Source: Candidatus Aenigmatarchaeota archaeon | Lineage (GTDB): Archaea > Aenigmatarchaeota > Aenigmatarchaeia > CG10238-14 > SCSR01 | Length of the DNA stretch: 31,995 bases | Assembly (NCBI GenBank): GCA_038998005.1 | Contig: JAVZIY010000002.1 | Coordinates: 1 to 31,995 of the forward strand | Direction: 5' to 3' | Shown: positions 1-31,995 of the stretch, piece by piece | Numbering within the stretch: the first letter of the stretch is position 1 | Layout of the letters: each line of letters opens with the position of its first letter | Made by a program: the position numbers and the translations under genes | Notes under the pieces: generated by a model | The model's input: the letters and a program-made list of their open reading frames with translations, nothing else | The model's database searches: none | What the model was told of the DNA's origin: nothing

Positions 1-2135
1 CCAGGATATGTTGCTTTTGGAACACTTATATTAAATCCCTTTAAGCAAAAGCTTCCTTTTTCAATTTCTCCACATTCTTCTAAGCTAGAGTTTGCTTGCC
101 ATCCATTTATAAGCTCTAAGCTTATGTTAACAGAATAAGCAGTTCCATTACCTATATTACTTGCATTAACATTAACTTCAAAGCTATTTCCTTTGTAAAA
201 AGTTACTCCCTCAACTAAAGGATTTTCTGGTTGAATTTTCAAGCTTACATTAGTTTTCCCTGGTTCTGTAGTAAAGGTATCTGTTCCATTTCCAAAATTC
301 CCATTTTTACTTGCATTACATATTAAAGTGTAAGTTCCTTCTTCAGAAGGAGCAGTAAAGTTTACAGAATAAGTTCCATTATTATAGTCAGTTTTATTCT
401 CTACCTCAAAAGAATCATAAGTGCAATTAATTTCTGCTCCTTGTATAAAGGAGTCTTGTCTGTAATTTTTCACGTATATATTGGCTTTTACAATACCACC
501 AATCATAGGCTTTTTATTTTGAATTTCAACAGTAACATTAAGTAAATCAGTTACGTTAAAATTATAAATTGTGAAATTGAGAAATTCATATTTTTCAGAA
601 TAAACTGTAAAGTTAATAGCCCAAATTCCTAGGTAAGCGTCGTTTGTTATGTCAAAAATATTTGAAAAAATTTTATCTCCAGCTTCTTCATCACCATGAG
701 TTCCGTCATCATATAAAATTAAAGTTACATCATCACTTCCAGAAGAAGTTCCCATATCCAAGCTAGCGTTTACATAAGCTGTTAAATTATAAGGATCATC
801 TGTTATGTTTAATTTTATCAAAACACTTTCATTCCTATTGTATATAGTTGCATTCGTTGTTGGCTCTAATGAAACATATAACCTTTCAGGTAAAGATATT
901 GATATTTGGGGAGGGGTTGAATATCTATTAACTATATCTGAAAACTCTGTTGTGCCGCTTGCACCTCCTATTCCAAAATAAACTAGAGATTTTTGATAAA
1001 TCCATGAATTTTGATTTATAAGAGTTTCGTTTAGTTGAACTCCTATTCTTCCTAGCTCAGTATCATTTTCAACAAAGAAATTGTTTGTATTAGTTTCATT
1101 TAAATTCAAAACTCCAACTAAATAGCCTGGAGGGTTCGATGCCCAAACCCATGAATATGGTTCACTCGAGCTCTTTTCTAAATCTGAAATTCCTTGGTAA
1201 AAACTTCTGTTTAAATCAAAAGCCAAGGCTCCTGCTTTTGTGGAATTTCTGTATATCTCATAATTTGCTACATTAGTGAAGTTTTGCTCTATTTTAACAA
1301 AACTTCCATATTCTTCTGGACCAGCTAAGTCATAAAAGTAATATTTCTTTGTCATTTTTCCTTCGTTTGTTTTTTGGTTAGGATTACCAAAAATTATCTC
1401 ATCCCCAACTTGTTTAATAGTTAACCTTATTGGTCCAGGTATAAAATCGATATTATTTAAATAAAATCCCAAGCTTGAGCCGTTTGAATATTCTATATAT
1501 TCTGTAGTTCTATCAATTTCACTTTGTACTAAAAATATTACATCACCTGTAATTCTTTTAACTTTGTAAAGCCCAGAAGTGTTTTCTCCCCTATTTGTAT
1601 CGATATTATAAAATGAGAAAGATGTGTTAACAATTATTTCCTTCCCATCCCAGCTATAACTTAAGTTAGTTGGATAGCTTGGCTTTTCTTTTTTTCCATT
1701 TTCTATTACATCATAATAAACATAAAAAATCCTTTTTTGGTTTGCTTGAGTAGTTCCATTTAGCAAGAAAATTAAAGTTCCGATTGCATTGCTTGAGGAA
1801 TTAAAATCATCACTTTTATCAAACTGGCTTGGAACTTCATAAAGCATATTTCCACTTTCATCATATTCTAATACTCTTGTTGAATTTTCATCAAAAGTTC
1901 CGGAAGGCAAGAAATCTGTAAAATTTATTTCTATTTCAATAGGCCAGTTATTTCTTTCATAAATGCTAGAGTTAATCTCTATTTTAAACCTATACCTCCA
2001 GGAAACATTCCACCATTCAAAATTGCCTTGAGGAGGACCAAAGCCTACAAAAAAGCCTGTTATTCTTAAGGTAAAATAATAAGCTATGACTATAAAAAGA
2101 AGTAAAAATAAACTATAAAAAACAAGCCTTCTCAT
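1..2135 (-). CDS. Partial large secreted/surface glycoprotein (>=711 aa, runs off the left edge; not in the ORF track)
   Basis: I translated most of it by hand from ATG 2135 and saw no stop; the frame at base 1 matches the start codon. It begins MRRLVFYSLFLLLFIVIAYYFTLRITGFFVG (signal/anchor helix), then WWNVSWRYRF (DUF2341-type start motif, 1986..2015), LYDDGTHGDEEAGDKIFS (663..716), Ig-like DYNNGTYSVNFTAPSEEGTYTLICNASK, and NIGNGTAYSVN...ECG...C...VPKATYPG at the edge. Many N-x-S/T sequons. Confidence 0.85.
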   Translation of the reverse strand, partial: MRRLVFYSLFLLLFIVIAYYFTLRITGFFVGFGPPQGNFEWWNVSWRYRFKIEINSSIYERNNWPIEIEINFTDFLPSGTFDENSTRVLEYDESGNMLYEVPSQFDKSDDFNSSSNAIGTLIFLLNGTTQANQKRIFYVYYDVIENGKKEKPSYPTNLSYSWDGKEIIVNTSFSFYNIDTNRGENTSGLYKVKRITGDVIFLVQSEIDRTTEYIEYSNGSSLGFYLNNIDFIPGPIRLTIKQVGDEIIFGNPNQKTNEGKMTKKYYFYDLAGPEEYGSFVKIEQNFTNVANYEIYRNSTKAGALAFDLNRSFYQGISDLEKSSSEPYSWVWASNPPGYLVGVLNLNETNTNNFFVENDTELGRIGVQLNETLINQNSWIYQKSLVYFGIGGASGTTEFSDIVNRYSTPPQISISLPERLYVSLEPTTNATIYNRNESVLIKLNITDDPYNLTAYVNASLDMGTSSGSDDVTLILYDDGTHGDEEAGDKIFSNIFDITNDAYLGIWAINFTVYSEKYEFLNFTIYNFNVTDLLNVTVEIQNKKPMIGGIVKANIYVKNYRQDSFIQGAEINCTYDSFEVENKTDYNNGTYSVNFTAPSEEGTYTLICNASKNGNFGNGTDTFTTEPGKTNVSLKIQPENPLVEGVTFYKGNSFEVNVNASNIGNGTAYSVNISLELINGWQANSSLEECGEIEKGSFCLKGFNISVPKATYP

Positions 2136-2167
2136 AATTTAATATTTTGTCTTTGGGCTTATTTTAC

Positions 2168-2782
2168 TTATTCGACTTTAATTTTTTCCTCAATAGCTTC
2201 AAGAACTTTCTTTATTTCACTATCTTTAAAGAGTAAGAGTATTTTAAAACTTATCTTTTCGCTTTTAACTTCAAAATTTGCATTAAGCATATGAACATAA
2301 ATTTTTTCTATGTAAATTGGGCCAAACTCAAATTCTTCTATTGCTCTATAAGCATTTGTATATAGAGAAGGAGAGTTCCAGCTTATTTCTGCTCCAAAGA
2401 GTTTTACAAGATAAGAGATGTAATAACCTTGTAATACATTAGTAAGCTCAAGTATAACTGGTAAATTTTCCTCATCCAAAGCCTTATAATATCCTATCTC
2501 TTTATGCAACAAAAGCTCAACAAGTTTTAATATATCTTTTAAGGAGCAGGCCAGTAGGATGACAGCATTTATTCTTCCGAAAATTTTTGTTGAAATTAAT
2601 GTAAATGATACTTCCTTTGGGTTAAGTAACCTAGGAACTTGGTTAACCCAAATCCTTCTAACAGAAACTGAAGAAATTTTTACATCTTTTCTAATCATTT
2701 TGCTTAAAGCCTCACAAGTTTCTTTTGTCTTCAAAATCCAAATGTCAGTAACTATCTTTTTTTCTATTTTAGAAAGTTTCAT
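2168..2782 (-). CDS. cheC: CheC/CheX-family response-regulator phosphatase
   Basis: 204 aa with CheC-like layout (ALSKMIRKDV; GRINAVILL; LVELLL). The second site is intact as ELTN-x22-P (E-x2-N-x22-P). It lies 4 nt downstream of the receiver gene. Confidence 0.8.
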   Translation of the reverse strand: MKLSKIEKKIVTDIWILKTKETCEALSKMIRKDVKISSVSVRRIWVNQVPRLLNPKEVSFTLISTKIFGRINAVILLACSLKDILKLVELLLHKEIGYYKALDEENLPVILELTNVLQGYYISYLVKLFGAEISWNSPSLYTNAYRAIEEFEFGPIYIEKIYVHMLNANFEVKSEKISFKILLLFKDSEIKKVLEAIEEKIKVE

Positions 2783-2786
2783 TTTT

Positions 2787-3155
2787 TCACTTTAAAGCTC
2801 TTTTAACCCTTTCAACCAAGTCCTTATTTTCAAAAGGTTTGGTTATATAATCAACAGCTTTAAGCTCTTTAAGTTCTTCTCTTCCTATTTCAGACAGTCT
2901 TACAACTGTGAGGAAAATTACTTTTATATCCTTTGTTTTTGGATTTTCCCTTATCTTTTTAACAGTTTCCTTTCCTGTAATTCCTGGCATCATTATATCC
3001 ATAAGAATCAAATCTGGTTTCACTTCTTTTAGTTTTTCTAAACATTCCTTGCCGCTATAAGCAGAAATTATCTCAAACCCTTCCTTTTCAAGAATAGCCC
3101 TAACAAGTTCTACCATATTTTCTTCATCATCTACTATCATCACTTTTTTTTTCAC
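2787..3155 (-). CDS. Stand-alone receiver-domain response regulator (CheY-like REC)
   Basis: 122 aa with all canonical REC residues: VDDE acidic pocket, LILMD phospho-acceptor followed by MMP, FLT, and YITKPF. GTG start; no output domain. Confidence 0.95.
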   Translation of the reverse strand: MKKKVMIVDDEENMVELVRAILEKEGFEIISAYSGKECLEKLKEVKPDLILMDIMMPGITGKETVKKIRENPKTKDIKVIFLTVVRLSEIGREELKELKAVDYITKPFENKDLVERVKRALK

Positions 3156-3198
3156 AATTTAATTTTCGCTTTTTAAATAAAAATATATATATTAATTA
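3156..3198. promoter_or_regulatory. Probable back-to-back archaeal promoters
   Basis: 43-bp, almost pure A/T spacer between divergent starts. TTTTAAAT (3171..3178) lies about 25 nt before ATG 3199, and TATATATA (3184..3191) about 30 nt before GTG 3155. Low complexity makes this weak evidence. Confidence 0.35.
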
Positions 3199-3447
3199 AT
3201 GGGATTATACGAAGATGTAAAAGCTATTTTAGTAGAGTTTCTCGGAGAGGATGGTGCCAAGATACTACAAAATTTTGATAATCCAAAGCTCTACCCAAAA
3301 GATTTTTTAGAAGAAGTTAGAAATTTTATTTCTGAGTTAGTAGGAGAAGAAAAAGCGGACGAAAAGCTTGAGCCGATATATAAGAAGTATAAATTACTTA
3401 TCGAAAGTGGAAAATTTCATTCTAAAAAACTAAAAAAGAGCATTTGA
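3199..3447 (+). CDS. Small all-helical hypothetical protein
   Basis: 82 aa, ATG start, fills the intergenic gap. Internal two-fold motif LVEFLGEDGAKIL / ISELVGEEKADEKL. Confidence 0.7.
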   Translation: MGLYEDVKAILVEFLGEDGAKILQNFDNPKLYPKDFLEEVRNFISELVGEEKADEKLEPIYKKYKLLIESGKFHSKKLKKSI

Positions 3448-3530
3448 TTAAATTTTCTTTCTCTTTACTAATAAAAAACCTACTTTCTTAGAATAATTGA
3501 TAAAGTAAATAAAAAATTGCCCCCCTCTAA
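3448..3530. terminator. Possible oligo-T terminators between convergent genes
   Basis: TTTTCTTTCTCTTT follows the + strand stop. On the - strand, TTTTTTATTTACTTT (AAAGTAAATAAAAAA on +) follows the 146-aa gene's stop. Archaeal termination uses oligo-T runs, but AT-richness makes chance matches likely. Confidence 0.25.
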
Positions 3531-3971
3531 TTAAATTTTTATTTCCAGAGTAATGATTCTAATTTCCATAAGATCTGATGCTATTTTGTATTCTCCAACT
3601 GAAATTAAAAGCAATCCTAAGAATAAAGAGAAGTAAAAATAAGAAGGATTTAAAAGAATAGATATATCGAGAGAGCTTAAGATAATTGAAAAGCCAAATA
3701 TCAAAAATAAAAGGTTTTTTGGAGTTTTGAAAAAGGATAATGAAGATAGAAAGATGCTTGGAAGTAAGCCTGATAAATAAACAAAGCTTTTTCCTTGAGA
3801 GCATGAAAGTTTTGAATATGCATATCCATTTAAAAAATCGAATGAAAGAACTTCACTTTTACATCCTATAAGCGAGGAAATTCCCAAGTGAGAAATTTCA
3901 TGAGTGAAAACTAGGGTAAAAAATAAAATAGTGTTCAATAAAATCATGCTTAGAATCTCTTTCTTCATCAT
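3531..3971 (-). CDS. Small polytopic membrane protein with HExxH; putative M50/M50B-like zinc metalloprotease
   Basis: HEISH (3888..3902) at the end of the first hydrophobic helix, followed by a beta-loop, VYLSGLL (resembles the M50 'AGP' segment) and a distal SSLD as candidate third ligand. About 4 hydrophobic segments in 146 aa. Confidence 0.6.
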   Translation of the reverse strand: MMKKEILSMILLNTILFFTLVFTHEISHLGISSLIGCKSEVLSFDFLNGYAYSKLSCSQGKSFVYLSGLLPSIFLSSLSFFKTPKNLLFLIFGFSIILSSLDISILLNPSYFYFSLFLGLLLISVGEYKIASDLMEIRIITLEIKI

Positions 3972-4036
3972 TTTTAAGATAACGCTAAAACTTAAATTTC
4001 TTCAAATTTTTAAGCAAAAAATTTAAAAATTTAATT

Positions 4037-4324
4037 ATGAGGAAGATAGAGCTTAATAAAATTCAGGAGTTAACAAAGAAGATATTCGAGGCTTCTTCTG
4101 AGATAAGTTTAGTTCAAGAAGAACTTGAAAATCTTTTATCTTTAATAGACAAAAATTCAATCGAATATCAAAAAGGAAAAATTTCAAAAGAGATGTTTGA
4201 ATCTAATGAGAAAAGATTAAAGAAGGAAAGTGCTTTGAGGATTAAAAAAATAAACAATCTTGTGAGCGGAGCTTTAAAATTTTTGAAGATGATTGAAAAG
4301 GAAATAAGATCTCAAAAAACTTAG
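4037..4324 (+). CDS. Helical-hairpin protein A (CdvA-like/SHOCT-like G-K-I-S turn)
   Basis: 95 aa of heptad-like helices with central EYQKGKISKEMF. Clear paralogue of the next gene, which supports both being real. Confidence 0.85.
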   Translation: MRKIELNKIQELTKKIFEASSEISLVQEELENLLSLIDKNSIEYQKGKISKEMFESNEKRLKKESALRIKKINNLVSGALKFLKMIEKEIRSQKT

Positions 4325-4333
4325 GTCTTAAAA

Positions 4334-4630
4334 ATGGGTGTAATAAAAAGAATAGATTTGAATTCGATTGAGGAGATTTTAAAGAAAATAATAGGAGCTT
4401 CATCTGAGCTCAAGCTTCTTCAAGATGAGATGGAAGATGTTTTTTCTCATTTAAGCGAGAACGAGAAACTCTTTTCAAATGGCAAGATATCAAAGGATGT
4501 TTACAATGAAAATAAAGCAAGACTTAAGAATGAAGCAAATGAGCTTAAGAAAAAATTAAAAGAAAAAATAGCAGAAGCCATAAAAATCTTGGAAAATGGA
4601 AGAAAGATTATAGAAGCAAACAGAATCTAG
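4334..4630 (+). CDS. Helical-hairpin protein B, tandem paralogue of A
   Basis: 98 aa with central LFSNGKISKDVY. Gapless alignment to A gives 35/94 identities by hand count. 9-nt gap to A. Confidence 0.85.
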   Translation: MGVIKRIDLNSIEEILKKIIGASSELKLLQDEMEDVFSHLSENEKLFSNGKISKDVYNENKARLKNEANELKKKLKEKIAEAIKILENGRKIIEANRI

Positions 4631-6468
4631 ACTTTTATTTTTTTTAGTTCACTTAAAATTTTTTTCTTCCTTTCTTCTCCAGTTACTGTTTTCCTCACTT
4701 TCTTCTTCCCCTTCTTTTCAATTTTTTCAACTTCTTTTTTCAACTTCTCTTTTAAATCTTCTTCTTTTTTCTCGACCTTTTTCTCTTTCTTAGATTCCTT
4801 TGGTTTTTCTTCCTTTTCCTCCCCTTCTTCCTCACTCAACTTCTTCCTTATCTCCTCTTTTTTCTCAATTTTCTCCTCACCAGTTTCTATCCTTTCGCTC
4901 TCCTCAATTTTCTCCTCACCTTCTTTTGTTACTTCTTCTCCAACTCCTTTAACCTTTTTAACTTCCTCCTTTCCCACTACTTCAGGTTTAACTATTTCTT
5001 CCAGTTTCTTCCACTCCTCCTTAAGCTTCCTTTCTATTTCTTCCAGTTTCTTCTCATTAGCTCTTTTAACATTTTCATACTCTTCCTTGCTTATTCTCTT
5101 TTCTCTAAATTGCTCTGACAAGGAATCAAGAAATAGTAAAATGTTTTCCCTTTCCCTTTTAAGCTCGATTATAGCTTCAGGGAGTTTTGTTTGGAGTAGA
5201 GGCAAGACTTTATCTATTTCTTCAAGTCTTTTATTTATTTGAATTATTTCTTCCTTCAAGTCATTCAAATCGCTTTTACTCACATAACCCTCAAGTTTTG
5301 TGTTTAAACCGTCTAATCCTTTACTAAGTTCTTTTATACTTTCATCCATCTCATCTTGCTTTGATTTATAAGTTACAAATTCATCCAAGCTCTTGCTCAA
5401 ATCTATGAAAATCTTTTCTGTTTTTGCTCCAACCCTTTCTATGTAGCGAGTAGCTTCATTAATTTCATCAACCCTTTTTTGAACATCTTTTATTAAGGTA
5501 AGAAGATTCTCTATGTTCCCCATAGCTTTAAGCATCTCATAAATTTTATTTACTCTTTCAGCCAAATCTTCAGATTTCTTTTCTAATTTTTCAAGCGTTA
5601 GTTGATGCTTTTCCAAGTTATCATTAAACTCTCTAAATTTTTTAGTTATTTGCTGGGGTTTAATCTCAGAAATTTCATCCTCGATTTTTTCCATCTTGAT
5701 AGAAGCTTCCTTTAGACTTGCATCAGTTTGGAATACCATAGACCTTAGCTCACCAACGCTTTCAGAAATAGTTCTTATACTTTCGTCAGTTGCCTGTTTA
5801 GCTTCTCTTACAGTATCTATCATAACTTTTAGCTTTTCAATTTCAACCATGGCGTCAGTTTTCACTTCTTCCTTTTCTTTTACTTCTTCAGCTTGCTCTG
5901 GTTTGGGAGAATAAACATTTTCCATACCTTCTTGACTTTCATAAGGGGATTCTTCTTCCTTCTTCTCCTCTTTTTTACCAAATATTCTTTGTAAGAAGCC
6001 AACTTTTGGTTTTTCTTCTTTTTTACTTTCCTTAGATTTTTCAACTTTTTCCTCAACTTTTTTTTCTTCCTCTTTTGGTTTTTCCTCAACATTCTCTTCT
6101 TTTTCCTCCTCTTGCTCCTTAGCTAATTCTTCTTGAATCATTTCCCCTACGCTTTTCTCTTCAGAACTTTCAACTTCTTCCTTCTTTTCAACTTTTTCTT
6201 CACTAATTTCTTCAACTTCCTCCTTTCCTTTTTCCTCAACTTTTTTTTCTATAACCTTTTCCTTAATCCCGAGCTTTTTATTTAACTCATTTAATCTTTT
6301 CAAATATTTTTCCTTAAGTTCCTTGTAGCTTTTTTCAGAAATGTTTGCTTTCCTGTATTCATCCTCTAAATACCCTATCATTTCTTTTAAATCTTTTCTC
6401 TCGTTCTCTAAATCTTCCTTCAAATTCTTTTTTACTTTTTTTGCTTTCTTTTTTGCTATCTCAACCAC
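4627..6468 (-). CDS. Long coiled-coil / Glu-Lys-rich cytoplasmic protein
   Basis: 613 aa. The GTG start overlaps the giant gene's stop by 8 nt. It contains E/K low-complexity arms, a central coiled coil (ISESVGELRSMV...), two EYRKANISEKSY / QFREKRISKEEY motifs and an amphipathic GFLQRIFG. No TM helix or signal peptide. Confidence 0.85.
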   Translation of the reverse strand: MVEIAKKKAKKVKKNLKEDLENERKDLKEMIGYLEDEYRKANISEKSYKELKEKYLKRLNELNKKLGIKEKVIEKKVEEKGKEEVEEISEEKVEKKEEVESSEEKSVGEMIQEELAKEQEEEKEENVEEKPKEEEKKVEEKVEKSKESKKEEKPKVGFLQRIFGKKEEKKEEESPYESQEGMENVYSPKPEQAEEVKEKEEVKTDAMVEIEKLKVMIDTVREAKQATDESIRTISESVGELRSMVFQTDASLKEASIKMEKIEDEISEIKPQQITKKFREFNDNLEKHQLTLEKLEKKSEDLAERVNKIYEMLKAMGNIENLLTLIKDVQKRVDEINEATRYIERVGAKTEKIFIDLSKSLDEFVTYKSKQDEMDESIKELSKGLDGLNTKLEGYVSKSDLNDLKEEIIQINKRLEEIDKVLPLLQTKLPEAIIELKRERENILLFLDSLSEQFREKRISKEEYENVKRANEKKLEEIERKLKEEWKKLEEIVKPEVVGKEEVKKVKGVGEEVTKEGEEKIEESERIETGEEKIEKKEEIRKKLSEEEGEEKEEKPKESKKEKKVEKKEEDLKEKLKKEVEKIEKKGKKKVRKTVTGEERKKKILSELKKIKV

Positions 6469-9400
6469 CTAATCTTTCTATCCTTTTTCCTATAGATTCC
6501 AAGTAAGTTTCTGCCATCCTGAAAGCCCCTGTCTTGAGCTTATCCTTTGCTATGTTAAGCTCAATTTCTATGTCATAAGTGTCAATTTTCTTTTTCTTCA
6601 ATTCTTCAACCTTCTTCTCAAACTCCTCTATTTTCTTATTTAGTTTTACGTATTGATTAATTTCATCATCTGTTAAAGCAAAGGGCGAATGCAGCAATGG
6701 CCTGAAAGCTATGAACCATGGCTTTCCATAGTTGTACTCAGGATTTTGGAATAAACCAGTACCAATTGTTAGTTTAGTAACCTTAGAGGCATAGTCACTT
6801 CCATACTTTGACTTAACTCTTCCAATATCTCCCTCATACTTTGTTCTTAGCTGAATTTCGTTTGCTATGTTTGCTCTAATAGCTCCTTTGAAATCTAGCA
6901 ATACTTGTGATATTAGGAATAAGCCAATTCCCCACTTCCTAAATTCTCTGCATGCCCTTTCTATTGCAACATACCCTCCCTTACCTCCATATTTAGGCAA
7001 TAATCTGTGAACCTCATCATATACCAAAAGCAATTTAATTTCCTTTGACTCAGGAGGTCTCATATCAAATACAGATTGTATGCTTCTCCTGACAAAACCA
7101 TCAAGATCCTCTGGTTTTAATCTATTCATTACAAATACTGTAATTTCACCAGGATTCATGTATTTCTTTATATCAATCTCCATGTTAGGATCATCAACCA
7201 AAACTATATTTGTTTTGAAACCTCTTGCATCTGTTGGCTTCAACCCAAATTGTGGGTATAAGTCTAGCATAGCTTTTAATCGGCATGGCTTCATAAAGCC
7301 TGTCCATTGAGCAGTTGGGTCAAAAACTATAATCGGGACTTTTCTCTTAAGCAATTCTTCAGCACTAACCATTGCTGAAACTGTTTTTCCTGAGCCAGTG
7401 CCACCTGCTGCTATTGAATGCATTATTAGCTGGGATAAATCTATGTAAGCCTTAATATTAGTTTCTGCTATTTTACCAACTTCAATTGCATTCGGTCCTG
7501 GTTGAGGTAATTTCTTGAATTCAACAGGCGATATATACCTTGCTTTTGCTGCTTTAGCAGCTCTGTAAGCTGCAAGCCATTTCATTCCTATGAGCAGGGA
7601 AGGAACTCCAACAAATAGTATTATATAAGTTGCCCAATGCATGAAGATTGTTCTAAGTATGAACAAGGGCAATGGTAAAACTGTTACATCAAAGTTATCT
7701 GAAGATAGGGCATACTTACCACCATACCAATAACTTGCATTAACTTCTATCAAATATCTTCCTTCAGAAGTACCTTCAGGTATTTTTATCTCCCTTCTTA
7801 CAGTATTTACTGTCGATACTGCTAAGGTTTCTTGGGATGTTGCTATTACAATTCTTGGATCCAAAAGAGATCTTACAGTATAAGTTACAGTTATATCTTC
7901 AATTTTTTCTGTTTCACCCATGTTAACAAGCTTTAATTCAAAAGTTAGATTTTGTCCAGGATTAACAGCTTTTGACAAAACAGTAACTTTTACGTCCAGT
8001 AAAGGCTCTAAAACAGGCTTCACTACAATTGTCACAGGAATTCTATCCTCTATATTTTCTGTTTTAACAACTATGTCACCTGTATAAATACCAGGAGCAA
8101 TTGTAAGTGGGGCATAAGCTCTTATTGCAGTGACACCCAATCCTTTTGGAGGAACATTGAAAACAGGCTTTTGAATCGTTAAGAGCTGAAATGCAGGCCC
8201 TTCAACAGTTATCCTTACATCAATTAACTTATCCAAATTGTTTGTGACATCTATGGAAAATATTTTTTCTTCTCCTGGTACCAAGGTAGTTTCAAGAAGT
8301 GTAGACTTAATTTGAACAGGAGCTAAAGTGACGTTTGCTCCTGGGCCAGCTCCTGGCGGAATTGCTGGAATTGCTGGAATTGCAGGTATGGTAATGGCTC
8401 CGGCACCACCTCCAGTCACAGGAACTACTGGTGTTGGAGCAGGTGGCAAATATGGGCAATCACTAGGACAATTTTCGGTTGTTTCTCCATACTCGCTTTC
8501 GCACTCACCATTTCCACAAATAAATTCTGCTAAAACATAAGCTCCGCTTAAATCTGTTAAGTTTGCCTTTACATAGAATGCTGAAATGTTTACAGAGTTA
8601 TCGCTATTATCGCGATTTGGATTTGTTATCCTTACCCAAAGTGAGTTTTGTGCAGTAGTGATTTTTGGTGTCCAATTCCCACCATATCTATAAATTCCAA
8701 GTCTGCTTGGGTCATGAATTGGTACATTGCATCCTCCTTCAACACAATCTGAAAAGTTGAAGTAAAGTATGTAGTATGATGGCTTAAGTATAGTATAAAC
8801 ATAAATTGATTTTAGTACAGAGGTTGAGGTTCTTACAGAAGGAATATTTCCAACAACTACTGGATTGAAATAGTTTTGTATCAAGCTTAAATTATACATT
8901 TCTATTCTGTGAGAAAAGCCATATTCCTTAAGTTGAAGTGCTAAATCATATGATTTGGCATCTATTGTTTCATTGTAAATTCCTGTTGTTAAGTTTGGAA
9001 TAATTTCAAATCTTTTTACTTTTGTTCCAGCATCAAACAAGTTAAAGCTTAAGTCTATAACTGGCTCTCCTAAAAGTTCGATATTCTTAGCATATCCGCT
9101 AAATAAAACAGTAGGATAGATTTCAAATGAAGAAGTTTCTAAATTGCAATTTTCAGATAGGTCGCACGCTTTAATTTCTATTGTATAATTTCCAATTAGC
9201 GAAGTATTTGAGAAGTTGAATTCGTAAAGATAATTATCTACTATCTTTGAAATTAAGCTAAAGTTTATAGTTTCACTTCCACCATTTGGATATGTTAAAT
9301 TTCCAGTTATATTCTTTATTCCACCAGACTCAGTAACGTTTGCTTTTATGCTTATGGTTGAATTTGCAGGAACTCTTACTGGTAATATTAAAGTTATTAT

Positions 9401-12400
9401 TGGTGGAATATTATCCATGTAAACTATGGAATCTTCTTCAATATCACTTCTTACCAAGTATTTAGTCCCATTGTAGCTTGCAGTAACGTTTAAGCTATAA
9501 ACTCTTGCTATGCTTAGCTCAGGAGCATAAAACTTAACTCTCCAAAGGTTTTCTGAGGAATTGAAATAGGAAGAATTAATAACTGATAAAGATGAGAGAG
9601 AAGAATTGAAAATTGAAATATTAAAGCTTACATTTTGAGTTACATAGCTTGAGTTTGCACTTATATTTACTTTTGCTTCTATCAAATCGTTCGGAAGAAC
9701 TCTAGTTAAAGGATTAGCCTTTGTTGGGCTAATTATTTTAACCTTGTATACGCTTACAAACATGCTCACAAAACTTTCTTGCATCTTTATACTTGCATTT
9801 TCTCTAAGCTCTCCTGTAATATTTGAAATTATTTTTCCTGTATAGTTTGTATCATAAGGAATGTCTGGAGAAGAATAGTATATGTGAATTGTCTTTGACC
9901 CAGCATAAGGCAAAATAATTTCTTTTTCACTTAAGTTTAAGTATGGCTTAATATTTCCAGTAACTACTAAACTTAAAGGAATTTCTGAATTTCCTGTATT
10001 TACTATAGTTAAACTTCCAAAATAGCCAGAATCTGCTTGTAAAACGCTTCTATGAATTTCTTTTTCTAAATGTTCCCAAGAAATGTTTATAGGAACATTT
10101 ACGTAAACTTGCAAATAACTTGCCTTTCCATCGTATTTTATTTCTATGCTTCCATTGTAACTTCCTGTTTGATAGTTTGGTGGAACATAAATGCTGACGT
10201 TAACTTTTCTTGTTTCTCCAACTGGAATTAAAGTAAAGTTTTCAGGTTCAAACAAAACATCAAAATCTTCACAAACTTTTCCAGAGCTACAATTTATTGA
10301 AACATTAGTTACATTTTCATTACCTATTGATTTAATTGTAAAGCTTGTATTTCCAGCTGTTCCTCCAGGAATTATTTTTGTTATATTTTCTTCAAGAACT
10401 ATTAGCTTTGGATTTTTAGTTACATTTACTATAATAGTTTTATTACTTGAATTATAAGTATCGTTTAGGTTTCTCCAGCTTGCATTTAAGCTTATGTAAT
10501 AAATTCCTGCCGGAGTTGCATTCGGAATTCTTATTTCAGTTAAGTTTGATTTTACCTGTTTTTTCAATATAGTTCCAAACTCAAAGAATTCTGGAAATGC
10601 AGTTATATTAGAAGCATTTATTGTAAGGTTTGAATCAAATGCTCTTGAGCCTCCGGTGTTGTTTAAAGTTATGTTAACAGTAAAGTTTTGCCCGTAATCT
10701 ATTGTTATATCATCTGCAATTATTTGAGTAGCATTTGGAATTATCTCTAGCCAAGTTGTTTTCGAACCTTCAACTTCTATTGCTTGAGTACAAGCTTCTA
10801 AGGAGCGAGTATCGTTAGCACATATTTTTATTAAATGGATTCCTTCATTCAAGCTAAAGTAGCTTAAATTGTAAATATCTCCAAACTTATCCATGAAATG
10901 AACTTCAATTGTCTCATTTGGCAGAGTTACGTTTATCCATGCTTTATCGACTGCAAAATTATCAGTAATTTTTGCCTGTATTGTAACATTTTCATACCCA
11001 ACTTCAAAAACCCTTGGCTCAACAAAAACATCTTCTATTATTGGTGGTATGTCAGTAACATTCAAAGTAATATTTGTTCTTCTCTCCTTTGGATTGGCAG
11101 GTGTTACATTCCTCACAACTATTTCAACTGTGTAAATTCCTTCTACCGCATTACTTGAAACAGTATAATCTAAACTAACATTTCTCTCCATTAATTTTTC
11201 TAAGTCAAATGCAGTTGTTTGTGGAGCTCCAGAAGGATAGGCAGTAATAAAAGCACTTCCATTCCCTGATTTGAGAATTTCAAAAGTAATTTTCACATTT
11301 CCTATGTTTTTGACAGTTATATTACCTATTTTACCGCTTGTATTTAAGGGAAGCAAGACAGTTCCGAAAGTTTCTGGGTTTCTAATCCAAGAATTGTTTA
11401 CAGGAATTGTTAAGTTCAAAAGCATTTCATCATATCCTGCGTTGCTCGTGTTTGCTCTTAACTTAGTCCAGTAAATTCCTGGAGCTTGACCAGCAGGTAC
11501 TGTTAAGCTAATATGCGATACTATGCTTTGGCCTGCACCCAACAAACCAATTTCACTTGGAACAACTGACAAATAGCAAAGAGGACAATCTAGGAATAAG
11601 TTTCCTCCAACTGTAATTAACTTAGTATCCCTTAAATCATCATTTCCTGCAGCAAAAGTTGTTACATTACCAACATAAGTTGATTTATCATGAGGAGTTT
11701 CCTTAACTATTTCCTTAGGTGAAATTTCAACAACAGGATTTGATGATACTGTTATTGAGGTTGAATTAAAGGTTTGACCTAGAGTATTGTCTGGCTCTCT
11801 CCAACCTGCAATTATATAGCTTGTTATTAATTGTGGAAGGGTTGCTGGTGGAACAGTAACTCTTAAGTCCCAAGTGCAATTTTGATTTGCATATAAAGTA
11901 CCGCATTCCTTCATTGTTTCATTATATGTTAAAGAGCCCAATGGTTCTTCTGTATGGGTTAAATTAACTGAATAGGCTGTTGCTGGTCCTATGTTTGTGA
12001 AAGTTATTCTAACGTCAAAGCTAAAGCCTTTAGTTTGAGTTATGTTATATGCTACAATTTCCTGAGGAACTTGCTCAATTAAACCAAAAGTCTTGCCCCA
12101 AACCTCAATACTTTCTACAAAAGTGCTGTTAATATTATATTCTGGAGCAAAATCTCTTGCATAAATTGAGATATTGTAAGTTCCTCCTATCGGTGGAAGA
12201 TAGCTTACGGAATAAGTTGCCTCGAAAAAGCCAAAGCTTTTTTCAGGAATTGTTATGTTGTTCATAGAAAGAATTATTATAGTTCCATTAGGCATGGTTA
12301 TGTTCGCCCAAACAGAATCTATTTCATAATTATCAACAATAGTTGCTGTAATATTTGTTGAATTTAAGTTAGCCTCTATGCTAGAGTTTGGTATAATTGA

Positions 12401-15400
12401 GGCATTATAAATCTTAGGTGGTTCCAAATCCTTAACCCAAATTGTTTCTATAGCTTCTTTTATATTTGCAGAGTAATACTGAGTTCCATTATCTCCTATT
12501 GTACAATTAAAGGTTATATTACCCTTTTGCTCAGGAATAAAGCTATAGCTTGCATATCCAGATGAATTTGTTTGGTAGCTTCCGTTGTAAATGAATTGTG
12601 TTGAGGGTTCCCACTTATAGGAAAAGTTTACTGTATAATCTGAAATACCTGCTCCAGATTCATGGTCTTTTACTAAGCATGTTGGGTAAAATCCTTGTGG
12701 ATAAGGTATTATTCCTACTGGTGAAATCCAAACAACATCTGATAAGCTTGTTATTAAAACTGAAACATTAGCTATACCATCATCATAATAGCTTTTGCTT
12801 GCAACTGCCATGAAGCTGTGCCATCCTGTTCTTTGCTCAGCAACCTGTGGCTGAGGTAGGTAAGTATCCATACCTTGAGCTATTTGTGCGGTTTCATTGT
12901 ACCATTTAACTATTGGCAATAATTCGGCAAAGCTTTCCCCATTTTCACTACTTCCATTAGCTTTTAATGGAATTGATTGAGATTTTGAATAATAGCTTTC
13001 GTTTAATGGCAATATTATTGTTGTGTTGAGAATTCCTTTTATTGTAATAATCGTTGTATTAGTTAGAGAATCTTCATTTCCAGGCTTGGTTGCATTCATG
13101 TAAATTGTATAAGGTCCAGGGGTAATGCTATCATCAGCATTAAAATTAACAAATGAGCACCACCCGCTTGAATTTGTCAAGCAGCTATTTAAGAAATGAG
13201 TTGAATTGTAAAAGCTTACATTTGCGTTTTCAGCATCTCCTATTCCTGCATCTTTCACATGAACGCTTATATTTGTTTGATGAGGAGCAAAAGAATCGTT
13301 TCTATAAATCCAGCTATACTGTCTAACTATTTGGTCTATTATTAGAGGTCTTGCAAGTTTAACCAAAGTTTCTATCTGCGAGGTTGAAGTATTATAATAT
13401 AAAGTTGAATTGCTTTCTATTGCACAAGTTAAATTGTACCATCCTGCAGCCTCTCCGGTTGTATACCAAACATAACTTGCATAACCATTTTCATTAGTTG
13501 AAACATTTGCTAGAGAAGTTCCATTTTTAAGGAAATTAATGATATAATCAGCAATTGATTGGGAAGTATTGCTATCTCTTACATGGCAAGTTATTGTTAT
13601 TGGGGTTCCTGCAGAGGCTATGGTTCCATTTGCAGGTGATATAGAATCGAGCTCGCTCCATCCATAAATATAAATTGAGCTTGAATTGCTGTTTGGATCA
13701 TAATACTGCCTTGAAGCATTTACGTAAATTGTTTCAGGACCAAGCTTATAGGTTTTAGGAACATTCCAACTTGTATTATAGCCTGAAGCTAATAAATTAA
13801 ATGAAGAGTTGTACCAATTAACAGAAGCATCTCCTATTATTTCGCTGCATTCTCCACTTACGCTTGCATTAAGGCTTGTTATTTTTCCTCTATTAATTAT
13901 TGCTCCATTTAAAGGATAAATTAAAGAGACATTAAGCTGGCCATAAACAGTAAATGTTTGGGAAGAAGTGTTAACTTCTTTATAGCAGATATCAGTTGTC
14001 CCAGCCTTCCAATATTGTATTCCAACATTTGAATTGCAATTTGGATTATAAAATACACTACAATTTCCTAATGTTGAAGTGCAATTTAAGATAACAGTAT
14101 AACTACTTCCATCTTCTGTTATCCATACTGTTCCATTAACATTGCTTGGATAAATTCCGTAATCAGTATCTTTAATTATTAACCTGAAATAAGCTTCATT
14201 ATTCCCTATTCTTCTCACACTTGAATTGCTATCAGCACCAATAGAAAGGTAAACATCATCCCTTTCCAAAGTTATGTTTTTAACTTCTGTTGTAGCTTTA
14301 TATCCATATTCATCACTTGTATTTATCTTGTAGTATAATTTTCCATCTTCTCCATTCAAATAATCTTCACAACCAAACCTAACACTAAAGCTTACTGGCA
14401 TGTTAGAATAGCTAGCTTTAACCCATTTCCAATCAACAAGATTCCATGTTTGATTATCACTACTTTTCCAGAGTGTTATGTTGTTGTAATTCTTATCTAA
14501 ATCTGTTATCTTAACACTAAAGGTATAGAGCTCACCCCAACCACCGAAGCTATGGTCTACTGAAAGGTCAGAAAGAGATGGCTGTGATGCTAAGAAGTAT
14601 GCATTTGTTTTTGTTCTAACACTTGGAGTAGGATAATTCTCATAGTATTGCTTTAATGCTGTCATTTCAACATCATGCCATTCATAAGGTTTTCCAGAAG
14701 TATCAAAAGTACAATTGTAAGTTCCATTTCCCAAATCAGAAACAGGTGTACAACTCCAATCACTATAACCTCTTATATCCTTGAAAGTGACTGTTGCTCC
14801 TGGTATACCAAAGCATTCATCATAAACATAACCTATGAAAGGAACTTTTTCTCCTATGAGGAATGATTGTCCGTCAGGATAGGTTATATTCAGTTGCATT
14901 AGAGTTTTTATAATTAAAGTGAAATTCTGAGTTGTAAATTCTTTATAGTATTGATCATAAACCATACCAGCTTTCCATTTTTGAATTCCAGTAGAATAAT
15001 CACAATTAGGATCAAATGGATATTCAGCAACACCCTCAAAGTCAGAGGAAGTTGAAGTTCCAGAATCAAAATCATTTCCGTTTAAAGTTACCCAGAATGT
15101 TACATTTGCATTTTCTGCAGGAAGGTTTCTGTCTATATCAGTAACATTTACTCTGAGATAAAGAATTTGAGTTCCATTCCTCCACACAATTTCTCCATTT
15201 CCTGTCCATACTTGAATTTGAACATCATCCTTTTCTATCGTGAAATTCTTAGGCAAAGTTTCTGTTTGATAACCTCTTGAATCTTGTGCAACAAATTTAT
15301 AACTCCAATTTCCTTTTTTATTCTGGAATAATCCAGGATTCTTGTAATTTAATATTACACTAACATTTAAAGGTCCTTGTAACTCTGGATTACTTTCATA

Positions 15401-18400
15401 ATCTGATACATTTGCTAGTGTCCAATCAGCATCATTTTCCCATTTTACGTATAAGTATACTGTAACATTATCCAAATCTTCATCAGTAACATTAACCTTG
15501 AAGGTCCATGTTTCTCCCCATCCACCTAGGGTTCCATCTTGCTGCGAACTTACATTTTCTCCGTATAAAATTGGTTTTGTTTTTATGAAGAATGCATTTT
15601 CTTTTAAAGTATAACCGTTGTTATAATAAGTCTTATTAGAAGCTATGCTTATGTTATAAATTCCTGCAACAAGTGTTGAAGTATTTCTCGTGCAATTATA
15701 CTCGCCATTACCCATAGGATAAACAGGTGAGCATTCAAAATTTTGCAAACCATGAATTAATGTTATATTTACTGAAGCATCACTTACTGCCACTGGATAA
15801 TCATCTGTTACGCTAACTCTTATACTAATATTTTCCTCTGGTTTAAGATATTCTGTATAAGTTTCTGGTATAAGCAAATAATTTATTAAATCACCATAAA
15901 CTATTAAAATAAATTCGCTAGAATTTGCATCCAAGTAGCATGAATCTTGGTAAGTTCCTCCTTTCCAGTACTGAGGCCCAACCTCATAATCGCTTTTAGC
16001 ATCAAAGTAAACATTCAAATAGCCTGTTGAATTTGTAGTATTTTGTGTTCCAGAATCATAGTTTGTTCCATCCTTAGTTACAAAAATTCTACCTTGTATT
16101 CCGCTTCCAACATAAGAATTTCTTATACTATCCTTTATCCTTAACACAAGCAAATCTTTCTGATACATGCTTCTATTTGCAATACTTTCATTTCCATAAA
16201 CATACTCTATTTCAACAGGATCTCTTTCTATGTTAGGAGCTGAAATATTAGAAGTGTTAAATAAATTTGTTCCATCATCTATTTCAAATTTAAACCAGTT
16301 TAGAGTATAATTTACATCTTGACAGTTGAAATTAGAAACTGTTATAGAGCAATTTCCTTTTCCACCATAAACTGTTGCATTCCCTCTATAAACCCAAGAG
16401 CTTGAGCTTGGTGTGAATGTAAATAGTTTGCAAGTAACATTATCTAGTTGAATATCATCTATATCTGCGCTAAAGGTGAAATTATTTCCCCAGCCTGCTG
16501 AGCTTGGAATAACTGAGAAGTTCTCAACTAATGGAGGGGTGTTGTTAAGATAAATCCAATCAACAAACAAGCTCGAATTTGAATAGTAGTACTCTTTACT
16601 TGAATTAACTCTAAAGCTATAGTAACCTCCTTTCTTGAAAGTTATATTCCATGTTGAGTTATAAAAGCCTGAGCCCAATTCTTCTACTGGAGTAATATTT
16701 TCAAAAGTTAAGTCTGGCCATCTTGCTTCATGAGTTACGCTTGCACTTTCAACATTTTCTCCACATTCTCCCTTAATGCTAGAAGTTACATTAACAGTTT
16801 TTCCTACTTCTATTTCAATATTTGAGCCATAAGCAGGCTCGATTAAGGAATTCTTTAATTGTCCAATTATTGTAAACCCTTGCTCACCAGAGCTTGCAGT
16901 ATAATAACAAGAATCTTCTAAATTAATCTTCCACTTTTGCATTCCAACAGAAAAGCTACAGTTTGGATCAAAAGTGTAGTTAAAGTAGCCATTAGGCTGA
17001 GACAGTAAGCTTAGGTTAAACAAATAGTTTGAGCTATCTGTTGTGATGTAAATTTTTCCACTCACGTTTTCATAAGTTATTTCTAATCCTCTTATAGTAT
17101 CGACAAAGAGTGAAGCAAACCAAGCAGAATCGCTAAACTCTCTTGCGATGCTTGATTTTGAGTATTTAACATCAGCTATGTCAGCTTGATCCTGAGTTAT
17201 GGTAAAGCTTGATTGCTCTTCGTCAGTGTAATTAAAGTTGTCGCTTGCGTTTATCTTATAACCTTTTATTCCCACATCGCTATAAGTTCTGTTGCAAGTG
17301 AAGTTAACAGGATAGAATTCTAAGTTTGTGCAATTCCCCACTGCTGGTACGCAAGTTTTATAACCAAACAATTCCCAACTTCCTGTTAGGTTTAGCCAGA
17401 GGTATACGTTTATAACCGAGCCAAGCTGTGCATTATAATCTTTATCTTCTATGTCAACTGGGAAATGCCAGTTCTCTCCCCATCCGCTTGTGCCATAATC
17501 TGTATAGAGCGATTTTAAAGTAATTTCAGGTTTAGAAGTCAAGTAATAAGAGTTTATAGTAAAGTTTACTTCACTATCGTTATAATAAGTTTTGAAAGCT
17601 TGGACCGAAACGTTAGTATAGCCATAAAGCCAGGTTGGTTCTTCTTGAGCTGTTGTATCTGCTCTAAAAGTACAGTTGTATATTCCGTTTCCCTCGTAAA
17701 ATATTTGACCTTTTGGACTTTGATCTTCAACACAATCTTTGTTTTGTGGATAAGCTCCCAATTGCTGAGAAATTATTGTAACATTTGCTTCGCTTACTCC
17801 TCCGCATTCGTCTGTAACTTTAACTTTTACCGGAACATCTTCAATTCCTTTCAGATAAAACTTTGCGTTTAAAGGTTGCAATAGCTCAATGTTTAACGGA
17901 TCTGTCGTTATGTTTATCGAAAACTCTGAAGAGTTTGCTGCTTTATAAGCTTCTGCATATAAAACTCCAGCCTTCCACTTTTGTGGGCCAACCTTAAAGT
18001 TACAATCTGGGTCGAACTGGCCTGAAGAAGTGTTTATATAGCCTGAAGAGAAAGTTGAAGGAATTGGAGTAAAGTTGAAAGCTAAATTGTTAGTTACCCA
18101 TATTCTTACGTTTGTACTTAGAATTCCGCTTGTTACATCACTTCCTTTATCTTTGTCAAAAACTTTCACACTTAAAGTTTGGTAATTATTTTCAGGTCTG
18201 TGAACAGAAGTATTATTTCCTTCAACATGAATTAAAAGCAAATCATCTTTTGTTATAGTAAAGTTCCCATTTCCTATTTCATAAGTATTGTTAACAAAAT
18301 CTTTTGTCGCGTTGTTATAAATATCTTTTACTTCGCTAACGTTAAACTTGAAAATATGGGAACCTAATCCTGGGTTTGAATAGGTTGACCATGCTGGTAT

Positions 18401-21400
18401 AACAAATGTAACTGTCACATTTTTTCCTTGAACGCTTGAGTTTGTCATACTTGATAAAGGTTGAGCCCAGTCGCCCCCAGCTTGGCTTGAGTTCACCCAA
18501 AGTTTAACTTCCAAAATATCATAATCTTCATCAGTAGCGTTAACTCTAAAGTACCAAGTTTCTCCCCAGCCTCCATCTCCTAAATTCCCAAGATAGTCTC
18601 TACTCTCATACCACCATTCTGTTGTTAGTACTGGCTTGGTTTCAACCCAGAAACCTTTCTGCCAGATAACAAAAGTTTCTAGGGAAGAGTTTGAGTTGTA
18701 GAAGTTTGCGGAAACATTTACACTAGAATTCCATCCTTGTGCTCTGAAGTTGGTTGTGTTAAGTTTGCAAGAATAATTACCATCACCGAGGTTTATTACT
18801 TCTTCACACCACTTAACTTCTGAATCTTTTATTCCACTGAAATTGAGTTGAGCATTAGTTATAGCTAAACCACATTCATCTTTTATCGATGCATTGAAAG
18901 AAACAAGTTGACCATCTTCATAATCACTTCTCAAGTATTTCTCTCCTTTTGGTGAAGTTATGGTTGGAATTAAGTCACCGATTATATAGCTTGTGAAATT
19001 GCTTGAAGCATTTATATCTAAATAACAAGAATCAGTTACTCCAGCAATCCAGTACTGCTTTCCTATGCTATAAGAGCAGTCTGGGTTGAAGTAATAACTT
19101 GCATTTCCAAAGCTATCAGTTTGATTTATAATATCAACTCTATAATTGGTAGAATCGTTAGTAACCCAGAAGCTTACGTTTACGTTAGAAGCATAGCTTA
19201 AGTTTTCCAAATCAAAAACGTTTACAGCTAATCTTACAACTTGATTTATTCCAGAACTTCTATTAACATAGCTATTATCACCAACTATATAACTAATTAA
19301 AACTTGGGATTCAGTTATGTTTGGCCCTTGAATAGCATCAGTGAACCAGGCATTCTCTGGTTCTCCATTTTCAATTTGCCACTTAAACCATTTTGCCTTA
19401 CTTACAATCCACTCTTGACCTTCTGGTTTATCTATATCTTCGCATGTGAAATTATGCAAAGCAACCCAACAAGTTCCTTGTGTAGGAATTCCAGGAGTTC
19501 CTTGAATTATATAACTTCCTTTATACTCCCAAGTTTGCTGATTATCCTTGCTAATAAACAAAGAGCAATTTATAGTATCTCCTTCCTGATCATAAACTGC
19601 TATACTGTAATTGAAAATTCTTGACCAACCTGCTTCGCTTGGGTTAACAATTGGTATAGATGTGTTAGTAGCGTTCCAGTTAACAAGCTGGAACCAGTTT
19701 TCATAAACTGTTGAATTTTGATTGAAATACTCTTTTGTTGAGTTTAACCTAATGCTCCAAAATCCTTCCTTCTTGCCAGTAGAATTCCAAGTGCAGTTAT
19801 ACCAACCTTGATAAGAGTTGTTTATTGGCAAACAAGATTCCCAAGTTTCTAAAGGACTTTTAAGCTCAATCGTATAGCTTGAAGCGTTTATAACAGGATT
19901 TTCATCTCCTCTATAAGCTGAACAATCGCTTAGTGTAGTGAAGTTAATTGATATTAACTCAGTAACATTATAAACTGAACCAAAGCTTGGTTGGTTTAGT
20001 TGATTCTTTAGCTGACCTTTAATCTCGAAAGTTCTTGGAGTCATGTTTTTTACTTCATAACAAGAATCTAAGCTGCCACCTTTCCAGTATTGGATTCCAA
20101 CAGAATAACTACAATTCGGATCAAAACCATAAGTAACATAACCAGAAGAGTTTGTTGTCAAGTGTCTTGTGTAATCCCAGCTTGTTTGGTCGCTAGCATT
20201 AGTTGTAAACCAGATGCTTGCGTTAACGTTAGCAGGAACATAACTATTATTGTCTTTATCTTTTATTCTAAAGACAAAAATCCCTTCTTTTGAACCTTCT
20301 CTTTCTATGATATTAGGTTCTGTAATTTCATTTGTTGGAAATTCTACATCGTCTTGGCTTACTGTTACGCTATCAGAAGCTTCTACCTTATAATTCCAAA
20401 CATCTGAAACATTCCATTTGTAAGCTCTTGTTCCTATATGTTGGCAATTAAAGTCATGCTGAGTGAAGCTTATCTCAGCCCATTCAGAGCATGCCGGAGC
20501 ATAGCATAAAGTTGAATTAACTAATTGGTAGCCTGAGCCAAAATCTATCCATAAGCTTATGTTTAGTTTTTCAAATCCAAGTTCAGAAATTCCTTGATCT
20601 ATATCTCTTACTTGAGCAGAGAAAGCCCAGAGTTCGCCCCATCCTCCTGGGTTTACTGTATCTGAAGTTGTTACTGATAAGCCTTGAATTTGTGGATTTG
20701 TTACCAGAACAGAAGCGTTTATTTTTGTTTTGATTTCAGAACCTTCATAAAACTCTTTTGATGCTTCCATAGTTGCGTTATAATAACCAAGACTCCAGGT
20801 TGAGCTTGAAACAAAGCTACAATTATACCAACCATTTCCTTCATCATTTATACCAACATCATCTGGGCAACCATAGCTAAAAACTCCTTTCACAGTTTTT
20901 AGGCTCACTTCTGCTCCGCTCACTAAACCACAATCATCGCTAACATTTCCCCTTAACAAAATTGTATCGATAGCTCTCCTGAAAGTTTCGTTGTTTGGCC
21001 TTTGAATTTCTACTTGAAGAGGATAGGTTGTGGTGTTTAAGAAGAAAACTGATGAATTAGTTGTTTTATAGCATGTAGAACCAAACTCTGTTTTCCATCT
21101 CAAAGGTCCAATTTTGTAGTTACATCTTGGAGAGGTAGGAAAGATATCAGTTAAGTAACCTCCAGTCTCTGTCCCTGTCGTTATAGTTTTATCAACTGCA
21201 TAGCTGTTTACATCATAAGGATTTGTTGTGACATAAAATCTTGCAGTTCCAGGTTCGCTACTAACAGAAATATTTCTATCTGTATCAATAACTTGAACTC
21301 TTAGTGTAGCGTTGCTTTGAGAAGGAGCTACACTTCTGTTAACTACACTATTATTTCCTTCGACATAAATTACTGCGATATCATTCTTCTCTAAAGTTAA

Positions 21401-24400
21401 ACTTATTGTTGTGCTATTTGCTTTATCATCAGCATAGGTTGTTGGATCATCTGTTGCGTTAAACATAAACTCCCAAACTTGATTTGCTCCATAATTTAAA
21501 TCATCACAAGTAAAGGTTCTTGTAAAGTTCAATACTTGACTTACTATACCAGAAGATTTTGTTAAGGGTGTACCAAACTGACTCCAAGCTTCCGTCCCTA
21601 CTCTTCTCCTCCACAACCAAACTCTTACATCATCTCTATCTTCATCAGTAACATTAATAGAAAAAGTATACCATTCTCCCCATCCCCCTTGAGTATTGTT
21701 TACACTTGGGTTTGTTAAGGTTGGAGCAGTTTCTATCCAGAAATTATTGTTTCCTGTTGTTTCGTAAGGATTGTAGTATTGTTTTGAAGAGTTGAACTTT
21801 ATGTTGTAAAATCTTGCAGGCATTATTGCTGGTGAAGAAGTGTTGAAAGTGCAGTTGTAATGTCCATCATTTTCATTTAGTACTGGGGAACAAATGAACT
21901 GTTGTCCAGTCTCAGAATGAATCGAAACAAAGTTTACGCTTACACTTTCGTTCAAAACTTCCCATGAGCAGTCTGAACTAACATAACCTCTAATTGTTAT
22001 ATTTTCTCCTCTTTTGTATTCAGTTCCACCTACTGGTTGTAAGATTGAATTACTTAAATCTCCTATTACATAAATTGTGAAATTGCTTGTTGTATTTGCA
22101 TCCAAATAACAAGAATCAGTAACTCCAGCTATCCAATACTGCTTTCCTACAGCATAACTACAATCTGGGTCGAAGTAATATGAAGCATTTCCTAAGTAGT
22201 CTGTTTGATTCTTTACATTCAATCTATAATTAGTAGAATCGTTTGTAACCCAGAAACTCACGTTAACATTAGGGGCATAGCTTGAATTTTCTATATCATA
22301 AACATTCACACCAAATCTCTTTATTTGATTTATTCCTGATGAACGATTCAGATAAGAATCGTTACCCTCTATGTAAGTAATACTCACAGTACTTTCAGTA
22401 ATATTAGGTCCTTGTACAGCCGAAGTGTTATAAGTATTTGCTGGTTCTCCATTCTGAATTTGCCATTTGAACCAATTATCTTCACCTATATCTTCGCAAT
22501 CAAAATCATGAACTTGAACGAAACATTTACCTTGTGTCGGAATTCCAGGATTTCCTTGAACAATATAACTTCCTTTATACTCCCAAGTTTGTTGATTATC
22601 CTTGCTAATAAACAATGAGCAGTTTATAGTATCTCCTTCCTGATCATAAATGTCAATAGAATAGTTGAATAATCTAGACCATCCTCCTTGACTTGGAGAA
22701 ACACTAGTATTTTCTGCAACACTATAAACATTTTCAAGCCAGAAGAAGTTTTCAAACATTGTTTCGTTCAGGTTATAATTTGGAAGCTTGCTTGCAGTCA
22801 GATTTATACTCCAATAACCTTCTTTTTTATTAGTTGAATCCCAAGTACAATTGTACCAACCATTGTACTCATTGTTTAAAGGCGAGCAAGTTTCCCATTC
22901 ACCATAAGGTGATCTTAATTCGATTTGAGCTAAAGGATAGGTCGCGTTTGCTATTAATCCTTCTTCTGAGCAGTCTGAAGTAGTGTTAAACCTTATCAAG
23001 ATTTGCTGAGTAACGTTAAAGATTTGTTGGTAATAAGGTTGCAAAAGATTAACTTTTATTTGTCCACTTATGTTATACTCTGGTGGAGCATAAGGTCCTC
23101 CTATCCTTTGAGTATAGTTTTCGCTGTAATAGCAATAATCTCCTGAAATTCCTCCGTCCCACTTTTGAATTCCTACAGAGTAAGAGCAGTCTGGGTCTAA
23201 GGTTATGTTTATATGGCCAGAGGAGTTTGTTTTCACATCATTCTTAACATTAAAGGTTGAGCCATCTTTTGTGAAGAAGAACGAAGCGTTTACTCCAGAA
23301 GGTAAGTATTCATCTTTATCTAAATCTTTTATCCTGAGAATAAAAGTCCCTTGTGTTGTTCCAATTTCCCTGTCGATTTTTGTTGGGCTTGAAACATACT
23401 CAACTTCTATGCTATTTGGGTTGATTATTATTCCTCCAGAACTTTCATTCTTATAGCCCCAATAATCGGAAATGTTTATCTTATAATTCCAACTTCCTAT
23501 TTTTCCACAATCAAAAGTTTGTAGGAAAGTTATCAGCTTTTGCGATTGGCATGTTGGCGCATAGCATAAAGTTGAATTAACAAGCTGATAGCCTGAGCCA
23601 AAATCTATCCATAAGCTTACATTCAACTTCTCGAAAGAATACGCTCCTTGGTCTAAATCTTGAACTATTGCTGAAAAGTTCCAAAGTTCGCCCCATCCAA
23701 AATTGTTATCGCTACCTAAGCATTCAGAGGCTCTGCATTTACTTGTTGGAATTAAAAGTGTTAAAGTAGGATTGGTTACTATAACAAATGAATCCTGCTT
23801 TTCAAAAATTTCAGAAGGTTCATAGTACTGCTTCGAAGCGTTTATTGTTAAGTTATGATAAGTCATTTGCCAATCTTCTGAAGGCATTCTTGAGCAAGAG
23901 TAAGTTCCGTTATTATAATCAGTTACTTCGCTCGGTAAGCAAGTTGAAGAAGGGTTAATTTCTTCTGGATAAGCTCTAAATTCAACGCTTGCTCCTTTTA
24001 CTCCACCACAATCATCGCTAACGTTTCCAACATAAGTTATCAAATCTACGTTTCTTCTAAAGCTTTGATTGTTAGGCGCAATAACGCTAACTTGTAGAGG
24101 ATAAGTTATTAAGGTTATGTAGAAATCATCACCATAAGTTGAAGTAGAGTTTGTTGCTTTGTATATTGTGCTAGTTGAACCAAACTCTGCCCTCCATCTT
24201 AAAGGACCAATTCCATAATTACATCTTGTTTCTGCTTTCGGGAAAGTGTGATTTACAAAACCTCCTGCCCCAATTTGAGGTATGCTTTCTTCTACAACAA
24301 AACTATTAGGATTGTTTGGGTCTGTAGTAACGTAAAACTTTATTGTTCCCGGTGTACCAACTCCTAACAAAACATTTCTGTCAGTATCATAAATTCTTAT

Positions 24401-27400
24401 GCTAAAAGTAACGTTTTCTTGATAAGGAGCTAAGCTTCTGTTTAGAATTGCAGAATTTCCTTCTACCAAAGTTATGTTTACATCATCCTTTTGTACAGTA
24501 AATGTAAGTAAGCTTGTGTTTGCTGTTCTTTCACCATCGCTTGTGTTGAAGAAGAATTCAAAGCTTACTCCTGCACAGGCTGAGCTAAATGCTGGCGAAG
24601 GATAGTTGAAAATTATATTACCTTGAGAAACACTTTGACTTCCTTTCAAGTAAAAGTCTGGCCATGCAGAAGCTTCTGGACATGCTGAAGGAGCAGGAGT
24701 TGTATTTCTAACCCATAACCTAACAGTGTTTACATCTAAGTCAGGATCACTCAAAGTAATGCTAAACTGCCAGGATTCGCCCCAACCTCCGTCTTGAGTA
24801 TAAGAAACGCTTGGGCTTGAAAGGCTTGGTTTTGTTACAACAAAGAAAGCGCATGGCGTTGGCGTGCATAAACCAGTAACTTCTGTCCAGCCTGGGTTGA
24901 ACCAGCTTACGTTAGAAGAGCTCATGTTAAGCTTGTAATTTCTTGTTGGCTTGCTCGCGTTGTTTATAAACAAGCAACTGTAATATCCATTACCTTCGTT
25001 TATCAAAGGTTCATCACAATAATATTTTCCTCCAGTTCCTGCATGTGTTGCTTCAAAAGTTACGTTCGCATTAGTTATTAAACCATCCTTTGCCGAGCAA
25101 TCTGTTGTTACATTTCCCCTGAAAGTTATGTTTTCTTCTTCTCTCACAAACCTATTCTTAGTTGAGTTTGGAGAAACAACATAATTTACTAGTTGGCCAA
25201 CAATTCCTATGCTAAACCTTTCACTTTCGTTGTAGTAATAGCACTCTCCACCAGCTCCTACAGAAGAATTGTAAAACGCGAACCATTGTTGATAGCCAAC
25301 ATCAAACTCGCAGCTTGGGTCAAAGTTGAAAGTAACATTTCCTGGAAGTGAAGCATAAGTTTGATTCGAGCCAACAAGAACATAGTTAGTTCCATCCTTA
25401 GTAACATTAAAGCTTATTCTTGCTTGGGCAGAGCCGTAAGAGCCTACTGCTTTATTTCTTACTGTATCAAAAACATAAACTTTTAAAGGTAAAAAGCCAG
25501 AGGCTCTTGTTATATTTGTATTATTTCCATAAACATAGGTTATTGTTATGTTATCCTTGGTTATTTCAGGTCCTGGAGTTGTTACTACAGAAGTTTGTCC
25601 TACTTCGTCTGTCAAGTTAAACCTGAACCAATTATCGTTTCCAACATCAAAATATGTTGAGTTGCAAGCATAAGGTTCAACAAGGGTAAAGCTACAGTTT
25701 TGCCATTGACTACTTCCAGAAATTATTGTTGAATTAACATAACGCCAAGTTAAACCATCATCTGTTGAAACAAATAAGCTACAATTAACTAAATCTAAGT
25801 CTGTATCTTTAACTTCTATGCTGAAGTTATACTTAGAACCCCATCCTCCTATGCTTGGAGTTACTTGTGGATTTTGATAGCTTGGAGGTAGGTTTGTTAG
25901 TTCGAACCAATCATAATAGTAAGTTGTGTTTGGTATAAAGTACTGCTTAGCACTACTCAAAATTATATCATAATATCCAGGAGGGTGGTAAATTGTATCG
26001 AAAGTACAATTATAAGTTCCGTTTTCCCAATCTTGCCAGGGATAGCAGTTTTCAATAGTGCTATCATCAGGTCTTCTAACTTTAATAGGATAGCTTATTC
26101 CTTCTGTTGAGTTTGGTACACCTGGACTTTCTTCATCTATATAGCCAGAGCAATCACTTTTTACATCAAGAATAATTGGTATTAAAGTTCCTGTTCCGTT
26201 AACCCAACCAGAGGGAGGATATTCTAAATTGCTATAGAGTTGGCCATAAACATAAACTGTTGCGTTTTGAGAAGAAGTAGAAGAATAGCAAGAATCTGTT
26301 AGCTCAACTTTCCACCATTGTCTTCCAGTATAGTAGCTACAGTTTGGATCGAAGTCATAAGTAAATAGTCCGTCAGAACCAGTAGTTAGAGGAATGAAAG
26401 AATCAAAGGTTGTTCTGTTTTTTGTTATGTAAATTCTTCCACTAATTCCTTGTTCAGTTACTGTTATTCCTTCTTTTGACCAATCTGTTATGCTTGCCTT
26501 TAATATAGAAGTTTCTATTCCTACTCTATTAACGCTTGAGCCATCTCCTTGTTCAATGGTTAAGGAAGCTAAGTCAGGAGAAAGAGCAAAGCTTTGAGTT
26601 GAGCTTTCTGCTCTAAATCTTTTATCACTTGAATAAAAGTTATCTGTTGCGTTAAATTTGAAAAATCTTGTTCCAATATTTTCACAAGAAAAGCTTTTCT
26701 CAAATTTTAGAGCATTTATTCCTATTCCTGTGCATGGTGGCGAACAAACTTGAGAACCAACATACTCCCATTGGCCAGTTAAGTTAACCCAGAAACTTAC
26801 GTTAACCAGGCTTCCTTGTTCTCCAAGATAATCTTCATCTTCAACACCAACCTCAAAGAACCATAAGTCTCCCCATCCACTTGTGTGATTACCAGTAGAA
26901 ACATAAGCTGAGCCTGTGGTAAGCTTTGGTCTTGAAGCTATGTATAAAGCATTCTGCTCAAACTCTTCTTCAGAAGAATTATAATAGCTTTTGCTTGCAT
27001 TAAAACTAACATTCCAATAACCATAATCTAGCTCAGGGTCCGAGTATAGAGTTGAGTTTGAAATTAGGCAACCATAAGTTCCGTTGTTATAGTCTATTAT
27101 CGTTCCTATTAAAGAGCAAACTTTTATTGTTTCTCCTCTGTACAGGTAAAAGTTTGCTGTCGATTGATTAACTCCTCCACAATCATCGCTAACATTTCCT
27201 ACAAGCAAAATAGAATCTGCTGGTATAGGAAATTTTATGAAAAGCTTTCCATTTTTTGGAGAGATATACTTAAAGGATAGGCTAACAGTAGTTATGTTTA
27301 TGAAAAACTCACTTGAGTTTGTTTCTTTGTAATGCAAATTATCACTAGTTATCCCAGCTTTCCATTTTTGTGGCCCTACAGAAAAGCTACATGTTGGATC

Positions 27401-30400
27401 AAATTGTGTTGCCGAAGTGTTTATGTAGCTGTTTTGAACTGAAGTAGTTCCAGTAAGAGGAACATAGTTTGAAGCTAAGTCAGTGGTAACCCAAATGCTT
27501 GCTCCGTCGCTCTTGAAAATTGGGTAAATTCCTCTATCAGCATCGTATACCCTAACAGTTAAAGTTTGAATTTGATTCCCAGTTCTGTTCACTACAGTAG
27601 TATTTCCAGCTATATGCTCAAGAATAATGTCATCTTTTTGATAAACAAAAGTTCCGTTACCAGTTTCGTTTATGTTTTGGGGGAAGTCTATTGAAGAATT
27701 TCCAAATATATCTTCTTTTTCACTAACGTTGAACTTGAAGGCATGCGGTCCTATTGGTGAGCTTCCGCCTAAGGCTACTGGGGATGGTAGTTTTAAAACA
27801 AAAGTTACTGTAGTATTTATTCCTTTTGCAGTTGTGTTAGTTGTGTTTCCTTCGCCACTTACTGGTTGTGCCCATTCGCCATCATCGCTTCTGTTTATGT
27901 AAAGGTTAACGTTTAAAGTGTCCTCATCTTCGTCAGTAACGTTAACCCAGAAAATCCAAGTTTCTCCCCATCCTCCATCTCCTATATGGCCAGTAGAGTT
28001 ATAAGAAACATAACTGAAGTCTGTTGTTAGTACTGGTTTGGTTTCAACCCAGAAACCTTTCTGCCAAATTTGAAAAATATCTGTTAGGGAAGAGGGGTTA
28101 AAGTAATCTTTACTCGCGTTAAAAGTAGCATTCCATCCTTTTGCTGAAAAATCACTTGTGTTTAAAGTACAGTTGTAATAACCATTTCCCAAACTTTCTA
28201 TTGGTGAACAATTTTTAACAGTTGAACCTTGAGTTAAAATGAAGCTTGTTTGAGCATCGCTTAAGCCACCTTCCACTGAACAATCACTTGTTATTCTTGC
28301 CGTCAAATTAACGTTTTGTCCATCAGGATAATTACTTCTCAAGTATTTTTCTCCTTTTGGAGAAATTATTTCAAGTATCAAGTCACCAATAACATCAACA
28401 GTGTAATTTTCTGTAGGTGTTGAGTTTGTGTATTTTGTTTCATAGCATACATCATCTATTACAGCAGCTATCCAGTACTGCTTTCCTGTTTGGTAGTAAG
28501 GTCCAGAACAATCTGGGTCAAAATCAAAATTGAAATAGCCAGAAGAATTTGTTTTAACAAAATACTGGTAATAGTTTGAAAAATCGTAAGTCATCCAAAT
28601 GCTTCCATTAGTATTTTCTAAAGGAACAGAATTTCTTGTCGTATCGTTAACTTTCAAAATTAATTTGGTTTTGTTTCCAATTGGATTGTTATCAGATCTA
28701 TTAACTTTTGCACCATTACCTTGAATCAAAGTTATGCTTATGCTGTTCTTAGTTATGTTTGGTCCCTGAGTTACTCCAAAAATTTCAGAAGTATTTACTT
28801 TGTTGAAAGTATCGTTTACTATAAAGTAAAAACTTGCGTTGCTTTGGTCTTGGCAAGTGAAATCATTAACTATAACGTTACATAAGCCAGGAGTTGAGGT
28901 TGTGTTTATTCCTTTAAAAACAAAGCTTCCAGTTGTGTTCACATAAAGCAGGCAAGTTACTTCATCATTTTCTTTATCGTTAACATAAACTGAATAGTTG
29001 AAAACCGAGCCCCAACCTGCTTGCTCAGGAGAAACTTCTATCTCAACAATTTCTGGGGCTAAGTTTTCTAACCAGAACCAATTAGTGAAGTTTGTGCTGT
29101 TTGAGTTGTAGTTTGTTTTTGAAACTTGAACGTTAATGGTCCAGTTTCCTTCTGGTTGGGAAGTTGAATTCCAAGTGCAATTGTAGTTTCCTTCAAAAAT
29201 CTCGTTTATATCTATGCAAGAAGAAGAATTTCCAAAGTTGTACAAGTTTAAAACATTGCTAACTCCTGTTATATTTCCAGAATCATAAGCCTCGCTTATA
29301 CCATAGCAATCAGAATAAACGCTCCATCTTATGTTTATCAAGTCTGAAACGTTAAATTCAGAGAACCTTTTAGGCAAGTACAAATTGCTTTTGAGTTGAC
29401 CTTTTATGGTAAAGCCTAATTCTGTTGAGTTTGTATCTGCATAACAATTATTATCTAAAATTCCAACCTTCCAGTATTGGTAGCTTGCTGCATAACTACA
29501 ATTTGGATCAAAGCTTACTTGCATGTAGCCAGAAGAGTTAACTGTTGCAAACCAGCCAGAATCCCAGGTTGGAGAAGAAGGCTCTTTTGTAAACCAGAAA
29601 TATCCTTTAACACTTTCTTGCGAGTCATCCAGCCAGGCATTTTTATCTGTATCGTTAACTCTAACAACAAAAACTCCTGTTCCTCCTTCCCTGTCAACAG
29701 AAGAAGGAGCCTGTATTGTATTGAAGCTTACATCATCTTTTTCAAGAGTTACTGTAAATGAAGAAGTTTCATTTTTAAGACCATAGCTGTCACTAACGTT
29801 AAGCTTAAGATAAATCGTTGAGCTTGAAAGATAGTCTGAGCATGTAAACTCTGGATTAAATATTATATCGCAACCAGAAGTGCAGTCAACTTTAATTTGC
29901 GAACTAACATAAACCCAATTTATTCCATTATAAGATTTCCATAAGCTTATGTTTAAAGTGTCTCCAGAATCAGCATCTAAAAGATAGGCATTTACAGTAA
30001 AATTATAGCCCCATCCTTCTTGTTCTGGAGATATTTGGTAGCTTGTAATGCTTGGTTTTCTTCTGATTTGGAAAGCATTTTGCTTTAAAGTGTAAGTATC
30101 GTTGAAATAGTTTTTGCTAGAGTTCATGCTTATATCATACCATCCAAGCAATCCACTCGTTCCAAAAGTACAGCTGTAGTTTCCATTCCCTAAGTCGTTA
30201 GCTGGCTCAGGATCGCAAGAATAATCACCTGGATAAACTCTAAATATTGTTGTTGCTCCTGGAATATTATTTAGGCATTCGTCTCTCAACCTTCCAATTA
30301 TCTGAATGTTTTCCCCTTCTGAATAAACTTCTCCGTTTGGCTGAAGGACTTGAGCATAAAATTCTGAATAAATGTTAACAGTAAAATTCTGGCTTTCACT

Positions 30401-31738
30401 TCCATAGTAATAAGAATCACCAACAAAAACAGCTTTCCATTTGTGTTCGCCAACTGAGTAAGTACAGTCTGGGTCGAATGCTATGGTTAAATAACCTAAG
30501 CTTGAAGAGTTAGACCATTTTCCCCAAGTTCCATCTTTTGTAACGTTTATGTAAAGAGTGTCAGAACCTTTATCTAAGTAGCTATTAGTGAAAGTATCAA
30601 AAAGTCTTGCTTCTAAAATAGTTGTATTGCTTCCTACTCTGCTAGCCCAAGAATCATTTCCTTGTGAGTAGACCCAATAAGTGTTTCTTTTAGTAACGTT
30701 GAAAGTTTTGGTAGAAGTTCCTGCATAGCCAGAATGCAAATCACTTGCGTTTATAAACCATTCATAGTCTCCTATATCAGTTCCAGAAGTATACTTTTTG
30801 CTCAATTCAACTTGTTTATTTATACAATCTGAGCAAAGTGTTGAGTTAGCTAAAGAAAATTCTCCTGTAGGTAATTTTCTTATCCATAGGCTTACGTTAA
30901 CTGTATCATCATCATCTGTTACGTTTACTTTGAAAACAAAAGTCGAACCCCAAGGTGCTTGCTGTGGAGAAACGAATTCATTTGTTAAAACAGGATTGAC
31001 TTGATGGAAGAAGACTTGGTTTCTAATTTTTGTTCCATTATTATAGTAAGATCTTGAAGAATTCATCTCAACATTATACCAACCTGAAGGATTGGAAGAA
31101 ATGTTCCATGTGCAATTGTAAAAGCCGTTTCCTTCACTTAAAACTTGCTCACAAACTGTTGAAAAGGCATTATAGCCAGAGTGGAAAATTCTGAAAGTTA
31201 CCGAAGCATCGCTTATTATTAAACCGCATTCATCGGTTACGTTTCCTCTTACAGTTACATTTTCGTTAGAGAGATAAGCTTCTCCATTTGGTTCACTAAC
31301 ACTGTTGTTTAGCCAGCCTTTTATATTTGTGGTTAAGGTTAAAGTTGAGTTAACGTCTTTGTAGCAAGAATCTTGGTAAGTTCCAGCCTTCCAGTATTGC
31401 ATGCTAGCTGAATAATCACAGTTCGGAGAGAATGAAGATGCTAAATAACCTTGAGAGTCTGTTATATTCTGCCAACCTGAATCATAATTTACTTGGTCTT
31501 TTGTCACCCAAACTTTTCCTTGAACATTATAAGGAACATAACTTTTATTATCTGTATCATAAATTCTTACTTTTAGCAAAACTGAGCCAGAATTTCTGTT
31601 AACCCAAGAGTTATTACCTTCGGACAAACCAGAATATTCAATGATAACGTCATCCTTAGTAAAAGTGAAGTTTTTCCCTGGTCTATCAGTAGAGTTGTGA
31701 GCATCACTTGCGTTGAACTTGAAATAATACTCAGGCAT
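6461..31738 (-). CDS. Giant surface protein: repetitive beta-sandwich stalk + single TM + C-terminal FtsK/HerA (DUF87-type) ATPase; 5' end truncated
   Basis: Uninterrupted 8425-aa frame, open a further 54 codons to 31900. It has about 18 repeat modules, TM WATYIILFVGVPSLLIGM, Walker A GGTGSGKT, Walker B LLVYDEVH and the REFRKWGIGLFLISQ motif. Confidence 0.93.
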   Translation of the reverse strand: MPEYYFKFNASDAHNSTDRPGKNFTFTKDDVIIEYSGLSEGNNSWVNRNSGSVLLKVRIYDTDNKSYVPYNVQGKVWVTKDQVNYDSGWQNITDSQGYLASSFSPNCDYSASMQYWKAGTYQDSCYKDVNSTLTLTTNIKGWLNNSVSEPNGEAYLSNENVTVRGNVTDECGLIISDASVTFRIFHSGYNAFSTVCEQVLSEGNGFYNCTWNISSNPSGWYNVEMNSSRSYYNNGTKIRNQVFFHQVNPVLTNEFVSPQQAPWGSTFVFKVNVTDDDDTVNVSLWIRKLPTGEFSLANSTLCSDCINKQVELSKKYTSGTDIGDYEWFINASDLHSGYAGTSTKTFNVTKRNTYWVYSQGNDSWASRVGSNTTILEARLFDTFTNSYLDKGSDTLYINVTKDGTWGKWSNSSSLGYLTIAFDPDCTYSVGEHKWKAVFVGDSYYYGSESQNFTVNIYSEFYAQVLQPNGEVYSEGENIQIIGRLRDECLNNIPGATTIFRVYPGDYSCDPEPANDLGNGNYSCTFGTSGLLGWYDISMNSSKNYFNDTYTLKQNAFQIRRKPSITSYQISPEQEGWGYNFTVNAYLLDADSGDTLNISLWKSYNGINWVYVSSQIKVDCTSGCDIIFNPEFTCSDYLSSSTIYLKLNVSDSYGLKNETSSFTVTLEKDDVSFNTIQAPSSVDREGGTGVFVVRVNDTDKNAWLDDSQESVKGYFWFTKEPSSPTWDSGWFATVNSSGYMQVSFDPNCSYAASYQYWKVGILDNNCYADTNSTELGFTIKGQLKSNLYLPKRFSEFNVSDLINIRWSVYSDCYGISEAYDSGNITGVSNVLNLYNFGNSSSCIDINEIFEGNYNCTWNSTSQPEGNWTINVQVSKTNYNSNSTNFTNWFWLENLAPEIVEIEVSPEQAGWGSVFNYSVYVNDKENDEVTCLLYVNTTGSFVFKGINTTSTPGLCNVIVNDFTCQDQSNASFYFIVNDTFNKVNTSEIFGVTQGPNITKNSISITLIQGNGAKVNRSDNNPIGNKTKLILKVNDTTRNSVPLENTNGSIWMTYDFSNYYQYFVKTNSSGYFNFDFDPDCSGPYYQTGKQYWIAAVIDDVCYETKYTNSTPTENYTVDVIGDLILEIISPKGEKYLRSNYPDGQNVNLTARITSDCSVEGGLSDAQTSFILTQGSTVKNCSPIESLGNGYYNCTLNTSDFSAKGWNATFNASKDYFNPSSLTDIFQIWQKGFWVETKPVLTTDFSYVSYNSTGHIGDGGWGETWIFWVNVTDEDEDTLNVNLYINRSDDGEWAQPVSGEGNTTNTTAKGINTTVTFVLKLPSPVALGGSSPIGPHAFKFNVSEKEDIFGNSSIDFPQNINETGNGTFVYQKDDIILEHIAGNTTVVNRTGNQIQTLTVRVYDADRGIYPIFKSDGASIWVTTDLASNYVPLTGTTSVQNSYINTSATQFDPTCSFSVGPQKWKAGITSDNLHYKETNSSEFFINITTVSLSFKYISPKNGKLFIKFPIPADSILLVGNVSDDCGGVNQSTANFYLYRGETIKVCSLIGTIIDYNNGTYGCLISNSTLYSDPELDYGYWNVSFNASKSYYNSSEEEFEQNALYIASRPKLTTGSAYVSTGNHTSGWGDLWFFEVGVEDEDYLGEQGSLVNVSFWVNLTGQWEYVGSQVCSPPCTGIGINALKFEKSFSCENIGTRFFKFNATDNFYSSDKRFRAESSTQSFALSPDLASLTIEQGDGSSVNRVGIETSILKASITDWSKEGITVTEQGISGRIYITKNRTTFDSFIPLTTGSDGLFTYDFDPNCSYYTGRQWWKVELTDSCYSSTSSQNATVYVYGQLYSNLEYPPSGWVNGTGTLIPIILDVKSDCSGYIDEESPGVPNSTEGISYPIKVRRPDDSTIENCYPWQDWENGTYNCTFDTIYHPPGYYDIILSSAKQYFIPNTTYYYDWFELTNLPPSYQNPQVTPSIGGWGSKYNFSIEVKDTDLDLVNCSLFVSTDDGLTWRYVNSTIISGSSQWQNCSFTLVEPYACNSTYFDVGNDNWFRFNLTDEVGQTSVVTTPGPEITKDNITITYVYGNNTNITRASGFLPLKVYVFDTVRNKAVGSYGSAQARISFNVTKDGTNYVLVGSNQTYASLPGNVTFNFDPSCEFDVGYQQWFAFYNSSVGAGGECYYYNESERFSIGIVGQLVNYVVSPNSTKNRFVREEENITFRGNVTTDCSAKDGLITNANVTFEATHAGTGGKYYCDEPLINEGNGYYSCLFINNASKPTRNYKLNMSSSNVSWFNPGWTEVTGLCTPTPCAFFVVTKPSLSSPSVSYTQDGGWGESWQFSITLSDPDLDVNTVRLWVRNTTPAPSACPEASAWPDFYLKGSQSVSQGNIIFNYPSPAFSSACAGVSFEFFFNTSDGERTANTSLLTFTVQKDDVNITLVEGNSAILNRSLAPYQENVTFSIRIYDTDRNVLLGVGTPGTIKFYVTTDPNNPNSFVVEESIPQIGAGGFVNHTFPKAETRCNYGIGPLRWRAEFGSTSTIYKATNSTSTYGDDFYITLITYPLQVSVIAPNNQSFRRNVDLITYVGNVSDDCGGVKGASVEFRAYPEEINPSSTCLPSEVTDYNNGTYSCSRMPSEDWQMTYHNLTINASKQYYEPSEIFEKQDSFVIVTNPTLTLLIPTSKCRASECLGSDNNFGWGELWNFSAIVQDLDQGAYSFEKLNVSLWIDFGSGYQLVNSTLCYAPTCQSQKLITFLQTFDCGKIGSWNYKINISDYWGYKNESSGGIIINPNSIEVEYVSSPTKIDREIGTTQGTFILRIKDLDKDEYLPSGVNASFFFTKDGSTFNVKNDVKTNSSGHINITLDPDCSYSVGIQKWDGGISGDYCYYSENYTQRIGGPYAPPEYNISGQIKVNLLQPYYQQIFNVTQQILIRFNTTSDCSEEGLIANATYPLAQIELRSPYGEWETCSPLNNEYNGWYNCTWDSTNKKEGYWSINLTASKLPNYNLNETMFENFFWLENVYSVAENTSVSPSQGGWSRLFNYSIDIYDQEGDTINCSLFISKDNQQTWEYKGSYIVQGNPGIPTQGKCFVQVHDFDCEDIGEDNWFKWQIQNGEPANTYNTSAVQGPNITESTVSITYIEGNDSYLNRSSGINQIKRFGVNVYDIENSSYAPNVNVSFWVTNDSTNYRLNVKNQTDYLGNASYYFDPDCSYAVGKQYWIAGVTDSCYLDANTTSNFTIYVIGDLSNSILQPVGGTEYKRGENITIRGYVSSDCSWEVLNESVSVNFVSIHSETGQQFICSPVLNENDGHYNCTFNTSSPAIMPARFYNIKFNSSKQYYNPYETTGNNNFWIETAPTLTNPSVNNTQGGWGEWYTFSINVTDEDRDDVRVWLWRRRVGTEAWSQFGTPLTKSSGIVSQVLNFTRTFTCDDLNYGANQVWEFMFNATDDPTTYADDKANSTTISLTLEKNDIAVIYVEGNNSVVNRSVAPSQSNATLRVQVIDTDRNISVSSEPGTARFYVTTNPYDVNSYAVDKTITTGTETGGYLTDIFPTSPRCNYKIGPLRWKTEFGSTCYKTTNSSVFFLNTTTYPLQVEIQRPNNETFRRAIDTILLRGNVSDDCGLVSGAEVSLKTVKGVFSYGCPDDVGINDEGNGWYNCSFVSSSTWSLGYYNATMEASKEFYEGSEIKTKINASVLVTNPQIQGLSVTTSDTVNPGGWGELWAFSAQVRDIDQGISELGFEKLNISLWIDFGSGYQLVNSTLCYAPACSEWAEISFTQHDFNCQHIGTRAYKWNVSDVWNYKVEASDSVTVSQDDVEFPTNEITEPNIIEREGSKEGIFVFRIKDKDNNSYVPANVNASIWFTTNASDQTSWDYTRHLTTNSSGYVTYGFDPNCSYSVGIQYWKGGSLDSCYEVKNMTPRTFEIKGQLKNQLNQPSFGSVYNVTELISINFTTLSDCSAYRGDENPVINASSYTIELKSPLETWESCLPINNSYQGWYNCTWNSTGKKEGFWSIRLNSTKEYFNQNSTVYENWFQLVNWNATNTSIPIVNPSEAGWSRIFNYSIAVYDQEGDTINCSLFISKDNQQTWEYKGSYIIQGTPGIPTQGTCWVALHNFTCEDIDKPEGQEWIVSKAKWFKWQIENGEPENAWFTDAIQGPNITESQVLISYIVGDNSYVNRSSGINQVVRLAVNVFDLENLSYASNVNVSFWVTNDSTNYRVDIINQTDSFGNASYYFNPDCSYSIGKQYWIAGVTDSCYLDINASSNFTSYIIGDLIPTITSPKGEKYLRSDYEDGQLVSFNASIKDECGLAITNAQLNFSGIKDSEVKWCEEVINLGDGNYSCKLNTTNFRAQGWNSSVNVSANFYNSNSSLETFVIWQKGFWVETKPVLTTEWWYESRDYLGNLGDGGWGETWYFRVNATDEDYDILEVKLWVNSSQAGGDWAQPLSSMTNSSVQGKNVTVTFVIPAWSTYSNPGLGSHIFKFNVSEVKDIYNNATKDFVNNTYEIGNGNFTITKDDLLLIHVEGNNTSVHRPENNYQTLSVKVFDKDKGSDVTSGILSTNVRIWVTNNLAFNFTPIPSTFSSGYINTSSGQFDPDCNFKVGPQKWKAGVLYAEAYKAANSSEFSINITTDPLNIELLQPLNAKFYLKGIEDVPVKVKVTDECGGVSEANVTIISQQLGAYPQNKDCVEDQSPKGQIFYEGNGIYNCTFRADTTAQEEPTWLYGYTNVSVQAFKTYYNDSEVNFTINSYYLTSKPEITLKSLYTDYGTSGWGENWHFPVDIEDKDYNAQLGSVINVYLWLNLTGSWELFGYKTCVPAVGNCTNLEFYPVNFTCNRTYSDVGIKGYKINASDNFNYTDEEQSSFTITQDQADIADVKYSKSSIAREFSDSAWFASLFVDTIRGLEITYENVSGKIYITTDSSNYLFNLSLLSQPNGYFNYTFDPNCSFSVGMQKWKINLEDSCYYTASSGEQGFTIIGQLKNSLIEPAYGSNIEIEVGKTVNVTSSIKGECGENVESASVTHEARWPDLTFENITPVEELGSGFYNSTWNITFKKGGYYSFRVNSSKEYYYSNSSLFVDWIYLNNTPPLVENFSVIPSSAGWGNNFTFSADIDDIQLDNVTCKLFTFTPSSSSWVYRGNATVYGGKGNCSITVSNFNCQDVNYTLNWFKFEIDDGTNLFNTSNISAPNIERDPVEIEYVYGNESIANRSMYQKDLLVLRIKDSIRNSYVGSGIQGRIFVTKDGTNYDSGTQNTTNSTGYLNVYFDAKSDYEVGPQYWKGGTYQDSCYLDANSSEFILIVYGDLINYLLIPETYTEYLKPEENISIRVSVTDDYPVAVSDASVNITLIHGLQNFECSPVYPMGNGEYNCTRNTSTLVAGIYNISIASNKTYYNNGYTLKENAFFIKTKPILYGENVSSQQDGTLGGWGETWTFKVNVTDEDLDNVTVYLYVKWENDADWTLANVSDYESNPELQGPLNVSVILNYKNPGLFQNKKGNWSYKFVAQDSRGYQTETLPKNFTIEKDDVQIQVWTGNGEIVWRNGTQILYLRVNVTDIDRNLPAENANVTFWVTLNGNDFDSGTSTSSDFEGVAEYPFDPNCDYSTGIQKWKAGMVYDQYYKEFTTQNFTLIIKTLMQLNITYPDGQSFLIGEKVPFIGYVYDECFGIPGATVTFKDIRGYSDWSCTPVSDLGNGTYNCTFDTSGKPYEWHDVEMTALKQYYENYPTPSVRTKTNAYFLASQPSLSDLSVDHSFGGWGELYTFSVKITDLDKNYNNITLWKSSDNQTWNLVDWKWVKASYSNMPVSFSVRFGCEDYLNGEDGKLYYKINTSDEYGYKATTEVKNITLERDDVYLSIGADSNSSVRRIGNNEAYFRLIIKDTDYGIYPSNVNGTVWITEDGSSYTVILNCTSTLGNCSVFYNPNCNSNVGIQYWKAGTTDICYKEVNTSSQTFTVYGQLNVSLIYPLNGAIINRGKITSLNASVSGECSEIIGDASVNWYNSSFNLLASGYNTSWNVPKTYKLGPETIYVNASRQYYDPNSNSSSIYIYGWSELDSISPANGTIASAGTPITITCHVRDSNTSQSIADYIINFLKNGTSLANVSTNENGYASYVWYTTGEAAGWYNLTCAIESNSTLYYNTSTSQIETLVKLARPLIIDQIVRQYSWIYRNDSFAPHQTNISVHVKDAGIGDAENANVSFYNSTHFLNSCLTNSSGWCSFVNFNADDSITPGPYTIYMNATKPGNEDSLTNTTIITIKGILNTTIILPLNESYYSKSQSIPLKANGSSENGESFAELLPIVKWYNETAQIAQGMDTYLPQPQVAEQRTGWHSFMAVASKSYYDDGIANVSVLITSLSDVVWISPVGIIPYPQGFYPTCLVKDHESGAGISDYTVNFSYKWEPSTQFIYNGSYQTNSSGYASYSFIPEQKGNITFNCTIGDNGTQYYSANIKEAIETIWVKDLEPPKIYNASIIPNSSIEANLNSTNITATIVDNYEIDSVWANITMPNGTIIILSMNNITIPEKSFGFFEATYSVSYLPPIGGTYNISIYARDFAPEYNINSTFVESIEVWGKTFGLIEQVPQEIVAYNITQTKGFSFDVRITFTNIGPATAYSVNLTHTEEPLGSLTYNETMKECGTLYANQNCTWDLRVTVPPATLPQLITSYIIAGWREPDNTLGQTFNSTSITVSSNPVVEISPKEIVKETPHDKSTYVGNVTTFAAGNDDLRDTKLITVGGNLFLDCPLCYLSVVPSEIGLLGAGQSIVSHISLTVPAGQAPGIYWTKLRANTSNAGYDEMLLNLTIPVNNSWIRNPETFGTVLLPLNTSGKIGNITVKNIGNVKITFEILKSGNGSAFITAYPSGAPQTTAFDLEKLMERNVSLDYTVSSNAVEGIYTVEIVVRNVTPANPKERRTNITLNVTDIPPIIEDVFVEPRVFEVGYENVTIQAKITDNFAVDKAWINVTLPNETIEVHFMDKFGDIYNLSYFSLNEGIHLIKICANDTRSLEACTQAIEVEGSKTTWLEIIPNATQIIADDITIDYGQNFTVNITLNNTGGSRAFDSNLTINASNITAFPEFFEFGTILKKQVKSNLTEIRIPNATPAGIYYISLNASWRNLNDTYNSSNKTIIVNVTKNPKLIVLEENITKIIPGGTAGNTSFTIKSIGNENVTNVSINCSSGKVCEDFDVLFEPENFTLIPVGETRKVNVSIYVPPNYQTGSYNGSIEIKYDGKASYLQVYVNVPINISWEHLEKEIHRSVLQADSGYFGSLTIVNTGNSEIPLSLVVTGNIKPYLNLSEKEIILPYAGSKTIHIYYSSPDIPYDTNYTGKIISNITGELRENASIKMQESFVSMFVSVYKVKIISPTKANPLTRVLPNDLIEAKVNISANSSYVTQNVSFNISIFNSSLSSLSVINSSYFNSSENLWRVKFYAPELSIARVYSLNVTASYNGTKYLVRSDIEEDSIVYMDNIPPIITLILPVRVPANSTISIKANVTESGGIKNITGNLTYPNGGSETINFSLISKIVDNYLYEFNFSNTSLIGNYTIEIKACDLSENCNLETSSFEIYPTVLFSGYAKNIELLGEPVIDLSFNLFDAGTKVKRFEIIPNLTTGIYNETIDAKSYDLALQLKEYGFSHRIEMYNLSLIQNYFNPVVVGNIPSVRTSTSVLKSIYVYTILKPSYYILYFNFSDCVEGGCNVPIHDPSRLGIYRYGGNWTPKITTAQNSLWVRITNPNRDNSDNSVNISAFYVKANLTDLSGAYVLAEFICGNGECESEYGETTENCPSDCPYLPPAPTPVVPVTGGGAGAITIPAIPAIPAIPPGAGPGANVTLAPVQIKSTLLETTLVPGEEKIFSIDVTNNLDKLIDVRITVEGPAFQLLTIQKPVFNVPPKGLGVTAIRAYAPLTIAPGIYTGDIVVKTENIEDRIPVTIVVKPVLEPLLDVKVTVLSKAVNPGQNLTFELKLVNMGETEKIEDITVTYTVRSLLDPRIVIATSQETLAVSTVNTVRREIKIPEGTSEGRYLIEVNASYWYGGKYALSSDNFDVTVLPLPLFILRTIFMHWATYIILFVGVPSLLIGMKWLAAYRAAKAAKARYISPVEFKKLPQPGPNAIEVGKIAETNIKAYIDLSQLIMHSIAAGGTGSGKTVSAMVSAEELLKRKVPIIVFDPTAQWTGFMKPCRLKAMLDLYPQFGLKPTDARGFKTNIVLVDDPNMEIDIKKYMNPGEITVFVMNRLKPEDLDGFVRRSIQSVFDMRPPESKEIKLLLVYDEVHRLLPKYGGKGGYVAIERACREFRKWGIGLFLISQVLLDFKGAIRANIANEIQLRTKYEGDIGRVKSKYGSDYASKVTKLTIGTGLFQNPEYNYGKPWFIAFRPLLHSPFALTDDEINQYVKLNKKIEEFEKKVEELKKKKIDTYDIEIELNIAKDKLKTGAFRMAETYLESIGKRIERLGG
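6680..7486 (-). other. Cytoplasmic FtsK/HerA-superfamily ATPase domain of the giant protein
   Basis: Walker A GGTGSGKT (7382..7405), IIVFDPT strand, Walker B DE (7013..7018), RKxG arginine-finger motif and the SQ motif typical of HerA/VirB4/TraG ATPases. Confidence 0.9.
7583..7636 (-). other. Single transmembrane helix of the giant protein
   Basis: WATYIILFVGVPSLLIGM followed by basic KWLAAYRAAKAAKAR (positive-inside rule). Confidence 0.85.
8358..8384 (+). repeat. 9-bp tandem repeat x3 encoding (IPA)3 in a Pro/Gly linker
   Basis: GGAATTGCT GGAATTGCT GGAATTGCA read directly. Confidence 0.9.
8456..8518 (-). other. Cys-rich CGNG-C-E-GE-CP-DC motif
   Basis: CGNGECESEYGETTENCPSDC directly before the Pro-rich linker; a small disulfide knot typical of surface proteins. 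Confidence 0.75.
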
Positions 31739-31900
31739 GTCGTTACAGTTAAATCCCTTGTAGTAGAAAGTTAGCTCAGTCTTTATTCCACAATCATAGC
31801 AAATTTGAGAATCAACATACCACCAAGTAGAATTGTCTGGAGATAGCCATAAGCTTACATTAACATCGTCTGCATTTTCATCGCTAACGTAATATCTTTT
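13690..31900 (-). repeat. Array of ~18 degenerate ~340-aa (~1 kb) coding modules
   Basis: G/P-W-G/S anchor motifs at about 30950, 30012, 29013, 27970, 26875, 25843, 24784, 23695, 22682, 21682, 20641, 19627, 18568, 17482, 16491, 15520 and 14539 (17 copies, spacing about 940-1095 nt), plus a truncated first module. Each module also has KDD, FDPxCxYxxGxQxW and GxYxC motifs. Confidence 0.92.
19476..22650 (+). repeat. Near-identical direct repeat pair inside the giant gene (19476..19596 and 22530..22650)
   Basis: 121 bp with 7 mismatches by hand alignment; offset 3054 nt. Confidence 0.9.
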
Positions 31901-31905
31901 TCATC

Positions 31906-31995
31906 TCAACGCAAACGAGTATTTTTAAGCTGTTGGCTCATCATAAAAATGCTTATAGCCAAAAGAAAGTAAAATGCGTAATGTGGAGTTATAAA
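31906..31995 (-). CDS. Possible 3' end of an upstream membrane-protein gene (partial)
   Basis: Frame ...FITPHYAFYFLLAISIFMMSQQLKNTRLR* (hydrophobic helix plus basic tail) ends with TGA 1 nt before an ATG at 31904. Only 29 codons are visible. Confidence 0.3.
   Translation of the reverse strand, partial: FITPHYAFYFLLAISIFMMSQQLKNTRLR

Follow-up and report, generated by a model that had tools for sequence, protein, structure and literature searches.

Giant membrane-anchored extracellular proteins that carry a C-terminal VirB4/HerA-like ATPase ('SPEARE') are described in nanohaloarchaea and other DPANN archaea, according to PMC10266531 (and Hamm et al. 2019 as cited there). In nanohaloarchaea, the gene that follows the giant encodes a second VirB4-type ATPase, and a role in secretion was proposed (PMC10266531). 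These giant ATPase-anchored surface proteins of DPANN archaea are the main suspects for host attachment and exploitation. The window analyzed here is an entire contig (G000:C2, 31,995 bp, with no sequence left of base 1) of a 626 kb, 81%-complete MAG (70 contigs, ~31% GC). It carries a giant gene at 6461..31738 (-), whose product of 8,425 aa has a single TM segment (aa 8039-8057), a Walker A motif at 8112 and a DUF87/HerA match. At its left end, an ORF of 711 codons (P0001, 3..2135, minus strand) starts with an ATG at 2135, is stop-free down to base 3 and is truncated there by the contig end.

An earlier note on this DNA had described this ORF as part of a second large surface protein whose last visible domain resembles the giant at 11835..12060, about 1,850 aa ahead of the giant C-terminus. 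Both the likeness and the spacing were recovered: BLASTP of P0001 against the giant gave a single clear match (P0001 587-711, giant 6507-6635; 32% identity, 130 columns, E 1e-9), which corresponds to 11834..12220 of the window, includes that span and lies ~1,850 aa ahead of the C-terminus. At the genome scale, the similarity is still detected by tblastn with an E of 4e-8; judged on these scores, the match lies far beyond chance. Our reading of the whole locus, to which we give a probability of roughly 60%, is that the ORF is the N-terminal piece (711 of ~1,950 codons, according to the family HMM and to the orthologue of G004) of a gene split by the assembly, and that its product, the companion, would be a passive glycan-binding fibre of the cell-contact apparatus of the giant, a role deduced from fold, gene order and shared modules. 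The putative C-terminal piece (1,134 aa, frame open at the contig start) is found on another contig of the MAG, C51 (5,102 bp; G000:C51, L002, 3..3407, plus strand).

A search for longer homologues of P0001 retrieved 180 proteins. Nearly all measure 1,900-2,000 aa, and lesser groups are found at about 1,720 and 2,090 aa. Their length is tightly conserved (1,900-2,000 aa in 94 of 120), and the named ones come from Candidatus Aenigmatarchaeota only, where NCBI calls them 'NEW3 domain-containing protein' [Candidatus Aenigmatarchaeota archaeon] or 'uncharacterized membrane protein'. By its sequence, P0001 belongs to this existing, uncharacterised database family, and the second large surface protein announced by the earlier note does correspond to a family of membrane-anchored orthologues of ~1,950 aa. 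Its members (P0005, P0007, P0009, P0011; ~1,720-2,100 aa) are collinear with the companion over the full length (40-70% identity) and have the same Pfam content (PF10633, PF01835 and PF22680), N-terminal helix, C-terminal stalk, TM and tail; nothing essential differs, and the copy of the window appears as one more orthologue, interrupted by a gap of the assembly.

The AlphaFold2 model of the 711 residues (57 sequences, pLDDT 93) begins with a helix (2-24); residues 45-408 form an all-beta region that a helix closes, and three Ig-like domains follow. The hydrophobic helix (aa 1-24, 2064..2135, minus strand), also detected by the hydropathy scan, would be either a signal peptide or a signal-anchor. 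With the whole model, all that Foldseek returned were unspecific chains of Ig domains (from macroglobulins, complement and S-layers), and the head (aa ~45-408, 912..2003, minus strand) was therefore folded alone (pLDDT 83.5). According to this model, the head combines a small beta-sandwich with a galactose-mutarotase-like beta-supersandwich closed by one helix. VIA-align related it to the PL26 rhamnogalacturonan lyase 5xq3 (Z 18.6, 312 aligned residues), to Ams1 (7dd9, Z 18.6), to galactose mutarotases (Z 14-17) and to the P1 domain of YidC (Z 15.8), with 190-312 aligned residues over the fold matches; Foldseek on the head agrees with the supersandwich assignment. The fold is common to the head, 5xq3, the C-terminal domains of GH38 alpha-mannosidases (7dd9, 6b9o) and YidC P1 (3blc), at a sequence identity of 6-12%, which indicates a resemblance of fold and not family membership; a profile search with the head against PDB sequences found no match at E<=1. 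The assignment therefore concerns the fold only and not the function. This supersandwich is typical of sugar-binding modules, yet it is also that of YidC P1 and hence does not prove sugar binding; we consider that the head is probably glycan-binding. Two other identities were rejected. A by-eye resemblance ('WWN.SW.YR') suggested DUF2341, but PF10102 matched neither P0001 nor any of 10 orthologous heads at E<=10. A thioester protein of the alpha-2-macroglobulin/complement type does not fit, since the CxEQ motif is absent from both pieces and from the G004 orthologue, and only a single MG2 domain is present.

The head is followed by an Ig-like domain (aa ~410-530, 546..908, minus strand) with the acidic DDG..GD motif of 'choice-of-anchor X' (NCBIfam NF041940, E 8.6e-10, residues 472-498; AF2 strands). 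Next comes an Ig-like domain (aa ~533-625, 261..539, minus strand) that weakly resembles invasin-D3/Big domains (PF09134, E 0.006, below the cut-off; AF2), and then a NEW3-type domain, 'A0' (aa ~630-711, 3..248, minus strand), truncated by the contig end (positions 4-92 of the block HMM described below, E 2e-26; PF10633 in the six-frame search at 9..194; BLASTP), which is the domain that the earlier note had aligned to the giant. On C51, the Pfam matches are PF10633 (E 1e-21, two stretches) and PF01835 (MG2, E 4e-10); in the homologues, the content is PF10633, PF01835 and PF22680. Altogether, about twelve Ig-like domains make up the rod, of the choice-of-anchor-X, Big-like, NEW3 (in the order [A B][A B C D]) and MG2 types. 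Below it are a helical stalk of ~90 aa, one TM and a cytoplasmic tail of ~75 aa with a conserved 'EGIIS..AY.EMKK' helix pair. The density of N-glycosylation sequons (4.2-5.2 per 100 aa compared to 0.7 in other ORFs, and 0 in the tail) leads us to judge the ectodomain densely N-glycosylated; the pI of the companion is 4.5-5.1.

The genomic context links the companion to the giant. In our comparison sample of 31 related genomes, a giant-type C-terminus (at least 54% identity) is present in 13, and all 13 also match the N-terminal companion query, a count that overstates the support because these genomes are not independent. These matches are 11 clear companion orthologues, a fragment of 56 residues at a contig end (G013) and a short variant form (G017, whose giant-type C-terminus is 54% identical by BLASTP and 55% in a second comparison). 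Leaving out the variant pair of G017, 12 genomes carry both genes, and the companion is located downstream of the giant on the same strand and contig, at 1.3-7.4 kb, in 10 of them (G000, G004, G005, G006, G011, G013, G019, G023, G027 and G028); in G021 and G029, the two are on different contigs. A companion without a giant was found in one genome only, which is 76% complete, and in the genera g18, g21 and g1 the two genes are either both present or both missing. Neither the order nor the strand changes across the five families. Furthermore, a paralogous and smaller set of three genes is present on G011:C16 and on G017:C65, encoding an ATPase-anchored protein of 1,167-1,258 aa, a coiled-coil protein of ~500 aa with two tail motifs and a short companion of 1,121-1,313 aa, in which HMM positions 3-169 are joined to 1177-1944, tail included. 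Judging from these gene arrangements, the giant, coiled-coil and companion genes behave as a unit. Directly upstream of the companion, on the same strand and 32 nt before its ATG, are genes for a receiver-domain protein (2787..3155, minus strand; PF00072, E 2e-29) and a CheC-like protein (2168..2782, minus strand; NF041093, E 1e-13, below the cut-off), a pair that is kept in G004.

This distribution bears on the possibility that the companion is an S-layer or main envelope protein forming the cell coat, its linkage to the giant being merely genomic. The beta-sandwich domains, helical stalk, C-terminal TM, sequon load and acidic pI do resemble those of SlaB-, tetrabrachion- and csg-type proteins, the narrow length range of the family would suit a coat, and S-layer chains of N. 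maritimus and H. volcanii are among the generic Foldseek matches. However, these S-layer matches are no better than the macroglobulin ones. The companion was also not found in the at least 90%-complete genomes G007, G008, G010, G022 and G030, a test weakened by the incompleteness of MAGs; G026 has a weak domain match only, and the presence of the companion follows that of the giant. In addition, the S-layer proteins of Aenigmatarchaeota were predicted to be of an unrelated, MSTP-like type (preprint 10.1101/2024.05.28.596244). Pfam scans of the two pieces detected neither of the signature domains PF05123 (S_layer_N) and PF07752 (MSTP/DUF1608). A gene carrying either was also not found in this 81%-complete MAG, which would speak for the companion as the coat; yet this lack neither proves nor excludes a role as S-layer. 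Taken as a whole, we regard a coat protein as an unlikely identity for the companion.

A second link between the companion and the giant is a block of domains. The ~410 aa that follow the break (C51 aa 30-440) were modelled as an HMM with 114 orthologues, and the ORFs of at least 100 aa of the MAG were searched with it. Its matches are limited to the C51 frame, to the end of P0001 (the start of an extra copy, cut off in the domain A0 mentioned above) and to the giant, which has two full copies: copy 1 at aa ~6543-6965 (10844..12112, minus strand; hmmsearch E 7e-62 / 8e-60; grouped in the tree with copy 1 of the G006 giant) and copy 2 at aa ~6987-7406 (9521..10780, minus strand; E 2e-50 / 2e-47; tree). 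The order of domains is [A B][A B C D] in the companion and [A B C D][A B C D] in the giant, and the full four-domain block thus has one copy in the companion, two in the giant and none in the rest of the genome. The full-length HMM adds two weaker matches in the giant, for positions 1177-1290 and, just before the giant TM, 1510-1611; it finds nothing in the giant for positions 1-707, so the heads of the two proteins differ. In the tree, one clade unites the companion copies of four genomes, and copies 1 and 2 of the giant each have a clade of their own, i.e. copies group by protein and position and not by genome, with 27-32% identity between paralogues and 53-70% between orthologues. The duplication of the block is therefore old; as far as the tree indicates, it is ancient and was followed by no recent exchange. 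On the evidence of the block, the paralogy between companion and giant appears real and specific.

A third link lies on the cytoplasmic side. Directly after the giant, with an overlap of 8 nt, is the gene of a K/E-rich coiled-coil protein of 613 aa without TM helix (4627..6468, minus strand). Searched over the MAG, an HMM built on the 62 C-terminal residues of the companion family matched the companion's own tail (7e-21) and two sites in this protein, aa 9-66 (6271..6444, minus strand; E 2e-10) and aa 431-483 (5020..5178, minus strand; E 1e-7), with no other significant match; two small helical proteins at 3989..4627 gave a weak match only (E 0.66), and the cytoplasmic end of the giant gave none. 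Two tail motifs are also found in the homologues of 460-502 aa of the coiled-coil protein (G006, G023, G011 and G017). A Pfam scan of the tail found nothing relevant. The by-eye resemblance of the tail to SHOCT was rejected, as a six-frame genome search with PF09851 at E<=10 matched neither the tail nor the 613-aa protein.

It could be argued that the companion is an independent adhesin built from common Ig-type domains, whose adjacency to the giant has no functional meaning. NEW3, MG2 and Big-like domains are indeed widespread, and ordinary NEW3 domains occur in other proteins of this genome (on C25, C4 and C18, and in the second ORF of C51). However, the full four-domain block is confined to the companion and the giant in this genome, order and strand are conserved across five families, the tail motif recurs specifically in the product of the gene next to the giant, and the three-gene set was duplicated as a unit. 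We therefore give an independent adhesin as little credit as a coat protein, and favor a companion fibre of the giant.

The order of the cassette is giant, whose stalk is fused to a HerA/VirB4-type ATPase, then cytoplasmic coiled-coil protein, then companion. The 410-aa block would put the companion and the giant into the same extracellular assembly, and the tail of the companion would dock on the coiled-coil protein that bears two tail-like motifs; both contacts are deduced from the shared segments, and a part for the companion in host contact is likewise conjectural. More tentatively, and with chances that we place below even, these proteins may form a three-part surface machine, in which two membrane-anchored fibres share a block outside and a coiled-coil adaptor ties them inside, beside the ATPase of the giant, the receiver/CheC-like pair possibly setting its state in this genus.

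The tblastn search of the MAG with the last 2,025 aa of the giant and with P0001 led to C51. Residues 1-710 of the homologue P0009 (1,955 aa) align to P0001 (60%) and its residues 817-1955 to the C51 frame (70%), and in G004, which belongs to the same genus, the orthologue is one gene of 1,956 codons that spans both pieces; identities of P0009 and of the G004 orthologue to the pieces are 60-70%. Both flanks of this G004 gene also correspond: its upstream neighbours (a CheC-like protein of 211 aa and a receiver protein of 123 aa) match 2168..3155 of the window, and its convergent downstream neighbour (796 aa) is 63% identical to the second ORF of C51. Orthology and synteny therefore indicate, with high confidence, that the reverse complement of C2, a gap of ~0.3 kb (~106 codons) and C51 3..3407 form one gene of ~1,950 codons. 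The claim that the gene runs several kb past the edge is borne out by this join, which adds ~3.7 kb. It is very improbable that the pieces belong to two distinct paralogues which happen to be cut at corresponding positions. The ends of C2 and C51 were compared and do not overlap, and the ~106 missing codons, searched on all contigs of the MAG, are on none, as would also be seen with two genes. However, of the 1,945 positions of the family HMM, 1-707 are matched on C2 and 814-1945 on C51, and neither segment has a second match in the MAG; there is thus exactly one N-terminal and one C-terminal piece, and these abut. The locus matched by both flanks is single-copy in G004. Furthermore, bases 1-107 of C51 are 99% identical to its bases 682-788, where a repeated 'B' domain ends, and this internal repeat accounts for the break of the assembly. 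In the assemblies of G003, G005, G011 and G028, this gene is likewise in fragments. This systematic fragmentation in MAG assemblies implies that gene catalogues undercount the companion.

The earlier note had also proposed that the gene ends in a TM and an ATPase, and that it founds a family with a common stalk and motor and interchangeable heads. The end of the C51 frame is of another kind: after a K/E-rich helical part come a strong TM helix at aa 1030-1061, then 'RKK' and a tail of 73 aa. Pfam and NCBIfam scans of the C51 piece and the orthologue of G004 found no P-loop domain; Walker A is absent from the C51 piece and from the last 500 aa of all 120 full-length homologues, DUF87 (PF01935) is absent from the C51 piece and from the same 120 proteins, and in most of these 120 homologues 70-90 aa follow the last TM. 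A second stalk-motor fusion with TM, DUF87/HerA ATPase and exchangeable head is refuted by this anchor-type end, although stalk domains are common to companion and giant and ATPase-anchored paralogues of 1,200-3,300 aa exist in relatives, where the small paralogous sets again split ATPase-bearing and head-bearing proteins into separate genes. The kinship with the stalk of the giant stands, through the ~410-aa block and the two smaller domain matches, whereas a common motor does not. Two observations had been named in advance as arguments against the proposal: an ordinary anchor with no P-loop, which is what we found, and no further similarity to the giant, which is contradicted by the block. 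A false lead is thus removed. It is replaced by a three-gene set that can be tested, whose glycan-type head, common extracellular block and common cytoplasmic motif point to defined contacts.

Like SPEARE proteins, the companion is an Ig-rich, membrane-anchored surface protein of DPANN archaea, and it has the 410-aa block in common with their local representative, the 8,425-aa giant. In contrast to this SPEARE-type giant, it has no ATPase, is four times shorter, is conserved in length and carries a different head. The gene that follows the giant also differs, being a second VirB4-type ATPase in nanohaloarchaea and here the coiled-coil protein, itself followed by the companion. In the literature that we searched, nothing was found on the companion family, its cassette, its link to the giant, the common block or the tail motif, nor any description of a companion-plus-adaptor arrangement for DPANN giant proteins. 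The gene order and co-occurrence with the giant, the tail motif in the coiled-coil protein, the smaller paralogous set and the head fold are new here. Among better-known surface proteins, SlaB of Sulfolobales and tetrabrachion of Staphylothermus carry beta-sandwich domains on a stalk of coiled-coil type and end in a TM helix. In the companion, the parts likewise run from beta-sandwich domains through a helical stalk to one C-terminal TM, and its N-glycosylation potential is heavy as well, which is a likeness of architecture. Unlike them, it has a patchy distribution tied to that of the giant and a conserved cytoplasmic tail motif.

Orthologues of the companion, the NEW3-domain surface protein whose gene is split between the window and contig C51 of the same genome (L002), fall into length classes of ~1,720, ~1,950 and ~2,090 aa, which are consistent with one [A B] unit, a pair of NEW3-type/Ig-like domains of its rod, having been gained or lost. 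The end of a B domain is encoded by a 107-nt direct repeat (positions 1..107 and 682..788 of C51, 99% identical) that likely caused the contig break. Across genomes, the companion remains steady near 1,950 aa and the giant, the stalk, TM and ATPase protein of the window, ranges from 4,530 to 14,236 aa, its orthologues including open frames of 14,236 and 11,262 codons in G004, a genome of the same genus (C1, around 56735..~99000), and in G021 (C2), respectively.

The companion gene is directly preceded by two genes, one for a protein with a receiver domain and one for a CheC-like protein (window 2168..3155, minus strand), from which it is separated by 32 nt. This pair is also found upstream of the companion gene in G004 and is absent at the corresponding place in G023 and G006. 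On the opposite strand (3989..4627, plus), two ~100-aa helical paralogues display a 'GKIS..[YF]' turn that resembles the motif of the companion's cytoplasmic tail; the HMM of this tail matched them only weakly, with E values of 0.66 or worse. On C51, a second surface-protein gene (3408..5102, minus strand) is convergent to the companion gene and is cut by the other end of the contig, leaving 564 aa visible. Its G004 orthologue (796 aa) combines CarboxypepD_reg, MG2 and NEW3 domains with a C-terminal TM anchor.

The anchoring cassette of the companion, made up of its final NEW3 domain together with the helical stalk and the TM, is reused elsewhere in the genome, in a 426-aa protein (contig C18, 7875..9152, minus strand; positions 1583-1878 of the companion-family HMM, E 1e-28) that does not carry the tail motif. 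Furthermore, C-termini 44-48% identical to the TM and ATPase part of the giant are found in a further class of 2,000-3,300-aa proteins (G012:C16, G021:C20, G026:C22, G029:C11 and G030:C2), in genomes of which some harbor the companion family and others do not. Finally, a small paralogous three-gene set (L016, G011:C16; L017, G017:C65) encodes a ~1,200-aa ATPase-anchored protein, a ~500-aa coiled-coil protein and a short companion (1,121-1,313 aa) devoid of HMM positions 170-1176. The large and the small sets are both present in G011.

Follow-up and report, generated by a model that had tools for sequence, protein, structure and literature searches.

We posit that the window analysed here, a stretch of 31,995 nt, is one end of a conserved Aenigmatarchaeota surface cluster centred on a giant surface protein and that the products of its core genes form a two-fibre host-attachment complex, a reading to which we give slightly better than even odds (roughly 0.55). 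As judged from its genes, the locus suggests a single host-contact apparatus made by the giant and its partner genes; secretion, motor action and proteolytic release are putative activities of it.

The window is the whole of a 32-kb contig (JAVZIY010000002.1, positions 1-31,995, assembly GCA_038998005.1) from a hot-spring metagenome-assembled genome (MAG) of a tiny symbiotic Candidatus Aenigmatarchaeota archaeon (DPANN), with a genome completeness of 81%. The ORF map places nine tightly packed genes in it, separated by gaps of 32, 4, 43, 83, 65 and 9 nt and joined by two overlaps, one of 4 nt (4627-4630) and one of 8 nt (6461-6468), where the start of the coiled-coil gene covers the stop of the giant; these are the values, no gap above 83 nt and two overlaps, on which the original prediction had dwelt. 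GC content is even along the window (0.29-0.37). Both large genes, those of the giant and of a second surface protein, are cut because the window is an entire contig; beyond it, the cluster continues with more secreted proteins and a MinD/ParA gene. None of the RNA runs checked contains the locus, and two runs labelled ‘metatranscriptomic WGS’ are probably DNA.

The giant ORF (6461-31738, minus strand) encodes 8,425 aa as assembled. Residues 1 to ~8020 (nt 7676-31738) form an ectodomain of beta-sandwich/Ig-like repeats with Pfam matches to Big_7, NPCBM_assoc, Filamin and DUF11, 413 N-x-S/T sequons and a Pro-rich linker (8321-8455); there follow, on the same minus strand, a single hydrophobic membrane span located by a hydropathy scan (residues ~8022-8055, nt 7574-7675), a cytoplasmic P-loop ATPase of the HerA/FtsK superfamily (6689-7573) and a C-terminal coiled-coil tail (6464-6688). 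The ATPase, with a GGTGSGKT Walker A (7382-7405) and a DE Walker B (within 7013-7030), matches Pfam DUF87 (1.4e-10, positions 1-103 of 220) and HerA_C (1e-5), the HerA structure in the PDB (4d2i, 4e-6) and, partially, the NCBIfam families CedD, HerA, TraD and TraB, as well as T4SS-DNA_transf (5e-4). Its GGTGSGKT, DEVH and REFRKWG (arginine-finger region) elements show conservation of 95% or more among 83 homologues, and the ATPase tail is 61-95% identical across the order (118 genomes); in a same-genus orthologue the ATPase is 93% identical, whereas the ectodomain is only 50% identical. The alignment of the assembled protein to a 14,236-aa orthologue in a sister genome is confined to residues 5911-14236 of the latter (50% identity); the frame of the assembled ORF is open for 54 codons upstream of the ATG, up to a TGA at 31903-31901, and no signal peptide is present. 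A search of its own genome for the missing N-terminus, some 5,900 residues absent from the assembly, did not find it.

Rather than the undescribed stalk-motor that had been predicted, the giant matches the SPEARE proteins, or ‘giant membrane-anchored extracellular proteins’, of Nanohaloarchaeota (Hamm et al. 2019, PMC6642349; Reva et al. 2023, PMC10266531), whose homologues in Aenigmarchaeota Hamm et al. had already noted (PMC6642349). It is a SPEARE-type protein, of a kind already in print, and the novelty is the locus around it. Hamm et al. define a SPEARE ectodomain by at least one laminin-G domain (PMC6642349); in the giant, Pfam detects no laminin-G, protease or toxin-like domain in the 8,425 assembled residues, from which ~5,900 N-terminal residues are missing. 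In Nanohaloarchaea MAGs, ORFs as long as 5,276 aa have tails homologous to that of the giant (48-61% identity), the comparison being with these ORFs and not with the named NAR1_1133. The ectodomain and the TM/cytoplasmic part of one SPEARE protein were found in different size fractions by proteomics (PMC6642349), a result compatible with proteolytic processing.

The giant comes with a 613-aa coiled-coil protein (4627-6468, minus strand), which we describe as its obligate partner. A strong ATPase tail is present in 57 of 118 genomes and the coiled-coil gene in 56, with both in 54, and in the three genomes that have the tail without the coiled-coil gene the ATPase sits at a contig edge. In 20 of 20 loci and in 74 of 80 more, the ATPase-tailed gene is directly followed by a coiled-coil gene in the same orientation, and 70 of 95 junctions are no longer than 60 nt. 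Paralogous ATPase-tailed genes (~2,200 aa) are matched, within one genome, by separate coiled-coil partners that have diverged along with them (50% versus 27% identity in G089), and intermediate paralogues in three genomes (G075, G038 and G008) each have their own shorter triad. The partner family is large (856 cluster representatives with E of 1e-10 or lower) and unannotated: the window protein has zero Pfam or NCBIfam matches, 78 of 81 among the homologues listed are without a Pfam domain, and a fold search of the core against the PDB returned only generic helical matches (best E 0.57). The AF2 model is all-helical (pLDDT 78). From its N-terminus, the protein comprises a SHOCT-like motif 1 (6292-6360), an E/K-rich linker, the amphipathic stretch GFLQRIFG (residues 157-164, nt 5977-6000), a conserved all-helical core (4969-5886), a SHOCT-like motif 2 (5035-5103) and an E/K-rich tail. 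We take the longer K-V-G-F-L-Q-R-I-F-G-K-K to resemble the amphipathic membrane-targeting helix of E. coli MinD; that helix is C-terminal in MinD, whereas here it is internal and recurs in 16 of 83 homologues; the sequence feature behind the predicted membrane-targeting helix is confirmed. Coiled-coil proteins have also been described at type IV pilus loci of DPANN archaea (bioRxiv 10.1101/2023.02.24.529834).

At the other end of the window lies the 5' part of the second surface protein gene (3-2135, minus strand), which runs off the contig and encodes the first 711 residues of a protein whose relatives span ~1,900-2,050 aa (about 1,950). This part holds a signal anchor, an I-T-G-F-F-V-G-F-G motif and a 400-aa beta-supersandwich head, the model of which (pLDDT 94) matches the beta-domains of PL26 lyase, GH38 and YidC-P1 in Foldseek (E 3e-8); the remainder, including a TM segment and a SHOCT-like cytoplasmic tail, is found on another contig (C51:3-3407) as a 72% identity match. 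The proposed sharing of stalk domains by the two large surface proteins is confirmed by BLASTP, which aligns the 711-aa fragment to giant residues 6507-6635 (32% identity, E 1e-9) and the full-length sister protein to residues 6539-6966 (28.6% over 433 aa, E 1.6e-34). The gene is single-copy and present in 44 of 118 genomes, of which 35 belong to the 38 with a giant of this class versus 9 to the 80 others; it shares a contig with the giant in 28 of the 35, and the distance between the two is usually a few kb.

The coiled-coil protein and the second surface protein are connected by a short motif, G-x-I-S-x2-E-Y-x3-K-x3-L, which we liken to the SHOCT domain (PF09851). In hmmscan the window copies do not match SHOCT, and two relatives reach E 0.0027 and 0.04 (14-18 bits, below the cut-off of 27). 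Profile comparison with hhalign pairs the N-terminal and C-terminal copies of the coiled-coil protein (95%, E 3e-8), the tail of the second surface protein with motif 2 (97%, E 6e-11) and with motif 1 (95%), and two small hairpin proteins with motif 2, the C-terminal copy (68%, E 5e-5), which upholds the earlier suggestion of a hairpin motif common to three genes. Controls with other helices of the same protein gave 6% or less, with the exception of one invalid control, the coiled-coil N-terminus against the first third of the core (95%), where short homologues span both regions. The giant tail, considered as a further carrier of the motif, was ruled out (1.4% or less against all motif profiles).

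The fourth core gene (3531-3971, minus strand) encodes a 146-aa polytopic membrane protein with HEISH at residues 24-28 (nt 3888-3902) in TM1. It has no match in Pfam or NCBIfam. HExxH, Asp102 and Glu127 (in a GE pair) are conserved in 14 homologues, and the protein thus combines the two features expected of an M50-type enzyme, HExxH within a membrane helix and a conserved acidic residue in a later one. Its predicted structure matches an M50 cluster in the Atlas (TM 0.60/0.68), with a feature score of 0.89 to M50B, and makes it a candidate mini intramembrane zinc protease of the M50/M50B/DUF3267-like kind. The gene was found in 31 of the 118 genomes; its usual place is immediately 5' of the gene for the second surface protein (at least 12 genomes). 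In one genus (g43) it is more than 200 kb away, and in another (g36) the second surface protein and the giant are on different long contigs; physical linkage is therefore not obligatory. I-T-G-x-F-V-G as a substrate mark of the M50-like enzyme is speculative, and in one genome (G009) the HExxH gene adjoins a second surface protein without the motif.

The original prediction made the whole locus one machine. For the core of giant, coiled-coil protein, second surface protein and HExxH protein that view is not refuted: the neighbourhood comparison that it proposed finds these four genes to co-occur and mostly to co-localise (across the 118-genome order and 80 further DPANN loci); the remaining genes are accessories. 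The hairpin paralogues (95 and 98 aa; 4037-4324 and 4334-4630, plus strand) have a central turn G-K-I-S-x3-F/Y (4175-4198 and 4481-4504) and no Pfam or NCBIfam match. They occur in 7 of 118 genomes, always paired and always adjoining the coiled-coil gene, and are a lineage-restricted accessory, not an obligate part.

Nor does control of the apparatus by REC and CheC, as predicted, agree with the distribution of these genes, which are found in 11 of 118 genomes, or with a genome that has no kinase for them. The REC protein (2787-3155, minus strand) is a stand-alone CheY-like receiver (Pfam Response_reg 1.9e-29, 102.5 bits against a cut-off of 30.2), the sole receiver domain in this genome, with an intact acidic pocket and Asp53, Thr83 and Lys106 present. 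Its CheC-like neighbour (2168-2782, minus strand) scores below the cut-offs (NCBIfam CheC 1.2e-13, 51 bits against 250; Pfam CheX 7e-4, 20 bits against 27) and retains one intact E-x2-N-x22-P site (residues 112-138, nt 2369-2449), the first site being degenerate. All seven placeable REC/CheC copies are in the locus, as is that of one additional locus (L080), and an 82-aa protein (here 3199-3447, plus strand) accompanies the pair in every fetched locus that has it. In the sister genome, the place of the window's 83-nt gap, which the HExxH gene and the 82-aa ORF flank, is occupied by genes for a PAS histidine kinase and for a 6-TM protein. A search of the present genome (81% complete) found no histidine kinase, the only HATPase_c match being topoisomerase VI-B, and no homologue of the sister kinase; independent contigs confirm the kinase-less arrangement. 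The kinase has been lost from the module in this genome, and the module of kinase, 6-TM, 82-aa, REC and CheC proteins is a lineage-specific regulatory addition.

How might the core parts work together? The coiled-coil protein would lie under the membrane, where in this lineage it carries the MinD-like amphipathic helix, and through motif-motif pairing could bridge the giant's ATPase ring and the second surface protein's tail, so that two fibres make up one host-attachment complex. The second surface protein would bind glycans with its head, the fast-evolving ectodomain of the giant could confer host specificity, the ATPase could power assembly, remodelling or transfer where the cells meet, and the M50-like enzyme may process one of the membrane-anchored proteins. 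Counted against this model are the absence of the shared motif from the giant’s own tail, the lack of REC/CheC in 107 of 118 genomes, an M50 assignment that comes from predicted structure only, sub-threshold SHOCT scores, a coiled-coil core without an informative fold match and the unlinked genes of g36 and g43.

The window could instead be a surface-protein island, not a machine, in which envelope and host-interaction genes are co-regulated in a variable region and only the giant and the coiled-coil protein physically cooperate, an alternative that we consider distinctly less probable than the two-fibre complex. The small genes do differ in strand and order between genomes, with the REC/CheC block of G089 inverted relative to the window, accessory genes are gained and lost, some genera show no linkage for the second surface protein gene or for the HExxH gene, and the secreted proteins and MinD/ParA gene extend the cluster past the window. 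Yet co-regulation alone hardly explains a SHOCT-like motif common to the coiled-coil protein and the second surface tail at 97%, and both the tracking of the giant class by the second surface protein and the recurrence of paralogous triads argue against an island. Contact-dependent translocation of a T4SS- or Ced-like kind, with a HerA/VirB4-like ring pumping DNA or protein at the fibre base and the other genes supplying channel and control, is in our view unlikely. The ATPase is a member of a superfamily of pumps, FtsK/HerA/VirB4, with the CedD, TraD, TraB and T4SS-DNA_transf matches given above, its motor is under strong purifying selection, and Reva et al. argued for secretion by the nanohaloarchaeal giants (PMC10266531). 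Those family matches, however, are limited to the Walker regions and lie far under the cut-offs, each subunit has only one membrane span, and, by Pfam and NCBIfam, no VirB6-, VirB3- or VirD4-like protein, second VirB4 or relaxase is encoded by the window ORFs or the sister locus. Nothing in the window points to the secretion originally proposed, and no other type IV or type VII parts were found there.

The full original proposal, phospho-regulated attachment and release with the motor under REC/CheC control and the fibre freed by the HExxH protease, a logic analogous to LapA/LapG/LapD, appears highly improbable. It would account for the constant position of REC/CheC in the locus, for the complete kinase/6-TM/REC/CheC set found there in other genomes and for the intact catalytic residues of REC; against these stand the confinement of the module to so few genomes, the missing kinase here, the loss of the CheC catalytic motif in f3-family copies and the absence of anything that assigns the protease to the giant in preference to the second surface protein. 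The two-fibre complex could also be extended into an undescribed archaeal trans-membrane apparatus, with a hexameric HerA-type ring on giant fibres, a SHOCT-motif scaffold to a lectin-headed second protein, M50-like processing, possibly at I-T-G-x-F-V-G, and a CheY-like switch in some lineages, that would be an ATP-driven host-contact machine of Aenigmatarchaeota and, in paralogous versions, of DPANN generally; as a whole, we regard this extension as doubtful.

DPANN archaea spend their lives attached to other cells, and a central question about them is by what means they cling to these cells and trade material. SPEARE-type giants are the leading attachment candidates and have until now been treated as single proteins. 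The partner family (~850 clusters) and the conserved second protein of ~1,950 aa are two newly defined, unannotated families, and with the motif-matched tail of the latter and the candidate small membrane protease that also accompany the Aenigmatarchaeota giant, they provide a concrete parts list and specific pairwise interactions.

Several known systems resemble parts of this locus. Walker A, Walker B and the arginine-finger region of the giant align with those of Sulfolobus HerA (PDB 4D2I) and of anti-phage HerA helicases, but the giant ATPase is membrane-tethered and the P-loop core is the only matching part: a HAS barrel was not detected in the giant, where the region from TM to Walker A has ~55 residues, and Pfam and NCBIfam find no NurA, Mre11 or Rad50 in the window. 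As in type VII systems (EccC/EssC with WXG100), a membrane-anchored FtsK-superfamily ATPase lies beside tandem helical hairpins of ~100 aa; the giant, however, has one ATPase domain, not three, and the hairpins have G-K-I-S-x3-F/Y instead of W-x-G, with no WXG100 match for either even at E up to 10. Pseudomonas LapA/LapG/LapD follows a comparable logic, with a giant adhesin made of repeats, its own protease and an input from signalling. It shares no homologous components with this locus, where the candidate protease is membrane-embedded and M50-like and the signalling module is rare and here kinase-less. The closest likeness is to SPEARE, with which the giant shares a huge Ig-like-repeat ectodomain (glycosylated in the published proteins), a lone membrane-spanning segment towards the C-terminus and, behind it in the cytoplasm, a conserved VirB4/HerA-like ATPase that leads into a coiled coil. 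The nanohaloarchaeal giants neighbour a second VirB4/TraG ATPase and a proteasome activator (PMC10266531); unlike them, the Aenigmatarchaeota giant keeps company with a coiled-coil partner, a surface protein of ~1,950 aa with a SHOCT-like tail, a mini M50-like protein and, optionally, two-component genes.

The window holds a conserved four-gene core (giant, coiled-coil partner, second surface protein and HExxH protein), with a motif-level link between two of its members, plus optional modules found only at this locus. With 31,995 bp it spans a whole contig, and the genome from which it comes measures 626 kb at 81% completeness; its relatives bear the label Candidatus Aenigmatarchaeota, and its DNA recurs in hot-spring metagenomes from several studies. 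Its nine genes are packed as tightly as the original prediction held, with gaps of 4-83 nt and two overlaps (4 and 8 nt). That prediction took the whole locus for one machine, and across the order's 118 species genomes, in which each part was searched, and the fetched loci, the core parts do co-occur and mostly co-localise. The ATPase tail of the giant (6461-31738, minus strand; 8,425 codons) is strong in 57 genomes, on open frames of up to 14,236 codons, and the coiled-coil gene (4627-6468, minus strand; 613 codons) is present in 56, of which 54 are shared; in the three genomes with a tail and no coiled-coil gene, the tail lies at a contig edge. The coiled-coil gene sits directly 3' of the giant in all 20 fetched downstream regions and follows the ATPase tail in 74 of 80 loci (Aenigmatarchaeota, Woesearchaeota, Nanohaloarchaeota and others). 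Of 95 junctions, 70 measure at most 60 nt, and in 28 the two genes abut or overlap (approximate counts; some loci are counted twice). In the same genomes, ATPase-tailed proteins of a paralogous class (~2,200 residues) are encoded next to a more divergent coiled-coil gene of their own, as in G089, where the two pairs lie at 20.8-22.9 kb and 606-609 kb; the giant/coiled-coil pair is therefore older than the duplication.

The second surface protein, whose first 711 codons occupy 3-2135 (minus strand) before the gene continues off the contig, is a single-copy protein of ~1,900-2,050 residues in 44 of the 118 genomes, found in 35 of 38 genomes with a giant-class tail versus 9 of 80 others. Of those 35 genomes, 28 have it a few kb downstream on the giant's own contig; in genus g36 it lies on a different long contig, so its linkage to the giant is frequent, not obligatory. 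Intermediate paralogues (G075, G038, G008) have their own shorter second surface protein right after their coiled-coil gene. The HExxH membrane protein (3531-3971, minus strand; 146 codons) occurs in 31 genomes, 24 of them giant-class, and in at least 12 its gene directly adjoins the 5' end of the second surface-protein gene, co-oriented or divergent; genus g43 carries it elsewhere on the chromosome. Rarer still is the pair of hairpin paralogues (4037-4324 and 4334-4630, plus strand; ~95 codons each), present in 7 of 118 genomes, always in tandem between the coiled-coil and HExxH genes. The locus runs on beyond the window: contig C51:1-5102 of the same genome encodes the last 1,134 residues of the second surface protein, along with a protein homologous to a secreted one of 788 residues, and four further conserved envelope genes follow the sister genome's order on C18:7872-11520. 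In that same-genus genome (G032), a winged-helix plus MinD/ParA-type ATPase gene (L046:15381-16340; Pfam CbiA 1.7e-20) was also noted; it was seen in 35 further fetched loci, in many right after the coiled-coil or second surface-protein gene, and its best match in the window's own genome is C18:6757-7560 (44%). This ATPase may position the complex.

Beta-sandwich repeats make up the giant's ectodomain of ~8,020 residues, which bears 413 N-glycosylation sequons and is followed by a Pro-rich linker, one hydrophobic span (residues ~8022-8055), a 300-residue P-loop ATPase and a coiled-coil tail. The ATPase belongs with DUF87/HerA (Pfam 1.4e-10; HerA PDB 4D2I, 4e-6), its NCBIfam matches to CedD, HerA and TraD being partial and far sub-threshold, and its Walker A, Walker B (DEVH) and REFRKWG motifs are at least 95% conserved among 83 homologues. 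Relative to the sister genome, the ATPase tail is 93% identical and the ectodomain 50%; by sequence, the giant combines a fast-evolving outer part with a tightly constrained putative motor. Its 5' end is cut: the ORF start has no signal peptide, its alignment to a same-genus orthologue of 14,236 residues is confined to residues 5911-14236 of that protein, and the missing N-terminal part was not found elsewhere in its own assembly. Within 31739-31995 the repeat frame stays open for 54 codons above the ATG until a TGA (31903-31901), with a TAA (31927-31925) beyond it near the contig end; these stops could stem from collapse of a repeat, from a frameshift or from genuine truncation. At the N-terminus of the sister giant (G032:C1:56732-99442; L145, L047) are a cytoplasmic IclR/MarR-like winged helix (Pfam 7e-7), a TM segment (residues 94-112) and then an intein-splicing-like stretch (PF14890, 2.4e-5, below cut-off). 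G016 and G019 instead encode the winged helix and TM segment as a protein of their own, in a gene just 5' of the giant.

The coiled-coil partner family numbers 856 cluster representatives (E 1e-10 or better); of the homologues listed, nearly all lack a Pfam domain and almost all are labelled hypothetical. Its core is modelled as long helices (pLDDT 78, pTM 0.27), and a PDB fold search with it gave no informative match. What ties this protein to the second surface protein is a short motif. The second surface protein ends, on C51, in a TM helix followed by a cytoplasmic tail of 80 residues (containing EKEKEEGIISIAAYKEMKKNIEDKL) that is conserved in 12 full-length relatives. In profile-profile comparisons this tail matches the motif after the coiled-coil core (probability 97%, E 6e-11) and the N-terminal coiled-coil motif (95%, 6e-8), which also match each other (95%, 3e-8); the hairpins match the C-terminal motif (68%, 5e-5), whereas the giant's own tail reaches at most 1.4% against any motif and control helices of the coiled-coil core at most 6%. 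The hairpin motif that had been proposed across three genes is therefore real and extends to a fourth protein. It is SHOCT-like, its Pfam matches being sub-threshold and confined to two relatives. Just N-terminal to the conserved core, the 613-residue protein carries K-V-G-F-L-Q-R-I-F-G-K-K, a putative amphipathic helix that we take to be close to the MinD membrane-targeting helix; a G-F-F-x-R-L-F-G counterpart is present in 16 of 83 homologues.

The two surface proteins have membrane-proximal NPCBM_assoc/CARDB-like modules in common, bearing out the shared stalk domains of the original prediction. The head of the second (residues 30-430) is modelled as a beta-supersandwich (pLDDT 94) resembling carbohydrate-associated beta-domains of PL26 lyase and GH38 mannosidase, and YidC P1 (E 3e-8, TM ~0.5). 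A motif, [I/L/F/Y]-T-G-x-F-[V/I]-G, follows the first hydrophobic helix (window 2010-2050, second-protein residues 24-33); 10 of 12 second surface proteins have it, as do 7 of 9 giants of relatives (L049-L056). Among the 774 ORFs of the window's own genome, this motif occurs only in the second surface protein and in one 340-residue ORF (C9:7074-8096). It may mark proteins specifically for sorting or processing. In the HExxH protein, HEISH lies in the first helix, Asp102 and Glu127 are conserved, and the Atlas model matches M50-family clusters (TM 0.60/0.68).

The complete two-component module, seen in the sister genome and in members of two other families, comprises a PAS-HisKA-HATPase kinase, a 250-residue 6-TM protein, an 82-residue protein, REC and CheC. 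The window retains the last three (an 82-codon ORF, 3199-3447, plus strand; the stand-alone receiver REC, 2787-3155, and CheC/CheX-like, 2168-2782, both minus strand). The HExxH gene and the 82-codon ORF are only 83 nt apart (3448-3530), at the place where the sister genome has a 4xPAS histidine kinase of 753 residues and a 6-TM protein of 251 residues. Contigs obtained independently in two studies span this kinase-less stretch with 0-2 differences, so the absence is no assembly error; the kinase and 6-TM genes are deleted in the window. In the 81% complete genome to which it belongs, the only HATPase_c match is topoisomerase VI-B, and no homologue of the sister kinase was found. The REC, the only receiver domain in this genome, keeps its catalytic residues, and the CheC-like protein keeps one E-x2-N-x22-P site, which is lost in the f3-family copies. 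All seven CheC copies with readable context are at most a few kb away from the 3' end of the giant; with CheC in 11 of 118 genomes, the module is an accessory of the locus, not an obligate part.

We favor the reading that the four-gene core is one functional unit, with a probability of roughly 0.55. The coiled-coil protein would then be a sub-membrane adaptor joining the giant's ATPase ring to the tail of the putatively lectin-headed second surface protein, the ATPase could power assembly, remodelling or transfer at the contact, and the M50-like enzyme might process an anchored component. Proteomics of SPEARE proteins (PMC6642349) placed the ectodomain and the TM/cytoplasmic part in different size fractions, which is compatible with such cleavage. 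Any particular motor action is much less probable than the unit itself. The main rival, a co-regulated surface-gene island in which the giant and its coiled-coil partner alone interact, is less likely, and a T4SS/Ced-like translocator is doubtful: the ATPase has the family resemblance, but no other parts were found in the window or the sister locus. The full phospho-controlled attach-and-release model fails because its module is rare and its kinase missing, and we consider it highly improbable. Of the undescribed machine first envisaged, the co-occurring four-gene core stands; the switch, rare and here kinase-less, does not stand as an obligate part, nor does the novelty of the giant.

In the literature searched, we found no description of the giant's fixed partner set, the shared SHOCT-like motif, the second surface protein family (~1,950 residues), the mini M50-like neighbour or the locus-bound two-component module; with them, a "giant adhesin" becomes a testable multi-protein system. 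In one genus (L051, G103:C1:45000-59000), the giant is directly preceded by a FlaI/CpaF-like ATPase, two TadC-like membrane proteins and ~5 type IV pilin-like genes. The coiled-coil proteins tied to DPANN type IV pilus loci (Hamm et al. 2023) may or may not be kin of the partner family. MAGs of Nanohaloarchaea and other DPANN encode homologues of the ATPase tail (48-61% identity) on ORFs as long as 5,276 and 12,145 residues; other homologues (L119, L120, L131, L139; 47-49%) are on contigs binned as Heimdallarchaeota, Methanosarcinales and Hydrothermarchaeales, and may be mis-binned DPANN DNA or transfers to hosts. The giant's design is already published: Hamm et al. 2019 (PMC6642349) described SPEARE proteins and noted Aenigmarchaeota homologues, and Reva et al. 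2023 (PMC10266531) re-described the same proteins as giant and membrane-anchored, carrying a VirB4/TraG-like ATPase and ending in a coiled coil. The window's giant shares this design and is a very large addition to the known SPEARE-type proteins.

Follow-up and report, generated by a model that had tools for sequence, protein, structure and literature searches.

The window analyzed here, a stretch of 31,995 nt, belongs to a 0.63-Mb metagenome-assembled genome (MAG) whose nearest relatives are Candidatus Aenigmatarchaeota MAGs. It raises the question of what a cell might do with an ATPase that is fused, through one transmembrane (TM) helix, to an extracellular stalk thousands of residues long. 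A sequence-only reading of this DNA had proposed such a fusion and had implied that it was novel, in an organism of episymbiont type. The organism is indeed a DPANN archaeon; its symbiotic lifestyle and its host are presumed from phylum membership only.

A single stop-free frame of 8,425 codons plus a stop, encoding the ectodomain, TM helix, and ATPase, runs without interruption across positions 6461 to 31738 on the minus strand, confirming that the giant open reading frame (ORF) is real. Its annotated start is not the true gene start. A further 54 codons are open upstream of the annotated Met, and the in-frame continuation of the ectodomain (31739 to 31890, minus strand) reads as module sequence (VSDENADDVNVSLW...) and is real gene sequence. 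Contigs from four public runs span the window as far as 31890; past that point they depart from it and stay in frame as ...GWGENFTFKVN. Public runs carrying a metatranscriptomic label are flagged as probably DNA and are not taken here as a sign of expression. The terminal 105 nt of the contig (31891 to 31995, outside the gene and assigned to no strand) hold an apparent TGA at 31903-31901, are matched solely by another X1 contig (depth, 60.7 versus 7.1), and represent a chimeric join with its junction at 31890/31891. The divergence of the contigs after 31890, together with the frame that stays open upstream, indicates that the gene was truncated at its 5' end by the assembly. The window carries just the C-terminal ~8,480 codons of a gene that extends further upstream, and a same-genus orthologue of the protein is 14,236 aa long. 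A tblastn search with the modules for the missing N-terminal part, run over the remaining contigs of the MAG, gave nothing outside C2 except a weak match on contig C51, which was to the membrane-proximal region.

The protein as annotated has about 8,035 aa N-terminal to the TM helix and 368 aa C-terminal to it, a layout that had been read correctly, with its boundaries (previously 8,030 and 373 aa) now shifted. The sole strong hydrophobic segment near the C terminus spans aa ~8025 to 8057. Its core (aa 8036 to 8057; 7568 to 7633, minus strand) is a long helix in the AF2 model and is followed directly by a basic cytoplasmic stretch, YRAAKAAKARY. An N-out/C-in topology, as suggested earlier, is the only sensible arrangement. 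The ectodomain contains 143 Cys; its N-x-S/T sequons number 413, where composition would predict ~135. It is also correct that none of the 13 Asn in the tail forms a sequon, but this is weak evidence for the topology, since only ~1.0 would be expected there by chance.

Two regions were delineated in the ectodomain: 17 tandem modules of ~345 aa (aa 242 to 6050; 13589 to 31015, minus strand) with conserved GWG, FDPxC, and NGxYxC motifs, and a membrane-proximal part (aa 6051 to 8035; 7634 to 13588, minus strand) with Big_7 and NEW3/CARDB-like domains, a Cys-rich knot, and a Pro-rich linker. The AF2 model of one module (pLDDT 86) consists of three beta-sandwiches, the number assigned to each of the 17, which makes the previous estimate of ~70 such domains reasonable. 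The module fold is like that of an S-layer protein and of the extender repeats found in SiiE and giant RTX adhesins. Like MpIBP and SiiE, the protein is of extreme length, and structural superposition matches its stalk module to their tandem Ig-like extender repeats. RTX adhesins and SiiE are secreted by a type I system (T1SS), held in the outer membrane, and devoid of an ATPase, whereas the window protein is an integral membrane protein with a cytoplasmic motor of its own.

The cytoplasmic tail (aa 8058 to 8425; 6464 to 7567, minus strand) was analyzed by Pfam, PDB profile search, and AF2/Foldseek, which together point to a HerA-clade P-loop ATPase with a C-terminal helical bundle. The motifs listed in the sequence-only reading are intact, all on the minus strand: Walker A (GSGKT, aa 8115 to 8119; 7382 to 7396), Walker B (DEVH within VYDEVHRLLPK, aa 8241 to 8244; 7007 to 7018), REFRKWG (aa 8264 to 8270; 6929 to 6949), and SQ (aa 8277 to 8278; 6905 to 6910). 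Among 42 diverse tails, GSGKT, DEVH, RKWG, and SQ are invariant or nearly so, REFRKWG and SQ being invariant. We take REFRKWG to be the counterpart of the HerA-type EGRKxG motif, and the position of SQ suggests a sensor residue. Pfam DUF87 and HerA_C matched all 42 tails, the best PDB profile match was HerA (4d2i; E 2.9e-14), and HerA was also the top Foldseek match of the AF2 tail model (pLDDT 91). Sequence and predicted fold both place the ATPase nearest to HerA rather than to VirB4. Its top fold matches, HerA (a hexamer in 4d2i), SIR2-HerA, HerA-NurA, FtsK, and the coupling protein TcpA, are ring-forming translocases, in agreement with its earlier placement in the HerA/FtsK superfamily, whose solved members all form rings; the anti-phage HerA relatives (SIR2-HerA and DUF4297-HerA) are among the closest systems.

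The likeness to HerA lies in the DE(V/A)HxxxP Walker B, the (E/F)RKxG motif, and the DUF87/HerA P-loop core. Canonical HerA is a soluble hexamer with a HAS barrel and a NurA partner. The window ATPase, in contrast, is predicted to be anchored by a TM helix that runs nearly straight into the P-loop core (AF2 monomer); the HAS barrel is absent, no NurA-type nuclease was recognized by Pfam among the window ORFs, and NCBIfam HerA models reached 18 to 32 bits against cut-offs of 800 to 970. In having an N-terminal membrane part and a cytoplasmic P-loop domain, the protein also resembles FtsK/SpoIIIE, Streptomyces TraB, TrwB/VirD4/TcpA/DotL, CedB, and EccC/EssC. The FtsK/TraB/T4CP/CedB/EccC types have 2 to 4 TM helices and small outside loops, whereas the window protein has one TM helix and an ectodomain of thousands of residues, and the matches of its tail to these membrane-anchored translocases all fall far below family cut-offs. 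PF01580 (FtsK/SpoIIIE motor) scored 16.5 bits against a cut-off of 24, with FtsK chains at E 0.004 in the PDB profile search, and the protein has a single TM helix, unlike the multi-span N-terminal domain of FtsK/SpoIIIE. CedD scored 35.7 bits against 600 and CedB 18.1 against 700, below equivalog level, and Pfam recognized no Ced genes among the window ORFs.

GTDB species genomes were surveyed for loci with REFRKWG as the search pattern. At least 582 loci have the ectodomain-TM-ATPase layout, corroborating the fusion and overturning the expectation that FtsK/HerA-type ATPases are not normally joined to giant adhesins: such proteins form a large family in DPANN. The layout is shared by 370 clusters at 50% identity (E < 1e-30), with the ATPase C-terminal in nearly all; at least 200 aa precede it in 141 of the best 150 of these clusters, and a TM-like segment stands immediately before it in 142 of 149 family representatives. 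Giants of 4.6 to 7.9 kaa with this layout (59 proteins, tails 40 to 77% identical to the query tail) come from Nanohaloarchaea and from Woese-, Pace-, Micr-, Parv-, and Aenigmatarchaeota, and the GTDB loci also include Nanohalarchaeota and Altiarchaeota. Tails in Nanohaloarchaeota MAGs are 56 to 62% identical to that of the window. Within the phylum, the layout was found in 135 of 301 sampled genomes and in 48 of the 98 high-quality ones. Aenigmatarchaeota orthologues reach 14,236 to 14,526 codons, forms of >10,000 aa recur, and the ectodomain on the same type of tail ranges from 200 to >14,000 aa. Identity to same-genus orthologues is 94 to 95% in the tail and 50% over the full-length protein, so the motor is much more constrained than the stalk. 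A 458-codon frame (G096) considered as a stand-alone TM-ATPase protein was rejected, as a contig end truncates it. For 38 family members with C-terminal extensions, the idea that these are fused copies of the downstream partner gene product described below was likewise rejected, with no match in blastp.

The architecture proved not to be novel. Giant DPANN surface proteins have been described, with proteomic detection, as SPEARE (Hamm et al. 2019, PMC6642349) and were later re-read as an Ig-like stalk with a TM helix, a cytoplasmic ATPase, and a coiled coil (Reva et al. 2023, PMC10266531 section 11); the Nanohaloarchaeota proteins SVXNc_0300 and BNXNv_0298 are 9,409 and 8,880 aa long (PMC10266531). 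An adhesion-plus-transfer hypothesis essentially the same as that of the sequence-only reading has been published for them as well (PMC6642349; PMC10266531). For functional study of the ATPase fusion, the literature yielded only these two papers and passing citations; the architecture has been described but not experimentally characterized, which goes part of the way toward the refutation that the sequence-only reading had envisaged. We are confident that the window protein, in identity and architecture, is an Aenigmatarchaeota member of the SPEARE/giant-surface-protein family, an assignment made through the published descriptions and tail homology within DPANN rather than by alignment to NAR1_1133 / AOV94740.1. 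It shares with SPEARE the long extracytoplasmic N-terminal part with adhesion-type beta-sandwich domains, the single TM helix near the C terminus, the conserved P-loop tail in the cytoplasm with a coiled coil after it, and the DPANN host range. It differs in coming from Aenigmatarchaeota and a hot spring, whereas SPEARE are from Nanohaloarchaeota, and in that no laminin-G, protease, or toxin-like domain was detected in its retained part. Hamm et al. attributed at least one laminin-G domain and a serine protease domain to SPEARE (PMC6642349); Reva et al. dispute that these define it (PMC10266531). Pfam matched neither laminin-G nor a peptidase family, whether in the 8,425 aa of the window protein or in the N-terminal 7,814 aa of its G004 orthologue. 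A weak ResIII match in 30 of 42 tails explains the "restriction enzyme" label of Hamm et al. The window protein is a further member of a published, uncharacterized family, not a new kind.

Comparison of 80 related loci revealed what accompanies the giant gene. Directly downstream lies a gene for a 613-aa Lys/Glu-rich coiled-coil partner (4627 to 6468, minus strand), whose start overlaps the giant's stop by 8 nt. Its core is found downstream and on the same strand in 76 of the 80 loci, with a weak but real match in a Woesearchaeota locus. The partner has no Pfam family, and an Atlas search with its core returned only uncharacterized DPANN clusters and generic coiled coils. A second large surface protein with an N-terminal anchor is also encoded (3 to 2135, minus strand); its gene runs off the contig, leaving the N-terminal 711 aa visible, and about 45 of the 80 loci have a same-strand homologue downstream. 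The full-length G004 orthologue (1,955 aa) has NEW3 and MG2 domains, a C-terminal TM segment, and a short cytoplasmic tail. Two small helical paralogues of 95 and 98 aa (4037 to 4630, plus strand) occur in 9 to 10 of the 80 loci and are lineage-specific accessories outside the conserved core. No conserved polytopic channel protein adjoins the gene in the 80 loci, and a Pfam scan of the window ORFs recognized no Mre11/Rad50, SIR2-type, type IV secretion system (T4SS), or Ced genes. A short I-S-x3-Y/F-x3-K motif is shared by the partner, both small helical paralogues, and the second surface protein in its cytoplasmic tail; it sits in Lys/Glu-rich sequence and could be compositional. The possibility that the recurrent I-S-x3-Y motif marks a SHOCT domain was dropped, as Pfam gave no SHOCT match at E <= 10.

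Our best explanation, which blends architecture with mechanism, we hold to be probable as a whole. The protein is a single polypeptide, with a very long, glycosylated, disulfide-stabilized string of beta-sandwiches outside the cell joined by one TM helix to a HerA-clade ATPase inside. The ATPase domains would form a hexameric ring against the inner face of the membrane, as inferred from homologues (the model is of a monomer), and such a ring would bundle six stalks at one site. The stalks would bind the host cell, and the ring, with its co-translated coiled-coil partner, would spend ATP on moving a polymer at the contact site. DNA would be the likeliest substrate and protein the next, as in FtsK, TraB, T4SS coupling proteins, and CedB, and the downstream second anchored surface protein probably belongs to the same complex. 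The energized tether or conduit of the sequence-only reading, with its bundled stalks and transfer of DNA or protein, is a hypothesis of the same kind. Against such a mechanism, Hamm et al. found that peptides of the ectodomain and of the TM/cytoplasmic part fell in different size fractions (PMC6642349), so the two may separate after synthesis.

The translocase step is put forward tentatively, as a possibility with the odds somewhat against it. With a single TM helix per subunit, the membrane part could be no more than a bundle of six helices, which is ill suited as a DNA channel; a string of beta-sandwiches lacks a lumen, and no conserved polytopic channel protein was found beside the gene. 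The lack of a HAS barrel in the tail, and of any NurA-type nuclease, T4SS, or Ced gene recognized by Pfam among the window ORFs, also speaks against the explanation. Bolder, and in our estimate unlikely, is a joint reading of three genes (the giant, its translationally coupled partner, and the second, doubly anchored surface protein) as a DPANN-specific, ATP-driven contact machine, a secretion/uptake system distinct from T4SS, T7SS, and Ced by which DNA or protein would pass between the symbiont and its host. Its main subunit in Aenigmatarchaeota exceeds 14,000 aa and, in this genus, also has an N-terminal winged-helix domain, cytoplasmic on this reading; with the winged helix and the C-terminal ATPase both inside, the stalk, hundreds of nm long, would report to the cytoplasm from either end.

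Alternatively, the ring might translocate nothing across the membrane and instead gather, build, or remodel the stalks or signal their state, by inside-out or outside-in coupling, with a scaffold formed by the partner and by the second surface protein through its cytoplasmic tail. The single TM helix, the lack of a conserved channel partner, the conservation of a cytoplasmic coiled-coil partner, and the span of ectodomain lengths carried on the same tail are consistent with this, as is the I-S-x3-Y/F-x3-K motif, although its likeness could be compositional. Every characterized close structural relative is a polymer translocase, however, and the strict conservation of catalytic motifs argues for real turnover, while naming no substrate. 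We regard such a structural or regulatory role as unlikely.

Reva et al. proposed a T4SS-like "straw" for SVXNc_0300 and SPEARE proteins, in which a VirB4/TraG-type motor drives effector proteins into the host, either through the stalk or along it (PMC10266531 section 11). Weak matches of the tails to T4SS coupling families (TrwB_AAD_bind in 32 of 42, T4SS-DNA_transf in 26 of 42) lend it some support, as do those to IcmO/DotL (E 8e-4) and TcpA among the profile and fold matches. HerA is nevertheless the best match by every method: the VirB4 N-terminal domain (PF03135) is absent by Pfam from the giant protein and all 42 tails, P-loop_TraG matched only 1 of 42, and VirB4 chains were absent at E <= 1 from the PDB profile search with the tail. 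According to Reva et al., a second ATPase of VirB4/TraG type is encoded downstream (PMC10266531), whereas the gene downstream in the window encodes the coiled-coil protein; no T4SS component was recognized by Pfam among the window ORFs, and the stalk has no lumen. A straw of this kind seems rather unlikely here.

It is very improbable that the ATPase exports the two ~95-aa helical-hairpin proteins as a type VII-like system, in the manner of EccC/EssC with WXG100 pairs. The two are tandem paralogues that share 37% identity and are encoded 0.4 kb away from the ATPase gene, but they lie on the opposite strand and in far fewer loci than the 76 with ATPase and partner, they match no Pfam family, WXG100 included, even at E <= 10, and the tail has one P-loop domain against three in EccC. 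That a separate ATPase gene was misjoined to an adhesin is given practically no weight and is already refuted for the junction: the gene is rich in repeats, and a chimeric join is indeed present at the far end of the contig, but the ectodomain-TM-ATPase junction recurs across hundreds of assemblies made independently, some with contigs of 0.6 to 1.3 Mb, and the sole apparently short version checked (G096) is a contig-end cut.

We return to the favored reading, a stalk-bearing HerA-like ATPase at the site of host contact. DPANN archaea are dependent on other cells, and this family is the most conspicuous candidate for how they hold on to their hosts and draw resources from them. The gene takes up about 4 to 5% of a 0.6- to 0.8-Mb genome, and about half of the good Aenigmatarchaeota genomes in the sample have it; its ectodomain diverges fast, and its motor is strongly conserved. 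New from the comparison are the partner gene in nearly all loci, the second surface protein in more than half, and the recurrence of forms of >10,000 aa. An ATPase that is HerA-like rather than VirB4-like and a near-constant partner provide handles for work in cultivable DPANN systems, and the frequent second surface protein and the recurrent >10,000-aa forms provide further ones.

The giant gene (6461-31738, minus strand) was found to be a single frame of 8,425 codons on a contig that the window covers entirely, from a 626-kb MAG (70 contigs, 81% complete). This confirms the proposal of the sequence-only reading that a giant ectodomain, a transmembrane (TM) helix and an ATPase are joined in one protein. 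The sole strong hydrophobic segment near the C-terminus (aa ~8025-8057) is followed by YRAAKAAKARY, and the TM core divides the protein into 8,035 aa before and 368 aa after. As had been claimed, the N-terminal part is rich in Cys (143) and N-x-S/T sequons (413 versus ~135 expected from composition), and the Walker A/B, RKxG and SQ motifs are intact: GSGKT (8115), DEVH (8241), RKWG (8267) and SQ (8277) are all present, and are invariant or nearly so when 42 tails with 43-84% identity to the window's tail are aligned. The lack of sequons among the 13 tail Asn residues had also been taken to support the topology; the counts are correct, but because only ~1 sequon is expected by chance, they carry little weight. 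The topology, with the ectodomain outside and the ATPase inside, is established by logic.

The only observation that required correction concerns the 5' end of the gene. The annotated Met falls mid-module, and the frame stays open for 54 codons further upstream, to a TGA at 31903-31901. Logan contigs of four hot-spring metagenome runs were compared with window 29500-31995; contigs of all four runs match up to 31890 and diverge beyond it, and the in-frame continuation past 31890 on the gene's strand, ...GWGENFTFKVN|VSDENADDVNVSLW, forms an intact module. Over window 31891-31995, coverage came solely from another contig of one run (X1), at a depth of 60.7 versus 7.1 for the giant gene. Therefore, the final 105 nt of the contig (31891-31995) are a chimeric join, the TGA lies outside the gene, and the gene is 5'-truncated by the chimeric contig end. 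The joined segment is other sequence, ~8-fold deeper in X1, and its 'MKKILR*' mini-ORF and TGA are artefacts of the join. The missing N-terminal part was not found on any other contig of the source MAG. A same-genus genome (G004) carries the orthologue as an ORF of 14,236 codons (C1:56732-99442, minus strand) with the same surrounding gene order. Since aa 6-8425 of the window protein align to aa 5911-14236 of this orthologue at 50% identity, ~5.9 kaa are probably missing from the window. The first domain of the G004 protein is a winged helix (HTH_IclR, 26.3 bits, aa 10-53), after which comes a TM helix; both termini would thus lie in the cytoplasm. A weak intein/Hint-like segment is located at aa 253-387. 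More distant giant orthologues (in G038 and G027) start with 2-3 TM helices, without the HTH.

The stalk contains 17 tandem modules of ~345 aa each (aa 242-6050), which have GWG, FDPxC and NGxYxC motifs in common. One module, modelled by AF2 with the 17 copies as its alignment, was all-beta with three sandwich domains (pLDDT 86). Its best structural matches were complement/alpha-2-macroglobulin MG domains, giant RTX adhesin extender repeats, SiiE and an archaeal S-layer protein. Big_7 and NEW3/CARDB-like domains are found in the last 2,000 aa ahead of the membrane, and the earlier estimate of ~70 beta-sandwich domains is thus a reasonable one for the portion retained. Many contigs of three runs (X2, X3 and X5) were 90-99% identical to window 29500-31890, with hundreds of substitutions; these are diverged stalk copies from several coexisting strains in these hot springs. 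Species of the genus share 94-95% identity in the tail and 50% over the whole protein, which indicates that the predicted motor is strongly constrained, much more so than the fast-evolving stalk.

Novelty had been implied for this protein, pending a literature check, but both the architecture and the general hypothesis are already published. For Nanohaloarchaeota, Hamm et al. (2019) defined SPEARE proteins, which reach 8,553 aa, as mostly extracytoplasmic, with a TM segment lying towards the C-terminus and an intracellular part that is conserved, was labelled a type III restriction enzyme domain and occurs also in Woese-, Aenigm- and Micrarchaeota and Altiarchaeales; a SPEARE protein was seen by proteomics (PMC6642349). 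Reva et al. (2023, section 11) described SVXNc_0300 (9,409 aa) as a Sec signal, ~75 Ig-like domains, a TM segment, a cytoplasmic 'VirB4/TraG-like' ATPase and a coiled coil, re-read SPEARE with the same layout and proposed a T4SS-like 'straw' (PMC10266531). Later papers mention these giants only as presumed host-interaction factors, and archaeal proteins of >10,000 aa are few according to West-Roberts et al. No biochemical or structural study of this ATPase was found in the literature. The giant gene is an additional member of a known, uncharacterised family.

Pfam analysis matched DUF87 and HerA_C in 42/42 tails, with weaker matches to FtsK_SpoIIIE (33), TrwB_AAD_bind (32), ResIII (30) and T4SS-DNA_transf (26); the ResIII matches explain the label of Hamm et al. 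P-loop_TraG matched one tail and the VirB4 N-domain none of the 42. When a profile of these tails was compared with PDB sequences, Sulfolobus HerA was best (4d2i, 2.9e-14), followed by several anti-phage HerA proteins and YjgR, with IcmO (8e-4), FtsK (4e-3) and TrwB (0.5) much lower. In the AF2 tail model (pLDDT 91, pTM 0.85), a short linker connects the long TM helix to a RecA-type core, which is followed by a bundle of three helices at the C-terminus; Foldseek ranked HerA, SIR2-HerA and HerA-NurA first and TcpA and FtsK next. By sequence profile and predicted fold, the tail belongs to the HerA clade of the FtsK-HerA superfamily, as a membrane-anchored, stripped-down member. Unlike HerA, it has no HAS barrel. 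The giant protein fell far below the cut-offs of the NCBIfam equivalogs for HerA, CedB, CedD and TraD, and a Pfam scan recognised no NurA-type partner among the window's ORFs. A VirB4 identity was rejected, given the VirB4 N-domain result and the best matches to HerA by profile and fold. A second DUF87 gene in the source MAG (C28:6300-6911, 502-codon frame, 112.7 bits) probably encodes a normal, soluble ATPase of the HerA type.

The giant gene is linked to a coiled-coil partner (4627-6468, minus strand; 613 aa, Lys/Glu-rich), which starts 8 nt ahead of its stop. The partner core (aa ~200-470) lies downstream on the same strand in 76/80 related loci, and three of the other four have almost no downstream sequence; at a distant Woesearchaeota locus, a 297-aa version lies 7 nt past a 4,862-aa giant gene. 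The partner matched no Pfam family, and its look-alikes are only uncharacterised DPANN clusters. A second surface protein, visible in part (3-2135, minus strand), has a homologue downstream on the same strand in ~45/80 loci. Its complete G004 orthologue (1,955 aa) is anchored N-terminally, carries NEW3 and MG2 domains and has, at the C-terminal end, a TM helix and a short cytoplasmic tail. Other neighbours are lineage-specific and rarer: a pair of 95 and 98 aa (4037-4630, plus strand; 9-10/80 loci); a multi-span 146-aa membrane protein with an HExxH motif, HEISH (3531-3971, minus strand; 6/80), which has no Pfam family and is conserved beside the cluster in close relatives only, including G004 and G023; and a pair (2168-3155, minus strand; 4/80), located between the two surface-protein genes, in which a weak CheX-like protein accompanies a stand-alone receiver domain (Response_reg, 1.9e-29). 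A motif, (G/K)x-I-S-x3-(Y/F)-x3-K, recurs in the partner (4969-5151 and 6229-6468), in both small proteins (4037-4630) and in the G004 second surface protein, within its cytoplasmic tail (aa 1885-1955). The motif may serve as a docking element common to these proteins, but its surroundings are Lys/Glu-rich and it gave no Pfam match to SHOCT.

By analogy with homologues, the ATPase tails would form a hexamer. Six stalks would be bundled and would bind the host, and ATP would drive polymer movement. The TM helix lies ~25 residues ahead of the P-loop core, a geometry that would suit a ring lying flat against the membrane in the manner of FtsK, coupling proteins and EccC; for this reason we favour a translocase. 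The single TM helix per subunit and the absence of a conserved channel protein beside the gene are real difficulties for a translocase, and a predicted ATPase serving as scaffold or regulator is a serious rival. Less support exists for the T4SS 'straw' and for a type-VII-like system. The earlier interpretation of the gene is partly supported.

The family is widespread. A tail search with full-length context returned 59 proteins of 4,658-7,883 aa, with tails 40-77% identical to that of the window, from Nanohaloarchaea and Parv-, Aenigmat-, Micr-, Pace- and Woesearchaeota, some of them encoded on contigs 0.6-1.3 Mb long. HMMER, run exhaustively against 1.84 billion cluster representatives, found 961 matches (370 below 1e-30); among the best 150, the ATPase is C-terminal and preceded by at least 200 aa in 141, at least 1,000 aa in 79 and at least 4,000 aa in 14. 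A TM-like segment directly precedes the ATPase in 142/149 family representatives. Searching GTDB species genomes with two tail motifs, we confirmed at least 582 loci, the nearest among the matches listed being from hot-spring Ca. Aenigmatarchaeota MAGs. Within the phylum, 135/301 sampled genomes (48/98 of the high-quality ones) have a match at E<=1e-30, with open frames of up to 14,526 codons. Frames of 13,200-14,526 codons ending in the ATPase tail occur in several Aenigmatarchaeota genera (e.g., G115:C3, G086:C2, G118:C2, G156:C7, G059:C2 and G023:C1) and far exceed the protein of 9,409 aa that has been described as the largest among cultivated archaea. An apparent short stand-alone form (G096) was rejected, its frame being merely cut by a contig end. 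Two tail-bearing contigs binned as Heimdallarchaeota and Halanaerobiaceae (L057 and L092) are only 3.5-3.9 kb long, and mis-binning of DPANN fragments is a likelier origin for them than transfer. Misassembly, in which a separate ATPase gene was joined to the ectodomain by error, is less well supported and fails for this junction, since the layout recurs across the 59 giants, the 370 clusters and the motif-search loci of many assemblies. Such ATPases had been considered not normally fused to giant adhesins, but in DPANN archaea the fusion is common. The giant gene is of interest chiefly as a component of a DPANN system that is widespread and whose set of conserved genes has now been defined more closely.
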